UHGV virus genome: UHGV-0350163 | Source of the DNA: a virus | Length of the DNA stretch: 35,997 nt | Direction: 5' to 3' (one strand) | In this document: positions 1-35,997 of the stretch, piece by piece | Numbering within the stretch: the stretch's first letter is position 1 | Layout: the number at the start of each line of letters is the position of its first letter | Made by a program: the position numbers and the translations under genes | Notes under the pieces: model-generated | Seen by the model: the letters and a program-made list of their open reading frames with translations, nothing else | Databases searched by the model: none | Told to the model about the DNA's origin: nothing

Positions 1-140
1 AGCTGCTCCTTAGCCACCAGCGGTTCATCTGTGTCGTCGTTGATCAGCGTCGCGCGCTGTTTGCATTCCGGGCAGACGCTCGCTTGCGCCCGTAACATTT
101 CGCGGTTTTTGTAACTTCGCGTTTTTTTCTGGGCTAATTA

Positions 141-192
141 GCGCCCAATTCTGGGCGGGGAGATCTCAGCCAAAAAGCCCAGAATTGGGCGC
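141..192. repeat. Inverted pair of the end motif (ATTCTGGGCG at 148-157, GCCCAGAAT at 177-185) inside a 19-bp perfect inverted repeat (138-156 / 177-195); candidate right-end transposase binding sites
   Basis: Read directly from sequence: reverse complement of 177-195 matches 138-156. Same decamer core as the three copies at 35707-35841. Confidence 0.5.
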
Positions 193-274
193 TAACTTAT
201 TAGTTATGTTTCCGGTGTTTCACTCTCAGCAACAAACAACAGGAGAACGCATAATCGCAGCATAAAATGCATGA

Positions 275-301
275 TGTAAGGAGCTTATATCGCTCCTTAC
301 A
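275..301 (-). terminator. Stem-loop (10-bp stem TGTAAGGAGC / GCTCCTTACA, 7-nt loop) just downstream of the tail fiber stop; candidate terminator of the late operon
   Basis: Perfect inverted repeat 275-284 / 292-301 read from sequence; on the minus strand it is followed by TCATGCATTTTATG, so the U-run is not immediately adjacent. Confidence 0.35.
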
Positions 302-311
302 TTAATATTAT

Positions 312-2690
312 TCACTGGCCAGACAGCGATGCCAGCATGAAATAATGCAGCTCATCATTCCTTACAGACATTATTTCACCAGCCTCCCTGACCAGCTTGC
401 GCTCTCCGGTATCGTATTCTTCCATTGTAAGGAGTCCGTCAGAACCAAGCTCCATACGAGTCCCGTAAACCACTTCATATTCCGCCGGATATTCATCACG
501 ACACAAAATACCGTAATCAAAAGCGTCCAGCCCTTCCTCAGAGAAGACCTTCTGTACGTCCTGAGCAATCACTCCTACATGCCATCTGGCTGCGTTCCCT
601 TTGCTGGACACTGCATCCCTGAAACGGAACCGACAGATATACCCGAGCAGCTTTCTGGCAACCCTTTTTTCTGCATCCGACAGAATTGTTTCGTCCTGTT
701 TATGAGTCCGGTCTGATGTACTGATACTTCCCGTAGCTGAATAAACCTGTGCGGGTCGCCATGAGGCATAACCGATCGAATACGTATTATCTGTATAAGG
801 GCGGAGATTTCCTGATGAATCTATGCGCCATCTCTTTTCTCCTCCTGTGGCATTTGCATCCTGATTCGTTGCAAAATCAATCACTGTCGCTGACCTGAAC
901 ACAGATGAACCACCGCCAATTACCAGCGTGTTATTCCCCTCTGATGCCTGTTGGTCAACTACCAGTATTTTATCCTGATTTTTACCCGAACCACTTTTCG
1001 AGGCAGCGATAATACGATTAAACTGATCCTCACCATCGCTCTTTTGTGCGATGGTGATAACATTGGACCAGATTGCCTCTCTTTGTCGCTGAAAACCATA
1101 TTCTCCGCTGTCTGTAGTGACAGCTTTATATTTTATTCCACCTTCAGCTGACTCCTGCGTTATATAGAATGTCTGGTTATTAGCATTCTTGATGAACACA
1201 TAATTGTCAGCAGGAATGTCATTTCCACTCAGATCTTTAATCGGTGTCGTGGTTGTATGCAGACAAAACCATTTCTGACTCACAGAACGCATATATGCCA
1301 GAATTTCAGACAGGGATGTGAATACCGTCCCCAACACCGGGTTTACCAACCCCTGGGCACTACGGGGAAATGTTCCAATACTGGCATGAGACACATCAAA
1401 CCCCGTGTACAACCAGGCTGCCTGACGAAAATCAATAGCATCTCTGCCAGTACTGAACTCTTTCATCAGAACAATTCCTTTCTGATAAGCCTGTGGTAAC
1501 CCACGCTCCAGAAAGATATAAAGCGAATATATACTGCCGCCGTCGTCAGAAATACAAATTCCTTCGTTCTCAATGCGCGAAGGTGTAAAACCCTGCCTGG
1601 TAAGCACATCTATCATTTTTTGGGGATGAAGAATGGATTCCTGCTGCTTTACTCCATCCGGAGAAAAGACCTTAACCCCCTGAAACTGGTTAAATCCGGC
1701 TGATGCCCCGGTATTAAAATAGCCACCATAAGAACAGGCAATATAATCGTCTCCCACAGCAATTCCCTGACGTTTTGTGAAGCGTCTTGCATAGCTGTCT
1801 GTGCTTTCCGTGATATATCCGGAATCATGCAACGGTAATGTGAATGTCCCTGTCCGACGAAACTGAAAATCATACACCGCAAATACTGTGCGGGTGATCA
1901 GGCCTCCCACTTCCGGCGCTGACTGTTCAACCACCCAGCGGTTTTTACGATAGCTGAACTGGTTGTAAACACCGACATCATGTTCATCAATTAACGGCAA
2001 TACTGAACCAGAAATTGCCCCATCAAGCGAAAACTGTTTCAGTAATCCATTTTCTCCTGACATGAACAAACGTAATCCACCGTAATCCGTTGTCACCACA
2101 AGGCCTTCGCTGACAACGCCACGACCTCCATTATCGACATAATAATATCCCTCATATTCGCCGGATGTTGTGTACTGAACTATAACGTTCCGTGTCTGCT
2201 TTGGCTCAACGGTATAACTCAGATAGATTTTTTCTCCTGTCACCACAAATCCCTGTGGATACATATATTCCGCACCAGACTGAGCAGCCAGCACCGTATC
2301 GTAGTCCGGGAATAATAACGGCAATTCCATTAAGACACTACGGGAATGGTTAGTGTACAGATTGTTCAATGAACCAGCTTTTACATCCTGTAACCCCAGA
2401 TTTTCAAGAGCGCGTTCTACCGTGCCATCCGATTTGATATCGCCAAACGGATTATTGCGGCTTAACAGCAGCGCACGAAGCGCGGTAAGTAGCTGATCCG
2501 TTTTTTGGAGGGCAGGTTGAATATGTACACTACCAAGAACATTAAGGAGTTCCTGCTGTAAATCACGGATTGCCCCCTGCTGATTGTTTAAATAATCAGC
2601 AGTTACGATGGTTCCTTCTATCCCCTGAGTGGGGTCACCATCATGAAACAATTGATCCGGTGTATTTATCGGGGGCATCAGATTTTGCAT
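312..2690 (-). CDS. Tail fiber / tailspike (792 aa) with C-terminal intramolecular chaperone (peptidase S74-like) domain
   Basis: Last gene of the tail module after the baseplate genes. C-terminal ~130 aa contains SDRTHK...[10 protein letters not shown]...[16 protein letters not shown], which resembles the autoproteolytic chaperone domain of endosialidase-type tailspikes (from memory). Coding sequence is visibly more AT-rich than neighbouring structural genes. Confidence 0.8.
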
Positions 2691-3262
2691 TACTGCTCCT
2701 CCTTATATGTGAAATGGCAATAAGTAAAAGCGGGTTTAAGCTCTTTAAATGTTTCTTCCAGTACAGGGGCACCAAAGGAAAGTAACGGTTCCCCGGCAGC
2801 AGATACTCCGGTTCTGAATCTGTAAGCTGGCGTTTTGCTTCCTGTGACATTAACCTGCCAAATCCATCGGGCATCTGTTATATAGAGACGATCACCACAT
2901 CGGTTTACCCCCGTTCTAAATGGATGGAGTTCAGTAATTGTTATGGTGTACCCGAGGCTGGCTGCAAGTTGTTTAAAATAAGGGATAGATAACCCACCAG
3001 TTGCAGCCATCTTTATAAGAATATTTTCTCGGCGTTCCTGCTGCGTGGCACCATCGCGGGGTATTAATTCATACACTCGTTCCCAGTCAGACAGTGTCAT
3101 GGATGCGTAAAATGGTGTGACAGATGCAAGCACTCGTGCAGCTGACGCTTTTACTTCATCCATAATGGCTGCTTCTGCGTTCAGTTCTGTTGAAATATAT
3201 TTCCCGTTCGGGTCATAGCTGACCGGTGGTAACATGGCACGAAATAAATCAACCGTATTCAT
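2690..3262 (-). CDS. Tail/baseplate protein, Mu gp48-like (DUF2313-like)
   Basis: 190 aa ORF between baseplate J-like gene and tail fiber; position and size match Mu gp48. Confidence 0.6.
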
Positions 3263-3265
3263 GTA

Positions 3266-4345
3266 TTAACTCTCCCGGGGAAATGGCTGGATATCAATAC
3301 TCCCCGGACGCAGCCACTCCCATGTGGATTCATTGACAACTGCTTTTACATTATCTGACGGCATAATAATCCGCCGGTCACTGACGCCAGAAATTAATGA
3401 AATCTGAGTTTCCAGTTGTGAAATAATTAATTCCTGCCCCGGCTCCAGTCGGTTCATAAAATCCGTGATAACTTCAGTTATCTGTGGTTTTATCTGCTCA
3501 ACGGTCAGGCCGCTGGTTTTTACCCGGACAACGAAATCAACGGCTTTTTTCGTCGGGGCCAGTACCATCGTGTCCTTTGCTGTGACCGGGCAGACTTCCT
3601 CAATATGTGCCAGCACGGCATTAATCAGTTCCTGCGAGGGAAGGTCATTGGCTGACGTAATGGCCACATCAACCGTCCCCAGTCCACGACGTAATGGCTC
3701 CACATATGCCGAGGTAACGCCATCCACTTCCAGCGCCCAGCGTTTGTAATCATATTTATTACCGCCAGCGGGCGGCCTGCGCAGAATGTCCAGATAACGC
3801 GCCAGCAGGTCGGCGTTGCTTTCCCTGTCTGTTCCACCGGTCAGGGATTTAATCGTCACCGTGCTGTTGATGCCTTCCGGCGGACTGACCAGCGTTGCCG
3901 TCTGCGTCGTGGATGCATTCGTCAGTGCCCCCGTGGCAGTGCTTTTTACCGTCACCTCTGCGCTGCCTTCGTGGCCGATGGTGCAGTCTGCTGTGGTGGA
4001 CACGCTGACACCTTCACCACGAATTTCCGCACCGGCTGGCAGTGTCTTACCGGGAGTGCCGGTAATCACCACCGGACCGGATGAGGCGGTCGCTTTTTTA
4101 CGAAAAACATTGCGCGTGCGGCAGTGCAGCTCCAGATATTCAGGGTCTGCCGTGTCAGGAAACACCTGACGGAGTATCCACCCCTGATGCATATAAAGCC
4201 CGTCAGCCACACCGGATACGGCATTTGCACGAATGCGGTAATCGCTGTCAGCGCTGGTGTCGATGGTTTCTCCCGGCAGGGCGTTAGCGATATCACGTAG
4301 CTGGCGTTCTGTGTTTTCAGCAACGCCCGGAACAGGAAACGGCAT
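3266..4345 (-). CDS. Baseplate J-like protein (Mu gp47-like)
   Basis: 359 aa ORF in conserved baseplate position; start overlaps upstream stop. Confidence 0.7.
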   Translation of the reverse strand: MPFPVPGVAENTERQLRDIANALPGETIDTSADSDYRIRANAVSGVADGLYMHQGWILRQVFPDTADPEYLELHCRTRNVFRKKATASSGPVVITGTPGKTLPAGAEIRGEGVSVSTTADCTIGHEGSAEVTVKSTATGALTNASTTQTATLVSPPEGINSTVTIKSLTGGTDRESNADLLARYLDILRRPPAGGNKYDYKRWALEVDGVTSAYVEPLRRGLGTVDVAITSANDLPSQELINAVLAHIEEVCPVTAKDTMVLAPTKKAVDFVVRVKTSGLTVEQIKPQITEVITDFMNRLEPGQELIISQLETQISLISGVSDRRIIMPSDNVKAVVNESTWEWLRPGSIDIQPFPRES

Positions 4346-4695
4346 TACATAATCCTCACAGGGTGTTCAAATGTCTGCGGTGTGCCCGCGTTATCCGTGA
4401 CGGTGATTAACAGCAACAGCCAGCCGCGCTGCCCCGGTTTCGTGTCAACAGTAATGGATTTTGCCCGCCCGTCATTGAGCAGGGGCTGAAGTGCCTGGCT
4501 GGCATACTGCGCCGCCAGCCGGTGAACACGGGAAACGTCTTTTTCCCGCTTCAGCTCGTGCAGGCGTGACCCCAGCAACGCATCCGCCCAGTAACTGCCA
4601 AGCGGTGTCGCCAGTCGCAGATAAACCGCGTTATGGAGTGTATAAATCCGGCGGCGTTCGTAGTCGCCGGTTGCAGGTGAAATCGTCTGGTCCAT
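4345..4695 (-). CDS. Small baseplate protein (Mu gp46-like)
   Basis: 116 aa ORF between gp45-like and gp47-like genes. Confidence 0.6.
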   Translation of the reverse strand: MDQTISPATGDYERRRIYTLHNAVYLRLATPLGSYWADALLGSRLHELKREKDVSRVHRLAAQYASQALQPLLNDGRAKSITVDTKPGQRGWLLLLITVTDNAGTPQTFEHPVRIM

Positions 4696-4748
4696 GCCGC
4701 CAGTCTGGCAGCATGGACAGGTCAGAATCAGGTGAGGGTGTTCAGCAC

Positions 4749-5402
4749 TTAATTAACCGGCGTGTCAGACATGCCGTGTGGGGTTGGGTGTTTGTGTGTT
4801 CCGATTTTAACGCCATTAATGGTGACATCAACGGAGGTAAGCACACCACCCACATGGTTGATGTTGCCTTCAAAAGTGGCGGCGTATTCCTTGCCGCCAC
4901 GGATGGCCATGCCACCGTTGCCGGTGATTTTACCTTCCACCGTCAGCTTATCGCTGGCCGTCAGTAACGGTGTCGTGAATGCGGCGTTCTCCTCTGCCTC
5001 AACCTCATAGCGTTTGCATTTCACCCGGTAAACGTCACATTCTGTTTCAATAATCCGCCCGCGCTTCAATACGATTTTCGCGCCTTCGTCGGTATACAGG
5101 GCCACCTCGCCGGGTTTCAGTTCCGTCAGGCGATATGCGCCGTGCTCTGTGGCCACGATGACGGTATGGGAGGTATTGCCATTCAGCGGAACGGCAATAC
5201 CCATTGAGCCGGGCGGCGGGGATGTGGTGAGGCCGTAATGCTGAAAATACTCCGCACCATCCAGCTGTTCGCCTGCCAGCCCGTTCAGCTGAAGTAGCTG
5301 TACTTTGGTCGAACTGTCCACCGTACCGATCACCACCCTGAATGCCTGGCGAACGGCGGCCAGTGCCTGCTGTACGCGCTGATTAACCTTGTCCCACATC
5401 AT
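4749..5402 (-). CDS. Baseplate assembly / spike protein V-like (Mu gp45-like)
   Basis: 217 aa ORF translationally coupled to upstream gene; position matches Mu gp45. Confidence 0.7.
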   Translation of the reverse strand: MMWDKVNQRVQQALAAVRQAFRVVIGTVDSSTKVQLLQLNGLAGEQLDGAEYFQHYGLTTSPPPGSMGIAVPLNGNTSHTVIVATEHGAYRLTELKPGEVALYTDEGAKIVLKRGRIIETECDVYRVKCKRYEVEAEENAAFTTPLLTASDKLTVEGKITGNGGMAIRGGKEYAATFEGNINHVGGVLTSVDVTINGVKIGTHKHPTPHGMSDTPVN

Positions 5403-6610
5403 TTCTCCCAGACCTTAACAATGGCGACCTCTTTTTTCTTTTTGCCCCTGCGGTGATGGCGTTTCTTCTCGCGCGGGAAGGCGTCAGGTATCCACACGCC
5501 GTCCTCCTTAAAGCGAAGCCGGGTTGTCTGCCCGTTCCGGCCTCCGCTGAACTCACGCCCCATCAGGAAAAAGATGGCATCAATGCCGTGGAGTTCGCTG
5601 ACAATCCGCACCCGCTGGCCGGGCTGCCACAGAACACCATCTGCCGTGCGATGACCTGCAACCAGTGCGACGATATCCAGCCCCGACAGGCGGGCATCAC
5701 TCATCATTTTTTTTGCGCGCCAGCTCACCTGCTCCAGATTGCTGGTGTCGCCCTGGGTGATAATCTGCGGGCGGTAATAATCCACGGTGGGGTCGGTGGC
5801 CACGGCTTTCATGTTATGAATGCCTGTCTGACCACTGTCCGTATTACCGCTGTCCTGCCCGGATAATGTGCGCACGCTGCCGTCCTCGTTCCAGATATCC
5901 AGCGGCACCACGGCCACCTGTTTCTTGCTGTCTGCGCGGCGGGCGTGGCTCTGGGCCAGCACCGTCAGTTCGGAGAAACAGCCGTTAATGGATCGGGTAT
6001 CGTCCAGCTCCATCACGTTGTTCCCGGTGCCGTTCAGCTTCAGAATCAGCGTATCCACCGGCGTGGTGGTGTAGTCAGGGCCACCCACAACCAGCGTCCC
6101 GTCAGGCTCAAACCACGGCCATAAGCCGCGACCGGCGGCAGCTTTGGCCAGTGCATCCCACGCACGCATCCCCGGCTCAATAACAACTTTGTCATTACGT
6201 GACACACCGGACGCCTGTATACGGATGCGCTGTATCCCCAGTGGTCTGACTATCCTGTCGATGACCTCGTCCAGCGTCAGCTGGTTGGCGCTGAACACCG
6301 GCGCGGCACAGTCCACCAGGATGGCGGCATCATCACGCCCGGACAGGGCCAGCGTGCAGCTCTGACGGGACACACTACGGCGCACGCTGTCTATGCGCCC
6401 ACTGAGCACCGTTTCATCTCCCACCTGCAACCGGATTTGTGCGCCCCGGACGATATCCGCCGGGAACACCTTTTCAGGCAGCCCCAGCTGAAGCTGCCAG
6501 CCGTCGGCAGCTTTCAGGAAATCGCTGTCAATACGATAACTGCTCCAGTCAGAATGCGACCTTCCGGCAATGACCAGGCTAATTTTGTCTTCGTTATTTG
6601 GCGTAGGCAT
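5399..6610 (-). CDS. Tail protein P (Mu gp44-like, late control D family)
   Basis: 403 aa ORF following N-like gene, overlapping by 17 nt. Confidence 0.7.
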   Translation of the reverse strand: MPTPNNEDKISLVIAGRSHSDWSSYRIDSDFLKAADGWQLQLGLPEKVFPADIVRGAQIRLQVGDETVLSGRIDSVRRSVSRQSCTLALSGRDDAAILVDCAAPVFSANQLTLDEVIDRIVRPLGIQRIRIQASGVSRNDKVVIEPGMRAWDALAKAAAGRGLWPWFEPDGTLVVGGPDYTTTPVDTLILKLNGTGNNVMELDDTRSINGCFSELTVLAQSHARRADSKKQVAVVPLDIWNEDGSVRTLSGQDSGNTDSGQTGIHNMKAVATDPTVDYYRPQIITQGDTSNLEQVSWRAKKMMSDARLSGLDIVALVAGHRTADGVLWQPGQRVRIVSELHGIDAIFFLMGREFSGGRNGQTTRLRFKEDGVWIPDAFPREKKRHHRRGKKKKEVAIVKVWEK

Positions 6611-7943
6611 TAATTACCACCCCGGCGGTTATGTTGTTCGGGTCACGTAACTGCGGGTTCAGGCGTTGCAGTTCTGCCGCACGACTGTAATCGCCGTACC
6701 ACTGCCACGCCAGCAACAGCAGACAGCTGTCCGCCTGCACCTGTTTCTGCGTCAGCGGTGGGCGGCGTGACAGAACCAGCAGGCCGACATCCTGCACGGA
6801 TGCCGCCACGTTTTTCATGCTCTGAATGATTTCCGGGTACATCAGCCCCAGCGGTGATGCGGTTTCGGTTATCCGTTCGCGTTCGCCTTCATAGCGTTCA
6901 CGGAACAGCGTGATGGCAGCCTGTAAGCGGGTGCGCACATCCCCGACCAGTCGCCCGATATCCGCCGGTATAAGCTGTTCTGACTGCGCATCATCAACCA
7001 GTATCGCCATTGCAACACTGGCCAGTTCAGATGCGGCCTGTGTTGCGTAAACTGCTTTCACATCCTGCACATCGTCTGGCGAGGCATCCGCAGGAAGTAC
7101 CACCTCCGGTACTTTATCGCCACTGACCAGGGCAACAGGCAGCGCAACAAATTCATCCATATCAGTGATGACCTTATTCCAGCAGTTCATCACTGTCGCA
7201 GAACTGGCGACGGTCGTCTCTCCTGCCAACCCGGTCCGGGTGGCAGAATCAACACGTTGCAGAACCGGCACCGGTTGCCCGACATCTGATGTGTGGATTT
7301 CCAGCACCTCTGCCAGTTCATTGATAAATTTTCCGGGTTCGCCTGCCAGTGACACGATATTATCGACAGTGGAGACAAAATCACTTTTGAACGACAGCAG
7401 GGTATTCACCAGTGTGGCACGCACTGTCTGGGCTTTTTTAATCATGCTGTTAACGGTATTTAAAGGTGCAGTAACGGCATCAAAAAAATCACTTAACCGC
7501 GCCTGTAAAGTGTCCAGTTCATCAAACAACTGTTGCGCGAACAGCTCCGGTAACGGGGTGCTGAACAACGCGCTACCGGTGCGGTTTTCCAGAAAACTCA
7601 TGTCAATGGTGCAGCTGTCCGGGCTTTCTGCGTCATGGCGGATGCTGTAGCCGGTCACAATCACCGACGGCACAGAGCCATAAACCGGATGAATCAGTTC
7701 ACCATCGCCGCCTTCATCCAGGGCGGCGGTCAGTTTCCCGAGTTTATATTCATAGTCATCGCCCCACAGGAACGCCGTCATGCGGAACGGTCGCGCCTTG
7801 CGTCCGAGGTCGTGCAAATCCGCCCCGTCAACAAACGGGTATTCATAGACCGCATGGTCGCGGCTGATTTGTTCGTCAGTATTCAGCACCTCAAACTGCA
7901 CGCCACGAAAGGAAGCGTTTTGCAGGTTTTCAGCCCAGCCCAT
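6594..7943 (-). CDS. DNA circularisation protein N-like (Mu gp43-like)
   Basis: 449 aa; N-terminus MGWAENLQNASFRGVQFEV resembles the Mu N family N-terminal signature (from memory); directly downstream of the tape measure gene. Confidence 0.75.
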   Translation of the reverse strand: MGWAENLQNASFRGVQFEVLNTDEQISRDHAVYEYPFVDGADLHDLGRKARPFRMTAFLWGDDYEYKLGKLTAALDEGGDGELIHPVYGSVPSVIVTGYSIRHDAESPDSCTIDMSFLENRTGSALFSTPLPELFAQQLFDELDTLQARLSDFFDAVTAPLNTVNSMIKKAQTVRATLVNTLLSFKSDFVSTVDNIVSLAGEPGKFINELAEVLEIHTSDVGQPVPVLQRVDSATRTGLAGETTVASSATVMNCWNKVITDMDEFVALPVALVSGDKVPEVVLPADASPDDVQDVKAVYATQAASELASVAMAILVDDAQSEQLIPADIGRLVGDVRTRLQAAITLFRERYEGERERITETASPLGLMYPEIIQSMKNVAASVQDVGLLVLSRRPPLTQKQVQADSCLLLLAWQWYGDYSRAAELQRLNPQLRDPNNITAGVVINAYAK

Positions 7944-10216
7944 CAGTAAGTTCCTCCCGTACCTCTGTTACCGTCCTGAAGGTTGTATTTGTTCACTGCC
8001 TCCGCCACGACCTGACCATCGAGCACCAGTTGTGTGGTGAAATTAATGGGGCTGGCAGGTGGCCCCCAGTGCGTGAGGTATTCCGGCTGGGTGATGCGTC
8101 CGGGTTGTGTTGATGCCGGTTCAGGCTTTGTGTTTCCTGCGGCTTTGTTAACCTGCGCCGGTGATGGCAGGGCATCAGCTGCGGCTTTTTTCCTGTCTTC
8201 CTCCCAGCGCCTCAACCATTCTTCGTTTTCGGTGGAATAGCCTTCCCCAAACTGCCACCATGGCTGGTATTTTTTGCGGGCGGCGTCGATTTCTTCCTGG
8301 GTGTATCGGGCGCGGATGCGTTTCCAGCGTTCTTCGCTTCCTTCGACGGCGGCGTCTTCTTCCGGGCTGGTTGCGGTGGCCAGTGCCGTAACAGTGCCAC
8401 CTAAAGAAAGCAGGCCACCGGCAATACCGGGGAATTTAAATCCTTTGCCTTTTTTGACCGTGTTTTCAATTACATCACCAACAACCTCGCCAGCCTTGCC
8501 ACCGGGTTTACCCCCGGTCAGGATTTTGATCCCGGCCCATGTCAGAGCCGCTGCGGTCATCGCTTCAATTGCGGTCGTAGCACCCACCACTGCCGTGGTC
8601 AGCCCCGGAAACTTTTCACCCGCCCAGCTTATGGCATCGGCCACAGTACCGGACGCATCAGCCAGCTTTTTCACGCTGTCCATTTGTGAAAATTCAAGCG
8701 TGTTTTTAGCCTGTTCGGTTTTAAAATCATTGAGGCCGGATATGAATCTGAAATCAACATCCCCCGCGCGCTGGCCTTCCGGCAGGGTACGTTGCTGATT
8801 AATCGCGTCTTCAACCTTCTTACGGTATTCCGGGTTGTTACGGTAGGCTAACAACGCCATCAACGCCTGACGGTCTGCAACCAGTTTCCCGACACCAAAG
8901 CCTTCAAGGAGTTTTGCCATCGAATCGTAAACAGCCGTCTGTTCACCTTTATCCCGGGCAGATGACAGTTTCTTTTGCAACTCCTGATAGCGTTTATCGT
9001 TGGCAACGATTTTATCTATCAGGCTGGAAAGCGCGTCTATCGGATCCAGTCCATGCTTGCGCGCTTCAGTCAGCGTACCTGAAAAATCAATCCCTTTACC
9101 GTTGTAATCAATGCTCTTTGCCGCAGTTTCAATATCATGGCTGGTCAGTTTAGCCAGCAGGTTAACCACGTTATTCCCTGCTTCATCACTGCTACCAGCC
9201 GTGATCGCGGCGGCTTCATTCAGCGCAAGAATCTTGACGAAATCATCCTTGCCTTTCATTCCCGCAGCTGACGCAGAACCCATTTGTTGGGATAACCAGC
9301 GGGCCATATCGTTCAGTTCAAAGCTGCCTTCTTTTCCTGCCGCAATCGCCATATTCAGGACAGTGGAAATATCTTCATCCTGGAATCCAAAGGTCTTTTT
9401 GCCCTTAAGCATCACATTAGCCAGGTCTGTCGCTGATGCACCAGAAGCCGTGGCGTATTTCATCAGTTCAGGTAACCACTTGCTGGCTGTGTCAAATGAA
9501 ATACCGCCATCTTTCAGCAGGGCATCCAGTGTTTCGGCTGCATCCTCTTTTGTGCCGCCACCATAGGTCACCGCGTTACGGATGCTGCTTTTCATCTGCT
9601 CAAGACCGGCTTTGCGCCCCTCCAGCCCGCCATCACTGAAGGCGGTATTGGCCATCATTGCCAGCTGGCGTTCGTAGCTCATCTGCTTTTTGACCGGCTG
9701 CGCCATAATGGCAGCACCTGCCGCGATACCACCACCTATTGTCACGGCATTCCCGCCAAATGCAGCCGCACGCGCAAAACGCCCCCGTTCGGGGATAACA
9801 GGCGTTTTCGCCATCTTCATCTGAGCCTGAGTAACGCCATCCAGTTCACGCTTGAGTGCCCGGGCTTTTTCCCGGGTGGCCTGCATGGCGCGCTCCTGCT
9901 CCTGCGCAGATTCAAAACCGGCACGGGCCAGACGGTTATAGCTGGCAACCGTCTGATAAATTTCACGCCGGATTTCACGTTCTGCACGAATACCGAGCGT
10001 TTCCCGGGCACGGGCGGCACGCTGTATCTCTTTTGCCGCCTTTTTCGTGCTGTTAACGCTTTCCTGCCCGGTACGCGTCTGCTCTGCGCCTGCCTTCCGG
10101 GTTGCCTTTGTTACACCTTCGGTGGCTTTGATAACCTGTTTTTGTCCCTTTTCCAGAACCTGCGAGGCTTCGTCCTTCGCAGTCAGGGTCATGCCAACTT
10201 TGAAATTACCGGCCAT
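7943..10216 (-). CDS. Tail tape measure protein
   Basis: 757 aa, Ala/Gly/Lys-rich with long coiled-coil-like N-terminal part; between chaperone and N as in myophage tail modules. RBS AAGG upstream of ATG at 10216. Confidence 0.85.
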   Translation of the reverse strand: MAGNFKVGMTLTAKDEASQVLEKGQKQVIKATEGVTKATRKAGAEQTRTGQESVNSTKKAAKEIQRAARARETLGIRAEREIRREIYQTVASYNRLARAGFESAQEQERAMQATREKARALKRELDGVTQAQMKMAKTPVIPERGRFARAAAFGGNAVTIGGGIAAGAAIMAQPVKKQMSYERQLAMMANTAFSDGGLEGRKAGLEQMKSSIRNAVTYGGGTKEDAAETLDALLKDGGISFDTASKWLPELMKYATASGASATDLANVMLKGKKTFGFQDEDISTVLNMAIAAGKEGSFELNDMARWLSQQMGSASAAGMKGKDDFVKILALNEAAAITAGSSDEAGNNVVNLLAKLTSHDIETAAKSIDYNGKGIDFSGTLTEARKHGLDPIDALSSLIDKIVANDKRYQELQKKLSSARDKGEQTAVYDSMAKLLEGFGVGKLVADRQALMALLAYRNNPEYRKKVEDAINQQRTLPEGQRAGDVDFRFISGLNDFKTEQAKNTLEFSQMDSVKKLADASGTVADAISWAGEKFPGLTTAVVGATTAIEAMTAAALTWAGIKILTGGKPGGKAGEVVGDVIENTVKKGKGFKFPGIAGGLLSLGGTVTALATATSPEEDAAVEGSEERWKRIRARYTQEEIDAARKKYQPWWQFGEGYSTENEEWLRRWEEDRKKAAADALPSPAQVNKAAGNTKPEPASTQPGRITQPEYLTHWGPPASPINFTTQLVLDGQVVAEAVNKYNLQDGNRGTGGTY

Positions 10217-10378
10217 TTTTCTGTTTACCTTTTCTGCGTTTCTTTCTGAGAGATTTAAATGACTGGCGGGTGGTCTGTGAGGTGTCCTTTCTTCCTGAGC
10301 CGCCGCCGTTCAGCCTGTCAACGGCGGCAAGCCAGCCGTCCAGCTCGGGACGGCTCATGGTCATGATTTGTTCTTCGG

Positions 10379-10762
10379 TTATTCCGTAGCGCCCGAGGAT
10401 AAGGACTGCGAGCCGGAGTCCGGCGAGCCGGGATTCCCGCCGTTCCGCTTTACCTTCAGGACGTTGCGTGATGCCAGCAGAATATTAAAATCTTCCGGCG
10501 TCATGTTGTCGTGCAACAGCTCCGCCGTCAGTTCTTCCTGCGGAATATCCCCCAGACGGACCAGCGTTGCCGCCATCACCGCACAGCGGTAGTAATAATC
10601 CGCCGCGAAGCCGTCCACTGTCTGAAAGCGTTCTTCAGTTTCTTCCAGTGCCTGCCCGTTATCACGCATGACCGGCAGACGCAGCTCAAAGTTTTTATGA
10701 ATGGTGCCGTTAAAAACCAGGCCATCGGACAGTTCGCCGGTCTGTGTAGCGATAATCGTCAT
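10379..10762 (-). CDS. Tail assembly chaperone (Mu gp41-like)
   Basis: 127 aa acidic ORF between tube and tape measure genes. Confidence 0.6.
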   Translation of the reverse strand: MTIIATQTGELSDGLVFNGTIHKNFELRLPVMRDNGQALEETEERFQTVDGFAADYYYRCAVMAATLVRLGDIPQEELTAELLHDNMTPEDFNILLASRNVLKVKRNGGNPGSPDSGSQSLSSGATE

Positions 10763-11133
10763 CCTTCCACCTTCCTGAGTGCAGCCATTTTGATATCAAT
10801 TTTCGCTTCATTATCGACGGTGTATTTCTCACCCACTTCGGTTGTGAAGCAGTCCAGATAAGAGGTGCGTTTGCCGCTGTTACTGAGCGGGTACAGCGAG
10901 ATTTTCACACCTTCCAGATTTTCCCAGTCCGGCTCGTTGGTATCAGGAATAACCGCCGAAACGGACAGTTCGTAGGTGGCAATGCCACGGGCAAAGCCTT
11001 TAGCCCTGCCGGTTTTGTTCATGGTCTTGACCAGCTTTCGCCCGGTGTTGATCTGAACATCAAGGTCGGTGATCTCGATTTCCTGGCTGTCAATTTCCAA
11101 CACAATCGAGCCGATATATTCTTTCAGGGACAT
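10759..11133 (-). CDS. Tail tube protein (Mu M-like)
   Basis: 124 aa ORF immediately after the sheath gene. Confidence 0.75.
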   Translation of the reverse strand: MSLKEYIGSIVLEIDSQEIEITDLDVQINTGRKLVKTMNKTGRAKGFARGIATYELSVSAVIPDTNEPDWENLEGVKISLYPLSNSGKRTSYLDCFTTEVGEKYTVDNEAKIDIKMAALRKVEG

Positions 11134-11145
11134 TTATCAGGCTCC

Positions 11146-12567
11146 TTACAAAATCATGTCGATGCGACCGGCAAACACATGCAGGCCGTTAACCACGTCG
11201 GCAGGGATCGCGCAGTCCAGGCGATTTGCATCTTTCCCGTTTCGCTGAACGCGCAGTTTTGCCTTATTCGCTTCCACATTCTCCAGAATTTCAGACTCCT
11301 CCAGCTTGAGCAGCACGTCATACAGTTCGCTTTCCACTTTTGCGATGGTTCGGGTGCTGAGTTTTTCACGCGGGAAGCGAAGGCTGATACGTTCGCGGCA
11401 CGCCTTGCGGGTGTAGTCCAGTGTTCTGATGGACGTGATATCCAGTAACGAGACATCAGCCACACCCTGAGCGTTCACCGTGTAGGTACTGACCGCACGC
11501 ACAATCTGCACCGTATTACCCGGTCCAACCTCAACCGGTGTCAGGCCGTTATGCAGGGCGCTTTCCTGCTCGTTACGGCTTTCGCGCTGTGACATGGCGA
11601 CCACATCCAGCCCGGACAGCGCCAGCGAGTTCAGCGGGCGTGCCGGGTCTTCTTCGCTCGCCATTACTGCGCCGTAGATGGCGGCCAGCACAGCAGGAAG
11701 CATCACAGAACCACGATACCAGGGGACAGACACGCGCCCGCTGTTCACACCGGCTGCCAGGGTGATCCCGTTTCCCAGACTACCTGTCCAGCCCGCACAA
11801 CCAATCGCGCCACGCTGTTCCATCGCGTTCCCGGTTTTCTCCAGGTGCTGCTTCAGGGCGGCAAGGGCTGGCGTGGTACTGAACGGACAAATCAGAATGT
11901 TGTGACCGGCAGCAAAGACCGCATCAAGTGCGGGCTGAATATCCGGGTCCATTTCGCCGCTCGCCATCGGCGTGGTAGCCACTACAAGGCCGGTTGCAGT
12001 GGTGGATACCGACAGGGTGATATCATTCCCCCAGGTACCTTTGGTCCGGGCGGTCACTGTCAGTTGAGAGGTGTCAGATTTGTATTCCCCCGTGACCAGA
12101 AGCGATGGCGTCTGCGTCATTGCCGTCACCAGTGCCGGAATGATTTTCGACGGTTCATCCCCGACGTCCACATTAATGGCGATCTGCTCGCCAGCAATCC
12201 ATACCGACAGCGTACCGCTGCTGGTTGCAGTGCCGGTGACTTTAACTGCGCCTGTTGCTGCTTTTCCTGCACCACCGTCTGCAATACCGATAACATCCAG
12301 TTGCAGATAGCTGTTGGCGTTAATGGCCGCGCGCGCCATTGCTGCGGCCAGTGAACCGGCCCCGAAATACAAATCCGCTTCGTCTTCGGAATACACAGAA
12401 ACCGCATTCAGGGGGGTGGCGGTGCCATCAGGCAGCATCGGGCCAATCACCAGAACACGCTGTTCGTTACCCGGCAACGTGTTAACGGCCAGCCGGGTAT
12501 TAAACTCAAAATGCACACCGGGCTTACGGATACTGCCCGAAATGGTGTCAAACTGAATTTCACTCAT
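11146..12567 (-). CDS. Contractile tail sheath protein (Mu L-like)
   Basis: 473 aa ORF with typical sheath size and position. Confidence 0.85.
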   Translation of the reverse strand: MSEIQFDTISGSIRKPGVHFEFNTRLAVNTLPGNEQRVLVIGPMLPDGTATPLNAVSVYSEDEADLYFGAGSLAAAMARAAINANSYLQLDVIGIADGGAGKAATGAVKVTGTATSSGTLSVWIAGEQIAINVDVGDEPSKIIPALVTAMTQTPSLLVTGEYKSDTSQLTVTARTKGTWGNDITLSVSTTATGLVVATTPMASGEMDPDIQPALDAVFAAGHNILICPFSTTPALAALKQHLEKTGNAMEQRGAIGCAGWTGSLGNGITLAAGVNSGRVSVPWYRGSVMLPAVLAAIYGAVMASEEDPARPLNSLALSGLDVVAMSQRESRNEQESALHNGLTPVEVGPGNTVQIVRAVSTYTVNAQGVADVSLLDITSIRTLDYTRKACRERISLRFPREKLSTRTIAKVESELYDVLLKLEESEILENVEANKAKLRVQRNGKDANRLDCAIPADVVNGLHVFAGRIDMIL

Positions 12568-12793
12568 CGGAGCCCACCTGTTTCTCTTTCTTCACCTTCG
12601 CTTTTTCTGGTCCGGTGTCCTGTTCTGCCGTTTCAGGCTCTTCAGCCACCAGAATCAGGTCACCATCCTGAACAGCGCGCCGGTAATAAGCGGTGTTTTC
12701 AACGATCACCGCTTCCGTGGTGATGTATTTCCGGGCGTTATCCTCCATCGGGAACTTCATCCCGGGAGCCGCCTTAACCTTCATTTTGTTCAT
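12560..12793 (-). CDS. Small protein, Mu gp38-like
   Basis: 77 aa ORF overlapping the sheath gene start; conserved position in Mu-like phages. Confidence 0.5.
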   Translation of the reverse strand: MNKMKVKAAPGMKFPMEDNARKYITTEAVIVENTAYYRRAVQDGDLILVAEEPETAEQDTGPEKAKVKKEKQVGSDE

Positions 12794-13355
12794 GCTGTTG
12801 CTCTCTTAATTCATCCAGACCACAGATATCTGCGCCGTATTGCGTACCAATTCGCAGTAAATCCGGGTCGGGGTCTGACAGACGGCCGTGGTAACGGTTG
12901 AAAGCCATATCCGCTTCTGCACCGCGCTCCGGCCATTTGCCGTTCTCCAGCGCGTGCTCCACCCAGCGGGTATCAAACTCACAGGCAAACACGGACATTG
13001 CCCGCTCTGCCACGCCGGTGTTAAACAGCGTCCTGACACGCCCGGGTTCGAAATAATCAATCTCCAGCCCCAAATCCTGACCGGTCAGCAGGCGACGGAC
13101 GGATTCAACCAGCAGGTTTGTACCGACCTCATCCCGGACGGTGCCTCCCTGTCTGGCGCTCTGTTCGCTGCGGGTGTTGTAATCACCCACCACAACCACA
13201 AAGCGTCCGGTGGCAATGTATTTCTGGCGTGACGTGGAATAGCGTTCGGTTTTCGCGATGCCGCCGAACGTCACCCAGGCTGCCGGAAGGCTGCGAACAA
13301 TCCGGCCCGGGTCTTCATCCAGTTCACCGGCATAGGTGCGGACTTCCCGCACCAT
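12774..13355 (-). CDS. Mu gp37-like head-tail protein
   Basis: 193 aa ORF in the gp36/gp37 position. Confidence 0.6.
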   Translation of the reverse strand: MVREVRTYAGELDEDPGRIVRSLPAAWVTFGGIAKTERYSTSRQKYIATGRFVVVVGDYNTRSEQSARQGGTVRDEVGTNLLVESVRRLLTGQDLGLEIDYFEPGRVRTLFNTGVAERAMSVFACEFDTRWVEHALENGKWPERGAEADMAFNRYHGRLSDPDPDLLRIGTQYGADICGLDELREQQHEQNEG

Positions 13356-13408
13356 TTTCCCCAGACCACAACGCAGACGTTCAACCAGCGCCCGTTCAAT
13401 TTCAGTAA

Positions 13409-13840
13409 TCAGAATGCACCTCCCCGCGTGGACTCACGCCCGAACTGACGGGAGCCGGAGCGGATACGCACCTGTGACGATGACGGGATCACGCTGCCGG
13501 ACGTATCCCGCCCGAGGTTGATTTGTCCTGCCGCGACTTTCTCCAGAAAGCGGATGGCGTCCCGGTAGCGCATCTGAATTTCTTCTGAGCAGATACGGTA
13601 ATCGGTCGCCAGGTGATAACGGGCGATATCGCAGCAGTAACCCACCAGAATCCCCGGGCTGTCAGGCCACGGGGTCCGGTAACGCCCCACCAGATAGCCA
13701 TCAATCTGGGCACTGGCACGCGCAAGCGCGGAGGCCAGCTTTTCCTCGTTGATAAGCCCGGTCATCTCTTCATCCGTCAGTGTGCACGCCTCGCGTTCAC
13801 TGAACGCCCTGATGAACTGTTCCGGTGTGGCGTAAGACAT
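13409..13840 (-). CDS. Mu gp36-like protein
   Basis: 143 aa ORF directly after the small coiled-coil gene. Confidence 0.6.
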   Translation of the reverse strand: MSYATPEQFIRAFSEREACTLTDEEMTGLINEEKLASALARASAQIDGYLVGRYRTPWPDSPGILVGYCCDIARYHLATDYRICSEEIQMRYRDAIRFLEKVAAGQINLGRDTSGSVIPSSSQVRIRSGSRQFGRESTRGGAF

Positions 13841-13843
13841 GGG

Positions 13844-14185
13844 TTACTTCTCCTTTTTCTCCGCTTTTTGTGTTTTCTGTGCGGCGTTCAGCTGTGCGGT
13901 CAGTTCACTGACTTTCTGGCGTTCTTCTTCCAGCTGCGCCGTCAGTTCGCTGACTTTCTGACGTTCGGCATCCAGCTGTGCGGCCAGTTCATCACCCCGG
14001 ACCGCGTCGTTCTGACCGGACGCTTTATCGCGCTCCACCACAATCAGCATGGGGTCAGCCTTCAGCACCGCCAGCTGTTCCGGGGTGAACGCATCCACAG
14101 GCCATGCCTTCGTGGTTGCGCTGTGTGCCACACCGCAGCGGCGAAAACCCTCGCGGCGGGCGGTAATTTCAATCACCTTTTCCAT
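13844..14185 (-). CDS. Small coiled-coil protein with internal tandem repeat
   Basis: 113 aa; protein repeats ERQKVSELTAQL twice, encoded by a ~42-bp tandem DNA duplication at about 13895-13978. Confidence 0.55.
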   Translation of the reverse strand: MEKVIEITARREGFRRCGVAHSATTKAWPVDAFTPEQLAVLKADPMLIVVERDKASGQNDAVRGDELAAQLDAERQKVSELTAQLEEERQKVSELTAQLNAAQKTQKAEKKEK

Positions 14186-14188
14186 GCA

Positions 14189-15139
14189 TTACTCCGTCGT
14201 ACCATCAGAACCAAATGCCATCTGCCAGAAGCCGTAACCGCCGTTACAGCGCGCTTCGGCACCAAACAGGAACTTCTTACGCTTGAACACGTTGTCGCTG
14301 TTGTAGTCCGTCTGCTCCACAAAAACAGGCTTTTTACGCAGCTGATAAATCAGCGGTTTCACCGGTTTGGTGGTGTCAAACAGGAACCACGCAGAATCCG
14401 ACGCCAGCTCCGGCATCACCAGCACGTCGGCGGTACTGCGGTACGGGTTCGGCGTACCGTCCGGGAACTTCTCGGCGGTCATCAGGTAGTTCGCGTCATC
14501 TTCCAGCGCCGGTGGCACAACCAGCAGATTCGGGCGAATTTTGAGGGATGCGCCTTCGTCATCTTTCAGGCTGCGCATGGCAGTACGGGCGGCACCGTAG
14601 GAGGCTTTCGCCTCGGCAAGCGAGCCAACTTTGAGTTTTTTGGTGCCTTTATTGGACACCGATTTACCGGCGACCAGGTGGTCGGTATCAAAGAACATCT
14701 GGCCGTCGTAACAGGGATTGGTAAAACCGTTACTGATAAGGGACGCCACAATATCTGCCGGGAGTTCTGCCGCCGACTGTCCGGCTCCTTTTGCCTGAAG
14801 GGCATAGCCCATAATCTGGTCGTCCTCGATGTCGTTACGATCGACTTCAACCGTGGCTTCCCAGTCCTTGTTACGGATGGTGTAGTTAAATGCCGCCAGT
14901 GATTTAACGACCTTGTCGCCAATCCACTCGCGCATTTTCGGGAAACGACTTAACCAGCTGTAGTCGTTTTCCTTGCCGTTTGATGGCACTTCCATTGCCA
15001 CCTTCTGCCAGTCAGTTGGCGACTGGTCGAAGGCTTTCTGGAAGGTGGCCTTCAGATTGATAAAAATCTGTTTGACGTTTTTAACGTTGACTAACACGTT
15101 TTGCTCCTTAACTGAAATGAACCCAGACGCCATCGCCAC
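14189..15139 (-). CDS. Major head subunit (Mu T-like)
   Basis: 316 aa ORF following the I protease/scaffold gene. Confidence 0.8.
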   Translation of the reverse strand: MAMASGFISVKEQNVLVNVKNVKQIFINLKATFQKAFDQSPTDWQKVAMEVPSNGKENDYSWLSRFPKMREWIGDKVVKSLAAFNYTIRNKDWEATVEVDRNDIEDDQIMGYALQAKGAGQSAAELPADIVASLISNGFTNPCYDGQMFFDTDHLVAGKSVSNKGTKKLKVGSLAEAKASYGAARTAMRSLKDDEGASLKIRPNLLVVPPALEDDANYLMTAEKFPDGTPNPYRSTADVLVMPELASDSAWFLFDTTKPVKPLIYQLRKKPVFVEQTDYNSDNVFKRKKFLFGAEARCNGGYGFWQMAFGSDGTTE

Positions 15140-15503
15140 AGATGCCGATCACTTTCCCGGCGACAGGACGGGCGCTGCTGTTGTCGGTTTTTGCCACGGT
15201 TACGCTGTCTTCCACGTAGCACAGCTTGCCGACCTGCGATTGTGTGACCGGGTCTGAGGTGCTGTTCACCATCAGAAAATCTTTGCCGCAACGCACCAGA
15301 ACGGTGACATCGCCATCGCTGCCGGTACTGTTATCCGCCCAGCCATCAGACACGCCCAGCGTAATCTGTGAGGCCGTGGCACTGGCCGGAACGGCATAAC
15401 CGGATGCGTTAACGGCCACCATATGACCACCAAAAATTTCGGTCGCAGCGGCAACCGGCACCGGGTTCAGTTCGCCGTCACGGTAGGGGGTATTGCGATC
15501 CAT
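15108..15503 (-). CDS. Hypothetical head-associated protein
   Basis: 131 aa ORF between I and T; overlaps the annotated T start by about 30 nt, so one of the two starts is probably internal. Confidence 0.5.
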   Translation of the reverse strand: MDRNTPYRDGELNPVPVAAATEIFGGHMVAVNASGYAVPASATASQITLGVSDGWADNSTGSDGDVTVLVRCGKDFLMVNSTSDPVTQSQVGKLCYVEDSVTVAKTDNSSARPVAGKVIGICGDGVWVHFS

Positions 15504-16673
15504 TTACTCATCTCCTGCGTAACGGGCGACATCCTCTGGATCGACGCCCATCATTGAACAAATGGCGATATCGACATCGACGTCATCGCCGGTTTTAATC
15601 TGCGCCGGGGCAGGCGACGGCGTTTTGGGGGCTTTGCCGCCGGTCTGTGTCTGACTGAGCGCAACAAGTTTCGGTGCGTTCTCCAGCCAGGACTTAAAGC
15701 CGTTGATATCGCGGCTGGCGTAATCTTTCGCCCAGTCTTCCTGTGCCGGAAGCAGTCGCCCGTCAGACAGCGCCGCCTGAATCAGTGTCCCGGCTTCGGC
15801 CTCACCGGACTGTTGCGCCAGTGCGGCATAACGCCCCTGAAGTTCTTCGAAGGCAGCAAGGGAAATGTGTTTTGACGGGTCATAGGCACTGGCTGACAGG
15901 CTGGCGATTTGCTCATCTTTCTGATTCAGCAGGGCCAGCAGGCTGACGGATGCCGCCGCCGTTCCCTGACCGTTCGAAATCATGTCAACGACCTTTTGCA
16001 GCTCGTTTTTGATATCTTCCGCCGTTGAGGTAACCGGGAGGTTAAGCATCCAGCGCAGACTGGACAGCAAATCGTTTAACAGTTCTTCATCCACTGTTGT
16101 GGTCTCCGTTTCAGTTGACAGACTCGCCAGACGGCTGGCCGCAGCCAGCATGACCGCGTCCATACCGTCCAGCGCCGGGGTATTGGTCAGTGCGGCGTGT
16201 AACAGTTCAATGACTTCGCCGCGCCGGTTGTATCCAAATACCGGGGAAATAAATTTGTACTCACCGGCGGCAATCATGGCCGCCGCGTTCTCCGTCCACT
16301 CCACACCGGTGGCATACAAGCCCGAACCTTCACGCCATTCCACCTGGCTGAACCAGCCCGCCGCCGGGGCGGGCTTGCCGTTGTTTACGGCGCGCAGCGT
16401 CTGATGTTCGTAATCAATGACAAAAGGCGTGGCGCGGGCGGCCACCTGTGCGACAAGCTGCGCGGCCAGTTCGGCAGTCAGCACCCATTTACCGCTTTCG
16501 ACTTCATCGGTATGTGGGCGACCATCCACCGCGCTGAACTCGCCTGCCGGTAACAGCTGGATTTCGCTGTGGGTTGCTTTAGTAATTTCGAGGCTTAACG
16601 CCGCAATTTTCAGTTTCATACGCGGCATGATGACGGAAGGGGAAGCCGGGGTACTGTGGAGGGTGTTCAGCAC
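15504..16673 (-). CDS. Head maturation protease / scaffold (Mu I-like)
   Basis: 389 aa ORF. True start is probably an internal Met (MPRMKLKIAALS, near 16628). Confidence 0.75.
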   Translation of the reverse strand: MLNTLHSTPASPSVIMPRMKLKIAALSLEITKATHSEIQLLPAGEFSAVDGRPHTDEVESGKWVLTAELAAQLVAQVAARATPFVIDYEHQTLRAVNNGKPAPAAGWFSQVEWREGSGLYATGVEWTENAAAMIAAGEYKFISPVFGYNRRGEVIELLHAALTNTPALDGMDAVMLAAASRLASLSTETETTTVDEELLNDLLSSLRWMLNLPVTSTAEDIKNELQKVVDMISNGQGTAAASVSLLALLNQKDEQIASLSASAYDPSKHISLAAFEELQGRYAALAQQSGEAEAGTLIQAALSDGRLLPAQEDWAKDYASRDINGFKSWLENAPKLVALSQTQTGGKAPKTPSPAPAQIKTGDDVDVDIAICSMMGVDPEDVARYAGDE

Positions 16674-16711
16674 CCTGCCATAACGCGAAAGGATAAAAAG
16701 GGAAATAAAAC

Positions 16712-16736
16712 CGTTTTTAAAACCCTTTTAAAAACG
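16712..16736. promoter_or_regulatory. Perfect 11-bp inverted repeat CGTTTTTAAAA-CCC-TTTTAAAAACG upstream of the I gene; candidate late-activator site / late promoter
   Basis: Read directly; lies in the 155-bp G-I intergenic gap where Mu has its C-dependent I promoter (established knowledge for Mu; inference here). Confidence 0.35.
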
Positions 16737-16740
16737 ATTC

Positions 16741-16806
16741 TGACGGCATTTATGGGGCGCGGTGCTGTTATGCCTCATCCGTGAGGCGTTTATGCCGTCA
16801 CAGCCG
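16741..16806 (-). terminator. Nested stem-loops (TGACGGCAT...ATGCCGTCA; GCCTCA-TCCG-TGAGGC) after gene G; candidate terminator of the lysis-to-G transcript
   Basis: Inverted repeats read from sequence; on the minus strand followed by a U-rich stretch (GAAUCGUUUUUAAAAGGGUUUU). Confidence 0.35.
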
Positions 16807-16828
16807 ATTACAGCGCGTTTGTCGCCAT

Positions 16829-17380
16829 TCAGTCAATCACACGCGCAAAATAGCGGTTTGCGGTGTTCTCCAGCTCGTCGATGTCGTCCTGCACGAGCTG
16901 AAGGAAGGGGCGCGCGGGCATGTTGACCGTATATGCCCCGACAGTTGCGCTCTGCACAAAATTACTGTTGCGCTTTTTCACAAAGCGGGTGCTGACGCTG
17001 CCGTTTTTGTACTGTTTAAAATACAGGTTCTGCGTCCGTGCCTGATGGCGGATTTCGCCGCCTTCGTTGTGGATACGGGCATAACGGACGTTTGTCCCGA
17101 CCGTGGCCTCGTTATTGTTAACCGCAGAGCGGATACTGGCAGCCAGTCGCCCGGACTTCTGAAGGATTTGCCCGGGGCCGCGTCGCTTCGCATAAGCCGG
17201 ACTCCAGCCCATCCATTTCGGGCGACCCTGTTGTTCAAAGTTAGTCTCAACCGCATCCAGCATGGAACCCGCAAGTGCCGTCATCAGGTCGTGCCGGTCC
17301 TTCACGGAACGAATCAGTTTCCCCAGCGTGGTGTTATACGCGCTTAAATCAATCTTAATATCCAGTTTACCGTTGCTCAT
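16829..17380 (-). CDS. Virion morphogenesis protein (Mu G-like)
   Basis: 183 aa ORF coupled to the upstream F-like gene. Confidence 0.7.
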   Translation of the reverse strand: MSNGKLDIKIDLSAYNTTLGKLIRSVKDRHDLMTALAGSMLDAVETNFEQQGRPKWMGWSPAYAKRRGPGQILQKSGRLAASIRSAVNNNEATVGTNVRYARIHNEGGEIRHQARTQNLYFKQYKNGSVSTRFVKKRNSNFVQSATVGAYTVNMPARPFLQLVQDDIDELENTANRYFARVID

Positions 17381-18543
17381 GATGCCTCCGGGGTATCCTG
17401 CATAACCCAGTCTGTCAGCGCGTCATCCTCAACTGTCACCACCGACCAGCGGTCGCCCGACTGTAACGCATACCGCCACGCGTTGCCGTCCTGTGTGACA
17501 TGCTCCGCCCGTTCGATGGTCTGCTGCATCAGCACATAGTCGGCGGCGGTCGGGGGTGTGTTTGTTGCACTGAGGCGTTTCATGACGTCAGCCGTAAGGT
17601 TTACCGTCTGCCGTGCAGCGCCCGTGGCAGCGACCTGTTCCGGTGAACGGATGGCCAGCGGATATCGCTGGCGCGCATCCAGTTCGCTGACGTTCGCCAG
17701 TCCCCGGGCAAAATCCGGCCCGGTCAGGGTGCCGGTGACATACTGGCGGGCGCTACGGTAATCATATTTTTCCAGTTCCGGCTGCCATGCCACCCGACCG
17801 GGATTAAATCCGAAGCCCGGGTCGGCGGTATACACGGAGCCATCCGGCATCTTCAGCCCCATCGTTCTGATGGTCTGGCCCGGCTGGTCATATTCCTGTT
17901 CAACCTCAACCAGTCGCCCCTCGCTGCTCTGCACCGTCAGGCCGTATTTCTCCACATCAGACGCCGAACGCGCACGGATACGGCAGCGGCATCCGTATCC
18001 GTCCGGCGCGTAGAAATACTCCCAGACAGGGTCATCCGCCCGGGCGGTAAAACCGTTCAGGGCGGCGTGTTTCGGGCGGGTGTGAAGGTCCATCACCGCC
18101 ACGCGCTCAAAATAAGGCCGGTCAGCCACGTTCGCCATCTGTTGCTGATAACGCCCGGCGTTATATGACGACTGAATGTTGGTATCAAATATCGTGCGCA
18201 ACCGGCGCGGCGTCAGTTGTCTGCCGTGCAGTTCGCCGGTGTCCTCGTCCACAATCAGTTTTTTACCCAGCCAGCCTTTTGATTCCAGCAGTGGTTCCAG
18301 TTGTGCAGCAAACTCCCGGAACGTCCCGCCGTCAGCCAGTGTGGCCGTCAGGCCATCACGGATATCCTTCAGCACATCCAGTTTCAGCACGCCCGCCACA
18401 GTGAACGCCCGGGCGTTGGCGATGTCCTTCACATCGTGCCAGCGGAAGCCGATAACGTATCCCTTGCTTTCGAAATACTTAATCGCTTCTTCCGGCTTCA
18501 GGGTGTACGCATAACCCAGGTCAACATCGTCAGCTGTCGGCAT
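17377..18543 (-). CDS. Head morphogenesis protein (Mu F / gp30-like)
   Basis: 388 aa ORF directly after the portal gene. Confidence 0.8.
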   Translation of the reverse strand: MPTADDVDLGYAYTLKPEEAIKYFESKGYVIGFRWHDVKDIANARAFTVAGVLKLDVLKDIRDGLTATLADGGTFREFAAQLEPLLESKGWLGKKLIVDEDTGELHGRQLTPRRLRTIFDTNIQSSYNAGRYQQQMANVADRPYFERVAVMDLHTRPKHAALNGFTARADDPVWEYFYAPDGYGCRCRIRARSASDVEKYGLTVQSSEGRLVEVEQEYDQPGQTIRTMGLKMPDGSVYTADPGFGFNPGRVAWQPELEKYDYRSARQYVTGTLTGPDFARGLANVSELDARQRYPLAIRSPEQVAATGAARQTVNLTADVMKRLSATNTPPTAADYVLMQQTIERAEHVTQDGNAWRYALQSGDRWSVVTVEDDALTDWVMQDTPEAS

Positions 18544-20125
18544 TCAGTCGCCCCCAGATATCCGCCACAAAGAATGCCTGTGTCAGCAACTGCCGCAGCG
18601 TTTCATCCGGCAGCTCCGGCCACGCTTCCGCCAGTACGTTCATAGCCTCGTCTGCATCCCGGCCTTCCTGTATGGCCTGCACCAGTGGGGCCACCAGTTC
18701 GTTCATCCCCTGCGCGATGGCCTCTGCCGGAAGCTCTGCCCGGTCGATGGCGTTCTGTGCCGGGTCGTCCTCCCCGTTGTCCTGCTGACTGAGTGCGACG
18801 ACATTCAGCCGCTCACGCAACTGGCTGAGGCCCGCCTGCACAGGGAGACGCTGTGCCACCGGCACCAGTACCTCTTCGCCGTCTTTCGGGGTGGGGATAC
18901 CGGTTTTTTTGCGTACCCACGACGCCGGGATATCCTTCATCCCCACATTGTTGAGCAGCACGCTGACGGCTTCCGCCACGCCCTTAATGTCGGCTTCCTG
19001 CTGCACATCAAACACCAGTCGCGGAAGACGGCGTGACGGGATATCCTGCCAGCCGTTGAGACTGGCCATCATCTGTATCAGACTGCTGAACATGCCGGAC
19101 AGCTGGCGTGCATCAGCGGTCAGAATGTCGTGCCGGACCTCGTTATGGACATTACCCAGTGCGTTGGTGGAGGTTTTACCGTCGGCCTGGCTGGTCAGCG
19201 TACTGCCCAGAATCACTTTTGAGGTGGTACGCTCCGCCCATTCCACCATCGACATGAATGCCTCCGGTCCGCCGGATGCGGCTTCCTTGAACTCGATTTC
19301 GTTACCCTGCGGCAGGGCTGCCACCGCTTCATGCCCCAGATTGACCAGCGCCTCAAGAATGTTGTCCCGGTCCGCGTCACTGGTGCCCTGTGCATAGTAC
19401 GCAATGCGCGCTGGAAGACCGTAAATCTCCAGAAATTCCGCCATATCACGCAGCGCGAAGTTTTTAAACAGATACGGCCAGACCAGTACGCGGAACAGGC
19501 CGGATGAACCCAGGAACCCCGACCGGGCGTTGTAACGGTGAACCAGCCAGCCGAACGGCCACAATGCGGAACCGTCCTTACCGTCTTCCCCACGGTTGCC
19601 GTCATCCAGCCGGAGTTCGTCATTGTGTTCCGGCAGAGTTATGAACCAGTTATGCGGGCGCAGCGTCACCGCATCCGGTAACCATGTTTTATCCACGAAC
19701 GCCCAGCTGATTTCCTGACAGCTGAAGCCGTAACCGACACCGCTCATCCCGTTGAGGATGATGTCCTCCATGTCCGGGATGCCGTGCAGCCATTCATCCA
19801 CGGCGGCGGCCAGCTCCTTTTCTGCCTTCGAGGCATTGCGGGGCGGCTCCACCGACCAGTCCAGCGTCAGCAACGCTTTTTTGCGCTTTTCCATCTCGGC
19901 GAACAGATGGCCATCACGTTCTTCCATATCCGCAAACAGCATCGCCTGCGCCGGAAGATAACCGCGTTCGGCTGCTTCCAGAATACGCGGCAGTTTTCTG
20001 ATGTTCAGACCACGGGACGGGTGATCGGGATAGATGCGCAGTCGTTCCGCCACTCTGACCGACTGCGTTGTTTTGAGTGCCTCACGTTTCAGCGGGCGTC
20101 CGTAAATATCAACAAGCTGTGCCAT
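18530..20125 (-). CDS. Portal protein (Mu gp29-like)
   Basis: 531 aa ORF immediately after the large terminase gene. Confidence 0.8.
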   Translation of the reverse strand: MAQLVDIYGRPLKREALKTTQSVRVAERLRIYPDHPSRGLNIRKLPRILEAAERGYLPAQAMLFADMEERDGHLFAEMEKRKKALLTLDWSVEPPRNASKAEKELAAAVDEWLHGIPDMEDIILNGMSGVGYGFSCQEISWAFVDKTWLPDAVTLRPHNWFITLPEHNDELRLDDGNRGEDGKDGSALWPFGWLVHRYNARSGFLGSSGLFRVLVWPYLFKNFALRDMAEFLEIYGLPARIAYYAQGTSDADRDNILEALVNLGHEAVAALPQGNEIEFKEAASGGPEAFMSMVEWAERTTSKVILGSTLTSQADGKTSTNALGNVHNEVRHDILTADARQLSGMFSSLIQMMASLNGWQDIPSRRLPRLVFDVQQEADIKGVAEAVSVLLNNVGMKDIPASWVRKKTGIPTPKDGEEVLVPVAQRLPVQAGLSQLRERLNVVALSQQDNGEDDPAQNAIDRAELPAEAIAQGMNELVAPLVQAIQEGRDADEAMNVLAEAWPELPDETLRQLLTQAFFVADIWGRLNADS

Positions 20126-20128
20126 TAA

Positions 20129-21826
20129 TTACCATCCTCCTGAACCAAAACGCCCGCCACGGTCACGCCCGCTGCTGCGTGGGGTGTGTATCTGAAATTT
20201 TGCGCTGCGCGATACCGCCAGCGTCCACAGCATGTGCAGACAGTCCGGGCCATCATCGTGGTCGGCTTTGGGGTAGTGGCGCAGCTGGTCAATCAGCGTC
20301 TGATGTGCCGGACTGATGCGGATCAGGCCATTGGCCATATGCGGCTGAAGGGACTCAATACGCAGCGCTTTATCCTCCAGCGGGATGACCGGCAGCGCCG
20401 GAACCGGCACGCCCAGCGCCGCCGAACGCTCAACCAGCACGGTACGCAGAAACTCCTGAAACTGGACGGACTCAAACGACCAGCACAGACAGTGGTATTC
20501 CCGCTGATACTTAATCACGTCTTCGATAAGTTTGTTTGGCAGACGTCGGCGGATATCGGCTTCAACCACATCCAGAATGCCGGTAAAGCGGTTAAAGCCC
20601 CCCACGAGAATGGCCGACGGGTCGCGGTTTTTGTTTTTCTTCCCGAGACTGGGGTCAACAGCACCATAAAACACCCATTCATCAAGACGGTTAACCCAGA
20701 ACTTAATGCAGCCCGCAAACAGCGCATCTTCACCGCTGACCGGGTCGTTCTGGTATTCAGAATCAAAGGTGTCATGACCGTCACGGACACGGATTTTCAT
20801 CAGCGCCAGCAGGGGACGCGCCGCCCATGACACCACCGACCCGGCGAGCATCTCAGCCTCGTTCTGTCGGTAAAGTGCCTCCGCTGCTTCCGGCTGTTTG
20901 TTGCGGATGAGTTCTTCCCACTCGTCCCACAGCTTCATATTGGCAGGCCACTGAATAACGGCCTTAAAGCGGGCTGTTTTCCACATCGGGTTATTCAGCG
21001 TGCGCGACAGCACGGAGTCGTAATGCAGGATGGTTCCGATATAAATAATATCGGTTTTACCGCCAGCCTCACCCAGCGGCATCACGGTTTTGGTGAGCCA
21101 GTCATGCAGCTTGTCGCGCTGCTCCGGGTTACGCACCATCTCGTCGTTCTCGATATCGTCGAGGATGACCAAGTCAGGACGGTACGGACCGTGGCGCAGA
21201 CCACGCAGTTTTTTACCACTACCGGCAACGGTCACCTTGATATTGTTGGCCGTGACGATGGTCCCCATACGCCAGACGCGACCCTGCCCGCACACCTCCG
21301 GGAAATCGTTTTTTAAACGGGGGTTAAACTCCAGTTCAGCCTTGATGGCTTCCAGCATCGGATAAGCCTGGTCGATACTGTCCATAATGATGACCGGGTA
21401 ATGCTTAATGGCCCGGATAATGGTCCACAGGGTAAACAGCTGAGTCACCAGCGTGGATTTTGCTTCACCACGGGGCGCGGCGATGGCGTCGTTCTCCGGG
21501 TCCGGGCTTGCCACAACCTGTGGCAGACGGCTGAACAGGTATTTATGCAGCTCGCTTTTTGCCGGGTTGCGGACGTAGTGCGGGAAATAATTTTCGACAA
21601 AATAATCATAGCCCGTCACCGGATCGCAGACTGCCGCCCGGCGGGCCTGTGTGGCCTGTGGGTTAACATCGAACCCCAGACATTCAGCCTCAATGGTCTG
21701 GCGGAGGTTGGCGATGTACTCCTGCAGGCTTCTCTGAAACTCTTTAATGGAAAGTTTACGTTTTGCCACGTCACACCTGCGCTGCTTCTGCCTGCGCTTT
21801 TTCGAGACGTGCGCAGGCGATATCAA
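20129..21826 (-). CDS. Terminase large subunit (Mu gp28-like)
   Basis: 565 aa ORF as in the track. Real start may be the GTG at 21769, 1 nt after the methyltransferase stop and preceded by AGGTG. Confidence 0.8.
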   Translation of the reverse strand: MISPAHVSKKRRQKQRRCDVAKRKLSIKEFQRSLQEYIANLRQTIEAECLGFDVNPQATQARRAAVCDPVTGYDYFVENYFPHYVRNPAKSELHKYLFSRLPQVVASPDPENDAIAAPRGEAKSTLVTQLFTLWTIIRAIKHYPVIIMDSIDQAYPMLEAIKAELEFNPRLKNDFPEVCGQGRVWRMGTIVTANNIKVTVAGSGKKLRGLRHGPYRPDLVILDDIENDEMVRNPEQRDKLHDWLTKTVMPLGEAGGKTDIIYIGTILHYDSVLSRTLNNPMWKTARFKAVIQWPANMKLWDEWEELIRNKQPEAAEALYRQNEAEMLAGSVVSWAARPLLALMKIRVRDGHDTFDSEYQNDPVSGEDALFAGCIKFWVNRLDEWVFYGAVDPSLGKKNKNRDPSAILVGGFNRFTGILDVVEADIRRRLPNKLIEDVIKYQREYHCLCWSFESVQFQEFLRTVLVERSAALGVPVPALPVIPLEDKALRIESLQPHMANGLIRISPAHQTLIDQLRHYPKADHDDGPDCLHMLWTLAVSRSAKFQIHTPRSSGRDRGGRFGSGGW

Positions 21827-22511
21827 AATACTGGTTAGTCATTTCAATGCCGGTAAACCGTCCGCCACGGGCAAGCACAGGGATGGCGGTGGTGCCGCTT
21901 CCCATAAACGGATCGAGGACGTGCGCATCCGGTGCCAGCGGTTTAACCAGCTCGGCCATCAGCTGAACCGGCTTTGCGGTCATGTGCAGTTTTTCAGACG
22001 GGACAACACGCTGCGTAATCACACCCGGGAACGGGCCACCGTGCGGGCATTTGTCGAGTTTTCCGTTGCTGCCCCAGACCACATACTCTGCCTGATGCCG
22101 GAAATAGCCGGTGTGTGGCGCACGGGAAGCAAGCGTTTTATCCCAGACAACCAGACCACGCCACAGCACACCACCGGCCTGAAATGCATCGGTAAGCGCT
22201 GGTAGTTGTCGCCAGTCACTGAACACCATGAAATAACCGCCGGGATTCAGCCTGTGCAATGCATGAGAAATCCACATGGAACACCAGAACGCCCAGCTGC
22301 GCTGGTCGCGGTTATCGCCGGTGAACTCGGCATACTGGGTGTGACCGACATACTTGTCCGAAGGGGCCATGCTGCGGTCTGATTTGTGTGTGCCGCCACT
22401 GCTGTAAGGCGGGTCGGTAATGACGGCATCAAAACGTTCAGATAACGCTGACAGCACATCAAGAACATCACCGCAATACAACGTTGCGTTACCAATAATC
22501 TGTTTTTGCAT
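21771..22511 (-). CDS. DNA methyltransferase, beta-class N6-adenine/N4-cytosine type (orphan)
   Basis: 246 aa; DPPY catalytic motif near the N-terminus (ITDPPYSSGG) and SAM-binding motif near the C-terminus (LDPFMGSGTT); this IV-before-I order defines the beta class. No adjacent restriction endonuclease. Confidence 0.85.
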   Translation of the reverse strand: MQKQIIGNATLYCGDVLDVLSALSERFDAVITDPPYSSGGTHKSDRSMAPSDKYVGHTQYAEFTGDNRDQRSWAFWCSMWISHALHRLNPGGYFMVFSDWRQLPALTDAFQAGGVLWRGLVVWDKTLASRAPHTGYFRHQAEYVVWGSNGKLDKCPHGGPFPGVITQRVVPSEKLHMTAKPVQLMAELVKPLAPDAHVLDPFMGSGTTAIPVLARGGRFTGIEMTNQYFDIACARLEKAQAEAAQV

Positions 22512-22557
22512 TACAAATCCCGAATATCAGACGGCCCGGAAAACCGGGCCGCTGTGG

Positions 22558-23058
22558 TTAACTGAAATTATCCTCAAGCTCTTTAGCGAAGCCTTCGAGC
22601 ACCTCAAGAAACGGGGCATACTGTGCCGGGTGACGCTCCTTGATGAACGCGCCGAGCCGCTGCACCACTTCCAGTGCCGTGGCGAGTCGGTCGGTTTCCG
22701 GCAGGATTTTTTTACTGCTGGCCACCGCCTTACTGAGACTGTCAGACAGACTTGCCAGCAGTTCGACGGACTCCTGCGGCGGGATGTCCGGGTTCTGGTT
22801 CAGCCGTTCAAGCGTCGTCTGACACTTCACCACCAGACTGGTAAGCACGGTGCGGGCGACACTTTCCAGCCCGTCACCGGCGAGCGCGTGCGCGGCTCGC
22901 AGCTTGTCCCAGTCGTCACCGTTCTTCATCGCCTGCGTTTTCCAGCGCCGCGCGGTGTCGTGCGGCACGGCGTACTTCATGGCGACGATATCCAGCGGAA
23001 GCTGGTCAAAGATGTACCCGTTACGGACTTTGTCCCTGATATCCTGTGACCACGCCAT
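22558..23058 (-). CDS. Mu gp27-like protein (putative small terminase subunit)
   Basis: 166 aa ORF upstream of the terminase region. Confidence 0.6.
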   Translation of the reverse strand: MAWSQDIRDKVRNGYIFDQLPLDIVAMKYAVPHDTARRWKTQAMKNGDDWDKLRAAHALAGDGLESVARTVLTSLVVKCQTTLERLNQNPDIPPQESVELLASLSDSLSKAVASSKKILPETDRLATALEVVQRLGAFIKERHPAQYAPFLEVLEGFAKELEDNFS

Positions 23059-23264
23059 TAAGTGACCTTCTGAGCCTGTTCAATCAGGCATTTAACTTCG
23101 TCGGGATTTTCAAGAACATACACGTTTTTCCCGGTATCCAGCTCAATGATCGTGCCACCATATGCACCACACTGACGGTAAAAATGGGTGATGCGTTCAG
23201 CGACTACCATGACAGCGCTGGTGATCCCTGAGCCTGCGCATTCTGTAAATCTGATAATGCTCAC
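23058..23264 (-). CDS. Hypothetical small protein
   Basis: 68 aa ORF between lipoprotein gene and gp27-like gene. Confidence 0.4.
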   Translation of the reverse strand: MSIIRFTECAGSGITSAVMVVAERITHFYRQCGAYGGTIIELDTGKNVYVLENPDEVKCLIEQAQKVT

Positions 23265-23285
23265 TGTGTCAGACCTTCAAAAAAA

Positions 23286-23468
23286 TCAGTTCTGCGAACA
23301 CTGCCGGATGCCATCAACAATCCGGCAGACCTGCGCCGCCGCGTCAAACAGCTGGCCCGCCCTGTTAATGTCTGTGCATCCCGCCGGAAGCAACATCACC
23401 AGAAACAGGGCCAGAACACAGCGCGCGGCTTTACGTGGCGTTCTGTGGGTCCAGTGCTGACGCGTCAT
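23286..23468 (-). CDS. Small lipoprotein, candidate outer-membrane spanin
   Basis: 60 aa with signal peptide and lipobox (LLPAGC); start overlaps endolysin stop. Confidence 0.45.
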   Translation of the reverse strand: MTRQHWTHRTPRKAARCVLALFLVMLLPAGCTDINRAGQLFDAAAQVCRIVDGIRQCSQN

Positions 23469-24010
23469 ACCGTCACGCGCTCCTTCAGCCAGCCATAAAC
23501 AAACGATTCGTTAGCCTCGCGTTTCTCTGCCAGCTCCAGATAGCGGTCACCCTGCGTGCAGTTCAGGGCTGTCAGCATTACCCGTTCACCGTCCTGACCG
23601 CGATTATTCAGGAATGCGCGCAATGCACTGATGGTACGAGGCCCGATGCGTCCGTCTGCATCCATATCCGGGTACAGCTTCCCGCGCAGGTTGAAAACGT
23701 TCAGCCAGCGTTGGAGCATTTTTGACGCCACGGTTGGCCCCATATTCACACCGGTATCACACAGCTCTGCGGCAATATCAGGGGATAATGCGGCGACCTG
23801 GTCAAATCGCGGGCCATACCAGTAATCGGCTTCAAGGATGTCCAGCGCCTGCTCGCGGGTTAAATCGCGCATATCACCACGGTATCCGTGGGCACGGGCG
23901 ACTTTTTCCGTAATGCCCCATTTGGTCGGACCGCCCTTATCATCCGGGTGATTGACATAACCACCTTCTTTGCCCAGGACTTCATCAAAAATTTTATCTT
24001 TTGATTTCAT
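23465..24010 (-). CDS. Endolysin (GH108-like lysozyme with peptidoglycan-binding domain)
   Basis: 181 aa; N-terminal LGKEGGYVNHPDDKGGPTKWGIT matches the GH108 catalytic EGGY motif (from memory). Confidence 0.75.
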   Translation of the reverse strand: MKSKDKIFDEVLGKEGGYVNHPDDKGGPTKWGITEKVARAHGYRGDMRDLTREQALDILEADYWYGPRFDQVAALSPDIAAELCDTGVNMGPTVASKMLQRWLNVFNLRGKLYPDMDADGRIGPRTISALRAFLNNRGQDGERVMLTALNCTQGDRYLELAEKREANESFVYGWLKERVTV

Positions 24011-24290
24011 GTGGATGCCTCAGTAACGAAAGGATTTTTGACAAATTCCCGTGCGCCCACACGATAAGCGCACAGAAAACCAGATTCAGCGCCACAACCA
24101 GCCAGCTGGAATGTGTGTACGTACCGGACAGCCAGCGGAACGGGATGATGACGTAGCCGAGCATCAGCCAGTACGCCAGCCAGGTAATCATCGGTTTATG
24201 CGCTGCACCGTGGCGGCGATACACAAACAACCCCAGCACAATGGCGAGACACAGCCAGACGTTCACGATACCGGCAAGGCTACTTTCCAT
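23994..24290 (-). CDS. Lysis-associated membrane protein (3 predicted TM segments)
   Basis: 98 aa hydrophobic ORF between holin-like gene and endolysin. Confidence 0.45.
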   Translation of the reverse strand: MESSLAGIVNVWLCLAIVLGLFVYRRHGAAHKPMITWLAYWLMLGYVIIPFRWLSGTYTHSSWLVVALNLVFCALIVWAHGNLSKILSLLRHPHEIKR

Positions 24291-24672
24291 TTCCCCCCCC
24301 TCCGCCGCGCAGTCTGGAAAACAGGCCGAACAGCGATGAAATTTCCTGTTGATAAAGAAAGGTCAGTATCTTGATGGATAACGCCGAGACACCGACCGCA
24401 CACAATGCATCGAGTGGCTTGTCGTTGTAGTGGGTCAGCCACTGCATCAGTGACGCAGCCACGCCAGCCCCCAGAACGCCAACCACAAACGCGACGAGCA
24501 GGTGGATGGCCATTCGCCAGACCGGGATTTCTTTCTGCTGCGTGACAACAAAAAGCGCCCCGGCAAACGCGCCCACCACGACCCCGAAATCGGTATTGGT
24601 GAGAAGACCAAACACACTGGCACCACCGATGGTGACTGCCACAGCTCCGCCGCCTGATAAGGGTTCAGACAT
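24280..24672 (-). CDS. Holin-like membrane protein
   Basis: Start moved to internal ATG at 24672 (MSEPLSGGG), preceded by AGGAGA; about 130 aa with several TM segments. Confidence 0.5.
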   Translation of the reverse strand: MSEPLSGGGAVAVTIGGASVFGLLTNTDFGVVVGAFAGALFVVTQQKEIPVWRMAIHLLVAFVVGVLGAGVAASLMQWLTHYNDKPLDALCAVGVSALSIKILTFLYQQEISSLFGLFSRLRGGGGGNGK

Positions 24673-24859
24673 GAGTTTCTCCTGTAAATCTGAGCCACTG
24701 ACGGCCCGTAAATAACACCCTGTCAAAGGCACAGAAGCCTTTTGCAGGGCGCTATCCCTTAAAGTGCCTTGTGGTCTGAGTGGACAGGGTAAACGGTCTG
24801 GTGTGGTGGGTACTGCTGGGGGTGTTCAGCACCCCCGGCAGGTTGATTATCTGGATGGG

Positions 24860-25147
24860 TTAAAGAGAAGCGAGTTTTAATGGTGGCTTATAACATGCCC
24901 GCGCCAGCAGGTTAGCTCTTTCCACGGCATTACGCATTTCCCGTTCTGCGTCAATCATTCTGTTTACGGCTGACAGCACTTCATCATGATTCGTTACTGA
25001 TTCCGGGCTTTGGGCCTGTTTCGCCAGGTAACTGGATAAATTGCACATTTCAGCATGTCGGCGACGGGCTGCATCCCGGGCCTTGTCTGAAAATGCGGTA
25101 TATTCACCGAGTACTGCATAGTCGATATCGGTGTCAGAACGCATCAT
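24860..25147 (-). CDS. Hypothetical protein (first gene after the activator)
   Basis: 95 aa ORF; no recognisable motif. Confidence 0.45.
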   Translation of the reverse strand: MMRSDTDIDYAVLGEYTAFSDKARDAARRRHAEMCNLSSYLAKQAQSPESVTNHDEVLSAVNRMIDAEREMRNAVERANLLARACYKPPLKLASL

Positions 25148-25174
25148 TTCGTGTCTCCTTTTTTCTGAGGCCCA

Positions 25175-25642
25175 TTAATCAAAAAGCCCCACCTGGGTGG
25201 GGCTTTTCAGCGAAGTCTGTTTTTGTCGTCGGTGTATCAGCTGCCATGCGTACCGGTCTGAAATCCCGTAACGGGGACAGAGTAGTGCCAGCGCCTGCCG
25301 GTGTGAGCATCCGTCTTTTACATGCTGCTGTAAATCTGCCATAAAACGGGTGTTACGCAGGGCACGTAACGCATGATCGCAACGGGGAATGTAAAACGGC
25401 GCACCGCCAAGAAAGCGGATCAGTTTGTTGATTTCGTCTTCGGTCAGCACATCATGTAACAGGGCATGGACACCGCCGGTGCGTTCGGCGTGTGCGCCGG
25501 TTTTACCGCTTAACGTCACGCCACCAAAAGAACGGATTAACCGGGTCAGGGCGGGGAAGCCAATCACGCCAATCAGTTGCTGCACGGAATCGGGCAGCAG
25601 TGCCTGCGCATCGCGAAGATCTGTTTCACTGAAGGTCTGCAT
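25175..25642 (-). CDS. Mor/C-family transcriptional activator
   Basis: 155 aa; contains GGAPFYIP motif and C-terminal HTH-like segment (YGISDRYAWQLI) resembling Mu Mor/C (from memory). Only one such homologue seen. Confidence 0.75.
   Translation of the reverse strand: MQTFSETDLRDAQALLPDSVQQLIGVIGFPALTRLIRSFGGVTLSGKTGAHAERTGGVHALLHDVLTEDEINKLIRFLGGAPFYIPRCDHALRALRNTRFMADLQQHVKDGCSHRQALALLCPRYGISDRYAWQLIHRRQKQTSLKSPTQVGLFD
25181..25207 (-). terminator. A-tract / GC-rich hairpin / T-tract overlapping the 3' end of the Mor/C-like gene
   Basis: AAAAAGCCCCACC-TG-GGTGGGGCTTTT read from sequence; the minus-strand transcript would end within a few nt of the stop codon. Confidence 0.5.
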
Positions 25643-25700
25643 GATGGCGTCTCCGGTAGTAACTTACTGTTATTATAGCCATACATGATCGCCTGTACAG
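25643..25700 (-). promoter_or_regulatory. Candidate promoter for the Mor/C-like gene (perfect -10 TATAAT at 25673-25678 on minus strand)
   Basis: TATAAT about 30 nt upstream of the ATG, GGAG RBS 9 nt upstream of ATG; lies immediately downstream of the terminator at 25701-25730. No convincing -35. Confidence 0.35.
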
Positions 25701-25730
25701 ACCACAAAAAAGCCCCTACATGGCAGGGGC
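25701..25730 (-). terminator. Intrinsic terminator after the AT-rich moron (stem GCCCCT/AGGGGC, 7-nt loop, then TTTTTTGTGG on minus strand)
   Basis: Read directly from sequence. Confidence 0.65.
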
Positions 25731-25740
25731 GGCTATTAAG

Positions 25741-26244
25741 TTACTCTGGAATCTTGATGTTACAGGCTTTGATAAATTTATTAACAGCGGTTGTTGAACC
25801 TGTCGGTGTTACATTAAACGATGCGCCTCGTTCTTCACTCGGTTCTTTTACACCAGCTAAAACACGTTTTTGGGCTTTTCGAAGATAAGATAACAACTCT
25901 TTGATTTTTTGTTCGTCCTCTATTTTATAAATATACATTTTTTCATTTCGTGCAGCGAGTACCCCTGTGGTCTTTACTGCTGGAAATTCGTCTATCCTAA
26001 ATATTAAATCTTTTGATGAACCGAATAACGCAATGTTAACTTTATCTGTTTCTTTTGTAATACCAGCGAATAGTGAGTCATTCGAACAGTCTAAAGCAAT
26101 CCCAAAATCCATTGTTCCAATACCCACCATCATGGCTGTTTGTTGATCATCAAAAGCATCTTTTTGTACCCATGTGTGCCATTCAGCAACGGCAGGAAAA
26201 GACAAAATGAACGCTACTAAAAGAAAATACCGTTTTTTAATCAT
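25741..26244 (-). CDS. Secreted protein of unknown function (AT-rich moron)
   Basis: 167 aa with N-terminal signal peptide (MIKKRYFLLVAFILSFPAVA); strong SD AAGGAGGAG; ATG overlaps gemA stop (ATGA); coding sequence is markedly AT-rich. Confidence 0.7.
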   Translation of the reverse strand: MIKKRYFLLVAFILSFPAVAEWHTWVQKDAFDDQQTAMMVGIGTMDFGIALDCSNDSLFAGITKETDKVNIALFGSSKDLIFRIDEFPAVKTTGVLAARNEKMYIYKIEDEQKIKELLSYLRKAQKRVLAGVKEPSEERGASFNVTPTGSTTAVNKFIKACNIKIPE

Positions 26245-26639
26245 TTACTCCTCCTTCTTGAATCTTTAACCAGCGCCACCATCACCCCGAAAAGCTGTTC
26301 ATCCGTCAGCCATTCGATCACATGTTGCTTATACATGTGAGATGCCAGTCCTTCCGCATACCCCCAGGAACGACCGGCATCAGCCAGCAACGCTTCAATT
26401 TTGGATAATACCGATTTTCTGCTCATTGCAACACGGGGGCGGCGACCTTTACCGGCGGGTGCCTTGCGCGGGAATCCCTGTTCGTGCATGTATTCCCGGA
26501 TGATGCGCAGTTCATTAAGATTGCAGCGTGTGGTGCTGGTTTTACCGGTCAGGCGGGCCAGCGTCTGGCGATAAAGGGCATCATCCCACCCCAGATACGC
26601 CTGACCGGCTTTAATGGCCCCGATCATCTTTTTCAGCAT
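26241..26639 (-). CDS. gemA: GemA-like protein (Mu gp16-like)
   Basis: ORF track gives 26241..26738; start placed at internal MLKKMIGAIKAG; position upstream of the activator as in Mu. Confidence 0.6.
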   Translation of the reverse strand: MLKKMIGAIKAGQAYLGWDDALYRQTLARLTGKTSTTRCNLNELRIIREYMHEQGFPRKAPAGKGRRPRVAMSRKSVLSKIEALLADAGRSWGYAEGLASHMYKQHVIEWLTDEQLFGVMVALVKDSRRRSK

Positions 26640-26925
26640 GTTTGTTATCCTCAAAACGTACGGTAAAACGTGAAACGCCAATCCCTGACAAGAACGCGGC
26701 GGCACGATCAAGAGACAGCCACGTCTTGTAATCGCCACGGCGTTCCTGTAGAAAATAGGACACCCCAGCGCGGCGATTCACAGCGAAGAGGTGATACACA
26801 CCACCGAACCGCTGCACGACGAACTCATCCACGCCACCGCTTTCAGCCTGTTGCCTGAAAGCTGCCATTCCGATTTGTTCAATCTTCATAATGACCAAAA
26901 CACTACTTTTGGCAGACCAAAACAC
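26611..26925 (-). CDS. Hypothetical protein (start uncertain)
   Basis: ORF with GTG start at 26925 or ATG at 26889; 3' end overlaps gemA start. Confidence 0.3.
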   Translation of the reverse strand: MFWSAKSSVLVIMKIEQIGMAAFRQQAESGGVDEFVVQRFGGVYHLFAVNRRAGVSYFLQERRGDYKTWLSLDRAAAFLSGIGVSRFTVRFEDNKHAEKDDRGH

Positions 26926-26938
26926 ATGTTTTGGTCTG
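26913..26938. promoter_or_regulatory. Perfect 12-bp inverted repeat CAGACCAAAACA-CA-TGTTTTGGTCTG with a third half-site GACCAAAACA at 26893-26902; candidate operator
   Basis: Read directly; sits in the intergenic gap upstream of the gemA/moron unit. Confidence 0.45.
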
Positions 26939-26956
26939 CGTTTGATTACTGTTCAA

Positions 26957-27175
26957 TCAACCCGCGTAATCGGGGCCGTGTTCCCATCTGGCATCGAGTA
27001 TTTCCGTTCCATCTGTCCGGCATGGGTTATCAAGTGCCATTTTTCCGCACTCCCCGTACTCGACATCGACAAAATCAGCAATATCATTGTCCGTTGCGTT
27101 ATCAGGAACGTCGATTTCAACCGTTACGGTGATAGTTTTCATCAGGTTGTTACTCCGTGATTCAGAAAATTTCAT
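26957..27175 (-). CDS. Small acidic protein of unknown function
   Basis: 72 aa (or about 61 aa from MKTITVTV), rich in Asp/Glu; 8 nt downstream of the secreted-protein gene. Confidence 0.45.
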   Translation of the reverse strand: MKFSESRSNNLMKTITVTVEIDVPDNATDNDIADFVDVEYGECGKMALDNPCRTDGTEILDARWEHGPDYAG

Positions 27176-27183
27176 GCCGGAAC

Positions 27184-27594
27184 TCAGTATGTGAAATAGA
27201 CAGTTGCCACGCCGTTATAGTGATCAAACGACACGGCGTTTACCTCATAACTGGCCGGGAGCTTCGAACCAAGAACGTATCCGGGCCACGTTTTCCATGG
27301 AATTTCTCTGCTCTCACTGTCGCCATATACCGTACATCCCAGTGAGCCTACAGCTTCATAAGAACGCTTACCGCACGTTATGAACCCCAGATTTAGCTTA
27401 CTGCCCTTAACAGAAATCGGGAGAGCACTGGCTGATGCGTTAGCAGCGTCCTGCTCCTGTTGGCTTGCGATATTCGCAGAGTTCGCAGCAGCTGCGGCAG
27501 CCGTAGTCGCAGCGGCAGATGCCACAATAACTGCTGAAGCCTGTGCCTGTTGGGTAACGGTCAGCAATGCCGCCACAAAAACCATTTTCTTCAC
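27184..27594 (-). CDS. Secreted protein with Ala-rich low-complexity linker
   Basis: 136 aa, GTG start preceded by AGGAGGT; signal peptide MKKMVFVAALLTVTQQAQA, then Ala/Ser/Thr-rich segment and a ~75 aa C-terminal domain. Confidence 0.6.
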   Translation of the reverse strand: MKKMVFVAALLTVTQQAQASAVIVASAAATTAAAAAANSANIASQQEQDAANASASALPISVKGSKLNLGFITCGKRSYEAVGSLGCTVYGDSESREIPWKTWPGYVLGSKLPASYEVNAVSFDHYNGVATVYFTY

Positions 27595-27609
27595 CTGGCA
27601 CCTCCTTTA

Positions 27610-27783
27610 CATACCGTGATTTTTCCTGCGGTTTTGCGCCGCGCTGGGCTTTTTGCAACAGCTGTGCAACATCACCCCGCAACACCCCGTCAACCTCACT
27701 CGTCTGTTACTAATCCTCAACCATCGCCAGACCCCAACACCGTTTCTGCGAGCTAACAGAATTTTTGCCTTACGGTTTTTCAT
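27610..27783 (-). CDS. Small basic protein, paralogue B (58 aa), not in ORF track
   Basis: Hand-translated: MKNRKAKILLARRNGVGVWRWLRISNRRVRLTGCCGVMLHSCCKKPSAAQNRRKNHGM. ATG overlaps the stop of paralogue A (ATGA). Confidence 0.4.
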
Positions 27784-27956
27784 CGTACTGCGTACCCTTT
27801 CTTCCGCCTGTTCTGTGACGCAGTAGGCTTACGCTTTGCGGCAAAAGCCACCTGACCAAATGGATGGAGTACCGCTATCTTATGGTTGCTAATAACCAGC
27901 TCCACCACACGCACAGGCCGCTGTAAAAGAAGTCGTTTTGCTTTACGGTTTTTCAT
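27783..27956 (-). CDS. Small basic protein, paralogue A (58 aa), not in ORF track
   Basis: Hand-translated: MKNRKAKRLLLQRPVRVVELVISNHKIAVLHPFGQVAFAAKRKPTASQNRRKKGYAVR. AGGAG 9 nt upstream of ATG. First 24 nt nearly identical to paralogue B. Confidence 0.4.
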
Positions 27957-27960
27957 CGTT

Positions 27961-28149
27961 TCATTCTCCTGTATTTACTACTGACTCTGCACTGTCAGCC
28001 CTGCGGCGCTCCTGAAGTTCCAGCATTGCGGCCCGGAAATCCTGCCACCATTCCTCATCGGCAACGGGTGTGTTCCGTTCCAGCACCTTGTCCGCATCGG
28101 CAATCAGTCTGCTCAGACTCTTATCGCTTATTCTGGTTTGCTGGTTCAC
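27961..28149 (-). CDS. Small acidic hypothetical protein
   Basis: 62 aa ORF, translationally coupled to neighbours. Confidence 0.4.
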   Translation of the reverse strand: MNQQTRISDKSLSRLIADADKVLERNTPVADEEWWQDFRAAMLELQERRRADSAESVVNTGE

Positions 28150-28370
28150 TGCGCCGCCTCCTGTTTTGCCACTTTAAACGCCCGTAACATCGGAACCGTT
28201 TTACCGGTGATGACGGTTCTCATTAAAAGACCGCCACCGCTCTCATGGCGCACTTCAGGGGCTACAAACAACGCCGCATCCACAACCCGGTTATAGCGGC
28301 GAAACTCCCAGAGCCAGCAGGTAACAATGATTTTTGCTTTAGTCCCATAGTTATAAAATTCAATATTCAT
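28146..28370 (-). CDS. Hypothetical protein
   Basis: 74 aa ORF, overlapping start/stop with neighbours. Confidence 0.4.
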   Translation of the reverse strand: MNIEFYNYGTKAKIIVTCWLWEFRRYNRVVDAALFVAPEVRHESGGGLLMRTVITGKTVPMLRAFKVAKQEAAQ

Positions 28371-28594
28371 TTGCAGTTAAACCTCCTTTTGTGACGTTCT
28401 ACAGCGGCTTTCATGGCGTTGTGCACGGTTCTTTTAATAATCCGGCGTCCCACACTGTCATAGAACCGCCACCGGGAAGCCCCCGGATATTTGGGAAACT
28501 CAACCGCCGCGCTGCCGTCATTCATCCTGTATTCGTGGCGTTCTCCTGGCGGCTGGTATATTGCTTCGGTAACACTGAGAAGTTTAAAAGCCAT
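28367..28594 (-). CDS. Hypothetical protein
   Basis: 75 aa ORF, overlapping start/stop with neighbours. Confidence 0.4.
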   Translation of the reverse strand: MAFKLLSVTEAIYQPPGERHEYRMNDGSAAVEFPKYPGASRWRFYDSVGRRIIKRTVHNAMKAAVERHKRRFNCK

Positions 28595-28596
28595 CG

Positions 28597-29307
28597 TTAT
28601 CCCCTCCCCAGTGCCAGCGGTCTGTTGCTCTGACCATTAACTCCCTGATGCAGTCTGGCGTTTTTCCCGGCGATAAAACCGGCAGTAGCGGCAAACTCTG
28701 CACCCCGACACGCTTTAGCTGTGCGCATATCCCCGTCGCGCAGTCCTTTAGTGCTGTGCAGGTTCTTTCTGTAAAGCTCAAGGCGGCTTTTTTCTTCCGG
28801 GGATACGTCATACACCGCAATGACATCACGGGCACCAAAGACCCAGCCTTCGCAGAACTGGTCGCCACGGGCTACCCGCGTGGACGGACCACAACGTTTG
28901 CAGTGTTTATCCTGATATTTCTTGCGCTCTGCCATCATCTGACGGGAAAGCACATCAAACGCGTAGGCCGCAATTTCCGGGCGGCTGTCAGGACCATAAA
29001 AACGAACGTAACGTTTGAGTGAACCAGAAGCCCGGTATTCGCCGGATATGTAACACTCGACACCGAAGGCTTTACAGACCAGGTCACACAGGATGTGCAT
29101 ATAACGCGGCGGTGTACTGGCATCACTCGGCGCACCCGCGCTGGCAGCTTCCTGAATGTCGAACAATTCAGCGTCGTTTTCGCTGATACCATGCTGGCGC
29201 ATATAAGCCTGGGCTTTTGCAATAGCGTTAGCGGCTTCTTCCGGGCTTGATGTCCCTCTTGCAAGGCGTAACAGCTTTTTAATTTTGGCGATGTATTTAT
29301 TTTTCAT
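28597..29307 (-). CDS. Early-region protein with DUF2786-like N-terminus
   Basis: 236 aa; N-terminus KIKKLLRLARGTSSPEEAANAIAKAQAYMRQHGI resembles a prophage DUF family (from memory); Cys-rich central part (CKRCGP...FCEGW). Confidence 0.5.
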   Translation of the reverse strand: MKNKYIAKIKKLLRLARGTSSPEEAANAIAKAQAYMRQHGISENDAELFDIQEAASAGAPSDASTPPRYMHILCDLVCKAFGVECYISGEYRASGSLKRYVRFYGPDSRPEIAAYAFDVLSRQMMAERKKYQDKHCKRCGPSTRVARGDQFCEGWVFGARDVIAVYDVSPEEKSRLELYRKNLHSTKGLRDGDMRTAKACRGAEFAATAGFIAGKNARLHQGVNGQSNRPLALGRG

Positions 29308-29320
29308 GGTCGTCTGAACC

Positions 29321-29503
29321 TCAGCATCCTGAATTCTGAATTACGCAACTTCCGGCACGGCCTTCAGGAACGTGGGGAGTTCGTTCTGGCTGCGGTACTG
29401 AATGAGCATCTGCTGTCGATTGAGAACTGGTCGCAAGACGATTAAAACAAACGATTGTCAGATTAATTTCGCGGGCGAACTTTTTTTGCTTTGCGATATT
29501 CAT
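29321..29503 (-). CDS. Hypothetical small protein
   Basis: 60 aa ORF with GAGGAAG RBS 7 nt upstream of ATG. Confidence 0.4.
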   Translation of the reverse strand: MNIAKQKKFAREINLTIVCFNRLATSSQSTADAHSVPQPERTPHVPEGRAGSCVIQNSGC

Positions 29504-29522
29504 AAATAAACTTCCTCAGATT

Positions 29523-29560
29523 CAGGCGTAAGCCAGCCCTGGCGGGTTTACGCCTGTTTT
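29523..29560 (+). terminator. Stem-loop (9-bp stem CAGGCGTAA/TTACGCCTG, 16-nt loop) followed by TTTT on the plus strand; candidate plus-strand terminator or 5'-UTR structure
   Basis: Read directly. U-tract follows only in the plus-strand sense, antisense to the early operon; on the minus-strand mRNA it sits just upstream of the RBS of the 29321..29503 gene. Confidence 0.3.
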
Positions 29561-29585
29561 AAATAACAATTAAAAACAAATTAAA

Positions 29586-29777
29586 TTAATGCGGTGCTTT
29601 CAGTGTTTCGACTTTTACGAAATAAGGCTCGACATTAATTTCAACCACACAACCACATTTAAAATCTCTGGCAGGTGAAACGGTTTTCACCACACGACCA
29701 CCACGCAACGCCGGATGTGCAGTGTGCATGAAGCGAGTCCCTACCGGATACTGCTTATTAAAGTTCTTCGCATTCAT
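29586..29777 (-). CDS. Hypothetical small protein
   Basis: 63 aa ORF. Confidence 0.4.
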   Translation of the reverse strand: MNAKNFNKQYPVGTRFMHTAHPALRGGRVVKTVSPARDFKCGCVVEINVEPYFVKVETLKAPH

Positions 29778-29991
29778 GGCGTGGCCTCCAGCCCTTCAGG
29801 TGAGCGTTAGCGCAGAACTCCGCACGATGTTCAGCCCAGATGCGGCGCAGGGTGCTACACGGGCTTTGCGCTGCCTTGCGCCACAGTTTTTCTGCCTCAT
29901 CATAATCGCCGCGTTGTTCTGCTCTGGATGCACCCAGCGAATACGCCGCGCAACGATTTCCGGCTCTGTACTCTTTGATATCCTGATGCAT
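29758..29991 (-). CDS. Hypothetical protein (internal start MHQDIKEY)
   Basis: ATG at 29991 sits 1 nt after the stop of the upstream gene; the track ORF 29758..30081 is over-extended. Confidence 0.45.
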   Translation of the reverse strand: MHQDIKEYRAGNRCAAYSLGASRAEQRGDYDEAEKLWRKAAQSPCSTLRRIWAEHRAEFCANAHLKGWRPRHECEEL

Positions 29992-29992
29992 G

Positions 29993-30637
29993 TTAAACCC
30001 CTGCAATATCAAGCGGGATTGCGCGGTATTCATCAGAATCACCAACGCGCTCATACACACGAATATAGCTCTTGCTGCCAATCACCTGGACGGCTTCACC
30101 AATCAGCATCATGGCGTTATTCCAGCGTTCGTCCTCAATTTCGAGGCGACGCAGGGCCAGAACGCGCCCTGTGTTAATGTTGCCTTCCTTGTCCGTGCTG
30201 AATGCCTCGCTAATGATGGCTTTAATTTCAGGGCGCGCACCTTCCGTCCAGTCAGCTAGGCAATCATCAATCAGCGACTTCGCGGTCTGAATGCGTTCAT
30301 CAAACGCGATACGGTCCTGCATGGCGCGCTGAATCTTGTATCGCCCGTCAAAGCTGTAAAGCGTGATATTGCCTTTTTTGCCGCCTTTCACAGCGCCGTA
30401 TTTCTCCGCCGACAGGTCAATAAATGCCTGGATATCACCAAACGCACGCAGTTTCAGTTCCCGCAGCGAGGCGGAGGCAGCAATCACCATCTCCACAAGC
30501 TCACCGACCAGCTGCTCGCGGTCGCGGTCAATATCTTTGATAAGGCTTTCAGGTGTCATTACGCCACGGGCATCCACCCAGTAACCTTCAGGCGCTTGAG
30601 TTTTCGTGTATTGCTTAACTTTATTTTCAGTCGTCAT
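29993..30637 (-). CDS. Early-region protein (DUF3164-like)
   Basis: 214 aa ORF; family assignment from memory only. Confidence 0.5.
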   Translation of the reverse strand: MTTENKVKQYTKTQAPEGYWVDARGVMTPESLIKDIDRDREQLVGELVEMVIAASASLRELKLRAFGDIQAFIDLSAEKYGAVKGGKKGNITLYSFDGRYKIQRAMQDRIAFDERIQTAKSLIDDCLADWTEGARPEIKAIISEAFSTDKEGNINTGRVLALRRLEIEDERWNNAMMLIGEAVQVIGSKSYIRVYERVGDSDEYRAIPLDIAGV

Positions 30638-30666
30638 AATTAAATTACCTCAGTGATATTTACAGA

Positions 30667-30882
30667 TTAATGTGTGTTATGTGCGCGAGGCGCAACGTTT
30701 TCAGAAAAAAGATTCACGCCGTTATAGTCATTTCTAAGCGTTTCCTTGATAACATCATGTAATCCTGTTGCCACCTGAAGCTCCCTTTTGGAAGTGCCAT
30801 CCTTCGAATAACTCCCTGTAATCCGGGTAAGAGTCGCGCCTTTTTCATTGGTATAGATAATTACTTCTAATTTAACCGCCAT
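30667..30882 (-). CDS. Hypothetical protein
   Basis: 71 aa ORF with GAGAGGAAA RBS. Confidence 0.45.
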   Translation of the reverse strand: MAVKLEVIIYTNEKGATLTRITGSYSKDGTSKRELQVATGLHDVIKETLRNDYNGVNLFSENVAPRAHNTH

Positions 30883-30894
30883 TCTGATTTCCTC

Positions 30895-31122
30895 TCATTG
30901 CCATACGACGGTACAGCCGTCGATACAGGACGTTTTAACCACGCGGCGCAGGCCGCTGAATGTCTGAACGATTTCCGTTACCGGCCATACAGGACCACCC
31001 ACAGGCGGGCAGGCATAAACCACAGGTAAACGGTGATGCTGCCCCGTTACGCGACCGCCAGTGGTATGGATAGCCACACGGGCACGGGAACGGACGGCAT
31101 TAATGGCCTGCTTTTCCATCAT
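30895..31122 (-). CDS. Hypothetical protein (start MMEKQ or MENK)
   Basis: Track ORF 30895..31212 trimmed to internal start; GGAGAA sits 5 nt upstream of ATG 31122. Confidence 0.4.
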   Translation of the reverse strand: MMEKQAINAVRSRARVAIHTTGGRVTGQHHRLPVVYACPPVGGPVWPVTEIVQTFSGLRRVVKTSCIDGCTVVWQ

Positions 31123-31133
31123 TTTGTTCTCCA

Positions 31134-31152
31134 TCAGTGAATTAACATTTCT
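31134..31152. repeat. 19-bp perfect direct repeat, copy 1 (TCAGTGAATTAACATTTCT)
   Basis: Identical to 31507-31525; lies between the inserted 110-aa gene and the next gene. Confidence 0.9.
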
Positions 31153-31160
31153 CTGCTGTA

Positions 31161-31493
31161 TTATCTGAGCGTAAACGCCAGTCGGGGCTGATACCGGGGC
31201 AGGTGGGCACACATGCGTGCAAGGCGGTAAGCCCGACGAAACCCCTGCAAAGTCTGCTCAAAAGGAATAATCATTAATCGCGCACAGCATTCATCAACAT
31301 CCCAGTCGTCGCTGGTATTTCCGGTTCCATTGATTTCCCGTTCGCGGGAATATAAATCAATACGCAGTTCACCCGGCACGAAGCAATCAACAAACGGAAT
31401 AATTTCACCGGGGGTTCCATTAAAATAAATACAACCATTACGACCGATATTCCGTAGTGCTTTAATTTCTTTTTTTACGGCAATCTGTTCCAT
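31161..31493 (-). CDS. Hypothetical protein (110 aa) bracketed by the 19-bp direct repeats
   Basis: ORF with AAGG/AGGT RBS; occupies the segment between the two repeat copies. Confidence 0.55.
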   Translation of the reverse strand: MEQIAVKKEIKALRNIGRNGCIYFNGTPGEIIPFVDCFVPGELRIDLYSREREINGTGNTSDDWDVDECCARLMIIPFEQTLQGFRRAYRLARMCAHLPRYQPRLAFTLR

Positions 31494-31506
31494 ACCTGAC
31501 CTTTAC

Positions 31507-31525
31507 TCAGTGAATTAACATTTCT
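31507..31525. repeat. 19-bp perfect direct repeat, copy 2 (encodes the last codons and stop of B)
   Basis: Identical to 31134-31152. Confidence 0.9.
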
Positions 31526-32400
31526 GCGAATTTATCTATGGCCTGCACACTGACCGGCGCATCGCTGATATCGCAAATCCGGTACACACCGCGCGCCAGT
31601 TTGAACAGGCGGCGGGTATTACCCAGCGAGCGCGCGTAAAGCGCCTCGCTGATTTCCGGTTCTGCTGCTTCCGGCATCAGCCCGGTGGCTATCTGGTTAA
31701 AATCTTCCTGCGCCAGCGTGTCGCCCAGGTTAAGCGCCAGCGCCACGCGGCTGTATAACTGCGCAAATTCACCACGACGCCCCTTGAGATTAATCAGAAG
31801 ACGAGGCATACCCGCCAGGACAACCCCGATACCCGCTTTATCATGCAGACGGCGCAGAACCTCCAGTGCGCGATAGGGGAGCAGTTCAGCTTCGTCCACC
31901 ATCAGCAGACGACCGGAATCACGCAGTTCGCGCACACAGGCATCAATCAGTTCGTGAATGTTGCCGCGAACCTTTACCCCCAGCTGGCGGCACAACTCCT
32001 CAAGCAGTGTCCTGGCTGTATAGCCCGGGTCAGCCTCAATCAGGACCGCATCCCGGTTTCTGGCTGCGTATTCACGCAGAATCATTGTTTTGCCAAGACC
32101 AGCTGCGCCATACAGTACACAGATTTCACATTCCAGGTGAGCGTAGGCCAGCACCTCCAGTCCTTTGGCAGCCATACCGGTGGCAACAAATTTCGCTTTA
32201 ATACGGCGGCTGTTTTCCTTTTCCCGCTCACGGGTCACAAAGGCAGAAATGCGTTCTTCAATATCAGCCATATCGCCCTGATATTTACCCTGTAAATACT
32301 GGTTGATAACGGCGCTGCTACGACCAATAGCACGGGCGACGTGGGTCTGCGTATAGCCGCGACGGGCCATTACGTCATTTAATTGCGTAATTAAACTCAT
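31507..32400 (-). CDS. B: Transposition ATPase B (MuB-like, AAA+)
   Basis: 297 aa; N-terminal HTH-like region, Walker A (GAAGLGKT) and Walker B-like (LLMVDEAE); directly downstream of the transposase. Confidence 0.9.
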   Translation of the reverse strand: MSLITQLNDVMARRGYTQTHVARAIGRSSAVINQYLQGKYQGDMADIEERISAFVTREREKENSRRIKAKFVATGMAAKGLEVLAYAHLECEICVLYGAAGLGKTMILREYAARNRDAVLIEADPGYTARTLLEELCRQLGVKVRGNIHELIDACVRELRDSGRLLMVDEAELLPYRALEVLRRLHDKAGIGVVLAGMPRLLINLKGRRGEFAQLYSRVALALNLGDTLAQEDFNQIATGLMPEAAEPEISEALYARSLGNTRRLFKLARGVYRICDISDAPVSVQAIDKFAEMLIH

Positions 32401-32418
32401 AATTAAATACCTTTTAAA

Positions 32419-34461
32419 TTAACGGTTGTTTGTGCCGTTTTTCTTTAAATTGCGCTCGCGTTCAGATGCGAATAAATAAAGTTCTTCTTTTTCCTTTTTC
32501 TCCGGGCGCTCCAGTCCATATCCCAGATTAAAGTCTGGCTTCTGCGTAATAGCCGGGGTAAGCTCGCGTTTAGCCTCTTCGATTTTCTGCGTGGCCCGTG
32601 CAATGCGGCCCCTGACGCGTTTCTCCAGTTTTTGTTCGATAACTGGTTTAGCGAAGGCATCAACCTTGTTACCGTTCCAGATGGCATCGCAGATATAAGA
32701 GCCATCAGCCCGCCGGACAATGACGCTGTTTGCATCATGAATATCGTAACTGACCCTGACTTCATTCCCGTGCTCTGCGGCCAGATCATATGAGTAATAA
32801 ATATTGTTGAATAACTGAATTTCCCCGCGAAATGTTTTGCGCGTCACTTCCGGTCTGAACATTTCATGCAGTTCTTCCGGCGACAGGAAATCAATTTCAA
32901 CATTCTGCTCTTTTATCAGTTTCCGGCGATACGCTGCCGGGCTGTAATATTCGCCATCCTCTTTGCGGGGAAGGCTGCTGTGTGGCCGGTTGTTATAGCG
33001 TCTGACCTCCAGCTCTATGGCCGCCATCAGTTGCTCAAAGGTGGGGATTTCATCCCTCGCCTTAACCTGCCGTTTTGTCAGTTCTTTCCCTTTGTGGGTG
33101 GCCTTAATGGCCGACTGCATAATCCGTTGCTGCATCATTACGGTTTCCTTGTCTGCATCCTTTGCGCAGTACGTCTGGAAACTCAGTGCCACGTCTTTGG
33201 GTATTCCTTTGTTTGCCCGTTCTATTACCCCGCGCCCCTGCGGGTTACCCGGTATCCCCGTGTGATGCTCCACACCCAGCCGGGGCAGAATCCCGGTAAT
33301 ATCGGCATCAAGCACCCGGTTTTTTTCGCCGCCCCCGTTATCGGAATAATAAATCAGCGGTATCCCGTGCTGTGCCATGCCGTAACGCAACGCATCAGCA
33401 ACGGCTATCACGTTTTCCGACAGGGACAGTGACCAGCCCACAACAAAGCGCTGCCCCGCATCCATAACCAGCGTCACTTCTGGCCGGAAAATATTGCCGG
33501 TCAGGGGGTTAAACGCGGTCATTTTCATACAGTGACCATCCCCGACCCATACCGCATTAACCGGTAATGATGTCCACTCGCGCCGCACAAAGGGATTGAG
33601 CGAACGCCAGGCTGAACCTGTGGAGCGGAAACGCTCCTTAACAATCACCGGGACGCTGCTTAACACTCGTCTTACTGCGTGAACTGAAGGCAGTGCCGCC
33701 AGCATTCCCGCATCATTCGCGTGTTTCTCATGCCACCAGGCTGAAAACTCGCGATAAGCGTATTCAACGGTCGGGCGCTTCCATGAGCGATAGAACATAA
33801 AGAAATCGCTCAGCCACCAGACCTGCTCCCACGGAGTTCCCTTATGATGACCGGGAGCCAGTAACGCCAGTAACTGATTGGCATCACCGCGCGCCATCAC
33901 CCAGCTGGAGTACCAGCTATCCAGGCTGCCGGTGCTGACACCGGTTCGCTTTCCCTGACGTGCATTTGCAGTATTCGCTGCTTCGATAATGCGGTCAGGT
34001 AACGCCCCCATGCGCACACCATCAACGATGTGCTTTAACGCGGCCTTCCTGGTCATTCCGGCGTATTCACGCAGTTTATGCACTTCAGTAGCCAGCAATA
34101 TCCGCGCATCAGCAATGGCCTTTTGCTTGTCGGTCAGTGCCTGGACTTCGCGTAATGCCAGTTCCGGGCATTTGACCATCACTTCCAGTTCATCGCGAAC
34201 GGCGACGTTTTTAACTGCCTTCTGCTCAACCACGGCGGGCAGTTGTGCATCTTCCAGGACCTGATGAGTCAGGCGCTTACGTAAAACTTTCTGCGCTTCA
34301 GCGGGCAGGCTGTCGATGTGATACTCGAATGCTTTTGTGCCTTCACGCTTGCGCTTCCATTCCGGGTGCGTCTCTGTGATCCGATTGAGCGTCCATCGCA
34401 CCCCCTGAACTGTACCGGGCAAACGAGGAAGACCGGCCAGCTCATTGGCTGAATAAAACAT
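32419..34461 (-). CDS. A: DDE transposase A (MuA-like)
   Basis: 680 aa; N-terminus (ANELAGLPRLPGTVQGVRW...IDSLPAEAQ) and the central DDE core (WVGDGH...DNGGG) resemble MuA (from memory); ATG overlaps ner stop (TAATG). Confidence 0.9.
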   Translation of the reverse strand: MFYSANELAGLPRLPGTVQGVRWTLNRITETHPEWKRKREGTKAFEYHIDSLPAEAQKVLRKRLTHQVLEDAQLPAVVEQKAVKNVAVRDELEVMVKCPELALREVQALTDKQKAIADARILLATEVHKLREYAGMTRKAALKHIVDGVRMGALPDRIIEAANTANARQGKRTGVSTGSLDSWYSSWVMARGDANQLLALLAPGHHKGTPWEQVWWLSDFFMFYRSWKRPTVEYAYREFSAWWHEKHANDAGMLAALPSVHAVRRVLSSVPVIVKERFRSTGSAWRSLNPFVRREWTSLPVNAVWVGDGHCMKMTAFNPLTGNIFRPEVTLVMDAGQRFVVGWSLSLSENVIAVADALRYGMAQHGIPLIYYSDNGGGEKNRVLDADITGILPRLGVEHHTGIPGNPQGRGVIERANKGIPKDVALSFQTYCAKDADKETVMMQQRIMQSAIKATHKGKELTKRQVKARDEIPTFEQLMAAIELEVRRYNNRPHSSLPRKEDGEYYSPAAYRRKLIKEQNVEIDFLSPEELHEMFRPEVTRKTFRGEIQLFNNIYYSYDLAAEHGNEVRVSYDIHDANSVIVRRADGSYICDAIWNGNKVDAFAKPVIEQKLEKRVRGRIARATQKIEEAKRELTPAITQKPDFNLGYGLERPEKKEKEELYLFASERERNLKKNGTNNR

Positions 34462-34697
34462 TACGCCGCCTTACTGGCATACCGGCTTGGCCAGATCTCC
34501 GCAGGTTCCACACCAATAGCATCGGCTATGATGCGTTCATATTTAGGGCATGAGCGATACAGTGCATTTTTTAAAGAGTCTTTTTTTAGACCAGCGCGTT
34601 CAGAAAGTTCACGCAATGTAAAACCTTTGGTGTGCACAGCGGCAACGATGTACTCGCGGTGCCAGTCTTTGTTCATTACTTCATTTCTAACCATCAT
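34461..34697 (-). CDS. ner: Ner-like DNA-binding regulator
   Basis: Track ORF trimmed to MMVRNEVMNKDWHR...; shares the DWHR...NAL.R..PK.E.IIA.A....P..IWPSRY pattern with Mu Ner (from memory). Confidence 0.75.
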   Translation of the reverse strand: MMVRNEVMNKDWHREYIVAAVHTKGFTLRELSERAGLKKDSLKNALYRSCPKYERIIADAIGVEPAEIWPSRYASKAA

Positions 34698-34714
34698 TAG
34701 GTTACCCTTAAAAA

Positions 34715-34757
34715 TTATCCGTGCGGATAACACCGCCGTGTTATCCCTTCGGATACA
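34715..34757. promoter_or_regulatory. Two palindromic operator-like sites (TTATCCG-TG-CGGATAA at 34715-34730; TTATCC-CTTC-GGATAC at 34741-34757) in the divergent repressor/ner control region
   Basis: Read directly; the region 34698-34879 separates divergent ner (minus) and repressor (plus) genes, where Mu has its operators. Confidence 0.45.
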
Positions 34758-34879
34758 AGTATTGATCCATATGTAGCCCATGTAAAGCAAAAATAACCCT
34801 TTCTTTGTATTTTCTTTTTGATTTTGGTCTTTATGTGGTTTTTGCAATTAAAATCAACTAGTTATAGAGGAAAGAAAAA

Positions 34880-35527
34880 ATGACCAGAAATGATGATGCT
34901 TTTTCTTTTGTCGACCGGGGAAAAGAAAGTTTCAGAGAGCGTTTAGTAAAGCTGATAGGTAATCGCAGTGTCAGAACTGCTGCGAGTGATTGGGGAATCC
35001 CCCCTTCAACCTTAAACAACTACATTCATAAAGGAACTGAGCCTTCTTTTAAAATAGCTTGCCTTATCTCAGATAAAGAGCAAGTGAGCTTAAATTGGCT
35101 CGCTTACGGTAAGGAACCCACCACCAAAGAAGGTTCTCTATCAAATCAAACAGCGCAGCCTTCTCCCGATATTACAAACGAGCTAGTTAACGAGTTATTG
35201 AAAAGAGCGTCCACAGAAGTTAAGGAGCAACTGATAAGTGCAATATGCGATATGGGCATTAAAGGAATCTTGGAACGCCTACAGCAACCAACCAGGCAAA
35301 CTAAGCAGACCGACAGCGACCTGGACGAACAAGAGACTGCCATCAGAAGCCTAAACATCAGGGAATCGCTTAAAGACGCTATTTGCATGGCATTGGCTGG
35401 TAATGAAGAAACTGATAAAGAGATTTTGCGACGCATCGAATCTCGTGCACGGACTGGGTCGCCAGGTGGTGAGACCATTGCCACGCTGGAGCAAGAAACG
35501 AAACCTGTAAGCAAAAAACCAGCATGA
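34880..35527 (+). CDS. Prophage repressor, CI-like with XRE-type HTH
   Basis: 215 aa; N-terminal HTH (SVRTAASDWGIPPSTLNNYIHKG...LNWLAYG); only plus-strand gene, divergent from ner. No S24 peptidase-like C-terminal domain recognised. Confidence 0.75.
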   Translation: MTRNDDAFSFVDRGKESFRERLVKLIGNRSVRTAASDWGIPPSTLNNYIHKGTEPSFKIACLISDKEQVSLNWLAYGKEPTTKEGSLSNQTAQPSPDITNELVNELLKRASTEVKEQLISAICDMGIKGILERLQQPTRQTKQTDSDLDEQETAIRSLNIRESLKDAICMALAGNEETDKEILRRIESRARTGSPGGETIATLEQETKPVSKKPA

Positions 35528-35706
35528 ACGCCTACTACTTGGTAGGCGTATGCTGCCAACTAACTAGCGACATCCAACAAAACCAATACCGACAACTGAT
35601 AAGAAAGGAATAAATCAGACAAGATTAGAACGGGCTTTAGAATCTTTTAAACGAGTTTTAAAATCTTTTAAAAGGAGATCGCTTTCTTACACCACCAGAT
35701 CAAAAG

Positions 35707-35841
35707 CGCCCAGAATAAAGCGTAAAAAAAGGCACTTTTGGTCATTTCTCACAAATCCGCCCAGAATCACACTAAATCACCATACCCCGCGCCACACAAG
35801 GCTTGCAGGTTCTACCAGGCTGCACGAACTCCGCCCAGAAT
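35707..35841 (+). repeat. Three direct copies of CGCCCAGAAT (35707-35716, 35758-35767, 35832-35841); candidate left-end transposase binding sites
   Basis: Read directly; spacing 51 and 74 bp; same decamer occurs inverted at the other end (148-157). Confidence 0.55.
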
Positions 35842-35847
35842 TGATCA

Positions 35848-35997
35848 CTACCCCACATTTTGTGGTGCATTTTGTTGCTGTGCCAACAGTTCTGCAGCCA
35901 GTGCGACGGTTTTTTGCGGGGCAAACGGGCGTTCGCAACGGCTGCAACGTTGTAGATGGAACGTCGCGCGGGTATAGAGATCGGCTTTATTGGTGAC
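35848..35997 (-). CDS. Possible 3' end of a host gene interrupted by the prophage (partial)
   Basis: Minus-strand frame is open from the window edge to TAG at 35848-35850 (50 codons); no motif recognised; weak evidence. Confidence 0.2.

Follow-up and report, generated by a model that had tools for sequence, protein, structure and literature searches.

A complete Mu-like transposable prophage in the hyfH gene of Escherichia coli, from a lineage that makes 4-bp target duplications

Insertion of a transposable phage duplicates a few bases of its target, and the available part of one review gives this hallmark duplication as 5 bp for Mu and 6 bp for B3 (PMC8705779). Mu itself, together with D108 and SfMu, belongs to the genus Muvirus, whose traits include a Mu-type c repressor, Gam, a G segment with Gin, and Com/Mom. 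In Mu, Gam protects the linear phage DNA. Among the other relatives of the element described here, the Pseudomonas phages of the D3112/MP22 type are siphoviruses with non-contractile tails, and D3112-type phages also carry a CI-like repressor. The Sp18-like phages, which include Sp18 itself (E. coli O157:H7 Sakai) and, for example, the insert in LC727895, retain the Mu-type gam, lys and gp27/gp28 terminase; they also keep com/mom and a fiber segment that gin can invert.

The stretch of DNA analysed here (the window) is the 35,997-nucleotide virus genome UHGV-0350163. It contains a complete Mu-like transposable prophage of 35,748 bp (110-35857, minus strand), inserted in E. coli hyfH, the gene for subunit H of hydrogenase 4, which is thereby inactivated. 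The element has 5'-TG...CA-3' termini, and homology to eight independent E. coli copies, located at different loci, starts exactly at 110 (TGTAAC...) and stops exactly at 35857 (...CCCCACA). A sequence-only reading had proposed a near-complete prophage between 112 and 35857, with ends at both window edges. Since the homology spans 110 to 35857, its right boundary is exact and its left boundary is 2 bp off; both termini do lie within the window. The element is complete, and the qualifier "near" falls away.

The remainder of the window is host DNA. The flanks (1-109 and 35858-35997) are the two parts of hyfH, and each carries one TTTT copy of the target duplication next to the element (106-109 and 35858-35861). 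When 1-109 is joined to 35862-35997, the product matches hyfH at 100% over 245 nt in at least 346 genomes, and at 80% coverage or more in 4,288 genomes; the uninterrupted site holds exactly one TTTT. The comparison with an uninterrupted locus suggested by the earlier reading bears it out, and the flanks are hyfH rather than continuous phage DNA. Set against 5,426 complete E. coli genomes, hyfH is an insertion site unique to the window. Searches of the window for tRNAs and Rfam families found none.

Each terminus has three copies of a repeat with the core GCCCAGAAT, at symmetric distances from the tips. In the phage left end (attL-like, 35701-35857), direct copies at 35701-35716, 35752-35767 and 35826-35841 all face the tip and are 51 and 74 bp apart. 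In the right end (attR-like, 110-195), copies at 126-134 (one mismatch) and 148-156 face the tip, 22 bp apart, with an inverted copy at 177-185; the motif core begins 17 nt from the tip. This resembles the layout of Mu, with L1 apart from L2 and L3 at attL, and R1/R2 abutting and R3 inverted at attR, and the three repeats per end are putative transposase-binding sites. The argument relies on the clustering of exact copies, five of six being within 150 bp of a terminus, and not on the overall count, since copies with up to one mismatch number 12 in the whole window against 9.0 expected, which is not above chance.

Pfam and PHROG scans of the window show a Mu-type gene set, with every phage gene on the minus strand except the CI-type immunity repressor (34880-35527, plus strand; Pfam Phage_CI_repr, phrog_3037), which is divergent from the early operon ner-A-B-kil and in which an S24 peptidase domain is absent. 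A scan of the immunity region with the sigma-70 consensus gave only weak, chance-level sites. The early operon opens with a Ner-like repressor (34461-34697; HTH_35, by Pfam and PHROG, and a match to Mu ner), followed by transposase A (32419-34461, 680 aa). This protein has the Mu-type N-terminal HTH (HTH_Tnp_Mu_1, 37.6 bits, cutoff 23.3) and Mu-transpos_C (60.5 bits, cutoff 21.7), matches phrog_310 at 1e-193, and matches rve below the cutoff of that family; its DDE triad is intact, with D308, D374 and E414 aligning with D269, D336 and E392 of MuA. Adjoining A is a MuB-like AAA+ target-DNA activator (31507-32400; AAA_22 and TniB matches), which shares 32% identity with MuB across 214 aa. Assembled on the terminal repeats, A would make target cuts staggered by 4 bp (5 bp for MuA), B would bring target DNA to the transposase complex, and lytic growth would proceed by replicative transposition.

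The semi-essential early region (25741-31493), assigned by Pfam/PHROG domains and comparison with Mu, has many small ORFs in addition to Kil (30895-31134), a DUF3164 protein (29993-30637), an ANR regulator (29758-29991), a DUF2786/DUF7168 protein (28597-29307) and a GemA/gp16-like protein (26241-26639). A PDB sequence search with the DUF3164 protein gave no match, and NCBIfam gave nothing for this protein, the repressor, the fiber or the accessory ORFs. The slot at 25731-26186 is found in the window only, not in relatives from the same lineage.

A single Mor/C-family activator (25175-25642), recognised by Pfam, PHROG and comparison with Mu, may turn on three late operons: lysis-packaging-head, head-tail, and baseplate-fiber. 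A conserved dyad, GGGTGCTGAACACCC, occurs upstream of all three, in three exact copies that are intergenic and on the coding strand. These are at 24820-24832, upstream of the lysis genes, at 16661-16673, in the G-I intergenic region, and at 4736-4748 (GTGCTGAACACCC), upstream of the gp46-gp47-gp48-fiber genes. The observed count was reached in none of 100 shuffles, and the motif is kept at syntenic positions in relatives. It is a candidate activator site, although the start codons of I and gp46 follow it by only about 40 nt, leaving little room for a promoter and leader.

The lysis cassette (23286-24732) was assigned from Pfam/PHROG domains and comprises two holins (24280-24672/24732 and 23994-24290), an endolysin with GH108 and PG_binding_3 domains (23465-24010) and a 60-aa lipobox protein (23286-23468). 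It is followed by a DUF1804 DNA-binding protein (22558-23058; Pfam/PHROG) in the position of a small terminase, and by the large terminase TerL (20129-21769; phrog_38), which by BLAST is no ortholog of Mu gp28. Packaging would use these two proteins, the TerL being of a non-Mu type, through a Mu-type portal. Between the two genes is an accessory orphan N6/N4 DNA methyltransferase (21771-22511; N6_N4_Mtase fold, PF01555, 85.3 bits, cutoff 26.7), with no restriction enzyme beside it. Its motif order is beta, DPPY (motif IV) at residue 33 preceding FMGSG (motif I, FxGxG) at residue 202, and it alone was matched when PADLOC was run on ten accessory proteins. Probably expressed late, it may shield progeny DNA from restriction, as Mom does in Mu.

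The head genes are portal H (18530-20125), F (17377-18543), G (16829-17380), the protease/scaffold gpI (15504-16673), a virion protein (15108-15503, phrog_1731) and the major capsid gpT (14189-15139); here and in the tail, assignments are by Pfam/PHROG, with additional Mu matches for H, F, G, the neck and the baseplate. Neck and connector genes (12560-14185) encode DUF2635/gp38-like, Gp37 (K), Gp36 (J) and gp35/HI1506-like proteins. The contractile tail includes the sheath (11146-12567), the tube (10759-11133), two tail chaperone ORFs in overlapping frames (10379-10762 and 10206-10364), with no canonical XXXYYYZ slippery heptamer in the overlap, and the tape measure (7943-10216). The baseplate hub consists of the gpN DNA-circularization protein (6594-7943), gpP (5399-6610) and the gp45 spike (4749-5402), and the wedge of gp46 (4345-4695), gp47/Baseplate_J (3266-4345) and a gp48-like protein (2690-3262). 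The last gene encodes a tail fiber or tailspike of 792 aa (312-2690), with an SfV-type baseplate adaptor at the N-terminus and a Peptidase_S74 intramolecular chaperone at the C-terminus (residues 659-721, 38.6 bits, cutoff 22). It matches phrog_1171 "tail spike" at 1e-127 and, in the PDB, T5 pb1, the GA-1 appendage and endoNF; a catalytic domain was not identified. A single fiber, not invertible and folding with the help of its own S74 chaperone, would set the host range. Immediately after the stop codon of the fiber gene, an inverted repeat search found a perfect 11-bp hairpin (274-302, minus strand), likely the late-operon terminator.

The module order is repressor / ner-A-B-kil ... gemA-mor / lysis / packaging / head / contractile tail / fiber, and reciprocal tblastn and phmmer place ner, A, B, kil, gemA, Mor/C, H, F, G, I, T, gp35, J, L, N, P and gp45-48 in a collinear series with Mu (AF083977). 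The element also shares with Mu its genome size, the divergent repressor and early operon, the A and B pair, three transposase sites per end, TG...CA tips, Mor/C-type late control, and a Mu-type head and contractile tail. The sequence-only reading survives this comparison claim by claim. A Mu-like prophage with Mu gene order does fill the window: the Mu-type DDE transposase, MuB-like AAA+ protein, Mu portal, F, G, I, T, gp36, gp37, sheath, N, P and gp45-47 are present, and A, B, portal, T and sheath, whose lack of similarity to Mu would have counted against it, are all in the collinear series. The CI-type repressor, single activator, orphan beta-class methyltransferase and tailspike-type fiber were also called correctly, as was the absence of Gam, Gin and the G segment, and Mom: for Gam, Gin, Com, Mom, S and U there was no tblastn or phmmer match, and scanning all ORFs of at least 50 aa brought up none of their Pfam or PHROG families. 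Its single-strand gene order applies to all genes but the repressor.

The element is not a relative of Mu, D108 and SfMu at genus level. Gene order and genome size as in Mu, and identities of 32-43% for Ner, B, portal and F, might suggest a Muvirus variant, but this is extremely improbable. Element proteins are only 24-43% identical to those of Mu, A being barely alignable with MuA (29% over 85 aa only). Megablast against 50,697 phage records matched none of Mu, D108 and SfMu, and 25 kb searched against phages matched only about 100 bp, in the N-terminal part of the fiber gene; no close deposited phage thus exists for the lineage. None of the Muvirus traits is present, the repressor, endolysin, holins, TerS/TerL and fiber are not orthologous to those of Mu, the methyltransferase is extra, one activator stands in place of Mor plus C, and the duplication is 4 bp rather than 5. 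Membership of Muvirus was rejected on the megablast result, the A alignment, the missing genes and the duplication; the element is part of a distinct lineage of E. coli prophages, in a transposase clade with 4-bp duplications. This duplication is its sole unusual trait. It was found in nine of nine independent insertions of the lineage, at nine loci and with nine different 4-bp sequences, and in all four Sp18-like insertions, whose A is 44% identical to that in the window. A 5-bp value distorted by misplaced ends is very unlikely: two of the nine insertions (L003 and L005) do allow a 5-bp reading when the terminal T is assigned to the host, but a one-base shift of either boundary fails in most insertions, and the empty hyfH site has a single TTTT. 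Applied to genuine Mu, in E. coli W, the same procedure scored 5 bp, and the depositors of LC727895 themselves annotated a 4-bp "duplication due to insertion".

The element is very probably a functional temperate myovirus that uses Mu-type transposition for both replication and integration, and sits at its landing site. That it is a defective, immobilised remnant, complete in looks only, is unlikely, even though Gam is missing and some relatives have pseudogenised fiber genes or gin remnants. Both ends, the six terminal repeats and the DDE triad are intact, and the core ORFs, including those for morphogenesis, all equal those of relatives in length; the absence of Gam is common to the whole lineage and is not damage to the hyfH copy. 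The presence of clean duplications at nine different loci argues that the lineage was recently mobile. Active transposition is reported for Mu-like prophages of Citrobacter rodentium, of this lineage or another (PMC3072379), and Sp18 DNA is packaged (PMC2669165).

With 4 bp in 13 of 13 insertions from two lineages whose A proteins are only 44% identical, not all Mu-family transposases use a 5-bp stagger. In the readable text of the literature searched, a stated 4-bp duplication for Mu-like phages was not found. We tentatively suggest, with somewhat more doubt than confidence, that the Mu-type transposases of the lineage and of the Sp18-like phages make up one clade, found widely in Enterobacterales, whose target cuts are staggered by 4 bp. 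If so, the 4-bp class would be a natural variant of the Mu transpososome that had gone unreported; it would help in asking what determines the stagger, and would matter to prophage finders that seek scars of 5-6 bp. The duplication bears on transpososome geometry and on the rules for delimiting transposable prophages.

As a prophage call the result is routine, one more Mu-like element in E. coli and an ordinary member of a lineage already in sequenced genomes. The lineage follows a pared-down Mu plan: Gam and an invertible fiber segment are missing, a single activator goes with a late motif that is easy to recognise, and a methyltransferase takes the place of Mom. The deposited phage genomes include no cultured representative. 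When GTDB species representatives were scanned for exact matches to the left-end sequence, none was found, and at this level of identity the lineage seems limited to E. coli. A protein-based scan gave relatives at 26-61% identity only, the closest (43-61%) being in other Enterobacterales. The nearest deposited phages are Klebsiella phage ST405-OXA48phi1.1 (MK388859; A 45%, portal 53%) and Pseudomonas phage VW-6B (MF975721; A 49%), which have different hosts, less than 55% protein identity and no nucleotide similarity. The portal of D3112/MP22-type phages is 46% identical to that of the element, closer than the 37% of Mu, but for the transposase the figure is only about 30%. Sp18 and the Sp18-like phages are in the same transposase clade and have the TGTAAC left tip, but differ in their terminal repeat motif (TTTGATACC) and right tip (TA), and lack GGGTGCTGAACACCC.

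The lineage is present in 59 of the 5,426 complete E. coli genomes; examples are AVS0151 (NZ_CP124372), Ec55 (NZ_CP059130) and EPEC E2348/69, with a copy in eutC (NC_011601, about 2715935-2751670) of which no description was found in the readable literature. Nucleotide identity between these prophages and the element is 93-97%, over 87-95% of the element; they share its termini, terminal repeats, 4-bp duplication, gene order and late motif, and, in all but one (L007), the methyltransferase; their insertion sites differ from hyfH. Immunity regions are mosaic, those of L002, L004 and L005 being 81% identical to the window. Fiber modules also vary, and E2348/69 has S/U plus an inverted U'/S'-like set and a gin remnant.

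The window carries a complete transposable prophage of Mu-like type, from an Escherichia coli lineage that is known although still uncharacterised; it lies outside the genus Muvirus. A megablast search of complete E. coli genomes (5,426 in all) found related prophages at many loci; their homology to the window starts at 110 and ends at 35857, giving an element length of 35,748 bp with tips TGTAAC... and ...CCCCACA. With positions 1-109 joined to 35862-35997, the resulting 245 nt match hyfH at 100% in hundreds of genomes, and a coverage of at least 80% is reached in 4,288. Both flanks are thus host and not phage DNA. The sequence-only reading, which had proposed comparison with an uninterrupted host locus, called a near-complete prophage at 112-35857. 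The prophage and its right boundary stand; the left boundary was two bases too far in, and "near-" can be dropped, since both ends are located and the flanks are hyfH. The hyfH insertion itself occurs in none of the 5,426 genomes. The empty site reads CGCGG-TTTT-GTGG, and TTTT is found on either side of the element (106-109 and 35858-35861).

Target duplications were also read from eight related E. coli prophages (L002-L009), which were fetched and their tips located. Besides TTTT in hyfH, these are AATG in a TonB-dependent receptor gene (L002, AVS0151), AGTG in eutC (L003, E2348/69), AGCG in ypdF (L004, Ec55), CCAG in a genomic island (L005, Ecol_AZ146), AAGT in the carB-caiF spacer (L006), CGTA in the nin region of a lambdoid prophage (L007, CM135183), TGTC at yfcC/pta (L008), and TTCG in the tail genes of another myovirus-type prophage (L009, AP041814). 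All nine insertions thus carry 4-bp direct repeats. Shifting either boundary by one base to obtain a 5-bp reading fails in most insertions, and the same procedure applied to genuine Mu in E. coli W returned the expected 5 bp (GCCGC). Prophages are themselves among the targets, as seen for L007 and L009.

The 4-bp duplication is solid in this lineage, but it is not exclusive to it. Sp18-like prophages, relatives of the Mu-like prophage Sp18 of E. coli O157:H7 Sakai, have 4 bp in four of four insertions (AGAG, TACG, TTCG and ACTG in L010 and L053-L055), which brings the total to 13 of 13 insertions in two lineages that share a transposase clade. It is also already recorded in one GenBank entry, LC727895, whose depositors noted a 4-bp "duplication due to insertion" for a Sp18-like phage insert. 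One review gives 5 bp for Mu and 6 bp for B3, regarding a "5/6 bp duplication" as the scar by which insertion is recognised (PMC8705779). The Sp18 and STEC literature that could be opened does not discuss duplication length. This duplication is the sole feature here that a specialist might find unexpected.

The ends carry a repeated 9-mer, GCCCAGAAT, with six exact copies in the window, five of them within 150 bp of a tip; a one-mismatch copy adjoins the right-end tip. The phage left end has three copies of the core, all directed at the tip (35701-16, 35752-67 and 35826-41). The right end has two abutting copies directed at its tip (126-134 and 148-156), plus an inverted third copy (177-185). 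The repeat core begins 17 nt from the tip at both ends. Allowing up to one mismatch, the window holds 12 copies against 9.0 expected, which is not above chance, so the clustering at the tips, rather than the number, is the evidence. Mu has six MuA sites, of which L1 is set apart from L2 and L3, while R1-R3 are contiguous with R3 inverted; the terminal repeats of the window have the same arrangement. The Sp18-like phages have different ends, with tips TG...TA rather than TG...CA and the terminal repeat TTTGATACC. An AT-rich 21-nt tandem repeat, AACGGGCTTTAGAATCTTTTA / AACGAGTTTTAAAATCTTTTA, lies at 35629-35670, between the repressor stop and the innermost putative transposase site of the left end.

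The transposase A (680 aa) has a Mu N-terminal HTH, an rve-type core and Mu-transpos_C. When it is aligned by MAFFT to MuA and to the Sp18-like A, its residues D308, D374 and E414 stand opposite D269, D336 and E392 of MuA. Compared directly, it resembles MuA only marginally (29% identity over 85 aa; E ~5e-4 against PDB 1bcm and 4fcy), and its identity to the Sp18-like A is 44%. Among the closest deposited phages, A is 49% identical in Pseudomonas VW-6B, 45% in Klebsiella ST405-OXA48phi1.1 and in Yersinia Tongde and YpM_5, and 40% in Mannheimia 3927AP2 and Haemophilus SuMu; relatives at 43-61% identity are found across Enterobacterales. The nearest portal is that of the Klebsiella phage (53%), followed by D3112/MP22-type phages (46%) and Mu (37%).

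The window contains about 55 ORFs, all but one on the minus strand, with a GC content of 45-60%. Genes were assigned by Pfam and PHROG scans. From the high-coordinate end downward, the plus-strand CI-type repressor (34880-35527) is followed, on the minus strand, by a Ner-like HTH_35 protein, A, a MuB-like AAA+ protein, Kil, DUF3164, an ANR regulator, DUF2786/DUF7168 and a series of small ORFs. Two adjacent 58-aa ORFs of the early region (27607-27783 and 27780-27956) are paralogous, both phrog_1380, a tandem duplication. Then come a GemA/gp16-like protein and a Mor-family activator; two holins and a GH108 endolysin; a DUF1804 protein, an N6_N4 methyltransferase and the large terminase; the Mu portal, F, G, protease/scaffold I and major head protein T; gp35-, gp36- and gp37-like proteins and DUF2635; sheath, tube, tail chaperone and tape measure; N, P and gp45-48; and a 792-aa fiber. 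Matches to Mu (AF083977) by reciprocal tblastn and phmmer are strictly collinear at 24-43% identity, in agreement with the earlier proposal that gene order and content follow Mu.

Two small features of the late genes may be added. The tail-chaperone ORF (10379-10762) overlaps by about 40 codons an open -1 frame that runs into a 52-aa ORF (10206-10364), which suggests a programmed frameshift comparable to that of Mu gp41; no canonical slippery heptamer was found in the overlap. After the endolysin, a 60-aa ORF (23286-23468) has a lipobox, LPAGC, and may encode a lipoprotein of the o-spanin kind, for which no partner i-spanin was identified.

The departures from Mu listed by the sequence-only reading were all borne out. 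Queries with Mu c, gam, gin, com, mom, S, U, lys, gp27 and gp28 found no match in the window, so that Gam, Gin/G-segment and Mom are indeed missing, whereas most of these genes are present at the Sp18-like locus. A 31-aa gin remnant, 77% identical to Mu Gin, persists in L003 (36226-36318) and L008 (36423-36515) but not in the window, and relatives including L003 also keep inverted fiber-assembly genes; the lineage therefore formerly had an invertible fiber segment. The fiber combines an SfV-type N-terminus, a phrog_1171 "tail spike" body and an S74 chaperone related to those of T5 pb1, GA-1 and endoNF. The repressor has a Phage_CI_repr HTH (Pfam), as expected of a CI-type protein, and no S24 domain, so RecA-mediated self-cleavage would be unlikely. 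In the methyltransferase, motif IV (DPPY, residue 33) precedes motif I (FMGSG, residue 202), hence its beta class, and no nuclease is encoded near its gene, in keeping with an orphan enzyme. It is an accessory gene, since in L007 it is missing and TerL directly follows the DUF1804 gene.

Domain scanning likewise returned a single Mor/C-family activator. The three largest gaps of the late region share a dyad, GGGTGCTGAACACCC, and the 13-mer GTGCTGAACACCC occurs in exactly three copies, all intergenic and on the coding strand: before the holins (24820-24832), before I (16661-16673) and before gp46 (4736-4748). With up to two mismatches, five sites were found against 1.2 expected, a count reached in 0 of 100 shuffles. 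The motif occupies syntenic positions in all eight relatives and was absent from Mu and Sp18-like phages in a motif search. It is probably the binding site of the Mor-family activator, a candidate that would mark three late operons, and this would parallel Plys, PI and PP of Mu. The 209-nt G-I gap (16620-16828), at the genome centre, contains phased A/T tracts, GTTTTTAAAAGGGTTTTAAAAACGGTTTTATTT. The strong gyrase site of Mu is located at the same place, the centre of its genome.

Core ORF lengths equal those in the relatives, and the fiber gene is intact, although annotated as split in two of them. Identity to each relative is 93-97% over the 87-95% of the element that it covers. The immunity region (34610-35857) is 98% identical to L006 and L008 and 81% identical to L002, L004 and L005, which are otherwise 97-98% identical, so the lineage is a mosaic of immunity types. 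The lineage transposase gene occurs in 59 of the 5,426 complete genomes, compared with 44 for the Mu left end and 233 for the Sp18-like left end. Active transposition is known for Mu-like prophages of C. rodentium, whichever their lineage (PMC3072379), and Sp18 needs no mitomycin C induction to be packaged (PMC2669165). The only segment missing from all eight relatives is 25731-26186, which makes up most of a 167-aa ORF (25741-26244) in the variable gemA-mor slot; its product has an N-terminal signal peptide and belongs to phrog_19473.

Follow-up and report, generated by a model that had tools for sequence, protein, structure and literature searches.

Decamer repeats at both ends of a Mu-like Escherichia coli prophage are very probably the cores of six transposase end-binding sites

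The stretch of DNA analyzed here (the window, 35,997 nucleotides of UHGV virus genome UHGV-0350163) contains a Mu-like myovirus prophage of 35,748 bp, with early genes encoded on the minus strand, that has transposed into E. coli hyfH. When compared with an empty hyfH site, the prophage extends over window positions 110-35857, with termini TGT...ACA: host homology ends at 109 and restarts at 35858. The sequence of the empty site (L001) is CGCGGTTTTGTGG, and TTTT flanks the prophage on either side in the occupied site. At the DNA level, a nucleotide search of a phage collection with the first 12 kb returned no close described phage, the only match being 100 bp of tail fiber. The features that matter for the argument are the following:

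106..109, no strand: left copy of the target-site duplication, TTTT, in hyfH (read against empty site L001)
110..125, plus strand: terminal 16 bp of attR, at the tail-fiber end, TGTAACTTCGCGTTTT; host homology stops at 109
126..135, plus strand: R1 core TTTCTGGGCT, offset 17-26 from the attR terminus
138..195, no strand: 19-nt perfect inverted repeat, arms 138-156 and 177-195 with 20 nt between them
148..157, plus strand: R2 core ATTCTGGGCG, offset 39-48, 22 bp past R1
176..185, minus strand: R3 core, read as ATTCTGGGCT on that strand, offset 67-76; its orientation is opposite to that of R1 and R2
31507..32400, minus strand: MuB-like AAA+ ATPase, 297 aa (Pfam AAA_22, TniB), the likely target-capture partner
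32419..34461, minus strand: MuA-family DDE transposase, 680 aa (Pfam Mu-transpos_C, HTH_Tnp_Mu_1, rve)
33892..34059, minus strand: transposase codons 135-190, two helices of an I-beta-like end-binding domain, candidate specificity module
34880..35527, plus strand: CI-type repressor (Pfam Phage_CI_repr), divergent from the early operon
35707..35716, minus strand: L3 core ATTCTGGGCG, offset 142-151
35758..35767, minus strand: L2 core ATTCTGGGCG, offset 91-100
35832..35841, minus strand: L1 core ATTCTGGGCG, offset 17-26 from the repressor-side terminus
35842..35857, minus strand: terminal 16 bp of attL, at the repressor end, TGTGGGGTAGTGATCA; host homology resumes at 35858
35858..35861, no strand: right copy of the target-site duplication, TTTT (read against empty site L001)

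The decamer CGCCCAGAAT occurs exactly four times, at 148-157 on the minus strand and at 35707-35716, 35758-35767 and 35832-35841 on the plus strand, against 0.08 expected from shuffles (0 of 100 reach four). A first, sequence-only reading had counted five copies. The repeats are real, but the fifth, at 176-185 (AGCCCAGAAT), carries one mismatch, at its first base, so that what its five copies have in common is the 9-mer GCCCAGAAT; an additional copy with two mismatches, TTTCTGGGCT on the plus strand at 126-135 (R1), had been missed and brings the sites to six. That the motif is confined to the extremities, as the same reading proposed, is upheld by a count over the window: the 8-mer TTCTGGGC is found seven times (1.42 expected) and, given ends at 110 and 35857, six of the seven are terminal and at most 151 bp from a terminus. 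The seventh copy lies inside the portal gene (19205-19212); it was rejected as a site because it reads ATCCTGGGC in the lineage with GGAC cores, without the matching change. As for host DNA, a 49.9-kb sample of the chromosome contains no exact decamer, and the attL block is matched in 54 of 5426 E. coli genomes, at a median of once each, and is therefore no dispersed host repeat. The junctions, read against the empty site, place the ends 16 bp outside the outermost copies, in keeping with the terminal position first suggested.

Seen from the mapped ends, the outermost core sits at an identical offset (17-26) from both termini; there are three sites per end, asymmetrically spaced, the ends being in mirror orientation and all sites but R3 pointing inward. 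The perfect 19-bp inverted repeat noticed in the initial reading is there as described and is made of R2 and inverted R3 with their 5' flanks, a by-product of the orientation of R3 beside R2. In lineages L004, L088 and L003 it is reduced to the 11-bp core CAATTCTGG[G/A]C. The inverted pair is thus real as two sites of a single end, R2 plus inverted R3, but not as a conserved hairpin element, its arms having diverged in these three lineages. The sites themselves persist: relatives at many insertion sites retain all those examined, the terminal 164 bp of attL are 93-100% identical among the E. coli matches listed, at many different loci, and the attL offsets 17/91/142 hold without a gap in 17 lineages with transposase identity as low as 44%, a range over which the attL terminus TGTGGGG..G..ATCA is also kept.

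The cleavage end at attR presents TG on the plus strand and CA-3' on the other strand, and this terminus is joined to differing flanks in L002, L003, L004 and L088. The same termini are found in four further insertions, with the 4-bp duplications CTGG, CGAA, CACT and TATC; the duplication is 4 bp in five of the five insertions checked, and 5 bp is excluded in three. For eutC it was read by comparing flank with flank only, because the flank string is absent from the sampled strain used as the empty eutC site. Insertion loci comprise hyfH, eutC, scpC, chbG, ypdF, and PAAR and RHS genes; the RM9088 copy (L087) is broken by IS elements and its far end falls outside the fetched stretch. A 4-bp duplication throughout suggests a target stagger unlike that of Mu inside one transposase family.

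The 680-aa transposase aligns with MuA by hhalign over its full length (probability 98.8%, ~24% identity over the alignment), the sequence match being weak across the I-beta/I-gamma region. A Pfam scan of 26 family members gave no match to I-gamma (PF09039) at E<=1, Foldseek returned no significant match, and a sequence search of solved structures aligned the DDE core and the I-alpha domain only, leaving the end-binding region unaligned. Residues 135-190 fall in a stretch whose predicted fold is matched best, among structures, by the Mu transpososome and by the I-beta end-binding domain of MuA; the I-beta-like fold of a MuA-type end-binding module is accordingly predicted in this transposase.

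The cores change together, and they do so with this block. In L003, the one lineage of the GGAC type in which both ends were read, G is replaced by A (TTCTGGAC/T) at six of six sites, R1 becoming TTTCTGGACT, and other clade members carry TTCTGCAC, TTTGATAC or TTTTGCAT at comparable attL positions. Core type follows transposase block 135-190 and neither the rest of the protein nor the repressor: the block is identical at 56 of 56 residues in GGGC lineages that share just 90% identity with the window over residues 200-680, and at only 42 of 56 in the GGAC lineage L008, although residues 200-680 there match the window at 99.6%. All 11 fully segregating residues fall within 137-188. In the S-L-x-x-W helix, the variable pair is DS with GGGC cores, QE with GGAC or GCAC, KR with GATAC and NG with TTGCAT; a Citrobacter hybrid cuts the candidate residues to K139, L142, D181 and S182. 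To judge from these alignments, there is a clear trace of co-evolution between the sites and the predicted end-binding block of the transposase. There may have been a single origin of the GGGC type, and the co-variation therefore draws on few independent events and on recombination mosaics. Lineage L020 has a QE block yet mixed sites (GGGC, GGAT, GGGT), so the protein may accept variation at core position 7 instead of reading it strictly.

Comparison with phage Mu brings out both kinship and divergence. Scanned with its own consensus, Mu shows R1 at 7-27, R2 at 29-49, R3 at 56-76 (inverted), L1 at 7-27 and L3 at 152-172. The prophage resembles Mu in a number of respects: (i), it has three sites per end with spacing that differs between the ends, an outermost site that ends ~26-27 bp from the TG...CA terminus, an R1-R2 step of 22 bp, an inverted R3 and a long spacer between L1 and L2/L3; (ii), its transposase combines an I-alpha-like N-terminus, the predicted I-beta-like fold, a DDE core and the Mu C-terminal barrel, and is followed by a MuB-like ATPase; (iii), its genes run in the order c, ner, A, B, then head, tail and tail fiber. 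It differs in that only ~10-11 bp per site are strongly conserved, L2 and L3 lie at offsets 91 and 142 (~110 and 152 in Mu), R3 lies deeper by ~10 bp, the duplicated target is 4 bp long instead of 5 bp and the repressor is CI-type instead of Rep-type. The initial impression that the motif is unlike the Mu att sites was right: the 22-bp Mu consensus (which recovers Mu's own sites with 0-1 mismatches) fits none of the six sites, its best fit at attL having 7 mismatches in 19. At attR it gives an unrelated match with 4 mismatches at offset 108 (217-237, GTTTCACTCTCAGCAACAAAC), which was discarded, being unconserved in L004, L088 and L003 and lacking the CGAAA half.

Also close are the Sp18-like Mu-like phages of STEC, for example Mu_JNE122137 inside Stx phage LC727895 (PMC10132054). 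It belongs to the same transposase clade (44% identity), has a 4-bp duplication as annotated by the depositors, and at each end its cores begin at offset 18, with 22 bp from R1 to R2; it differs in its core (TTTGATAC), in its helix (T/S-L-K-R-W, against S-L-D-S-W here), in the offsets of L2 and L3 (113 and 165) and in its R3, which is direct, not inverted. The prophage also lies apart from Tn7/CAST in that they have no phage context. The end sites bound by TnsB in Tn7/CAST belong to another type of element and have another sequence; the duplication there is 5 bp long and the transposase is a TnsA/TnsB heteromer.

We propose that the decamers are the inner conserved cores of six predicted binding sites, three per end, for the prophage's own MuA-type transposase, a reading to which we assign a probability of roughly 90%. 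It is favored because offset 17-26 is identical at both termini and the arrangement is that of Mu L1-L3/R1-R3, and also because the sites are kept across independent insertions, change jointly and track one transposase block. Multiple terminal transposase sites in inverted orientation had been suspected from the sequence alone; end position, Mu-like layout, conservation with joint change and the link to the transposase block all support that suspicion.

Terminal repeats could serve other proteins. The Mu repressor also binds sites at the Mu ends, and since the three attL copies follow the repressor gene downstream, just 180-330 bp past its end, the decamers might be operator or immunity sites for the prophage repressor (or Ner) rather than for the transposase. 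We consider this very unlikely. Motif type is independent of repressor identity: the L010 repressor is 81% identical to that of the window, yet accompanies GGAC sites, while that of L002 is 53% identical, yet accompanies GGGC sites. Moreover, the repressor here is CI-type and thus different from the Mu Rep type, which has a domain in common with MuA; the sites occupy the termini and not the divergent c/early promoters, where the c-ner spacer (34715-34755) offers other palindromes, TTATCCGTGCGGATA and TTATCCCTTCGGATA, at the expected place for operators; and an operator provides no rationale for an equal core offset at termini 35 kb apart. The same mirror orientation and identical offsets at the two ends count against packaging (pac) sites, which are required at one end only, and the repeats are extremely unlikely to be these or sites for a host architectural protein (IHF, HU or Fis). 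Mu does hold pac in its left end. An HU site lies at the Mu L end too (PMC3820752), and the attL region of the prophage contains further conserved blocks (AAGCCTTGA, T-runs and TTTAAA repeats), which speaks for such a reading. A host-factor site is nevertheless not expected to have a core that varies among related phages of the same hosts, jointly with a block in a phage protein. The decamer motif is also not known to resemble the IHF or Fis consensus.

Alternatively, the inverted repeat at 138-195 might be a functional hairpin in its own right, for example one that ends transcription of the late tail operon or that acts as a signal of folded RNA or DNA, the motif copies being incidental to it. 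The repeat does fold strongly as RNA from either strand (-42 and -38.7 kcal/mol; z-scores near -5), and R3 coincides in part with a weak terminator-like pattern of the minus strand. However, the arms beyond the 11-bp core have diverged in L004, L088 and L003 without compensating changes, a proper T-run is missing behind the long stem on both strands, and a better terminator-like hairpin is found at 274-302, directly after the tail-fiber gene. A hairpin would also leave R1 and the three direct copies of the other end unexplained. We consider this reading highly improbable. Rfam gave no match in the window.

Under the preferred reading, transposase binding to its own ends, the mechanism can be sketched by analogy with Mu. 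Each site would be bound by one transposase monomer by way of its I-beta/I-gamma-like domains. Helices 138-151 and 177-190 would perhaps read the conserved ATTCTG together with the variable core positions 7-10, with K139, L142, D181 and S182 as candidate reading residues. Both ends would then be synapsed in a transpososome in which L1, R1 and R2 form the core sites and L2, L3 and R3 are accessory, and the 3' CA ends would be nicked and joined with a 4-bp stagger to target DNA that the MuB-like ATPase helps to capture.

On this analogy, from which we infer binding, the decamer sites are Mu-type transposase end-binding sites of a known kind that differ in sequence from those of Mu. The element functions as a specialist would expect and does not overturn current understanding. 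It does provide exact ends, site positions and a model, TGTGGGGnrGTGATCA then ATTCTGG[G/A]C, for Mu-like prophages widespread in Enterobacterales (a single 90%-identity protein cluster has 1450 member sequences), and the boundaries and insertion sites of these prophages therefore become easy to call. The more useful result is that the transposases of the window and of L008 form a near-identical natural pair that differs almost solely at 135-190, with cores one base apart in every site examined: a ready-made experiment on DNA reading by MuA-family I-beta domains. Tentatively, the GGGC and GGAC cores and the swappable 56-residue block (K139/L142/D181/S182 versus T/V/Q/E) could constitute two orthogonal end-recognition specificities within a set of E. 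coli Mu-like prophages that are otherwise nearly identical, a possibility that we regard as rather doubtful at present. If true, co-resident relatives would be unable to mobilize or disturb each other's ends, and the pair would amount to a compact, naturally occurring re-coding of the way MuA-type proteins recognize DNA, one that could be carried over into orthogonal Mu-style transposition tools.

The repeated cores are putative Mu-type transposase end-binding sites of a Mu-like prophage family. Unoccupied hyfH (hydrogenase 4 subunit H) reads CGCGGTTTTGTGG, and the prophage therefore spans 110-35857 (TGTAAC...CCCACA), with TTTT duplicated on either side. hyfH is split by the prophage in this strain and accounts for window positions 1-109 and 35858-35997. 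Because the gene order from repressor to tail fibre reads along the minus strand, the right end of the window is attL and the left end attR. Offsets below count inward from the terminus.

34880-35527, plus strand: CI-type repressor
Between repressor and transposase, minus strand: Ner-like protein
32419-34461, minus strand: Mu-type transposase, 680 aa
31507-32400, minus strand: MuB-like ATPase
After the MuB-like ATPase, minus strand, in this order: Mu-like portal, F protein, sheath, tail fibre
attL offset 17-26, inward: site L1
attL offset 91-100, inward: site L2
attL offset 142-151, inward: site L3
attR offset 17-26, inward: site R1
attR offset 39-48, inward: site R2
attR offset 67-76, inverted: site R3
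106-109 and 35858-35861: 4-bp target duplication of the window
1290-1293 and 40631-40634 in the relative L094: its 4-bp duplication copies

The exact decamer CGCCCAGAAT occurs four times in the window (148-157, minus strand; 35707, 35758 and 35832, plus strand), where dinucleotide-preserving shuffles predict 0.08. The sequence-only reading had counted five copies: four are exact, including its three direct copies at 35707-35841, the fifth (176-185, AGCCCAGAAT) has one mismatch, and a sixth was overlooked (126-135, plus strand, TTTCTGGGCT). The 19-nt perfect inverted repeat that it described is present, with arms at 138-156 and 177-195. The 8-mer common to the copies, TTCTGGGC, is found seven times against 1.42 expected, six of them terminal and one within the portal gene (19205-19212); this internal copy does not switch along with the terminal cores in relatives. 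A 49.9-kb sample of host chromosome holds no exact decamer, and the attL block, matched in 54 of 5426 complete E. coli genomes with a median of one copy per genome, is therefore no host repeat.

The layout is that of phage Mu. Scanning the Mu ends with the site consensus of that phage, which recovers the Mu sites at 0-1 mismatches, gives L1 at 7-27, L3 at 152-172, R1 at 7-27, R2 at 29-49 and an inverted R3 at 56-76; like the window, Mu has three sites per end, an outermost site at equal position, a step of 22 bp from R1 to R2, R3 in inverted orientation and a long L1-L2 spacer. MuA sites are known to number three per end, with spacings unlike between the ends (PMC3145075). The mirror arrangement bears out the proposal of terminal sites in inverted orientation, and the sequence does differ from that of Mu, since the Mu consensus fits none of the six sites. 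In the L1-L2 spacer, a block AAGCCTTG(A/T) at about 35797-35806 (attL offset 52-61) is kept in nearly all 17 lineages; Mu carries TGCAAGCCTGT in its own spacer, at offset about 85-95. Just inside L3 lies a tandem 21-bp A/T-rich repeat, AACGGGCTTTAGAATCTTTTA / AACGAGTTTTAAAATCTTTTA (35629-35676, offset about 182-229), where TTTAAA...TTTAAA persists in lineages whose transposase is as little as 44% identical; candidate roles include DNA bending, host-factor binding and recognition by an I-alpha-like domain of the transposase.

Close relatives are inserted in eutC (E2348/69), scpC, chbG, ypdF, PAAR and RHS genes, another phage's baseplate gene and other loci. Termini are identical in the five insertions with both junctions read (window, L002, L003, L004 and L088), all flanked by 4-bp target duplications (TTTT, or AAAA in phage orientation, CTGG, CGAA, CACT and TATC), and a 5-bp duplication is ruled out in three of them. 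A distant clade member within an Stx phage (LC727895), described as Sp18-like (PMC10132054), has a 4-bp duplication annotated by its depositors. A 4-bp staggered cut in the target appears common to the whole transposase clade; Mu duplicates 5 bp and B3 6 bp (PMC8705779). The baseplate insertion lies in another prophage of JNE21-009 (L003, NZ_AP041814.1); the relative in RM9088 (L087, NZ_CP042298.1) is probably dead, because it bears IS66, IS21 and IS1 insertions, one of them in the transposase gene.

Across an ungapped attL alignment of 17 lineages (44-100% transposase identity), the cores are fixed at 17/91/142 and the terminal TGTGGGG..G..ATCA is kept; this comparative evidence suggests that the cores are functional. 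In L003, TTCTGGAC/T replaces TTCTGGGC at all six sites, and other clade members carry at comparable attL positions TTCTGCAC, spaced 74/51 (or 73/51) as in the window, TTTGATAC, whose spacing differs slightly (71 and 42), or TTTTGCAT. Naming core types by their variable bases, the window is GGGC, and L003 and L008 are GGAC; GGGC looks like a derived Escherichia variant, because L1-pattern matches in species-representative genomes (five Enterobacterales species) are all GGAC.

Core type co-varies with the transposase, which aligns over its full length with MuA (hhalign probability 98.8%). Among close relatives, the 11 positions fully separating GGGC from GGAC lineages all fall within residues 137-188. 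Block 135-190, in the predicted I-beta-like end-binding region, is identical (56/56) in every GGGC lineage, even with residues 200-680 just 90% identical or the first 60 residues unrelated; in L008, with 99.6% identity to the window over residues 200-680, it matches at 42 of 56. In Citrobacter, a protein whose block is mixed (T139, Q181, E182) goes with GGAC sites, which points to K139, L142, D181 and S182 as candidate specificity residues. In the wider clade, an S-L-x-x-W helix carries DS, QE, KR or NG by core type. Modelled with AlphaFold2 (pLDDT 79), residues 60-270 form only helices, two of which span 138-151 and 177-190; a Foldseek search gave no significant match.

Could the cores instead be repressor operators? 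This is unlikely: core type does not track repressor identity among the lineages compared, the repressor is CI-type, core offsets are symmetric at both ends, and a distinct palindrome pair, TTATCCGTGCGGATA and TTATCCCTTCGGATA, sits 26 bp apart between the divergent repressor (c) and ner (34715-34755). These palindromes are candidate operators; L039 and L043 carry related CGGATAAC triplets. Packaging (pac) or host-factor sites would leave unexplained both the mirror symmetry and the co-variation with a phage protein. Nor is the 19-bp inverted repeat likely to serve as a hairpin, given that only an 11-bp core remains inverted-repeated in relatives, that Rfam gives no match and that a more convincing terminator-like hairpin is found at 274-302. 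The latter (11-bp perfect stem, 7-nt loop), directly after the tail-fibre stop (312, minus strand), is likely the late-operon terminator.

The tail-fibre gene (312-2690, 792 aa) encodes a C-terminal Peptidase_S74 chaperone domain and is mosaic, as is the sequence adjoining attR: the full 110-330 stretch is common to only 6 of 58 matching genomes, and nt 2392-2498 resemble tail-fibre genes of SfV, SfI and SfII. A 246-aa ORF (21771-22511, minus strand) has the DUF1804 gene on one side and the large terminase on the other; relatives carry counterparts annotated as DNA methyltransferase, a gene not known from the Mu late-region layout.

Both the terminal motifs and their reading as transposase sites hold, on the mapped ends, the Mu-like layout, conservation and co-variation with the transposase block. 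The kind of element is already known; the family is known from genome annotation, with no close described phage, as the best transposase match in a phage collection is 49% identical. What is new is the site sequence, the record of a duplication that is consistently 4 bp and, as far as sequence comparison can tell, a putative change of specificity at one base that goes with an exchangeable block of the protein.

Follow-up and report, generated by a model that had tools for sequence, protein, structure and literature searches.

Predicted modular, self-chaperoning receptor-binding protein with a five-bladed propeller, exchanged as a cassette in a Mu-like prophage of Escherichia coli

The fibre gene and its prophage

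The window, the whole stretch of 35,997 nucleotides that was analysed (UHGV virus genome UHGV-0350163), is a Mu-type transposable prophage of E. coli. Among its products are MuA-like transposase domains, an ATPase resembling MuB, a wHTH protein resembling Ner and a repressor of the CI type, as well as the portal, gpF, gpT and sheath of Mu and a DNA-circularisation protein. The same prophage is present in six complete E. coli genomes at 98.5-99.9% identity, with the match beginning at window position 110. The prophage end lies at about this position and the sequence there opens with TG. A by-eye search for the opposite prophage terminus and a 5-bp target duplication gave GTTTT at 105-109 and TTTTG at 35870-35874, which is not convincing.

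The fibre gene is an uninterrupted open reading frame of 792 amino acids with an ATG start (312-2690, minus strand). Homologues of Mu gp48, gp47 (Baseplate_J), gp46 and gp45 are found upstream on the same strand; the homology of the immediate neighbour to Mu gp48 has an E-value of 1e-13. Because the match to the same prophage starts at 110, about 200 bp past the stop codon, the fibre gene is the terminal gene, in agreement with a sequence-only reading of this DNA that had described a terminal tail gene of 792 aa. The TSDRTHK motif picked out in that reading is present in the fibre protein as STSDRTHK at aa 656-664, and a second motif falls at aa 706-716.

In RefSeq the gene is represented as an N-terminal pseudogene together with a separate 326-aa CDS, a split that PGAP annotates in the complete genomes inspected and which could indicate a decayed remnant. 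Decay is very unlikely, however, as the frame is uninterrupted in both contexts (792 and 791 aa), the module is kept at 99% identity or more in 57 genomes, the catalytic and pocket residues are intact, and NCBI holds full-length 791-aa proteins with 365 member sequences. The split annotation arises because there is no family model for aa ~100-600, where neither a Pfam nor an NCBIfam model was matched (the NCBIfam scan was of the whole protein).

Domain organisation of the fibre

The first 64 residues (2499..2690, minus strand, as for all coding features below) form an N-terminal baseplate adaptor that is specific to the backbone and is of the same type as the constant region of Mu gpS. In BLASTP, aa 4-103 align with aa 12-112 of Mu gpS at 32% identity (E 4e-6), and the adaptor is common to the short fibres of the backbone relatives E2348/69 (65% identity, aa 1-132) and STEC313 (67%, aa 1-66). 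The Mu S-like N-terminal ~100 aa are consistent with docking at the same baseplate position as in Mu, and the adaptor presumably attaches the fibre to the gp47/gp48 baseplate. A conserved linker (aa 65-100; 2392..2498) follows, and the left crossover of the cassette described below falls within it.

The central part consists of a five-bladed beta-propeller 'platform' (aa 116-450; 1341..2345), with blades at approximately aa 142-186, 197-238, 245-286, 307-354 and 372-411 and a closing strand at aa 116-123, and of a tower-like domain with a helix and a five-stranded beta-sheet in the predicted secondary structure (aa 455-540; 1071..1328). The tower-like domain belongs to the family core, with most family members aligning through profile position ~430 (~aa 535). 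By analogy it would resemble the tower domain of the phi11 receptor-binding protein, which has a five-stranded sheet and a short helix (PMC4901313).

A presumably trimeric beta-stalk ahead of the chaperone (aa 541-658; 717..1070) holds D634 and R645 of the putative sensor of cleavage competence. Residues 604-658 of the stalk align with T5 pb1 (4uw7, 5aq5, 4uw8) over its last interdigitated region, while aa 622-658 align weakly, below threshold, with the last 37 profile positions of PF12219 (End_tail_spike). The protein ends in a Peptidase_S74 intramolecular chaperone domain of 15.3 kDa (aa 659-792; 315..716). In the full-length AlphaFold model, a monomer, only aa ~110-535 are confident (pLDDT 80-95); the models of the stalk, which has low pLDDT, and of the N-terminus are poor because only the monomer was predicted.

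Beyond the stop codon lies a co-transferred 3' non-coding cassette tail (205..311, minus strand), defined by the extension to position 205 of a 99.7% identity to a StfP-type element. It contains a terminator-like hairpin (274-302) of 11 pairs followed by CATGCATTTT, with an RNA fold z-score of -2.8. The right terminus of the Mu-like prophage (110..204), which is backbone sequence outside the cassette and matches E2348/69 (91.6%) and STEC313 (89.9%), includes a perfect 19-nt inverted repeat (138-156/177-195).

The S74 chaperone and predicted self-cleavage

The full PF13884 (Peptidase_S74) profile (1-58/58) matches aa 659-721 with an E-value of 1.3e-9 and 38.6 bits (gathering cutoff 22). Among solved relatives, phmmer searches of PDB sequences found T5 pb1 (4uw8, E 8.5e-17), 3gud (1.4e-14) and endoNF (3gw6, 8.3e-14), matches well outside what chance would give, together with two more phage fibres or spikes. 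The first residues of 3gud, an isolated neck-appendage chaperone, are SDERHK and align with S659-DRTHK664. A C-terminal S74 intramolecular chaperone, suspected from the sequence at the outset, is thus borne out by the Pfam match above cutoff, the PDB matches and the conservation of the full set of catalytic residues.

The Ser-Lys dyad motif S-D-x-x-x-K is present as T658-S659-D660-R-T-H-K664. In pairwise alignment, T5 pb1 residues D1239, R1250, T1263, S1264 and K1269 correspond to D634, R645, T658, S659 and K664, respectively. All 15 domain-bearing homologues examined have D634, R645, S659, D660 and K664 without variation, and T or S at position 658. The predicted cleavage is at T658|S659, with S659 as nucleophile and K664 as base, and would give products of 72.4 kDa (aa 1-658) and 15.3 kDa (aa 659-792).

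In the mechanism put forward for K1F and T5, Arg1250 of the neighbouring chain is placed between Asp1239 and Thr1263 and Lys1269 activates Ser1264; the T5 Thr1263-Ser1264 bond is cut only after the triple beta-structure has formed (PMC4690869). On the basis of these correspondences the fibre probably autocleaves and releases its chaperone. The chaperone domain would trimerise and template folding of the stalk, and correct interdigitation of the stalk would then place R645 of the neighbouring chain between D634 and T658. Activation of S659 by K664 would lead to cutting of the T658-S659 bond and departure of the 15-kDa chaperone, leaving a mature subunit of 72 kDa. Some S74-bearing proteins are poorly studied, and the domain could in principle stay on the mature fibre as a permanent distal domain. 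This is improbable given that the 15 homologues retain the complete set of residues in the proposed mechanism and that in T5 a chaperone left uncleaved blocks receptor competition (PMC4690869).

A five-bladed propeller at the centre of the fibre

AlphaFold predicts aa ~110-535 as five four-stranded blades followed by a helix and a five-stranded sheet, and a domain-only model agrees. The top-ranked Foldseek matches in the PDB are the receptor-binding proteins (RBPs) of Staphylococcus phages NF5, phi11 (Gp45), 80alpha and P68, with E-values of 5e-13 to 4e-9. Structural matches in BFVD include the fibre of Staphylococcus phage vB_SscM-1 (E 3e-32) and the neck appendage protein of Bacillus phage GA-1 (E 1.4e-11). 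Gp45 of phi11 is a stem-platform-tower trimer and a wall-teichoic-acid, GlcNAc-dependent RBP (PMC4901313).

The sequence-only reading had suggested that the central ~450 aa could be beta-helical. A right-handed beta-helix of the kind found in P22-, HK620- and K5-lyase-type tailspikes would be in keeping with the S74 domains that accompany beta-helical spikes in some phages and with one weak PHROG label of 'tail spike'. At the level of structure prediction it is refuted, the confident model (pLDDT 80-95) consisting of four-stranded propeller blades instead, and no beta-helix tailspike was matched in the three structure libraries searched; a beta-helix is now extremely unlikely.

Pfam searches with the propeller alone and with 66 family members gave nothing relevant. 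An exhaustive profile (HMM) search was needed to reveal the family, a word-indexed search with the propeller alignment having added few relatives; it found 356 clusters (50% identity), of which 230 had E<=1e-30, with a common core of aa ~112-535. The family spans phages of both Gram-positive (staphylococci) and Gram-negative (enterobacteria) hosts, and it includes Staphylococcus phage members at 22-30% identity. The S74 domain occurs in only 30 of 149 family representatives, and so propeller and chaperone are independent modules.

Lytic-phage homologues at 36-37% identity are labelled 'endo-N-acetylneuraminidase' in GenBank, and the order adaptor-propeller-stalk-S74 parallels that of endoNF, both of which would fit an endosialidase (K1-capsule depolymerase). 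There is, however, no match to the endosialidase catalytic-domain families PF12217, PF12195 and PF12218, and the endoNF matches in the PDB are limited to the stalk-end and chaperone construct 3gw6. Endosialidase identity has next to no probability, and the labels most likely stem from the Pfam name 'Chaperone of endosialidase'.

Across 150 divergent family representatives, K306, Q308, E374 and E376 are 99-100% invariant, and Q146, E195, R267, E411 and D420 are 85-89% invariant. The invariant polar residues start predicted inner strands of blades, with K306/Q308/E374/E376, E195, R267, E411 and D420 located in blades 2, 4 and 5. In the predicted model these positions would coincide with the usual ligand- or active-site location of five-bladed propellers.

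Binding or catalysis

The propeller most likely binds an E. coli surface carbohydrate, O-antigen or capsule, in its central cavity. Such glycan binding is suggested by analogy with the closest characterised relatives, of the phi11 Gp45 type, which are binding platforms without known enzymatic activity (PMC4901313). In the Gp45 propeller a GlcNAc cavity, which has been modelled only, is lined by Gln165, Thr211 and Gln330 (PMC4901313).

The main alternative gives the propeller catalytic activity against O-antigen or capsule, as a glycan hydrolase, lyase or esterase, which would make the fibre a true depolymerase tailspike and not a lectin-like binder. The near-invariance of K306, Q308, E374 and E376 extends across 150 members whose hosts differ in surface; such constancy of acidic and basic residues would be uncommon in a pocket that serves specificity only, and could indicate catalysis or metal binding. 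The n-bladed propellers are also counted among the phage depolymerase folds (PMC11326577, PMC12491483), as a minority fold whose properties 'remain unclear' (PMC12491483). On the other side, no catalysis has been reported for the best structural matches, the phi11, NF5, 80alpha and P68 RBPs (PMC4901313), and there is no match by sequence to a CAZy-type Pfam family. In Staphylococcus myophages, moreover, this propeller is joined to a separate region annotated as GDPD (phrog_22693), which suggests that the propeller supplies binding there. An enzymatic propeller is possible but clearly the less probable of the two. More speculative still, and unlikely, is that K306/Q308/E374/E376 (with E195) form a catalytic or metal-dependent centre and that this uncurated, widespread family is a new class of phage-borne surface-glycan-processing enzymes; if so, the 'binding-only' view of the phi11-type platform would be incomplete.

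Fibre assembly and inversion genes

Searches of the window by tblastn (E<=1) gave only noise for Tfa, with probes from two backbone relatives, and for Gin, with a probe that was checked against Mu Gin (99.5% identity). No flanking inverted repeats were found around the fibre gene and there is no room for more genes downstream of it. These results uphold the earlier proposal that a separate fibre chaperone, a G segment and Gin are all missing. The module is found without a Tfa gene in four independent contexts (Mu-like, StfP-type, HP1/P2-like and lysis-cassette-adjacent). With folding help built into the fibre, no Tfa-type gene would be needed.

Cassette exchange

Pairwise blastn comparisons delimit the cassette on both sides. 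The E2348/69 prophage matches the window at 2392-4400 (95.7%) and 110-204 (91.6%), and an unrelated StfP-type element matches it at 205-2498 (99.7%). The 107-bp overlap at 2392-2498, encoding aa 65-100, is the only segment common to the E2348/69 backbone and StfP-type matches. The right junction lies 107 bp past the stop codon, such that the terminator-like hairpin is inside the cassette.

Of the 1447 E. coli genomes with a match to the 205-2498 query, most contain the linker (~100 bp) at 86-94% identity. The genes that carry it are fibre genes (gp53-like, StfP, tail fibre) and it is also found in phages SfV, SfI, SfII and SfIV. The linker is evidently the crossover site of the swap.

Among 5426 complete E. 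coli genomes, 60 have backbone sequence corresponding to window 2700-7900, and only six of these 60 carry this fibre. The cassette itself occurs at 99% identity or more in 57 E. coli genomes, where most copies are downstream of ymfQ, with a StfP-type N-terminus, in another element. Backbone relatives have a fibre of 249-267 aa and separate Tfa genes, and in E2348/69 there is in addition a Tfa'/S' pair in inverted orientation, which recalls the G segment of Mu. Recombination in the conserved linker brought in the entire cassette (window 205 to ~2391-2498), which displaced the ancestral short fibre, the Tfa gene and the inverted Tfa'/S' pair.

The module has been joined to at least five adaptor types besides the gpS type: StfP and, in more distant homologues (46-75% identity), PF12571, PF18668, PF09008 (P22 head-binding) and PF03906 (T7 fibre). 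It is also present in lytic Kayfunavirus and other coliphages.

The sequence-only reading had argued for exchange from base composition, the gene being more AT-rich than the rest of the tail module. The AT-richness is real: the fibre gene has a GC content of 0.459 and a GC3 of 0.427, compared with 0.54-0.59 and 0.55-0.70, respectively, for gp47, gp46, gp45, gp44, gpN and the tape measure. The low GC extends, however, across gp48 (0.452) and into the 3' end of gp47, which are backbone genes outside the cassette, and because the non-exchanged gp48 is equally AT-rich GC is weak evidence for transfer by itself. The exchange stands on the exact junctions, whereas the compositional argument is insufficient.

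Overall reading and significance

The fibre is best described as a modular, presumably homotrimeric, self-chaperoning RBP in which a gpS-type adaptor is followed by a linker, propeller, tower, stalk and S74 domain, the cassette having been swapped in at the linker; we put the probability of this reading at about 80%. The gene is a clear but ordinary case of tail-fibre module exchange, in which S74-bearing RBPs, propeller RBPs and mosaic fibres are all kinds already known, and the current understanding of how such proteins work is unchanged. It goes modestly beyond what is known in two respects, namely that the swap is exceptionally well delimited and that the propeller belongs to an uncurated family with a putative, invariant polar pocket.

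The locus offers a natural cassette exchange with both junctions mapped and with donor-type and recipient-type sequences in hand. It indicates that a self-chaperoning RBP can stand in for the entire fibre, Tfa and invertible-segment apparatus of a Mu-like phage. It also brings to light a sizeable family of propeller RBPs with no curated model, which RefSeq systematically splits, with no annotation on the propeller, and some members of which are mislabelled in GenBank as endosialidases. For the prediction and engineering of host range, the linker (aa 65-100) may be reusable as a swap point, as may the built-in chaperone.

Comparison with known systems

In Mu the fibre slot is directly after gp48, as here, and the baseplate neighbours are the same. 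The Mu slot contains S (gp49), U (gp50, a Tfa), U', S', gin, com and mom, whereas here there is no Tfa, S'/U', inverted repeats, Gin or com/mom, and the distance from the fibre to the end is 2.6 kb compared with about 5.3 kb in Mu. A switch of host range by inversion is impossible here.

A search of the literature on five-bladed-propeller RBPs of coliphages, or on Mu-like phages with S74 fibres, found nothing specific. The Kayfunavirus propeller RBPs that are discussed in the literature are true K1 endosialidases.

T5 pb1 and endoNF share with this fibre a C-terminal chaperone of ~130 aa behind a trimeric interdigitated beta region, and likewise have no separate Tfa gene. The receptor-binding part of the T5 protein is a bullet-shaped beta domain unrelated to the five-bladed propeller. 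EndoNF has the same order of adaptor, propeller, stalk and chaperone, but its receptor-binding part is likewise unrelated, a six-bladed sialidase propeller with a nested barrel, unlike the five-bladed, non-sialidase propeller found here.

The predicted structure of the neck appendage protein of phage GA-1, a podovirus appendage from a Gram-positive host, matches the propeller at 12% identity, a likeness that comes from predicted structure only. The 3GUD chaperone is presumably that of the GA-1 neck appendage protein; if so, the combination of propeller and S74 domain was already present among the founding S74 members.

The arrangement of a five-bladed platform flanked by a stem and a distal beta domain is shared with phi11 Gp45 (PDB 5EFV) and with the RBPs of 80alpha, P68 and NF5. 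The likeness to Gp45 is one of fold only; identity is ~11%, and neither sequence nor profile comparison gives a significant match. Searches of PDB sequences with profiles from 9- and 66-sequence propeller alignments gave only noise, hhalign of the propeller family against Gp45 gave a probability of 2.8%, which is not significant, and the family HMM scores ~0 bits against Gp45, although the motifs PQ146GF and RQ308G are in register with MQ165SF and MQ330G of Gp45. Sequence homology to Gp45 is not claimed on these figures. Gp45 differs further in that it ends in two tower domains without an S74 chaperone, comes from a siphovirus that infects a Gram-positive host, and has wall teichoic acid as its ligand. 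The fibre of this Mu-like prophage joins a phi11-type propeller platform to a stalk end and S74 chaperone of the T5/endoNF type.

Annotation of the fibre gene and its homologues

The fibre gene is an intact open reading frame of 792 or 791 aa in the window (312-2690, minus strand) and at two compared loci, L001 (4203-6581) and the StfP-type L002 (6108-8483). The RefSeq/PGAP annotation splits this intact frame into two features, namely an N-terminal 'pseudogene' (gp53-like or StfP), labelled 'missing C-terminus', and a 326-aa CDS (WP_225934952.1) that starts at the internal methionine M467. The entire propeller (aa ~101-466) is thereby left without annotation, and identical feature names for the fibre frame recur in other genomes among the matches listed.

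The name 'endo-N-acetylneuraminidase' is carried by five homologues (H31, H32, H35, H36 and H38) from lytic coliphages and Salmonella phages, which align with aa 117-787 of the window protein at 36-37% identity. No endosialidase catalytic domain was found in the window fibre protein, and the name probably derives from that of the C-terminal domain, 'Chaperone of endosialidase' (PF13884).

The propeller and stalk also occur in two further homologues, P0011 and P0012 (31-32% identity), which terminate ~45 aa past the stalk in a different short C-terminus that lacks the S74 domain. The built-in chaperone can therefore be present or absent on one receptor-binding core. In an Atlantibacter prophage of HP1/P2-like context (L005, 8056-10991), three genes, rather than the assembly chaperone gene tfa, lie downstream of the propeller-S74 fibre; they encode a 248-aa protein, an HP1_ORF34-family protein and a 564-aa protein, and may constitute a second fibre or spike set.

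Fibre-flanking region and prophage ends

The AT-richness of the fibre gene is equalled at window 2690-3600, in the adjacent baseplate gene gp48 and in gp47 at its 3′ end. The backbone gene gp48 has a GC content of 0.452 and a GC3 of 0.372; despite their AT-richness, gp48 and the C-terminal portion of gp47 show 86-96% conservation with the backbone relatives. The distal baseplate-wedge region may have been exchanged at an earlier time, which would account for their composition.

Near the right prophage end lies a perfect 19-nt inverted repeat (138-156/177-195), the core of which is the 9-mer GCCCAGAAT. This 9-mer occurs three times more near the opposite end, at about 35710, 35760 and 35833 (within 35705-35845), and the copies near both ends are candidate MuA-type transposase binding sites.

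In the prophage of E. coli E2348/69, a backbone relative, the fibre locus (L003, 3630-5991) has no annotated invertase from the fibre/Tfa set to the prophage end. It encodes a 249-aa fibre and a Tfa, together with an oppositely oriented Tfa and a gp53-like C-terminal fragment, a layout similar to that of the Mu G segment.

What the first reader, a model, noticed from the sequence alone, without database searches (positions are those of the whole stretch)
21771..22511. Orphan beta-class DNA methyltransferase inside the packaging module
A 246-aa methyltransferase with DPPY (motif IV) preceding FMGSGTT (motif I) sits between the gp27-like gene and the large terminase, a position occupied by no such gene in Mu as I recall it. 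With no nuclease partner it is a candidate self-protection (anti-restriction) methylase replacing Mom-type modification. The large terminase may start at a GTG 1 nt after its stop.
Basis: partly seen in the sequence, partly recalled or inferred. Interest (0 to 1): 0.5.

Follow-up and report, generated by a model that had tools for sequence, protein, structure and literature searches.

The report
Late-operon orphan methylase in Mu-like prophage
A complete Mu-like prophage of E. coli carries an optional, intact DNA methyltransferase gene just upstream of its large terminase gene. It most likely methylates phage DNA late in infection to escape host restriction, which is a real but ordinary and already annotated kind of phage accessory gene.

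Summary
Window 21771..22511 (-) encodes a 246-aa beta-class amino-DNA methyltransferase (PF01555, E 7.6e-24). DPPY lies at residues 33-36 and FMGSGTT at 202-208. It sits between a DUF1804 (gp27-position) gene and the large terminase, whose GTG start lies 1 nt after the methylase stop.

The window holds a whole 35.7-kb transposable prophage (110..35857, TG...CA) inserted in hyfH. It has no Mom, Com, Gin or nuclease partner. Phage Mu has gp27 directly next to gp28 and com-mom at its right end.

The gene is a 743-bp optional cassette (21780..22522). Of 55 complete E. coli genomes with this block, 35 carry it (including EPEC E2348/69) and about 20 have 7 nt in its place. It is under purifying selection (dN/dS 0.06-0.26).

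Homologues (45-70% identity) recur in late operons of unrelated temperate phages or directly behind a Com translational regulator.

Best reading: a late-expressed, self-protective (anti-restriction) methylase, functionally analogous to Mom. Target sequence and base are unknown.

This is an ordinary member of a very large phage methylase family (phrog_67) and is already annotated in RefSeq. Interest is low. A minority reading is that the minimal target-recognition region and the Com-linked homologues point to relaxed specificity.

The parts
21771..22511 (-). Orphan beta-class DNA methyltransferase CDS (246 aa, ATG...TGA)
   Evidence: AF2 model pLDDT 83.6 matches M1.HpyAVI, CcrM and M.BceJIV
22404..22415 (-). 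Motif IV DPPY (residues 33-36), catalytic
   Evidence: read from sequence; T32-D33-P34-P35-Y36-S37-S38-G39 invariant in 38 homologues
21888..21908 (-). Motif I FMGSGTT (residues 202-208), AdoMet binding
   Evidence: read from sequence; D200-P201-F202-M203-G204-S205 invariant
21780..22522 (-). 743-nt optional cassette: methylase RBS plus all of the CDS except its last two codons and stop. In methylase-less prophages of the same lineage it is replaced by 7 nt (TGTATAC).
   Evidence: alignment of the window junctions with E. coli TUM1881; 35 of 55 genomes cover 80% or more of the query, and the 11 listed sub-80% records lack the gene
21767..21779 (-). Backbone junction CAGGTGTGACGTG: SD-like AGGTG, the methylase's last two codons and its TGA stop, 1 nt, then the terminase GTG start. 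The spacing suggests translational coupling (inferred).
   Evidence: junction conserved in L004-L016, L018, L026
20129..21769 (-). Large terminase (D3112/SuMu type), GTG start
   Evidence: phrog_38 E 3e-143; 69% to Klebsiella phage ST405-OXA48phi1.1, 64% SuMu, 61% D3112; PGAP start
22558..23058 (-). DUF1804 DNA-binding protein at the gp27 / small-terminase position
   Evidence: PF08822 E 1.3e-52; phrog_756
22531..22552 (-). GC-rich hairpin (GGCCCGG-TTTT-CCGGGCC) in the DUF1804-methylase spacer. It belongs to the backbone, not to the cassette.
   Evidence: fold z = -2.95; identical in the methylase-less TUM1881 junction; a GCCCGG/CCGGGC stem with a different loop is kept in L015 and L018 (7 bp in L015, 6 bp in L018); not called a terminator by the scan
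18530..20125 (-). Portal (Portal_Mu / DUF935)
   Evidence: PF06074 E 5e-95
25175..25642 (-). Mor/C-family transcription activator at the head of the late (lysis, packaging, head) gene string
   Evidence: PF08765; gene order
110..35857 (-). Complete transposable (Mu-like) prophage, 5'-TG...CA-3', inserted in hyfH. Repressor, Ner-like gene, MuA and MuB lie at the high-coordinate end and the tail fibre at the low-coordinate end.
   Evidence: joined flanks match intact hyfH at 99.6% in 4,288 genomes; ends read; gene content

Best explanation
The gene encodes an active, solitary, AdoMet-dependent beta-class DNA amino-methyltransferase, most probably N6-adenine. It is carried as an optional cassette inside the late operon of a Mu-like (D3112/SuMu head-type) prophage.

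Shown:
- The motifs and fold are intact.
- The gene is under purifying selection.
- It lies in a tight same-strand gene string running from the Mor/C-type activator through lysis genes, DUF1804, methylase, TerL and portal.
- No sigma-70-like promoter was detected immediately upstream.
- Its stop codon sits inside the terminase ribosome-binding region.

Inferred:
- It is silent in the lysogen and is made only late in lytic growth, together with the packaging proteins.
- It then methylates the replicated phage copies shortly before headful packaging.
- Injected DNA is therefore pre-protected against restriction enzymes in the next host whose sites overlap its target.

This is the role Mom plays in Mu, and this prophage lacks com-mom. 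Target sequence and modified base are not determinable here.
For: - Family and fold: PF01555 at 85 bits; profile match to M1.HpyAVI over the full length, E 5e-29; Foldseek top hits are all beta-class amino-MTases at probability 1.0.
- Conservation: 62 invariant columns, including DPPYSSG and DPFMGS.
- Selection and composition: dN/dS 0.06-0.26 against relatives, compared with 0.02-0.09 for TerL and DUF1804; GC 0.56, like its neighbours.
- No partner nuclease.
- The whole prophage lies within the window and lacks Mom, Com and Gin, whereas Mu has com-mom at its right end.
- No sigma-70-like promoter between 20000 and 25670.
- The gene string is tightly packed and the stop/start junction is conserved.
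- Homologues at 57-58% identity lie directly behind a Com homologue in Acidovorax/Verminephrobacter genomes and in viral contigs. The same holds at 54% identity in the P2-like phage Chuche. This is the Mu com-mom layout.
- Other homologues sit in late operons of unrelated phages:
  - between holin and endolysin in a Salmonella Mu-like prophage;
  - directly upstream of a Mu gp28-type TerL (L033/L054), and between TerL and portal (L027);
  - in the order lysis-MTase-HNH-TerS-TerL in an E. coli lambdoid prophage;
  - in a P2-like late operon.
- Precedent: Mu-like prophages that lack mom carry adenine methylases instead, and those are silent in lysogens (PMC3299994). M.EcoGII is likewise silent in its prophage (PMC5778455).
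Against: - No experimental data exist for this protein or any close relative, so activity, base (m6A or m4C) and target site are unknown.
- Late-only expression is inferred from gene order and from a simple promoter scan, not measured.
- About 20 of 55 E. coli prophages of the same lineage do without the gene, so any benefit is conditional.
- A methylase with one fixed specific site protects only against restriction enzymes that share that site.
- There is no Com gene here, so the tight control seen for some homologues is not demonstrably present.
Confidence: 0.7

Rival explanations
1. Packaging regulator: the methylase modifies the pac region or other terminase-recognised DNA, so that cleavage and packaging depend on methylation, as adenine methylation controls pac cleavage in phage P1 (own knowledge: Sternberg and Coulby 1990).
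For: The gene lies immediately upstream of TerL with spacing that suggests translational coupling. Homologues sit next to terminase genes in several unrelated phages.
Against: About 20 E. coli genomes carry the same DUF1804-TerL-portal block at 96-97% identity with the methylase cleanly absent and an identical TerL start region. Homologues accompany three unrelated terminase types (D3112-type, Mu gp28-type, HK97/P2-type). They also occur away from terminases, behind Com or between holin and endolysin.
Confidence: 0.05
2. Lysogenic-conversion moron: the methylase is expressed from the prophage and methylates the host chromosome, acting as an epigenetic regulator or protecting the host genome.
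For: The gene is an optional cassette in a variable slot, as morons are. Orphan methylases can regulate host genes (general knowledge).
Against: No promoter-like site precedes it. No terminator follows it, and its stop codon lies inside the TerL RBS. It is co-oriented and tightly packed within the late operon. Com-controlled homologues imply that expression is restricted rather than constitutive.
Confidence: 0.08
3. Inactive remnant: the ORF is intact but no longer methylates DNA.
For: The gene has been lost from about a third of related prophages. A clustered patch of substitutions at residues 74-110 separates two allele groups.
Against: All catalytic and cofactor motifs are invariant, dN/dS is well below 1, the full length is kept across 45-100% identity, and the predicted fold is confident.
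Confidence: 0.04

Closest known systems
M1.HpyAVI (Helicobacter pylori HP0050; PDB 5HEK/5HFJ), a small beta-class N6-adenine methyltransferase
   Same: Closest solved structure by sequence profile (E 5e-29, full-length alignment) and by fold (Foldseek E 5e-16). It has the same size class (232-240 aa against 246 aa) and the same motif order. Both have a flexible loop after DPPY and a short, poorly structured target-recognition region; here residues ~125-140 and ~150-175 have low pLDDT. M1.HpyAVI has relaxed specificity, GAGG/GGAG/GAAG (PMC5173035).
   Different: Only about 21-24% identical. M1.HpyAVI belongs to a restriction-modification locus, whereas this one is solitary and phage-borne. Nothing is known about this enzyme's target.
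Mu Com-Mom DNA modification module
   Same: It is the proposed functional analogue: a late-expressed, self-protective adenine modification of a transposable phage. This prophage lacks com-mom, and homologues of this methylase sit directly behind Com in other phages.
   Different: There is no sequence relation to Mom. Mom makes N6-acetamido-adenine and belongs to the acyltransferase superfamily (PMC3299994). Mom lies at the right end under Com control, whereas this gene lies between DUF1804 and TerL with no Com.
Hia5 / Hin1523 / Nma1821, non-specific adenine methyltransferases of Mu-like prophages (PMC3299994)
   Same: They are methylases that take the place of Mom in Mu-like prophages, are silent in lysogens, and are presumed anti-restriction.
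   Different: Those enzymes are Dam-related, with the closest structures EcoDam, DpnM and T4Dam. They sit at the mom position behind com (PMC3299994). This one is beta-class (PF01555) and sits in the packaging region.
M.EcoGII, non-specific beta-class prophage adenine methyltransferase (PMC5778455)
   Same: It is a beta-class, prophage-encoded orphan found in E. coli prophages and is not expressed in the lysogen.
   Different: It is 349 aa. A 352-aa prophage methylase (L001 41632-42690), which I take from its size and position, not by any test, to be of the M.EcoGII type, shares only the motif IV and motif I segments with this protein (BLASTP E 6e-08 over 56 residues). It is not a close relative.
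Bordetella phage BPP-1 Bpm and Escherichia phage Chuche methyltransferase
   Same: These are the closest homologues in isolated phages: 53-54% identity over 94% of the length. Both are solitary phage methylases, and the Chuche gene follows a Com gene.
   Different: They are in different phage types (BPP-1 type not examined here; Chuche P2-like) and at different genome positions. I found no specificity data for either in the library searched.

Membership tests
Beta-class amino-DNA methyltransferases (Pfam PF01555 N6_N4_Mtase) | Profile score above the Pfam gathering threshold | tested here: met
   85.3 bits against a cut-off of 26.7, E 7.6e-24
Beta-class amino-DNA methyltransferases (Pfam PF01555 N6_N4_Mtase) | Motif IV (D/S)PP(Y/F) lies N-terminal to motif I FxGxG | tested here: met
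   DPPY at residues 33-36 and FMGSG at 202-206; both invariant in 38 homologues
Beta-class amino-DNA methyltransferases (Pfam PF01555 N6_N4_Mtase) | Fold matches solved beta-class enzymes | tested here: met
   AF2 pLDDT 83.6, pTM 0.84; Foldseek hits to M1.HpyAVI, CcrM, M.BceJIV, MboIIA, RsrI and PvuII, all at probability 1.0
Beta-class amino-DNA methyltransferases (Pfam PF01555 N6_N4_Mtase) | AdoMet-dependent methyl transfer to adenine N6 or cytosine N4 in DNA | not testable with these tools
   Needs expression plus SMRT or nanopore sequencing, or an in vitro assay. DPPY and the nearest structures favour N6-adenine, but a rotifer N4-cytosine enzyme also matches.
Solitary (orphan) phage methyltransferase | No cognate restriction endonuclease adjacent or elsewhere in the element | tested here: met
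   The flanking genes are DUF1804 and TerL. No nuclease or defence model hit in neighbours or early ORFs. PGAP annotation of related prophages lists none.
Solitary (orphan) phage methyltransferase | Encoded within a phage genome | tested here: met
   Complete transposable prophage 110..35857 inserted in hyfH; phrog_67
Mu Com-Mom module | Homology to Mom | tested here: not met
   tblastn of Mu Mom against the window gives a best E of 1.1, which is noise
Mu Com-Mom module | Preceded by, and overlapping, a Com zinc-finger translational regulator | tested here: not met
   No Com homologue in the window, although homologues of this methylase elsewhere do follow Com
Hia5/Hin1523 non-specific adenine methyltransferases | Dam-related sequence family located at the mom position | tested here: not met
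   The beta motif order is read from the sequence. The paper places Hia5 with EcoDam, DpnM and T4Dam and at the mom locus (PMC3299994). No direct sequence comparison was possible because no Hia5 sequence was held.
M.EcoGII family | Close full-length homology to the ~349-aa lambdoid-prophage enzyme | tested here: not met
   Only two short motif segments align with the 352-aa prophage methylase (L001 41632-42690) that I assumed, from its size and position, to be of the M.EcoGII type
Plasmid single-strand methyltransferases (NCBIfam PRK13699; which known enzymes this model covers was not checked) | Score above the NCBIfam cut-off | tested here: not met
   78 bits against a cut-off of 244
CcrM (NF050803) and YhdJ-type (PRK11524) | Score above the NCBIfam cut-off | tested here: not met
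   51 bits against 830, and 43 bits against 292

The most novel reading that the evidence does not exclude
This 246-aa subfamily may be a relaxed-specificity or near non-specific adenine methyltransferase. If so, it would be a third, independent and smaller solution to the 'Mom problem', after the Dam-like Hia5 family and the 349-aa M.EcoGII.

Hints, none decisive:
- The region where a target-recognition domain would lie is very short and poorly structured. The same is true of M1.HpyAVI, whose specificity is relaxed (PMC5173035).
- The DNA-facing hairpin (R130, P132, H133, G135, Y136, R138, H139, Q140) is invariant across hosts from Enterobacteriaceae to Burkholderiales. This is unlike families whose specificity diversifies.
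- Homologues are placed under Com control or buried in late operons, as expected for an enzyme that is harmful if made in the lysogen.
Probability: 0.15. Interest if true: 0.55.

Novelty: new member of a known kind. Interest (0 to 1): 0.2.

Why it matters
The finding adds little that is new. Phage-borne orphan methyltransferases that pre-protect DNA against restriction are a well-known kind. This exact protein is already in NCBI as 'site-specific DNA-methyltransferase' on 54 contigs, and a close allele of the gene is annotated in the prototype EPEC strain E2348/69.

Two results are modestly useful:
- The DUF1804|TerL junction of D3112/SuMu-type transposable phages is a variable accessory-gene slot. 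It shows a clean presence/absence polymorphism of the methylase within one E. coli prophage lineage, which offers natural isogenic pairs for testing the benefit of the gene.
- One methylase family recurs either under Com control or embedded in late operons across Mu-like, P2-like and lambdoid phages. This suggests a shared need to confine its expression to late lytic growth.

If the enzyme proved to have relaxed specificity, it would be a compact candidate tool enzyme.

Tried and rejected
- I recalled M.EcoGIX as a Mu-prophage enzyme. The literature shows it is plasmid-borne, so I dropped it.
- M.EcoGII as a close relative: a 352-aa prophage methylase that I assumed, from size and position, to be of the M.EcoGII type shares only the motifs with this protein. 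Rejected.
- Hia5/Hin1523 as the same family: those are Dam-like and lie at the mom locus. Rejected as family, kept as a functional precedent.
- Nucleotide search of isolated phages: no match of 85% or more. The element is known only as a prophage or viral contig.
- Specificity from the literature: searches for BPP-1 Bpm, for Com-linked methylases and late-operon methylases and for E2348/69 with Mu-like and methyltransferase gave nothing on this subfamily. The Shewanella and Mannheimia Mu-like phage papers concern other methylases. The Burkholderia paper by Smith and Jeddeloh (2005) is not held.
- The GC hairpin upstream of the methylase was considered as a cassette-borne regulatory element or a Com-target analogue. 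It is present unchanged in methylase-less prophages, so it belongs to the DUF1804-TerL spacer and not to the methylase.
- An alternative upstream TTG start for TerL (21826, 565 aa) would overlap the methylase by 56 nt. It was rejected in favour of the GTG at 21769 (PGAP calls, N-terminal homology, SD-like AGGTG).
- A 5-bp target duplication as in Mu: the uninterrupted hyfH sequence fits best a TTTT duplication flanking TG...CA ends. A 5-bp duplication needs one mismatch. Left unresolved as peripheral.
Full report
**Observation**

The minus strand of window 21771..22511 carries a 246-aa ORF with an ATG start and a TGA stop.
- It scores 85.3 bits on Pfam PF01555 N6_N4_Mtase (cut-off 26.7).
- It hits phrog_67 'DNA methyltransferase' at E 2.3e-53.
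- It matches PADLOC Type II methyltransferase model PDLC03321 at E 4.6e-64 over the whole profile.
- DPPY occupies residues 33-36 and FMGSGTT residues 202-208. Motif IV therefore precedes motif I, which is the beta arrangement.
- Both motifs are invariant in an alignment of 38 homologues spanning 54-92% identity.

The upstream gene (22558..23058) is a DUF1804 protein. The downstream genes are the large terminase and a Mu-type portal.

**Terminase start**

The GTG at 21769 lies 1 nt after the methylase TGA and is preceded by AGGTG. Three lines of evidence support it as the start:
- NCBI's pipeline calls this start in three related genomes.
- D3112 TerL residue 2 aligns at residue 5 counted from this GTG start, so the two N-termini agree within a few residues.
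- The junction ...CAGGTGTGACGTGGC... is kept in relatives down to about 75% methylase identity.

**Context**

The window holds an entire transposable prophage.
- Joining window 1-111 to 35863-35997 reconstitutes an intact hyfH gene, found at 99.6% identity in 4,288 E. coli genomes.
- The element spans about 110..35857 with 5'-TG...CA-3' ends.
- It has a repressor, a Ner-like gene, MuA and MuB at one end. GemA, a Mor/C-family activator, lysis genes, DUF1804, methylase, TerL, portal, head and contractile-tail genes follow, and a tail fibre gene sits about 200 nt from the other end.
- The terminase is of the D3112/SuMu type: 69% identity to Klebsiella phage ST405-OXA48phi1.1, 64% to SuMu and 61% to D3112. 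It is not the Mu gp28 type.
- tblastn with Mu Mom, Com and Gin finds nothing in the window.
- In Mu itself gp27 abuts gp28, and com-mom lies at the right end.
- No neighbour or early-region ORF matches a nuclease or a defence model.

The methylase is therefore solitary, and the prophage has no Mom-type system.

**An optional cassette in a variable slot**

- Fifty-five of 5,426 complete E. coli genomes carry the DUF1804-TerL block at 95-99% identity.
- Thirty-five of them cover 80% or more of the query. The records listed among these all carry the gene, annotated 'DNA-methyltransferase', and they include EPEC E2348/69, where the prophage interrupts eutC.
- The remaining 20 or so cover less than 80% of the query. 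The 11 of these that were listed are about 737 bp shorter and have no annotated methylase.
- Aligning one of these (TUM1881) shows that window 21780..22522 is replaced by TGTATAC.
- The upstream GC hairpin and the downstream CAGGTGTGACGTG are identical in both forms. The last two codons and the stop of the methylase therefore lie in backbone sequence that doubles as the terminase ribosome-binding region.
- In relatives without the methylase, the same DUF1804|TerL slot holds other small ORFs: three in the Klebsiella phage, a reverse-oriented orf25 in D3112 and a tiny ORF in SuMu.
- The exact protein is in NCBI on 54 contigs, in a 440-member 90% cluster.
- No isolated phage carries it at the nucleotide level.

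**Is it functional?**

- dN/dS against relatives is 0.06-0.26. The flanking TerL and DUF1804 give 0.02-0.09, and GC content matches the neighbours.
- An AlphaFold2 model (pLDDT 83.6, pTM 0.84) matches only beta-class amino-methyltransferases. The best hits are M1.HpyAVI, CcrM and M.BceJIV.
- M1.HpyAVI is also the best sequence-profile hit over the full length (E 5e-29).
- As in M1.HpyAVI, the stretch where a target-recognition domain would lie is short and poorly ordered. That enzyme has relaxed specificity (PMC5173035).
- The protein fails the NCBIfam cut-offs for CcrM, YhdJ-type and plasmid PRK13699 methylases.
- It shares only the motifs with a 352-aa prophage methylase that I assumed, from its size and position, to be of the M.EcoGII type.

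**What its relatives say**

Homologues at 45-70% identity occur in two recurring settings.

Directly behind a Com translational regulator, the Mu com-mom layout with the methylase in the place of Mom:
- P2-like phage Chuche.
- Acidovorax and Verminephrobacter genomes and several viral contigs.

Embedded in late operons:
- Between holin and endolysin in a Salmonella Mu-like prophage that shares this prophage's early genes.
- Overlapping the start of a Mu gp28-type TerL (L033/L054), between TerL and portal (L027), and upstream of a Mu gp27 homologue (L046).
- In the order lysis-MTase-HNH-TerS-TerL in an E. coli lambdoid prophage.
- In a P2-like late operon.

The association is with late timing rather than with any one terminase type.

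**Mechanism**

The best-supported reading is a late-expressed, self-protective methylase.
- No sigma-70-like promoter lies between 20000 and 25670.
- The gene is co-oriented and tightly packed with lysis and packaging genes downstream of the Mor/C activator.
- It would therefore be made only late in lytic growth and would modify replicated phage DNA before headful packaging.
- This would protect injected DNA from restriction in the next host, which is Mom's role.
- Published precedent: Mu-like prophages lacking mom carry adenine methylases that are silent in lysogens (PMC3299994). M.EcoGII is likewise silent in its prophage (PMC5778455).

Expression timing, activity, target base and target sequence are all inferred, not shown.

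**Rivals**

- A P1-like role in controlling packaging is unlikely. Natural methylase-less variants keep an identical packaging block, and homologues accompany unrelated terminases or none.
- A lysogen-expressed epigenetic moron is disfavoured by the lack of its own promoter and terminator.
- An inactive remnant is disfavoured by motif conservation and purifying selection.

**Comparison and novelty**

[quoted passage not shown] It works like Mom or Hia5 but belongs to neither family (membership tests). The minority reading worth a bench test is that this compact subfamily has relaxed specificity.

**Verdict**

Novelty and interest are low.

Noticed in passing
window 1-111 and 35858-35997; prophage 110..35857: The window is a complete 35.7-kb transposable prophage inserted in the hydrogenase-4 gene hyfH. 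The ends are TG...CA. The flanking duplication looks like TTTT (4 bp) rather than Mu's 5 bp, and a 5-bp duplication needs one mismatch.
   Followed up: partly
window 133, 155 (- strand), 178 (+) and 35709, 35760, 35834 (+): Copies of a CCCAGAA(T/A) motif cluster at both prophage ends, three per end, and two of them form a palindrome at 150-190. Only three further copies occur in the rest of the window. They are plausible transposase-binding sites.
   Followed up: no
window 22531-22552 (-): A strong GC hairpin (GGCCCGG-TTTT-CCGGGCC) lies between DUF1804 and the next gene. It is present with or without the methylase cassette. A GCCCGG/CCGGGC stem is kept with a different loop in diverged relatives, where a T-rich tail follows it. 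It may be a leaky terminator or an RNA-processing element between the small-terminase-position gene and TerL.
   Followed up: partly
window ~22182-22292 (methylase residues 74-110): Alleles with 99% identical flanks differ by a tight patch of about 14 substitutions in the helix after motif IV (AFWCSMWISHALHRLN in the window, AYWSTLWMSGAARLVR in the other group). This looks like a short recombination tract and accounts for the methylase being 92% identical where TerL is 99%.
   Followed up: partly
DUF1804|TerL junction in L037, L038, L039, L016-L018, L059: This junction is a hot spot for accessory genes in D3112/SuMu-type transposable phages. It holds small unknown ORFs, a reverse-oriented gene (D3112 orf25 and a 159-aa ORF in Salmonella), or extra ORFs ahead of the methylase.
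   Followed up: partly
window 25741-26244 (-), with a terminator-like hairpin at 25730-25712 and a promoter-like site at 25699-25672: A 167-aa ORF with a signal-peptide-like N-terminus (MIKKRYFLLVAFILSFPAVA...) belongs to phrog_19473 of unknown function. It lies between GemA and the Mor/C activator and is followed by a terminator-like hairpin and then the only sigma-70-like site in the region. It may be a lysogenic-conversion gene.
   Followed up: no
window 312-2690 (-): The tail-fibre gene has much lower GC (0.46 against 0.53 for the window). Its distal part is shared at 90-99% identity with prophages in about 2,500 E. coli genomes, which indicates mosaic exchange. This prophage has no tail-fibre assembly gene or invertible segment downstream, unlike the E2348/69 relative.
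   Followed up: no
L064 (E. coli E2348/69, NC_011601.1 2715507-2752134): The prototype EPEC strain carries this prophage family, methylase included, inserted in eutC. The insertion splits the ethanolamine ammonia-lyase gene.
   Followed up: no
window 30895-31212 (-): The early-region ORF matches phrog_2679 'Kil protein for bacterial septation inhibition' (E 1e-37).
   Followed up: no

What the first reader, a model, noticed from the sequence alone, without database searches (positions are those of the whole stretch)
25701..26244. AT-rich moron encoding a secreted protein between gemA and the Mor/C activator
The 167-aa ORF has a clear signal peptide, a very strong SD (AAGGAGGAG), a start overlapping the gemA stop, strikingly AT-rich composition and its own intrinsic terminator (25701-25730). 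This is the signature of a horizontally acquired cargo gene expressed from the prophage; periplasmic localisation suggests superinfection exclusion, envelope modification or a host-fitness factor.
Basis: partly seen in the sequence, partly recalled or inferred. Interest (0 to 1): 0.65.

Follow-up and report, generated by a model that had tools for sequence, protein, structure and literature searches.

The report
Swappable secreted-protein cargo in Mu-like prophage
A small AT-rich gene for an exported protein of unknown function sits in a swap-prone slot of a Mu-like prophage; it is a fairly ordinary phage accessory gene, but its protein family is uncharacterised and occurs only at accessory positions of temperate phages.

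Summary
A 167-aa ORF lies at 25741..26244 (-), its ATG overlaps the gemA stop (ATGA), and AAGGAGGAG lies upstream. It has a Sec-type signal peptide (KKR, hydrophobic core, AVA|EW). It has the lowest GC in the window: 36.3%, GC3 27%, against 54±4% for the other genes.

The gene is cargo. In 58 complete E. coli genomes carrying this prophage (flanks 95-98% identical), the gemA-mor slot is empty in 19. It holds an unrelated secreted protein in 23, another unrelated secreted protein in 11, and a 34%-identical homologue in 5. Phage Mu itself has nothing there.

The terminator is not the gene's own, because it is unchanged in empty-slot prophages. No cassette-borne promoter was found. The gene is therefore the last, translationally coupled cistron of the gemA operon, not a classical self-contained moron.

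Homologues occupy other accessory positions: just downstream of a CI-type repressor, a bor-like position in lambdoid prophages, and beside a tape-measure gene. The function is unknown. An envelope-level role that benefits the lysogen, possibly superinfection exclusion, is my best guess.

The parts
26241..26639 (-). gemA (132 aa from the ATG at 26639). Its last ~5-10 codons, from about 26270 down, belong to the variable region and carry the cargo gene's SD.
   Evidence: PF06252 GemA, E 7.9e-18. Alignment A3 shows the gemA 3' tail differs between slot states.
25731..26270 (-). Variable cassette relative to empty-slot prophages (~540 bp). It comprises the remodelled gemA tail, the SD, the cargo ORF and an 10-nt spacer up to the terminator stem.
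   Evidence: blastn junctions. Alignment A3 shows all slot states rejoin exactly at the first base of the hairpin; the left junction is fuzzy, at about 26255-26270.
26248..26256 (-). Shine-Dalgarno AAGGAGGAG, embedded in the last codons of gemA.
   Evidence: Sequence. The same AAGAAGGAG module is shared with the unrelated UMNF18-type cassette.
26185..26244 (-). Signal-peptide coding part (codons 1-20, MIKKRYFLLVAFILSFPAVA). Predicted signal peptidase I cleavage after A20.
   Evidence: n/h/c-region features and family-wide AxA conservation. The first ~47 nt are shared with an unrelated cassette.
25744..26184 (-). Mature protein: 147 aa, about 16.4 kDa, pI about 6. PHROG 19473. Conserved residues W22, D29, F31, C53, D85, N100, G131, C161.
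25706..25730 (-). Intrinsic terminator (8-bp stem, CAT loop, T6). It belongs to the prophage backbone and is not cassette-borne.
   Evidence: Scan. Invariant in empty-slot L003 and in the unrelated cassettes L001 and L002. The class-4 cassette L062 carries a different hairpin at the same place.
25672..25699 (-). Sigma70-like promoter candidate TGTACA-16-TATAAT upstream of the Mor/C-family gene. Backbone.
   Evidence: 10 of 12 match. Invariant in all seven aligned loci.
25175..25642 (-). Mor/C-family late activator (155 aa), the downstream flank of the slot.
   Evidence: PF08765, E 1.1e-6. phrog_836 'late transcriptional activator', E 1.5e-42.

Best explanation
The ORF is an accessory (moron-like) cassette. 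It was recombined into a hot spot between the 3' end of gemA and the backbone terminator that precedes the Mor/C activator gene, in a family of Escherichia Mu-like prophages.

It has no transcription signals of its own. It is the last cistron of the gemA-containing operon and is translated by coupling to gemA, through the ATGA overlap and a strong SD lying inside gemA's last codons. This is the position that mor occupies in phage Mu.

The product is exported through Sec and cleaved after AVA. It folds in the periplasm into a roughly 16-kDa beta-rich domain, probably locked by one disulfide (C53-C161). The fold resembles IalB and the N-terminal domain of MotY.

The family (PHROG 19473) moves between unrelated temperate phages and always sits at accessory positions. 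I therefore infer, without proof, that it acts at the cell envelope for the benefit of the lysogen or infected cell. The most likely role is interference with entry of other phages (superinfection exclusion). Modifying an envelope structure is less likely.

Shown: gene reality, cargo status, composition, export signals, operon embedding, fold. Inferred: timing of expression, periplasmic localisation, disulfide, function.
For: Cargo status:
- Slot census in 58 complete E. coli genomes with flanks 95-98% identical: 19 empty, 23 UMNF18-type, 11 class-4, 5 M8-type homologue, 0 with this allele.
- In Mu, gemA overlaps mor directly.
- dS between cargo alleles is 1.0-1.1, against 0.04-0.16 in the flanks, with omega 0.10-0.35. 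This indicates old alleles swapped in by recombination and kept under purifying selection.
- GC is 0.363 against 0.542. The gene is lower in GC than its surroundings in all 14 loci examined.

Operon embedding:
- The ATGA overlap and SD are in the sequence.
- No sigma70-like site was found upstream.
- The terminator is invariant in the empty slot.

Export:
- Signal-peptide features and two conserved Cys.

Family and fold:
-.

Accessory positions elsewhere:
- 14 nt downstream of a CI/S24-type repressor on the same strand (L059).
- On the opposite strand between the lysis region and cos/terminase in lambdoid prophages of E. coli, Kluyvera and Citrobacter.
- On the opposite strand next to a tape-measure gene in a Devosia prophage.
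- Upstream of gemA in a distant Mu-like phage (L018).

Lysogen expression is conceivable:
- The Mu record annotates a semi-early promoter in front of gemA.
Against: - There is no experimental or homology-based link to any known exclusion or defence protein. PADLOC gave no hit. Pfam, NCBIfam and PDB sequence searches gave no hits.
- The IalB and MotY-N similarity is at fold level only (16% and 8% identity). The molecular function of IalB is itself unknown.
- In this prophage the gene sits in an operon expected to be repressed in lysogens. A lytic-cycle role is therefore equally compatible with the local anatomy.
- Known entry-blocking proteins are mostly membrane proteins or lipoproteins, whereas this one looks soluble.
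- One distant member may be chromosomal, on a short contig with aroA and cmk.
- No family member was found in 50,697 sequenced phage isolates, so nothing can be borrowed from a studied phage.
Confidence: 0.5

Rival explanations
1. It is a lysogenic-conversion factor for host fitness or virulence, not an anti-phage function. A periplasmic IalB-like protein would alter envelope properties such as adhesion, invasion, stress or serum resistance, as Bor, Lom or prophage SodC do.
Against: The similarity to IalB is fold-level only, with no PF06776 hit. The family also occurs in environmental alphaproteobacterial phages (Devosia and metagenomes), where an animal-host virulence role is unlikely. The molecular function of IalB is unknown.
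Confidence: 0.2
2. It is a lytic-cycle helper made only after induction or infection, as the last gene of the early operon. It would act in the periplasm of the infected cell, for example blocking secondary infection during replication, protecting the envelope until programmed lysis, or masking the receptor so that progeny are not lost on debris.
For: The gene has no promoter of its own, is translationally coupled to gemA and lies upstream of the early-operon terminator. All four alternative cassettes at this slot encode small signal-peptide proteins, which fits a slot whose expression timing suits envelope-acting proteins.
Against: In other phages the homologue is arranged for lysogen-type expression: co-oriented with and 14 nt after a CI-type repressor, or on the opposite strand to the late genes. 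It is dispensable, since 19 of 58 prophages have an empty slot.
Confidence: 0.2
3. The gene is ancestral to this prophage lineage and was lost or replaced in relatives. Its low GC would reflect the family's own composition, not recent import.
For: A homologue lies next to gemA in a distant Mu-like phage (L018; A 41% and B 49% identical). Four divergent alleles (98, 84, 56 and 55% identity) plus the 34% M8 type all sit in the same slot.
Against: In L018 the gene is upstream of gemA, and that phage's gemA-mor junction is empty. Mu has no such gene. dS in the cargo is about 10 times that of the flanks. The same family is found in lambdoid and other unrelated phages. Two unrelated cassettes use the same junctions.
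Confidence: 0.08
4. It is a spurious ORF or a decayed remnant with no function.
For: There is no annotation in any curated library.
Against: Omega is 0.10-0.35. There are 114 full-length representatives with conserved motifs. The AF2 model has pLDDT 93.4. The gene has a strong SD and start coupling.
Confidence: 0.01

Closest known systems
Morons of lambdoid phages (HK97 gene 15, lambda bor/lom), as defined in Cumby, Davidson & Maxwell 2012 (PMC3594210)
   Same: It is extra DNA between two genes that are adjacent in close relatives. Its GC differs from its neighbours. It is a single small gene whose product goes to the envelope. Family members in lambdoid prophages sit in the bor-like position on the opposite strand.
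   Different: In this prophage the gene has neither its own promoter nor its own terminator. It is embedded as the last, translationally coupled cistron of the gemA operon. Expression from the repressed prophage has not been shown.
Accessory ORFs in 'regions of genomic plasticity' of Pseudomonas Mu-like phages (PMC4378225)
   Same: Small variable ORFs sit at fixed positions in the left (early) arm of transposable phages, vary between near-identical genomes, and are mostly of unknown function.
   Different: The host genus and sequence families differ. Here every alternative occupant of the slot is a signal-peptide protein, and two unrelated cassettes share the SD and signal-peptide 5' arm.
Phage Mu gem operon (gemA-mor/gemB)
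   Same: GemA is followed by a gene whose ATG overlaps the gemA stop by 4 nt, then by a terminator and promoter (window).
   Different: In Mu the coupled gene is the transcription factor Mor. Here it is an unrelated exported protein, and the only Mor/C-family gene lies after the terminator.
IalB (invasion-associated locus B, PDB 3dtd; Pfam PF06776) and the N-terminal domain of Vibrio MotY (PDB 2zf8, 8z5n)
   Different: No sequence or profile similarity was found, and identity is only 16% and 8%. The conserved mature N-terminal motif W-x-T-x-V-E-D-D-x-F and the Cys pair were found in this family's own alignment (A4); they were not looked for in IalB or MotY. The phage context also differs.
PHROG 19473 (unknown function)
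   Same: Full-length match at E 1.4e-85. All 80 aligned relatives match it.
   Different: None; this is the family. It carries no functional annotation.

Membership tests
Moron (classical definition: Juhala/Hendrix; PMC3594210) | Inserted between two genes that are adjacent in related phages | tested here: met
   In 19 of 58 related E. coli prophages gemA is followed directly by the terminator and mor (span 977 bp against 1465 bp). In Mu, gemA abuts mor.
Moron (classical definition: Juhala/Hendrix; PMC3594210) | Nucleotide composition differs from the surrounding genes | tested here: met
   GC 0.363 and GC3 0.274, against 0.542±0.042 and 0.590±0.088. This is the lowest in the window. The CAI-like index has z = -2.5.
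Moron (classical definition: Juhala/Hendrix; PMC3594210) | Own promoter | tested here: not met
   The consensus scan found no sigma70-like site upstream on the coding strand. The relaxed scan found only a 9/12 site inside gemA backbone sequence at 26431..26405. The start codon overlaps the gemA stop. This is a consensus scan only, so weak or non-sigma70 promoters are not excluded.
Moron (classical definition: Juhala/Hendrix; PMC3594210) | Own terminator | tested here: not met
   A hairpin with a T-run is present, but it is identical in empty-slot and unrelated-cassette prophages, so it belongs to the backbone.
Moron (classical definition: Juhala/Hendrix; PMC3594210) | Expressed from the repressed prophage | not testable with these tools
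   This needs RNA-seq or a reporter in lysogens. The only support is the analogy to Mu gem expression.
Sec/signal-peptidase-I exported soluble periplasmic protein | Positively charged n-region, hydrophobic h-region, small residues at -3 and -1, no lipobox | tested here: met
   The signal peptide reads MIKKR-YFLLVAFILSFP-AVA|EW. Family-wide, Ala is at -1 in 70 of 79 and Ala/V/S/T at -3 in 69 of 79. The n-region has net positive charge in 74 of 79. There is no Cys in the signal peptide. SignalP was not available.
Sec/signal-peptidase-I exported soluble periplasmic protein | No further membrane-spanning segment; globular mature domain | tested here: met
   The AF2 model is a beta-rich globular domain with two amphipathic helices, with pLDDT above 94 from residue 21 on. 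Localisation itself was not tested.
PHROG 19473 | Full-length significant match to the family HMM | tested here: met
   E 1.4e-85, residues 1-165 against profile positions 5-167 of 167.
IalB family (Pfam PF06776) | Significant match to the Pfam model | tested here: not met
   The ORF had no Pfam hit at E <= 0.1. None of the 80 relatives hit PF06776 at E <= 0.01.
IalB family (Pfam PF06776) | Same fold as the solved member 3dtd | tested here: inconclusive
Known anti-phage defence / superinfection-exclusion protein families | Match to a model of a known defence component | tested here: not met
   In PADLOC the only hit was UzuA at E 0.023 over 39 residues, which is not significant. No PHROG with an exclusion annotation was hit.
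Known anti-phage defence / superinfection-exclusion protein families | Reduces infection by other phages when expressed | not testable with these tools
   This needs plating and adsorption/injection assays.

The most novel reading that the evidence does not exclude
The gemA-terminator junction of this prophage lineage is a dedicated exchange site for periplasmic-protein cassettes. The shared SD and signal-peptide coding stretch serves as the 5' homology arm, and the terminator hairpin as the 3' arm, so mature domains are shuffled behind a constant export signal. PHROG 19473 would then be a new, widespread family of phage-borne soluble periplasmic proteins (IalB/MotY-N-like fold) that block an envelope step of infection by competing phages.
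Probability: 0.2. Interest if true: 0.6.

Novelty: new member of a known kind. Interest (0 to 1): 0.4.

Why it matters
If the inferred role is right, PHROG 19473 would add a soluble periplasmic class to the known prophage-encoded envelope factors. It would also give a first functional handle on the IalB/MotY-N-like fold, whose molecular function is still unknown.

The slot itself is a compact natural experiment. It has five states (empty, three unrelated secreted proteins, and divergent alleles of one of them) in otherwise 95-98% identical prophages, so isogenic comparisons for exclusion or fitness phenotypes are straightforward.

The finding also gives a concrete example of an accessory gene that meets the compositional and positional criteria of a moron but borrows all its expression signals from the host operon. 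Annotation pipelines that look for promoter-gene-terminator units would miss this type.

Tried and rejected
- Sequence annotation found nothing usable. Pfam, NCBIfam, PADLOC and PDB sequence searches, with the single protein and with the 80-member profile, all came back empty.
- tblastn of the ORF, the lambdoid homologue and a central family member against 50,697 phage records gave no match.
- The word-indexed protein search found only 4, then 11 clusters. The exhaustive HMMER search was needed to see the family.
- The first AF2 run, with 5 sequences, was poor (pLDDT 66) and was not used.
- Foldseek against the PDB gave no significant hit; the best was MotY at E 0.03. BFVD hits were uncharacterised proteins with TM 0.4-0.57. 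The afdb50 library was unavailable.
- Scans of GTDB representative genomes with family alignments either failed for lack of a conserved stretch or found no relative.
- A weak NCBIfam hit of the UMNF18-type cassette to 'C-type lysozyme inhibitor' (E 0.12) covers only the signal peptide, so I rejected it.
- I considered diversifying selection as the cause of allele divergence and rejected it. dS is saturated while omega is 0.1-0.35.
- I considered a lipoprotein and rejected it, because there is no Cys near the cleavage site.
- Rfam and tRNA scans of the window were negative.
- A literature search for the accessions and the PHROG id found no paper.

Full report
**What is in the sequence**

On the minus strand, an ATG at 26244 opens a 167-codon ORF that ends at 25741. 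The ATG overlaps the TGA of the upstream gene (ATGA). That gene is gemA (PF06252, E 7.9e-18). AAGGAGGAG lies at 26256..26248, inside the last gemA codons. The downstream gene (25175..25642) is a Mor/C-family activator (PF08765; phrog_836 'late transcriptional activator').

The window as a whole is a Mu-like prophage read on its minus strand. It encodes:
- a Mu-type transposase, a MuB-like AAA protein, a CI-type repressor and a Ner-like HTH protein;
- DUF3164 and DUF2786 proteins;
- a Mu portal and a Gp48-like protein.

**Composition**

The ORF has GC 0.363 and GC3 0.274. The other 37 genes average 0.542 (sd 0.042) and 0.590 (sd 0.088). No 504-nt stretch outside the ORF is as AT-rich. A codon-adaptation index referenced to the other genes is the lowest of all 38 (z = -2.5).

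**Signal peptide**

The N-terminus reads MIKKR / YFLLVAFILSFP / AVA|EW, which is a textbook n-h-c layout. There is no cysteine, so it is not a lipoprotein signal. In an 80-member family alignment the site is conserved:
- Ala is at -1 in 70 of 79 members.
- Ala is at -3 in 55 of 79.
- The n-region has net positive charge in 74 of 79.
- The mature part has exactly two cysteines in 78 of 80.

I could not run SignalP. Export is inferred from these features, and localisation has not been shown.

**The terminator is real but belongs to the backbone**

The hairpin GCCCCTGCCATGTAGGGGC plus T6 (25730..25706) is present. I aligned this region with related prophages. The following are identical in every locus:
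- the hairpin and T-run;
- a TGTACA-16-TATAAT promoter-like site (25699..25672);
- the mor ribosome-binding site and start.

That includes a locus where the slot is empty (STEC316, L003) and loci with unrelated inserts (UMNF18 L001, M8 L002). All variants rejoin the backbone exactly at the first base of the stem. Only the fourth cassette type (L062) carries a different hairpin at the same place.

On the upstream side, variation begins within the last 5-10 codons of gemA. No promoter-like site lies upstream of the ORF in the standard scan. A relaxed scan finds only a 9/12 site inside gemA backbone sequence.

The gene is therefore the terminal, translationally coupled cistron of the gemA operon. 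In phage Mu, gemA and mor overlap by 4 nt and are followed by a terminator and the middle promoter. The cargo ORF sits in the position that mor holds in Mu.

**It is cargo in a hot spot**

Fifty-eight complete E. coli genomes carry this prophage type with flanks 95-98% identical. None has this allele. Measured from the gemA start to the mor end, the spans fall into four classes:

| Genomes | Span (bp) | Slot content |
|---|---|---|
| 19 | 977 | empty |
| 23 | 1437-1440 | unrelated 158-aa protein (UMNF18 and E2348/69 type) |
| 11 | 1298-1299 | unrelated 112-aa protein, weak Sel1-like match |
| 5 | 1548 | 174-aa protein, 34% identical to the window ORF (M8 type, E 1e-27) |

All four occupants begin with a signal peptide and are AT-rich (GC 0.36-0.43).

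The UMNF18-type cassette has an unrelated mature domain. Even so, it shares the SD and the first ~47 nt of the signal-peptide coding region with the window family. This suggests that this stretch and the terminator act as the homology arms for exchange.

Closer alleles of the window gene sit in the same slot:
- 98% identical, in Escherichia marmotae and other assemblies;
- 84% identical;
- 56% and 55% identical, in E. coli.

Between alleles, dS is about 1.0-1.1 in the cargo but 0.04-0.16 in gemA and mor. Omega is 0.10-0.35. So these are old, functional alleles moved by recombination. They are not fast-evolving copies.

**The protein family**

The ORF matches only PHROG 19473, of unknown function (E 1.4e-85). 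Pfam, NCBIfam, PADLOC and PDB sequence searches were empty, both for the ORF and for 80 relatives.

An exhaustive HMMER search found 114 representatives at 50% identity. Nearly all are 160-175 aa and full length. The conserved features are:
- W22, two residues after the cleavage site;
- the motif W-x-T-x-V-E-D-D-x-F;
- C53, D85, R/N99-100, G131 and C161.

With this alignment AlphaFold2 gives a confident model (pLDDT 93.4, pTM 0.86). It has about nine beta strands and two helices.

Both neighbours are periplasmic. The molecular function of IalB is unknown. This is a fold-level resemblance, and family membership is not established.

**Where else the family lives**

- IMG/VR holds 39 loci. One is the same slot. 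One is a distant Mu-like phage in which the gene lies just upstream of gemA while gemA-mor is contiguous (L018).
- About 35 are 43-47 kb lambdoid prophages. In an annotated E. coli example the 167-aa homologue lies between the lysis region and the terminase/cos end. It is on the strand opposite to every neighbouring phage gene and has a promoter-like site upstream. This is the arrangement of lambda bor. The same allele is 99-100% identical in Kluyvera and Citrobacter.
- A metagenomic phage has the gene 14 nt downstream of a CI/S24-type repressor on the same strand.
- A Devosia prophage has it on the opposite strand beside the tape-measure gene.
- One short contig suggests a chromosomal copy.
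- The gene is lower in GC than its surroundings in all 14 loci checked.
- No member was found in 50,697 sequenced phage isolates.

**Mechanism**

Shown: the gene is a real, selected, exchangeable accessory gene. It carries export signals, is embedded at the end of the gemA operon, and has an IalB/MotY-N-like fold.

Inferred: Sec export, a periplasmic disulfide-bonded domain, and action at the envelope.

The family recurs at positions typical of lysogen-expressed genes: after a repressor, in the bor position, and on the opposite strand in a tail operon. That makes a lysogen-benefiting role most likely. I favour interference with infection by other phages (about 0.3-0.35). Next come a host-fitness or virulence role (about 0.2) and an early lytic helper role (about 0.2).

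Whether the gene is expressed in lysogens of this prophage is open. The only support is by analogy. [quoted passage not shown] The Mu record also annotates a semi-early promoter before gemA.

**Comparison with known systems, and verdict**

The gene meets the positional and compositional criteria of a moron (PMC3594210) but fails the own-promoter and own-terminator criteria. It resembles the accessory ORFs in regions of genomic plasticity of Pseudomonas Mu-like phages (PMC4378225).

It is a new member of a known kind, namely phage accessory cargo, and it belongs to an uncharacterised protein family. Interest is moderate. Nothing here would surprise a phage biologist. The five-state slot of secreted proteins and the well-modelled orphan family do make a clean experimental target.

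Noticed in passing
window 27184..27594 (-): A 136-aa ORF (phrog_8805, unknown function) also starts with a signal-peptide-like N-terminus (MKKMVFVAALLTVTQQAQA|SA), followed by an Ala-rich low-complexity stretch. It is present in some related prophages (L001, L004, L015) and absent in others (L002, L003). It looks like a second variable secreted-protein gene in the early region.
   Followed up: partly
window 25672..25730 (-) and 25175..25642 (-): The only Mor/C-family gene lies downstream of a strong terminator and a 10/12 sigma70-like promoter (TGTACA-16-TATAAT). Both are invariant in all relatives. In Mu, mor precedes the terminator and the following promoter needs Mor. How a near-consensus promoter in front of the late activator is kept silent in lysogens is unexplained.
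   Followed up: partly
L001 2657..3133, L062 693..1031, L002 2706..3230 (E. coli prophages, same slot): The three alternative occupants of the gemA-mor slot (158, 112 and 174 aa) all carry signal peptides and are AT-rich (GC 0.38-0.43). The 158-aa type, found in EPEC E2348/69 and UMNF18, shares the SD and the first ~47 nt of the signal peptide with the window family but has an unrelated mature part.
   Followed up: partly
window 23465..24010 (-) and 21771..22511 (-): Close relatives swap the endolysin: GH108 plus PG_binding_3 here, against Peptidase_M15_4 in L003, L007 and L009. They also differ in presence of the N6/N4 DNA methylase gene. These are further mosaic points in the same prophage lineage.
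   Followed up: no
window 34461..34847 (-), 312..2690 (-), 2690..3262 (-): These are the other low-GC genes: the Ner-like HTH_35 gene (GC 0.42), the tail fibre with a Peptidase_S74 chaperone domain (0.46) and the Gp48-like gene (0.45). They are the next lowest on the codon-adaptation index after the cargo ORF.
   Followed up: no
window 26912..26939: A perfect 12-bp-stem palindrome, GCAGACCAAAAC-ACAT-GTTTTGGTCTGC, lies at the start of ORF 26611..26925, between two small early ORFs. It could be a protein-binding site or an RNA hairpin. No T-run follows on the coding (-) strand.
   Followed up: no
L056 6690..6830 (E. coli 2018-10-1CC lambdoid prophage): At least seven copies of GGGACAT/ATGTCCC lie between the small-terminase-side gene and the PHROG 19473 homologue. 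These are probably cos or terminase-binding repeats, which would place the homologue at the very end of the packaged genome.
   Followed up: no
window 26185..26244 versus L004 6001..6060: The window allele is 100% identical in nucleotides to the E. marmotae-type allele (P0001) over the mature domain. It differs in the first ~45 nt (MIKKRYFLLV against MMKKWLFCLV). This indicates a recombination junction inside the signal peptide even between near-identical alleles.
   Followed up: partly

Follow-up and report, generated by a model that had tools for sequence, protein, structure and literature searches.

How expression of gemA is controlled in transposable phages is poorly understood. Among the closest described systems, the mom mRNA of phage Mu carries a translation-inhibiting stem-loop that is relieved by Com, attenuators of the trp type are built on a choice between 1:2/3:4 and 2:3 pairings, and phage operators of tandem dyads are familiar from the lambda type and the Arc/Mnt type. 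Mor/C sites are 16-bp imperfect dyads at -43.5, with a recognisable -10 and no -35, and they are common to several promoters (PMC2582627). Where among these does the conspicuous palindrome upstream of gemA in a Mu-like prophage belong? We tentatively propose that it belongs to a structure in the mRNA, leader or intercistronic, that acts in cis to gate translation or stability of the unit formed by gemA and the 92-aa ORF that precedes it, and if the sense RNA is what acts, translational gating would be the most likely mechanism.

The window, by which we mean the whole 35,997-nt stretch of DNA that was analysed (UHGV virus genome UHGV-0350163), is a Mu-like prophage with its genes on the minus strand (Table 1). 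Beyond transposase B, toward lower coordinates, come DUF3164 and DUF2786 genes and then a run of small cargo ORFs. At 27607-27783 and 27780-27956 (minus strand) lie two 58-aa ORFs in tandem that overlap each other; both start MKNRKAK and belong to phrog_1380, a family of unknown function, and a phrog_1380-family ORF lies directly upstream of the element in other prophages. The cargo includes a 136-aa signal-peptide gene (27184-27594), a widely travelling moron whose 3' part (27165-27400) matches E. coli plasmids at 87-91% and Escherichia phage Av-05 at 79%. The earlier note had placed the palindrome in a short intergenic gap ahead of the gemA/moron unit, and that is where it lies: 67 bp separate the stop codon of a 72-aa cargo ORF (26959-26957) from the ATG of the 92-aa ORF, both on the minus strand, and the element heads a block consisting of the 92-aa ORF, gemA and the moron. 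The 3' end of the 92-aa ORF overlaps the start of gemA by 32 nt and gemA in turn overlaps the moron, so that control exerted here could set the output of the whole compact unit. The unit is closed by a strong, conserved intrinsic terminator directly followed by a sigma-70-like promoter for mor; related prophages, whether or not they have the moron, keep the promoter region unchanged and the terminator to within one or two bases. With this terminator before it and a promoter-like site of its own, mor, in contrast to its counterpart in Mu, appears to have a transcript separate from that of the early operon. A separate perfect palindrome with 12-bp arms (25182-25207, AAAAGCCCCACC-tg-GGTGGGGCTTTT), located where mor ends, looks like a bidirectional terminator.

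Table 1. Coordinates of the element, its parts and the neighbouring genes in the window
Feature	Coordinates	Strand	Details
Repressor gene	34880-35527	+	with a ner-like gene
Transposase A gene	32419-34461	-	
Transposase B gene	31507-32400	-	
A/U-rich 5' flank, semi-conserved	26940-26956	-	sense ..GAACAGUAAUCAAAC; between the upstream ORF stop and H1
Distal hairpin H1	26912-26939	-	sense GCAGACCAAAACA-tg-TGTTTTGGTCTGC; holds hexamers 1 and 2
Alternative fold B (predicted)	26891-26936	-	GACCAAAACAU paired with GUGUUUUGGUC
40-nt core	26895-26934	-	four alternating hexamers
Hexamer 1	26934-26929	-	sense CCAAAA
Hexamer 2	26922-26917	-	sense UUUUGG
Hexamer 3	26912-26907	-	sense CCAAAA
Hexamer 4	26900-26895	-	sense UUUUGG
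Proximal unit H2	26893-26912	-	CCAAAA-guagug-UUUUGG, weak 5-6-bp hairpin; carries the third GACCAAAACA
92-aa ORF	26611-26889	-	phrog_7844, no function assigned; ATG 26889-26887
gemA	26241-26642	-	Pfam PF06252; overlaps the 92-aa ORF upstream and the moron downstream
Secreted-protein moron	25741-26244	-	
Intrinsic terminator, conserved	25712-25730	-	GCCCCTGCCATGTAGGGGC then T6; closes the 92-aa/gemA/moron unit
Sigma-70-like promoter for mor	25699-25672	-	TGTACA-16-TATAAT, right after the terminator
mor	25175-25642	-	holins and endolysin beyond

The 92-aa protein contains no Pfam domain and is listed in PHROGs as of unknown function only; it has an eL38-like alpha/beta fold, neither helix-turn-helix nor ribbon-helix-helix. 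RefSeq and PHROG entries often give it as 104 aa (26611-26925 in the window, minus strand; 3212-3526 in L002), with a GTG or ATG of the hairpin loop taken as its start. We rejected an ORF starting in the loop: the loop GTG/ATG is not conserved in frame, and the diverged homologues all begin MK(I/T/N)E. The 104-aa form is therefore probably an annotation artefact, a practical point for those annotating such prophages, since the loop start codon is often taken, probably wrongly, as that of the protein.

The palindrome had been described in the earlier note as CAGACCAAAACA-CA-TGTTTTGGTCTG at 26913-26938, with a third copy of the half-site GACCAAAACA at 26893-26902. Both are present as described, and the inverted repeat extends one base further on each side, the inverted-repeat scan giving perfect 13-bp arms, GCAGACCAAAACA and TGTTTTGGTCTGC (26912-26924 and 26927-26939), around a 2-nt spacer; it is the longest perfect inverted repeat of the window. 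The judgement that it is too regular for chance is sound, as our own estimate for perfect 13-bp arms with a spacer of 0-8 nt (36000 x 9 / 4^13 = 0.005) leads us to expect about 0.005 such palindromes in 36 kb. Further copies of the half-site in the window, for which a search had been proposed, do not exceed chance: the perfect GACCAAAACA 10-mer occurs three times in 36 kb, always at the element, and when one mismatch is allowed six copies are found against 3.0 expected, so that the three lying elsewhere are at chance level. Of the 20 CCAAAA/TTTTGG hexamers in the window, four fall within these 40 bp, and they are laid out as CCAAAA-N6-TTTTGG-N4-CCAAAA-N6-TTTTGG (26895-26934), a 6-6-6-4-6-6-6 register with a fixed centre-to-centre spacing of 12/10/12. 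The proximal copy also has a weak dyad symmetry of its own, CCAAAAcactacTTTTGG (26895-26912), so the region can be read as two tandem 22-bp units; it also forms a larger palindrome, with 20-nt arms that are 80% complementary, centred at 26913-26916. H2 ends 5 nt from the ATG of the 92-aa ORF.

Because the four segments are mutually complementary, the sense RNA can be drawn in two exclusive folds. Over 116 nt its minimum free energy is -37.6 kcal/mol (z = -3.6), a value matched by none of 200 shuffled sequences. In predicted fold A, segments 1 and 2 form a hairpin of 12-13 bp and segments 3 and 4 a second one, the H1 hairpin being drawn as a 12-bp stem capped by an AUGU tetraloop. In predicted fold B, an 11-bp outer helix and a 3x3 internal loop lead to an apical 6-bp helix, UUUUGG-ucug-CCAAAA. 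The two are about 1-2 kcal/mol apart in most variants of the window lineage, and the RNAalifold consensus corresponds to the long hairpin, apical 2:3 and basal 1:4. In both folds the 3' arm is predicted to end 3-5 nt before the AUG, over the position expected of a Shine-Dalgarno sequence, and no recognisable Shine-Dalgarno precedes the 92-aa gene in the window lineage. Diverged lineages have weak predicted structures, -10 to -16 kcal/mol for 74 nt, in which hairpin 3:4 is not conserved and a GGA motif lies within the 3' arm.

How do these sequences change? Among close relatives (22 unique sequences) not one of the 24 hexamer columns varies, while the H1 loop and top-pair columns vary, as do the first four of the six H2 loop columns and about 14% of the columns in adjacent coding sequence. 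Across 14 lineage representatives, all in the 6-6-6-4-6-6-6 register, each of the four hexamers keeps its CCA or TGG triplet with little or no change, whatever the spacers do; in the diverged lineages hexamer 4 reads GAAUGG or GAUUGG and overlaps the GGA Shine-Dalgarno-like motif. The first and last bases of the first N6 spacer can pair in 10 of the 14 lineages, by five different pair types, which extends the stem to 7 bp with a tetraloop. Several arms change jointly: CCAAAA/UUUUGG has become CCAAAU/AUUUGG in L066, L067 and L090, and one C-G pair has become A-U, a double change recorded for L003 and for EPEC E2348/69. The 2:3 pairing UUUUGG/CCAAAA has become AAUUGG/CCAUUU in L087, with the same two positions altered in L048 (AAUUGC/CCAUUU), so that the apical helix of fold B carries compensatory AA/UU changes in both. 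Further E. coli variants, read on the coding strand, show one A-to-G and three C-to-U single stem changes, each of which gives a G·U pair, and in the close relatives breaks in sense-strand pairing are confined to the outermost and innermost pairs. Seven single stem changes in all give G·U on the sense strand and three on the antisense strand only (two of these three at terminal pairs), an excess that is not statistically significant. In the 23-sequence alignment pairing holds in 88-94% of cells, and none of 500 column shuffles reaches the observed covariation score; in the 14 lineage representatives the paired fraction is 68%, with 19 cells altered on both sides where 13.6 are expected (13 of 500 shuffles) and 15 where 10.2 are expected (10 of 500), a pattern that the symmetry of a DNA site could also produce. 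The covariation is suggestive and not decisive: it is clear on the full alignment, and modest and marginal on independent lineage representatives. Pair counts back both the 1:2 and the 2:3 helix, and the 3:4 helix, that is the H2 pairing, is specific to the window lineage. Complementarity up to a 4-nt loop, joint changes of the arms and G·U pairs that are mostly possible on the sense strand only appear, taken together, to fit a nucleic-acid hairpin better than the half-sites of a protein.

Symmetry and hexamer conservation are, on the other hand, what one would look for in a DNA operator, in which a phage or host protein, dimeric or tetrameric and perhaps the product of the adjacent gene, would bind the two neighbouring CCAAAA-N6-TTTTGG dyads cooperatively and so repress or block transcription into the gemA module. 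We consider such an operator fairly unlikely, although it makes good sense of four copies of one hexamer at invariable intervals in a 22-bp direct repeat, of a hexamer sequence kept across lineages while the spacers vary freely, and of A/T tracts phased at about 10.7 bp; lying 22 bp apart, the dyads would occupy the same face of the helix. The Mu gem operon is reportedly constitutive in lysogens (Paolozzi & Ghelardini 1992, cited in PMC3820752), and expression of that kind would imply a promoter of its own. Of the four flank classes of the window lineage, three have a promoter-like site (score 9 of 12) ahead of the element, its -10-like hexamer ending about 10-14 nt upstream in L002 and L025 and about 35 nt upstream in L004. 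Against the operator, the window's own flank has no such site, with no sigma-70-like promoter found on the minus strand near 26890-26960, and none occurs at a conserved position across 15 lineages. There is a single site per genome, the perfect 13-bp arms exceed normal half-sites, and the outer GCAGA/TCTGC is missing from the second unit. The complementarity also reaches the tetraloop, with arms that co-vary, and the fold of the adjacent 92-aa protein is not that of a helix-turn-helix or ribbon-helix-helix regulator. An informal comparison by eye with the motifs for CRP, LexA, Fis, IHF, DnaA, FadR/GntR and sigma-54 revealed no fit to these host sites.

The earlier note had seen here a regulatory site for a dimeric protein, possibly controlling a middle-type promoter. 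What stands is a cis element that is conserved, beyond chance and at the head of the unit, and that is presumably regulatory; the dimeric-regulator reading is not supported, given the missing sigma-70-like promoter nearby, the one copy per phage and arms that co-vary up to a 4-nt loop, and neither is the Mor/C reading, given a motif that is unique in the phage and lacks a conserved promoter. The only candidate -10, CATTAT (4 of 6 matches), would put the centre of H1 at about -44.5, and it overlaps the ATG of the 92-aa ORF, while the dyad is a perfect one of 28 bp and not an imperfect one of 16 bp. With no other copies in the phage, a Mor/C regulon site was rejected.

Is the element a property of Mu-like operons or of the gene that follows it? 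The surrounding kilobase is matched in 91 of 5426 complete E. coli genomes, and the element together with the gene start occurs in 58 of the 5426, at a median of one and a maximum of two places per genome, which disposes of a dispersed repeat of the REP/BIME, ERIC or MITE kind. Every copy examined sits upstream of the 92-aa gene, and the motif, which the earlier note had suggested seeking in related phages, is present at the homologous position in all the related prophages examined. A tblastn search of a phage collection found no deposited phage genome encoding the 92-aa protein, and a scan of genome contigs returned one locus. Profile searches recovered diverged homologues, 58-76% identical, from Intestinirhabdus, Leminorella, Erwinia and metagenomic contigs, and three of the diverged homologues lie just upstream of a terminase gene in non-Mu phages. 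The 40 nt preceding the start codon give a gapless alignment in the 6-6-6-4-6-6-6 register for every homologue examined except L089, a 55% identical one from which the element is absent. In Leminorella the upstream ORF runs into the element, its stop codon lying 16 nt ahead of the AUG. With a covariance model, each locus gives a single site and the rest of the window none, the next best match having E = 2.4. Since it is kept upstream of diverged and non-Mu homologues, the element is tied to the 92-aa gene and not to the Mu operon architecture. It has no Rfam match at gathering score, the best being Plastid-psbA-2 with 18.4 bits against 55.8 and E = 1.8, which is noise.

A pattern scan of viral contigs also drew attention to IMGVR_UViG_3300035661_000038, a high-GC contig of 82 kb (L008, L010, L012, L015, L016, L030, L032, L036 and L039) that is unrelated to the prophages. 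It contains at least 17 scattered copies of a 22-bp palindrome, GACCAAAA(A/G)G(C/T)(G/A)C(C/T)TTTTGGTC, which looks like a phage-wide repeated regulatory or structural motif. We rejected it as a relative of the element, as only the core is shared, by coincidence.

The outer edge of the element is a boundary in its own right. Megablast homology among the E. coli prophages stops at 26938-26957 of the window, so that the element marks the junction between variable cargo and a conserved core of the 92-aa ORF, gemA and mor. Upstream of this edge come at least four unrelated flanks, which have in common just a short A/U-rich (A/G)UAA(U/C)CAA-NN before GCAGACC. Could the palindrome then be a by-product of recombination, a cargo-exchange boundary or duplicated remnant with no regulatory role? 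The abrupt end of homology, the several flanks and the resemblance of the two units to a 22-bp tandem duplication all point that way, yet we regard it as highly improbable, because the hexamers stay invariant beside loops and synonymous sites that do vary, the architecture persists at 58-76% protein identity and outside Mu-type surroundings, and compensatory changes are present. An integron attC-like site was likewise rejected: there is one copy, at one cargo border, the remaining cargo ORFs have no equivalent palindromes between them, and the annotation of the corresponding early region in related prophages includes no integrase gene. The left-end region (35700-35860, minus strand) carries three ATTCTGGGCG repeats that are likely transposase binding sites; the element has in common with this region only a chance-level 11-mer, AATGACCAAAA, and was dismissed as a transposase end-binding or internal site.

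A position exactly at the cargo/core junction would also suit an RNA processing or stability determinant, be it a cleavage site for RNase E or RNase III or a protective 5'/3' stem-loop, that separates decay of the gemA-module mRNA from that of the cargo mRNAs. The semi-conserved, single-stranded A/U-rich stretch lies directly 5' of a very stable hairpin, and fold B, with its internal loop and a length of about 20 base-pair equivalents, resembles T7-type RNase III sites. Such a role is nevertheless quite unlikely as a distinct mechanism, given that the element also travels with the gene where there is no Mu-type cargo region and that the stems of the diverged lineages are too weak to protect an RNA end.

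Transcription termination deserves consideration on both strands. On the sense strand a Rho-independent terminator was rejected, as neither hairpin is followed by a U-tract, the stem being followed by CAAAAGUAGUG. On the plus strand, which alone is flagged by the terminator scan, the antisense hairpin has a 12-bp stem with six G-C pairs and a weak tail, GTTTGATTAC; every flank class and several diverged lineages have a U-rich tail there, for example UUUUUAU in L086 and L090. It could serve as an intrinsic terminator or insulator that stops leftward transcription or ends a small antisense RNA over the 92-aa start, and a CATAAT -10-like hexamer at 26887-26892 (+) could start an RNA of about 45 nt. 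We think this very unlikely: upstream of it, from 25000 to 26912, the plus strand has neither a gene nor a promoter-like site, the run of U is broken (G-UUUG-AUUAC), diverged lineages have stems with just two G-C pairs, and the stem substitutions favour pairing on the sense strand. A leader-peptide attenuator was rejected as well; a 13-codon uORF runs from the AUG of the H1 loop to an AUGA, and its start and frame are not conserved, there being none in L003 and a shifted frame in the L006 type.

We return, then, to the mRNA leader that we favour. The element abuts the ATG of the 92-aa ORF, stands on the coding strand and folds better than shuffled controls. From its sequence, conservation and uniqueness, its linkage to one gene, its predicted folds and its substitutions, we infer that RNA is the active form and that translation or stability is what it affects. 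The palindrome would be the most conspicuous part of an RNA element of about 45 nt in the rightward, minus-strand early transcript, forming the leader of the 92-aa ORF at the border between variable cargo and a conserved regulatory core. Its four complementary hexamers would let the RNA fold in two exclusive ways, A and B, and the structure would restrict or gate initiation at the 92-aa ORF and, through the 32-nt overlap, at gemA. A second possibility is that it would act as a processing or stability determinant and uncouple the core-module mRNA from the variable cargo upstream. Several points speak against this reading. The window-lineage gene has no recognisable Shine-Dalgarno, the diverged lineages have weak predicted structures, and a simple on/off translational switch is not evident, because both folds cover the same stretch ahead of the AUG. 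The identical hexamer, at four positions and across lineages, looks like a mark of sequence-specific recognition, for which bistability would account in part and not necessarily in full. One can imagine, as a long shot, that the bistable leader and the 92-aa gene make up a mobile cassette, in which the eL38-like protein or another phage factor binds the CCAAAA/UUUUGG hairpins and so controls its own translation. Were this true, translational coupling would let the cassette determine how much GemA is made at the exit of the early operon, and when, and it would work both in Mu-like early operons and beside the terminase genes of other phages.

What is gained is a concrete, mutable handle, namely a structured leader at the cargo/core border that moves with its gene between phage types, on post-transcriptional control in Mu-like E. 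coli prophages, including that of EPEC E2348/69, where the element falls in NC_011601 2724992-2725091. The element was previously uncatalogued and is of a familiar kind; it overturns nothing known, and the result is a modest one for specialists.

How does the element compare with the described systems? With Mor/C-dependent middle and late promoters of Mu it shares a dyad symmetry near the regulatory genes of a Mu-like phage, but it is a perfect 28-bp palindrome with no convincing -10 at the right distance and an unshared motif, and mor here has a separate promoter-like site (Table 1). Tandem-dyad operators resemble it in having adjacent dyads two helical turns apart, a conserved half-site and variable spacers, whereas here there is no overlapping promoter, only one site, and arms that are complementary up to a tetraloop and co-varying. 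Phage Mu has a GC-rich hairpin of its own, GGCGGTG-ttgcag-CACCGCC, 20 nt upstream of the gemA ATG (NC_000929, 8193-8212; L084, 2694-2713), in a 275-bp gap that also holds a reverse-strand gp15 prediction. Like our element, it is intergenic and closely precedes the gem genes, where the semi-essential early region ends; its sequence is unrelated, however, and it is a single hairpin without repeated hexamers, followed by a strong GGAGG Shine-Dalgarno. Neither the 92-aa gene nor the element was found in Mu 5500-10800, where the covariance model was used for the element, and tblastn of the 92-aa protein gave no match in the phage collection.

Two further parallels are RNA structures. As in trp-type attenuators, segment 2 may pair with segment 1 or segment 3 in nearly isoenergetic folds, but there is no conserved leader peptide and no U-tract after the 3:4 hairpin, and segment 1 also pairs with segment 4, so that both folds close over the same region. 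The mom leader of Mu shares no sequence similarity with the element, which lies in the early and not the late region, has four interchangeable segments and two predicted folds, visibly sequesters no Shine-Dalgarno in the window lineage and has no identified Com-like partner. Like mom, nevertheless, it would place in a Mu-type phage an mRNA stem-loop upstream of or over the start of the gene that it restrains, as a cis element unique to that one gene.

Follow-up and report, generated by a model that had tools for sequence, protein, structure and literature searches.

Do four small genes packed end to end in the early operon of a Mu-like prophage make up one functional system, or are they brought together by the operon that they share? 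The window, by which we mean the whole 35,997-nucleotide stretch of viral DNA that was analysed (UHGV virus genome UHGV-0350163), is a Mu-like E. coli prophage with its early operon genes on the minus strand, and its nearest DNA relatives are prophages within E. coli chromosomes. A preliminary description read two basic paralogues, a secreted protein and an acidic protein as one co-expressed module. We consider it probable that the locus is instead a hypervariable early-operon slot, holding three independently inherited accessory units (the basic gene pair bA-bB, the exported-protein gene sec and the acidic-protein gene acid) and not one system.

The locus within the early operon

The four genes sit between the MuB-like and DUF2786 genes on one side and gemA and mor on the other, all on the minus strand, so that the features are listed here from high to low coordinates.

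34880-35527, opposite strand to the early genes: repressor
32419-34461, minus strand: MuA transposase, matching Mu-transpos_C and HTH_Tnp_Mu_1
31507-32400, minus strand: MuB-like AAA protein
29993-30637, minus strand: DUF3164 protein
28597-29307, minus strand: DUF2786 protein
27961-28149, minus strand: u62, 62 aa, phrog_14672, directly before bA on the transcribed strand (higher coordinates)
27780-27956, minus strand: bA, 58 aa, pI 12.0, K+R 16, D+E 1, phrog_1380 (E = 4e-23)
27607-27783, minus strand: bB, 58 aa, pI 12.0, K+R 16, D+E 0, phrog_1380 (E = 4e-28)
27600-27607, minus strand: Shine-Dalgarno sequence of sec, AAGGAGGT, 5 nt upstream of the GTG start
27184-27594, minus strand: sec, 136 aa, GTG start, phrog_8805 (E = 2e-81)
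26957-27175, minus strand: longest ORF of acid, 72 aa, pI 4.1, with an ATG 8 nt beyond the stop of sec
26957-27142, minus strand: acid from Met12, 61 aa, pI 4.05, 15 D+E versus 4 K+R, phrog_8773 (E = 8e-47, the profile aligning from residue 12)
26912-26939: perfect palindrome GCAGACCAAAACA-TG-TGTTTTGGTCTGC with 13-nt arms
26611-26889, minus strand: d92, 92 aa, phrog_7844, a backbone gene that overlaps gemA
26241-26738, or 26241-26642 from the likely start, minus strand: GemA
25741-26244: 167-aa gene, GC 0.36-0.38, with a terminator
25175-25642, minus strand: Mor

A tail sheath gene lies beyond mor. With MuA, the MuB-like ATPase, DUF3164, DUF2786, GemA and Mor all on the same strand, the semi-essential early location proposed in the preliminary description holds, and the sequence bears out its four ORFs and its palindrome. 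In a PHROG profile search the four proteins matched phage families over their full length, with E values from 4e-23 to 2e-81, and ORFs in other frames or on the other strand gave no matches. Families 1380, 8805 and 8773 are catalogued only as "unknown function". The earlier remark that the cluster fits no known system also stood, as none of the four proteins had a match in Pfam, NCBIfam, Rfam or, at E values up to 0.1, among the PADLOC models. Rfam returned nothing at gathering score in the window and nothing at E values up to 1 in 26800-28050, PDB profile searches with all three families were empty or non-significant, and literature searches on small exo-xis ORFs and on Mu-like prophages turned up no mention of these proteins. 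The gene families are already catalogued, and mosaic early regions are well known.

The start of bB overlaps the stop of bA (ATGA), and the stop of bB overlaps the Shine-Dalgarno sequence of sec. No promoter-like or terminator-like site was found on the minus strand of 26957-27975, and since no such site separates the genes, the proposed co-expression is plausible; the four genes are probably co-transcribed early after induction. The tight coupling that had been put forward as the sign of a module is real as spacing. As a sign of a module it does not discriminate, because the neighbouring operon genes are packed alike: DUF2786/u75/u74/u62 and d92/GemA/the 167-aa gene likewise abut or overlap by 4 nt. 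GC content in the cluster (0.46-0.55) is like that of the flanks, and the cluster shows neither the promoter and terminator of its own that define a moron nor the deviant composition that often goes with them.

The palindrome had been described as an operator-like site at the end of the cluster. It is perfect, but it belongs to the backbone upstream of d92, the gene that marks the promoter-distal edge (lower coordinates) of the variable slot. A third GACCAAAAC copy stands at 26893-26901, and with it the palindrome makes up the conserved leader of d92, which starts at 26889. The palindrome is found upstream of d92 in 13 Mu-like loci regardless of the preceding gene, and the site, together with the 60 nt that follow it, shows no difference between any of the aligned Mu-like loci. 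We rejected a role as operator or terminator of the cluster, since the site is kept with the downstream gene whatever precedes it. Its RNA fold is strong (z = -5.1). It is not a canonical terminator of the transcribed strand, because the minus strand continues after the stem with CAAAAGUAG and has no U-tract there; a terminator-like score is obtained on the non-coding plus strand alone. RNA processing or stability, control of d92 translation and protein binding are candidate roles.

Distribution of the genes and states of the slot

Conservation of the gene neighbourhood across prophages had been proposed as a check of the module. It was not found for the four genes; only bA-bB is kept as a unit. 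In a set of 5,426 complete E. coli genomes, 539 contain DNA of the basic pair (369 chromosomal and 261 plasmid places), 64 the sec gene, 6 an intact acid gene and 58 the backbone (d92 plus palindrome). All four genes occur together in 6 of the 58 genomes with the backbone (at least 98% coverage of the whole stretch), in which the array recurs at 96-97% identity. The units are also found apart in IMG/VR: 39 of 50 sec loci are without a basic gene within about 4 kb, sec adjoins just 2 of 80 basic-pair loci, and it is missing from 3 of 6 acid loci. Eighteen IMG/VR loci share the same Mu-like backbone; any basic gene is present in 17 of these, sec in 9, acid in 3, both bA and bB in 2, and all four genes in none. 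The combinations encountered there are pair and sec; single basic gene and sec; basic gene, sec and acid; basic gene and acid without sec; basic gene alone; and sec alone. The four-gene combination is one rare state of the slot. Within the Mu-like lineage a basic gene lies directly before sec in 8 of 9 loci, and acid or a remnant of it follows sec; a lineage-specific functional link among these neighbors may exist in Mu-like phages.

An alignment of five slot variants reveals how such states could be related. The fuller array runs basic gene(s), sec, acid, an 85-aa Cys-rich membrane protein, palindrome, d92, and the window is without exactly the membrane-protein gene, a clean absence. In two loci (L158 and L144) acid is cut down to its first 14-16 codons by a deletion between GAT(A/T)ACGC repeats, which brings GATAACGC next to GATTACGC. 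A further locus (L152) has no sec and its basic gene runs directly up to acid, and both flanks share an AATCAC stretch, a junction consistent with a microhomology deletion via AATCAC. These variants look like deletion derivatives of the fuller array, and because single-gene losses leave the neighbors intact, the four genes appear to be individually dispensable and not mutually dependent. According to the mosaic reading the slot would lie in a Pe-driven "semi-essential" operon, the units would be transcribed together only through the shared operon, and variants would arise by whole-gene exchange and by single-gene deletions mediated by short repeats.

The same variants could be read in another way, namely that sec, acid and the 85-aa membrane protein are an ancestral, lineage-specific and envelope-directed trio of which the window holds a decayed copy. 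L148 and strain B1172 have the order sec-acid-membrane protein, L152 has acid and the membrane protein in that order without sec, the sec/acid junction is kept in 4 of 4 aligned sec-containing Mu-like loci (acid being intact or a remnant), and the window differs by a clean deletion. We nevertheless judge this history unlikely, as lambdoid, P1-like and virulent phages carry sec with neither acid nor the membrane protein, acid homologues occur in Klebsiella- and Salmonella-type contexts without either neighbor, and every one of the three has been lost on its own.

That the four genes form one co-expressed functional module, with parts that need one another, is very improbable. The claim can draw on the tight or overlapping spacing on a single strand, on the array shared by six complete genomes, and on the intact acid gene, which lies within the full four-gene array in 6 of 6 complete E. 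coli genomes that carry it. However, spacing of this kind is a property of the entire operon, and the reading is largely refuted by distribution: the units are scattered independently, the outcome that the preliminary description had itself named as refuting the module, with the unequal genome counts given above, they occur apart in other phage types, every combination exists within one backbone, and single-gene deletions leave the other genes intact. A caution follows for similar loci: genes packed tightly in a phage early operon need not make up a functional system, and here neighborhood statistics dismantle the proposed one.

Prophage-borne secreted proteins are often conversion factors, and an exported protein is encoded in the cluster. 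It could on these grounds be lysogenic-conversion cargo, expressed from the prophage to the benefit of the host (e.g. serum resistance, or exclusion in the lysogen). We find this highly unlikely, since the coding strand shows no promoter-like or terminator-like site belonging to the cluster, the composition matches the surrounding operon and is unlike that of the low-GC 167-aa gene, and sec is carried by a virulent phage as well and is translationally coupled within early operons elsewhere.

Candidate roles of the three units

Products of bA and bB share 44% identity (BLASTP E = 3e-10), and the genes form a conserved two-gene unit, with fixed order and overlapping stop and start in unrelated phages. 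Among 90 clusters the tandem pair is found in 82, a triple in 1 and a single copy in 7 (related loci); the spacing within pairs is 173-179 nt with the A-type copy first. Copies of bA that are 98% identical occur in Stx, P1-like and other phages. In TL-2011b, RCS47 and phiV10 the pair adjoins ead/Ea22-like, DUF551 and ASCH genes. A third small basic ORF (phrog_13831, C-terminus RRAAKKRKRRRTKR) precedes the pair in 66 of 83 distinct contexts, again with an ATGA overlap; it is absent from the window, and u62 takes the place held in most other phages by the third basic ORF, "X". A contig scan at one genome per species that used only the pattern MKNRKAKI confirmed no candidate and was uninformative.

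As a separate observation, the basic pair moves among four unrelated types of temperate phage (its hosts are Stx/lambdoid, P1-like, phiV10-like and Mu-like genomes) and reaches about 10% of E. coli genomes.

Several features indicate that bA and bB are real protein genes under selection at the protein level. ORF length stays at 58-63 aa across the 90 units while the middles diverge to about 40% identity, within basic subfamilies dN/dS lies at 0.2-0.5 and third-position changes are in excess, and the conserved Arg, Lys, Ala and Gln residues use varied codons (AGG, CGC and AGA for Arg), in part through switches between codon families. The motifs MKNRKAK and (S/T)A(A/S)QNR(W/R)K are conserved, and the pair's RNA shows no more folding than shuffled sequences do (z = -0.34). 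It is extremely unlikely that the ORFs are incidental to a tandem DNA or RNA repeat (a regulatory RNA, binding sites or a recombination linker): annotation is inconsistent, with PGAP and phage records often calling one of the pair, a few frameshifted variants exist, conserved ends around a variable middle resemble recombination linkers, and A-type and B-type copies do reassort (the window combines a 98%-typical bA with an unusual bB), but the codon evidence and the folding, along with the absence of an Rfam match, speak against a structured RNA and against a simple repeat.

As bA and bB each carry a net charge of about +15 and have no acidic partner, nucleic-acid binding would be their most likely activity, an assignment that is tentative at best.

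The description of sec as a secreted protein with an Ala-rich linker and a strong ribosome-binding site agrees with what we found, as the predicted signal peptide, the spacer and AAGGAGGT are all present. The signal peptide comprises residues 1-19 (MKK-MVFVAALLTV-TQQAQA, followed by S), an Ala/Gln/Asn-rich spacer extends to about residue 60, and a C-terminal alpha/beta domain covers approximately residues 66-136, in which Cys74 and Cys87 are invariant. Alignments show AxA-type signal peptides throughout the family, divergent homologues included, together with a variable spacer and a conserved domain, about 70 residues long, with TVYFxY as its terminal strand. The predicted signal peptide and the invariant Cys pair support a Sec-exported periplasmic protein, and early expression is supported as well. 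The Shine-Dalgarno junction is kept where another basic gene precedes sec.

The sec family is small, 1.8 billion representatives having yielded about 10 clusters at 50% identity, and it is phage-borne. Proteins of 850-2,000 aa that matched the domain were discarded as repeat or immunoglobulin artefacts, and a contig scan at one genome per species matched one stray contig. In lambdoid early-left operons sec is embedded and translationally coupled, next to yfdPQR-type and ead/Ea22-like genes; it is also found on P1-like plasmids and in the virulent vequintavirus Av-05, and a relative with 48% identity occurs in an unrelated metagenomic phage. Outside the Mu-like lineage, i.e. in lambdoid, P1-like and virulent phages, homology ends 19 nt past the sec stop.

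With a shallow alignment (full-length homologues of 69-96% identity) AlphaFold2 gave a useless model of sec (pLDDT 51); with a deeper alignment residues 70-136 reached a pLDDT of about 85-95. The resulting domain, in the order four strands, one helix, two strands, is modelled with confidence and would contain a disulfide (C74, C87). Against the PDB the sequence profile of the domain found no match and the best Foldseek hit had E = 0.13, and a BFVD structure search with sec returned one homologue and nothing else. The invariant C-terminal YFxY was considered as an outer-membrane beta-signal or a DegS-type PDZ ligand; we rejected both ideas, since in some homologues the chain continues beyond the final Tyr and the model shows this segment as a beta-strand. 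As a product of early lytic growth, sec would most likely act on the cell envelope, and superinfection exclusion or protection against lysis from without are possible roles. Such a role, which localisation and timing suggest by analogy for a protein with no fold relative, is possible and rather doubtful.

The acidic protein had been placed 8 nt beyond sec. The ORF with an ATG at that distance exists and its product is acidic, but the likely start is Met12. The Met12 ATG at 27142 has GGAG 10 nt upstream, and since this is where the PHROG profile, all homologues and the gene as annotated by PGAP in strain B1172 begin, and the acid gene of L152 is intact without the upstream ATG, the protein most likely has 61 aa and the ATG at 27175 is probably unused. 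The family is rare (Escherichia, Salmonella, Klebsiella); its members are conserved in the N-terminal half (MKTITVTVEIDVPDNA..DI.DFVDVEYG) and vary in the C-terminal one. Among solved structures in the PDB there was no relative at E values up to 10, and no solved DNA mimic. The protein is small and highly acidic, as are DNA-mimic anti-defence proteins, and in the cytoplasm it might act as a DNA-mimic-type inhibitor of a host enzyme that handles DNA. Size and charge make this a lead only, and one that we hold with reserve.

A bolder, joint reading would make the basic pair, often with phrog_13831, an undescribed two- or three-protein nucleic-acid-binding effector (e.g. an RNA-binding device for host takeover or anti-defence), and/or make sec the founder of a class of periplasmic factors for superinfection exclusion with a new fold. 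We regard it as rather unlikely.

Comparison with known systems

This locus offers three leads, the first of them the most promising: an under-annotated pair of basic mini-proteins present in roughly one E. coli genome in ten, a phage-restricted exported protein with a confidently predicted domain and no significant match to a solved structure, and a rare small acidic protein with the size and charge typical of DNA mimics. Each of these might turn out to act in host takeover or anti-defence.

As in the semi-essential region of Mu, the cluster lies between transposition genes and gemA/mor, among many tiny, packed and dispensable early genes. It also resembles the lambdoid "ea" or exo-xis regions, with which cargo is shared: ead/Ea22-like, DUF551 and ASCH genes adjoin it in other phages, and similar small early ORFs are described in the exo-xis literature (PMC8614690). 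It differs from the named regions of Mu and lambda in that the four proteins have no match in Pfam, NCBIfam or solved structures, a comparison in which kil, gam, Orf60a/61/63/73 and Ea22 were not taken singly; a tblastn search of phage records with bA gave no lambda record among the matches listed.

Periplasmic early exclusion proteins have been described (PMC7677548, PMC9586334). In being a small early phage protein with predicted export across the inner membrane, sec is like T4 Spackle and T5 Llp, a functional analogy only. It is unlike them in having no similarity of sequence or fold to solved structures, Spackle-like similarity included, and it is not a lipoprotein, whereas Llp is.

The acid protein departs from the DNA mimics in having two Cys and no homology to a solved protein, and in its N-terminal half a beta-strand and then an acidic segment seem to be present instead of a coiled coil. 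For T7 gp5.9, DNA mimicry has been tied to a small size and a strongly acidic character (PMC9836394), and with about 60 aa, a pI of about 4, a net charge of about -11, an early phage gene and no signal peptide, the putative inhibitor resembles the class of T7 gp5.9, lambda Gam and Ocr.

Deletions in and around the acidic gene

In many relatives the gene for the 61-aa acidic protein (acid) is reduced to its first 14-16 codons, and the deletion junction fuses the near-repeats GATAACGC and GATTACGC. Judged from the sequences, this joining of near-repeats suggests that acid has decayed repeatedly through short-repeat deletion. Relatives have a gene for a membrane protein in the stretch that separates acid from the palindrome; this gene is absent from the window at ~26945, where a clean deletion follows directly after ...TACGCGGG.

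L158 3828-4012 and L144 3555-4012: truncated acid gene, compared with window 26957-27142
L001 2654-2905 and L144 3633-3920: Cys-rich protein of 83-95 aa with N-terminal membrane anchor (P0152, P0157)
Window 27060-27087, plus strand: sigma-70-like site TCGACA-16-TATCAT, antisense, inside acid

The antisense site, the only sigma-70-like one within the cluster, is probably due to chance, since such sites are fewer in the region than expected from shuffling.

Flanking region

Three copies of GACCAAAAC are present in window 26893-26939; two make up the palindrome, and the third ends 4 nt upstream of the start codon of d92, the backbone gene that overlaps gemA. The three copies could form alternative hairpins (RNA fold z = -5.1), and the repeat region is a possible candidate for translational control of d92/gemA.

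Further along, the gene between gemA and mor has a GC content of 0.36-0.38 vs ~0.52 in its surroundings, and another gene occupies this position in strain B1172. The phrog_19473 gene looks like a separate, low-GC moron.

Window 25741-26244, minus strand: 167-aa protein with signal peptide, phrog_19473
Window 25730-25712, minus strand: strong terminator-like hairpin and T6 run, after the 167-aa gene

The basic ORFs and their upstream neighbor

The basic family is systematically under-annotated: the PGAP (B1172), TL-2011b and RCS47 records each annotate one ORF per tandem basic pair and omit the other, leaving un-annotated gaps of ~175 nt beside the called ORF. Some genomes encode basic-ORF fusions, P0080 (102 aa) and P0124 (123 aa), the partner being a truncated ead/Ea22 N-terminus in one and a third basic ORF in another; such fusions show that deletions and frameshifts occur at these junctions.

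L001 3737-3913; L138 2334-2522 and 2700-2871; L139: under-annotated basic pairs
Related loci, e.g. L117 and L150 3581-3754: third basic ORF, phrog_13831

In 66 of 83 distinct contexts this small third ORF (57-60 aa, C-terminus RRAAKKRKRRRTKR) comes just before the pair and overlaps it by ATGA. The window lacks it, and u62 (27961-28149, minus strand), a 62-aa gene, stands in the same place. The u62 product resembles longer DUF551-type proteins over their first ~55 residues. On sequence grounds u62 may be a detached N-terminal module; in other phages, longer DUF551-type proteins with a u62-like N-terminus adjoin the basic pair.

Follow-up and report, generated by a model that had tools for sequence, protein, structure and literature searches.

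ORF A and ORF B, two small back-to-back reading frames on the minus strand of a Mu-like prophage, are real genes, and judged by their profile matches they are full-length members of PHROG 1380, a phage protein family without an assigned function and without a recorded link to the ribosome-bound protein Sra. The genes themselves were already known, in the sense that they are deposited as hypothetical proteins and fall within a known PHROG. What is new is the link of this family to Sra (RpsV) by remote homology, following which it seems that phages may carry a divergent branch of the Sra lineage. All coordinates refer to the window, i.e. the whole stretch of DNA that was analysed (35,997 nt, virus genome UHGV-0350163).

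A tandem pair of small basic genes

ORF A (27780..27956, subtype A of PHROG 1380; MKNRKAKRLLLQRPVRVVELVISNHKIAVLHPFGQVAFAAKRKPTASQNRRKKGYAVR) and ORF B (27607..27783, subtype B; MKNRKAKILLARRNGVGVWRWLRISNRRVRLTGCCGVMLHSCCKKPSAAQNRRKNHGM) both lie on the minus strand and both consist of 58 codons plus a stop, in line with the first-pass annotation, which had described two back-to-back 58-codon frames without stating a strand. Their products are extremely basic, with a pI of 12.0 and 16 lysine and arginine residues in each, against one acidic residue (D+E) in ORF A and none in ORF B. The stop of ORF A and the start of ORF B share an ATGA overlap (27780..27783, minus strand, read from the sequence), and a Shine-Dalgarno sequence AGGAG (27966..27970, minus strand) is located 9 nt 5' of the ATG of ORF A, where it sits in the last codons of an upstream 62-aa ORF (27961-28149); both signals had been pointed out before and are indeed present. 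ORF B has no well-placed Shine-Dalgarno sequence of its own, and the overlap suggests that the two genes are translationally coupled.

The first 21 nt of the two genes (27936..27956 in ORF A and 27763..27783 in ORF B, both minus strand) encode MKNRKAK and are identical at 20 of 21 positions, whereas over 24 nt this is 20 of 24, so that the near-identity previously attributed to the first 24 nt holds for 21 nt but not beyond codon 7. It is this stretch that starts the predicted N-terminal helix (the part common to Sra), and the window contains exactly two occurrences of the pattern ATGAAAAACCGTAARGCAAAA, with zero expected from 100 shuffles. At the other end both proteins carry the motif (K/R)KPxAxQNRRK, the codons of which diverge as had been claimed (CAG AAC AGG CGG AAG in ORF A versus CAA AAC CGC AGG AAA in ORF B). 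The assertion that the middles differ completely is wrong, as the two proteins align from end to end with 44% identity (24/54, E 3e-10) and have an L-x-ISN core in common. The exact ORF A sequence is public as WP_170737541.1 and the exact ORF B sequence as CBG87058.1, the latter from a prophage of Citrobacter rodentium ICC168 and also found in E. coli; both are named "hypothetical protein".

Coding status and selection

Coding status was assessed on 148 related IMG/VR loci, three annotated records and the window, which together contain 242 units, 91 of them distinct at the nucleotide level. The frame is open in 83 of the 91, representing at least five subtypes, with an in-frame length of 58-64 aa and a common skeleton MKNRKAK-x-L-L ... 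h-R-(I/L/V)-S-N-(R/H)-(R/K) ... K-P-(S/T)-A-(A/S)-Q-N-R-(W/R)-K. In these intact units the proposed frame alone is free of stops, every other frame being interrupted. The pN/pS in the proposed frame amounts to 0.28-0.32 for the three large subtypes and 0.49 for a small subtype of seven sequences, compared to about 0.9-3.6 in the other two sense frames of the three large subtypes. One antisense frame also reached 0.26-0.37, but this frame shares its wobble positions with the sense frame and contains about one stop per unit, and antisense coding was rejected.

Broken down by region, pN/pS is highest in the loops (0.38-0.47), lower in the core (0.22) and the C-terminal motif (0.17), and lowest in the N-terminal 11 residues, at 0.05 with a pS of 0.12. 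It follows that the constraint on the conserved ends acts on the protein and not on a DNA element. The protein-level conservation with synonymous divergence that had been read from the pair is therefore borne out (roughly 0.3 in frame versus values near or above 1 in the remaining sense frames), homologues with a conserved frame exist, and the 5' repeat is not a DNA element only. Since both genes match PHROG 1380 their paralogy is real as well; of the duplication that had been proposed, coding and paralogy stand, while the duplication itself is not local to the window. In an Rfam 15 covariance-model scan of 27000-28600 only chance-level matches (E>1) were obtained.

Not all copies are intact (P0004-P0006, P0073 and P0162; 8 of the 91 distinct units). 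Some are frameshifted and have alternative C-termini such as ...QLLQKAQRGAKPLEKPLAQ, others have no start, and at one locus a frameshift fuses a unit to the downstream gene, resulting in a 234-aa ORF. By their length, P0073 (119 aa) and P0162 (123 aa) are putative in-frame fusions of two units. Because they are frameshifted, start-less or fused, some copies are decaying. Gene callers treat the family inconsistently (PGAP calls ORF B alone in the closest E. coli relative), in part because the called lengths vary, from 36 to 102 aa.

The PHROG 1380 family and its distribution

ORF A matches the phrog_1380 HMM with an E of 4.2e-23 (residues 1-58 on profile positions 1-60 of 62) and ORF B with an E of 3.6e-28 (residues 1-57 on positions 1-57 of 62). 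Other examples of the family are p50 and p51 of phiV10, gp057 of RCS47, and genes of TL-2011b/c and Stx2c phages. When 1.84 billion cluster representatives were searched exhaustively with the family profile, only 44 clusters were returned; a word-indexed profile search yielded 175 family clusters, all of them named 'hypothetical'. The named hosts are all Enterobacteriaceae (Escherichia, Salmonella, Enterobacter, Citrobacter, Klebsiella and Phytobacter). At the DNA level the cassette is present in 549 of 5426 complete E. coli genomes (~ 10%), with 264 places on plasmids, and its carriers are prophages and phage-plasmids, among them the P1-like RCS47, Stx2c phages, TL-2011b/c and phiV10.

Neither ORF A nor ORF B has a match in Pfam or NCBIfam, and six family members gave none at E<=1 against the HMMs of PADLOC-DB. 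A zinc ribbon formed by conserved cysteines was considered and rejected, as subtype A has no conserved cysteines.

Genomic context and array architecture

The window is a Mu-like prophage with all of its long ORFs on the minus strand, an identity that follows from matches to GemA and Mor together with ORFs of 680 aa (32419-34461) and 297 aa (31507-32400), the size and order of which fit MuA- and MuB-like proteins (a putative assignment, made on just size and order). The pair belongs to the early region of Mu type, where it has a DUF2786/DUF7168 gene on one side and GemA/Mor on the other, none of its neighbours having a functional annotation. No promoter-like site was seen on the gene strand near the pair, so that the pair is most likely expressed with the early operon; it is from this operon position that we infer the early timing of its expression. 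The downstream neighbour (27184-27594, minus strand; phrog_8805) starts with a GTG 12 nt after the stop of ORF B and encodes 136 aa with a signal-peptide-like N-terminus and an Ala-rich stretch. Further downstream, between the minus-strand ORFs 26957-27175 and 26611-26925, the sequence GCAGACCAAAACACATGTTTTGGTCTGC (26912-26939) is a perfectly palindromic hairpin whose stem measures 12 bp. At about five other loci a near-identical hairpin is found directly 3' of the small-gene unit; the hairpin might act as a terminator or processing site, or mark a recombination boundary of the cassette.

In other phages the units occur in accessory regions adjoining ead/Ea22-like genes. At these other loci a block CAGGAGA-N7-ATG is conserved 5' of the first units, and a -4 overlap joins the units in 81 two-unit arrays as well as the first two units in all four three-unit arrays. 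In most of them the stop of the last unit abuts the ATG of the next gene, the identity of which varies. Heterotypic pairs are the commonest arrangement family-wide: among 107 non-redundant loci, A-C was found 45 times, B alone 26, C alone 20, A-B (the array type of the window) 4, B-D 4 and A-D 3 times. Subtype A comes first whenever it is present and stands alone once, B and C often stand alone, and D is always last. In many lambdoid loci an additional 58-aa, very basic ORF ending in ...AAARREAKKRRRAKR* is found (p49 of phiV10, positions 1831-2007 of its locus, and equivalents), which overlaps the start of the first unit by ATGA and has no match to the family HMM. It could be a diverged third basic partner, or the tail of the frame of the upstream gene.

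Probable remote homology to Sra

The lead to Sra was a marginal NCBIfam match. E. coli Sra (45 aa, sequence taken from the K-12 genome, where its gene adjoins bdm) scores 108 bits against Pfam SRA_like, the cut-offs being 25 bits for SRA_like (PF08136) and 35 bits for the NCBIfam model of Sra, PRK10057. ORF A and ORF B had no match to either model at E<=1, nor did they match SRA_like at E<=10 in a family-wide scan, and PRK10057 was matched by 2 of 62 family members at an E of about 0.17, i.e. below threshold. By threshold, then, PHROG 1380 is not a member of Pfam SRA_like. Compared as profiles (with 34 distinct orthologues from 45 Enterobacteriaceae genomes on the side of Sra), the two align over 30 columns with a score of 19.1 and a P of 0.0018, Sra having been chosen as candidate post hoc. 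This score was reached by 1/300 and 2/300 column shuffles, and reversed Sra scored 6.5. The signal is real for one comparison but, because of the post hoc choice, is not proof, and the direct resemblance between the family and Sra is to be regarded as weak.

The Sra motifs compared were the N-terminal MKSNRQARH(I/L)LGLD and the core (K/R)(I/L/V)SNx(R/K)K(V/I)V. In a joint alignment N-R-x-A and S-N are invariant and common to both groups, and the GLD of Sra gives way to a longer variable loop in the phage proteins, which have K and K/I in place of its Q and H. A third motif, (K/R)K(R/K)P-x-A, was dropped, since it is not conserved across Sra orthologues.

A stronger connection is provided by an intermediate. 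A tblastn search with Sra returned phage proteins with Sra-like N-termini that score slightly below the Pfam threshold, while a viral scan yielded a 66-aa protein (locus L210) that passes SRA_like, with 25.5 bits against the cut-off of 25 (E 1.7e-5), and that aligns to the PHROG 1380 profile with a probability of 86% (P 5e-6); searched against the PHROG families, it had no match at E<=0.01. The subfamily it points to, which bridges the two groups, occurs in 28 loci (L212-L239) and has a relative in Serratia phage BZS1 (p43). With a profile built on 20 of its 21 distinct sequences, hhalign gave 96.3% (P 1.9e-9, 47 columns, z 14.7) against the family and 95.2% (P 2.6e-8, 46 columns, z 14.5) against Sra, scores that were not attained in any of 200 shuffles in either case. 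The two alignments draw on the same bridge residues (1-47/50).

As a control for a bridge assembled from two unrelated halves, the comparisons were repeated with the N-terminal helix removed from all three alignments. The connections held up, z being 5.4 for Sra and the bridge, 6.8 for the family and the bridge and 3.6 for the family and Sra; the body-only alignment of Sra and the bridge covers just 10 columns and is uninformative beyond the two motifs. The signal shared with Sra consists of two short motifs of ~ 21-25 residues in total, and may have arisen by motif convergence or by recombination of short modules. The region common to Sra is also the most constrained part of the phage proteins (the N-terminal pN/pS of 0.05). 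Taking these comparisons together, PHROG 1380 is probably a remote relative of Sra, and the ribosome, which had earlier been named as one possible target of the pair, appears to gain support as such from this remote homology. Protein gp67 of E. coli phage Sa179lw, another candidate, is not a useful intermediate, because it does not match the family profile (P 0.24). A connection between PHROG 1380 and Sra was not found in the searchable literature (where 'SRA' is confounded by 'Sequence Read Archive'), nor were expression or binding data for the family.

Predicted structure

From an alignment of 62 sequences, AlphaFold2 predicts ORF B to consist of a helix (residues 4-12), three strands (20-23, 28-32 and 38-43) and a second helix (48-56), with moderate confidence (pLDDT 74, pTM 0.42). 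The fold depends on the depth of the alignment, since 21 sequences gave a single long helix (pLDDT 63) that was set aside, the 62-sequence model being preferred. Searched against PDB sequences, neither the family profile nor Sra had a match, and no Sra chain was found there.

Proposed function and alternatives

In the explanation that fits best, ORF A and ORF B would be coupled early genes of a Mu-like prophage that encode 58-aa, pI-12 paralogues of PHROG 1380, and PHROG 1380 would be a divergent, phage-borne branch of the Sra (RpsV/'S22', SRA_like) lineage. The members of this lineage would have in common a helix at the N-terminus, M-(K/N)-N-R-x-A-(K/R)-x-L-L, a core formed by a beta-hairpin, h-(R/K)-(I/L/V)-S-N-(R/Q/H)-(R/K)-x-h, and a basic tail. 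Upon transcription of the early operon, at induction or infection, the proteins would be made and, by homology, could bind the host 30S subunit (16S rRNA) in the manner of Sra, which may alter ribosome availability or hibernation to the benefit of the phage. That A is frequently followed by B, C or D suggests a heterodimer, or two binding specificities that are not redundant with each other. Because of the homology to Sra, 30S binding is the most likely activity, yet as a whole the scenario of early-expressed Sra-like proteins acting on the host 30S subunit is tentative, its chance being put slightly below even. The homology transfers little mechanistic detail, because the function and binding site of Sra itself are unknown and there is no solved structure.

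It is also conceivable, if rather improbable, that the proteins are small regulators which bind DNA, or mRNA of the phage or the host, and not the ribosome, in which case the likeness to Sra would be that of a generic basic module. Examples would be an arm-type/AP2-like DNA binder with a three-stranded sheet, or an Arg-rich RNA binder in early transcription or antitermination. No significant structural similarity to a solved integrase arm-type or AP2-like three-stranded-sheet DNA-binding domain was found.

Similarly doubtful is a role as 'moron'-type factors for host takeover or counter-defence, directed against a host protein or defence system, for which the relation to Sra would be uninformative and the variable middle and co-resident subtypes would reflect an arms race. 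The location of the genes in accessory regions of Mu-like, P1-like, lambdoid/Stx and phiV10 phages, between which they are clearly exchanged as a cassette, would fit such a role, as would the existence of at least five subtypes with conserved ends and variable middles, their heterotypic tandem arrays (A-C 45, A-B 4) and the relaxed constraint on the loops (0.38-0.47). However, pN/pS does not exceed 1 in any region, the neighbouring genes vary, and nothing (including PADLOC) ties the family to any defence system. That the ORFs are non-functional, being by-products of a repeated DNA or RNA element (a recombination boundary or sRNA) or decaying duplicates, is highly improbable and essentially excluded. 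It would fit that annotation programs frequently omit the ORFs or place their starts wrongly, that there are some frameshifted or fused copies, and that the 5' 21-mer is near-invariant as DNA, but this is outweighed by purifying selection specific to the proposed frame with stops in the others, by a C-terminal motif retained with different codons, by an N-terminal pN/pS of 0.05 at a pS of 0.12, and by the absence of an Rfam match and the conservation of the Shine-Dalgarno sequence and ATGA coupling.

Returning to a role of the pair at the 30S subunit, a bolder and less probable extension is that Sra would itself be one domesticated or exchanged member of a larger temperate-phage family of small 30S-binding proteins, and phages of the Mu-like, P1-like and lambdoid types would use these early on, in many cases in heterotypic pairs, to manipulate ribosome hibernation or translation in the host. 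According to a 2025 preprint, Sra likely originated de novo within Enterobacteriaceae (10.1101/2025.11.04.686544); given a diverse sister family in phages, its origin might instead lie in exchange with phages. The variation within the family would moreover pinpoint functional residues, namely the N-R-x-A of helix 1 and the S-N of the hairpin. The existence of the sister family also suggests that factors aimed at the ribosome are carried by temperate phages found in ~ 10% of complete E. coli genomes, Stx phages and P1-like phage-plasmids among them. For the unannotated PHROG 1380, whose genes are frequently missed by gene callers, the relation to Sra provides a functional lead.

Comparison with known systems

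Sra (RpsV, 'ribosomal protein S22' or protein D; Pfam PF08136) has been known since 2001 as an abundant 30S-bound protein, the function and binding site of which are still unknown (PMC10502375). It is bound tightly to the 30S subunit, becomes more abundant in stationary phase and is counted among the hibernation factors (PMC10502375, PMC9959377); the tight association has been reported for E. coli Sra only (PMC10502375). Work cited in PMC10502375 describes antibiotic sensitivity of a delta-sra strain under HipA expression. Like the phage proteins, Sra is tiny and very basic (45 versus 58 aa) and centred on Enterobacteriaceae, and its elements come in the same order, with M-K-(S)-N-R-x-A-(R/K)-x-(I/L)-L right at the N-terminus, then h-(K/R)-I-S-N-x-(R/K)-(K/R)-h-V, and finally a basic tail. 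The phage proteins differ from Sra in a loop after helix 1 that is longer by 8-13 residues, and in an extra conserved C-terminal helix, KPSAAQNR(W/R)KNH. The genetic setting differs as well: sra is a single chromosomal gene at the bdm-sra locus that is reported to be induced in stationary phase (PMC10502375), whereas the phage genes reside in a Mu-like early operon (in the window) or in phage accessory regions (in the others), often as heterotypic tandem pairs.

Other phage proteins share parts of this architecture. The protein of Hafnia phage yong2 (QXN68753), gp67 of Sa179lw and the bridge subfamily have the N-terminal NR(K/Q)AR(R)LLG helix and the (I/L)SN core in common with the family. The bridge subfamily also has KPS and a basic C-terminal motif at the same spacing, but a distinct middle and a longer tail, while the proteins of yong2 and Sa179lw (24.4 and 22.3 bits, below the Pfam threshold) have unrelated C-terminal halves. 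The N-terminal module of Sra seems to have been joined to different bodies in phages. The yong2 protein, labelled '30S ribosomal protein subunit S22 family' in GenBank, has 94 aa (positions 2486-2770 of its locus) with the Sra-like N-terminus NRKARRLLGLDYKLSN and an unrelated C-terminal half; its gene lies between hypothetical genes and a 3'-5' exoribonuclease gene, with a LexA-like repressor and an integrase just downstream.

Finally, virus-encoded ribosomal proteins such as bS21 are to be considered, the survey of which makes no mention of S22/Sra (PMC6375957, PMC9723584). These are bona fide core ribosomal proteins without a sequence relation to the family, and they occur mostly in lytic or large phages of other hosts. 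What they would share with ORF A and ORF B is the concept, i.e. that of small, basic, 30S-associated phage proteins that presumably bias host translation (PMC6375957, PMC9723584).
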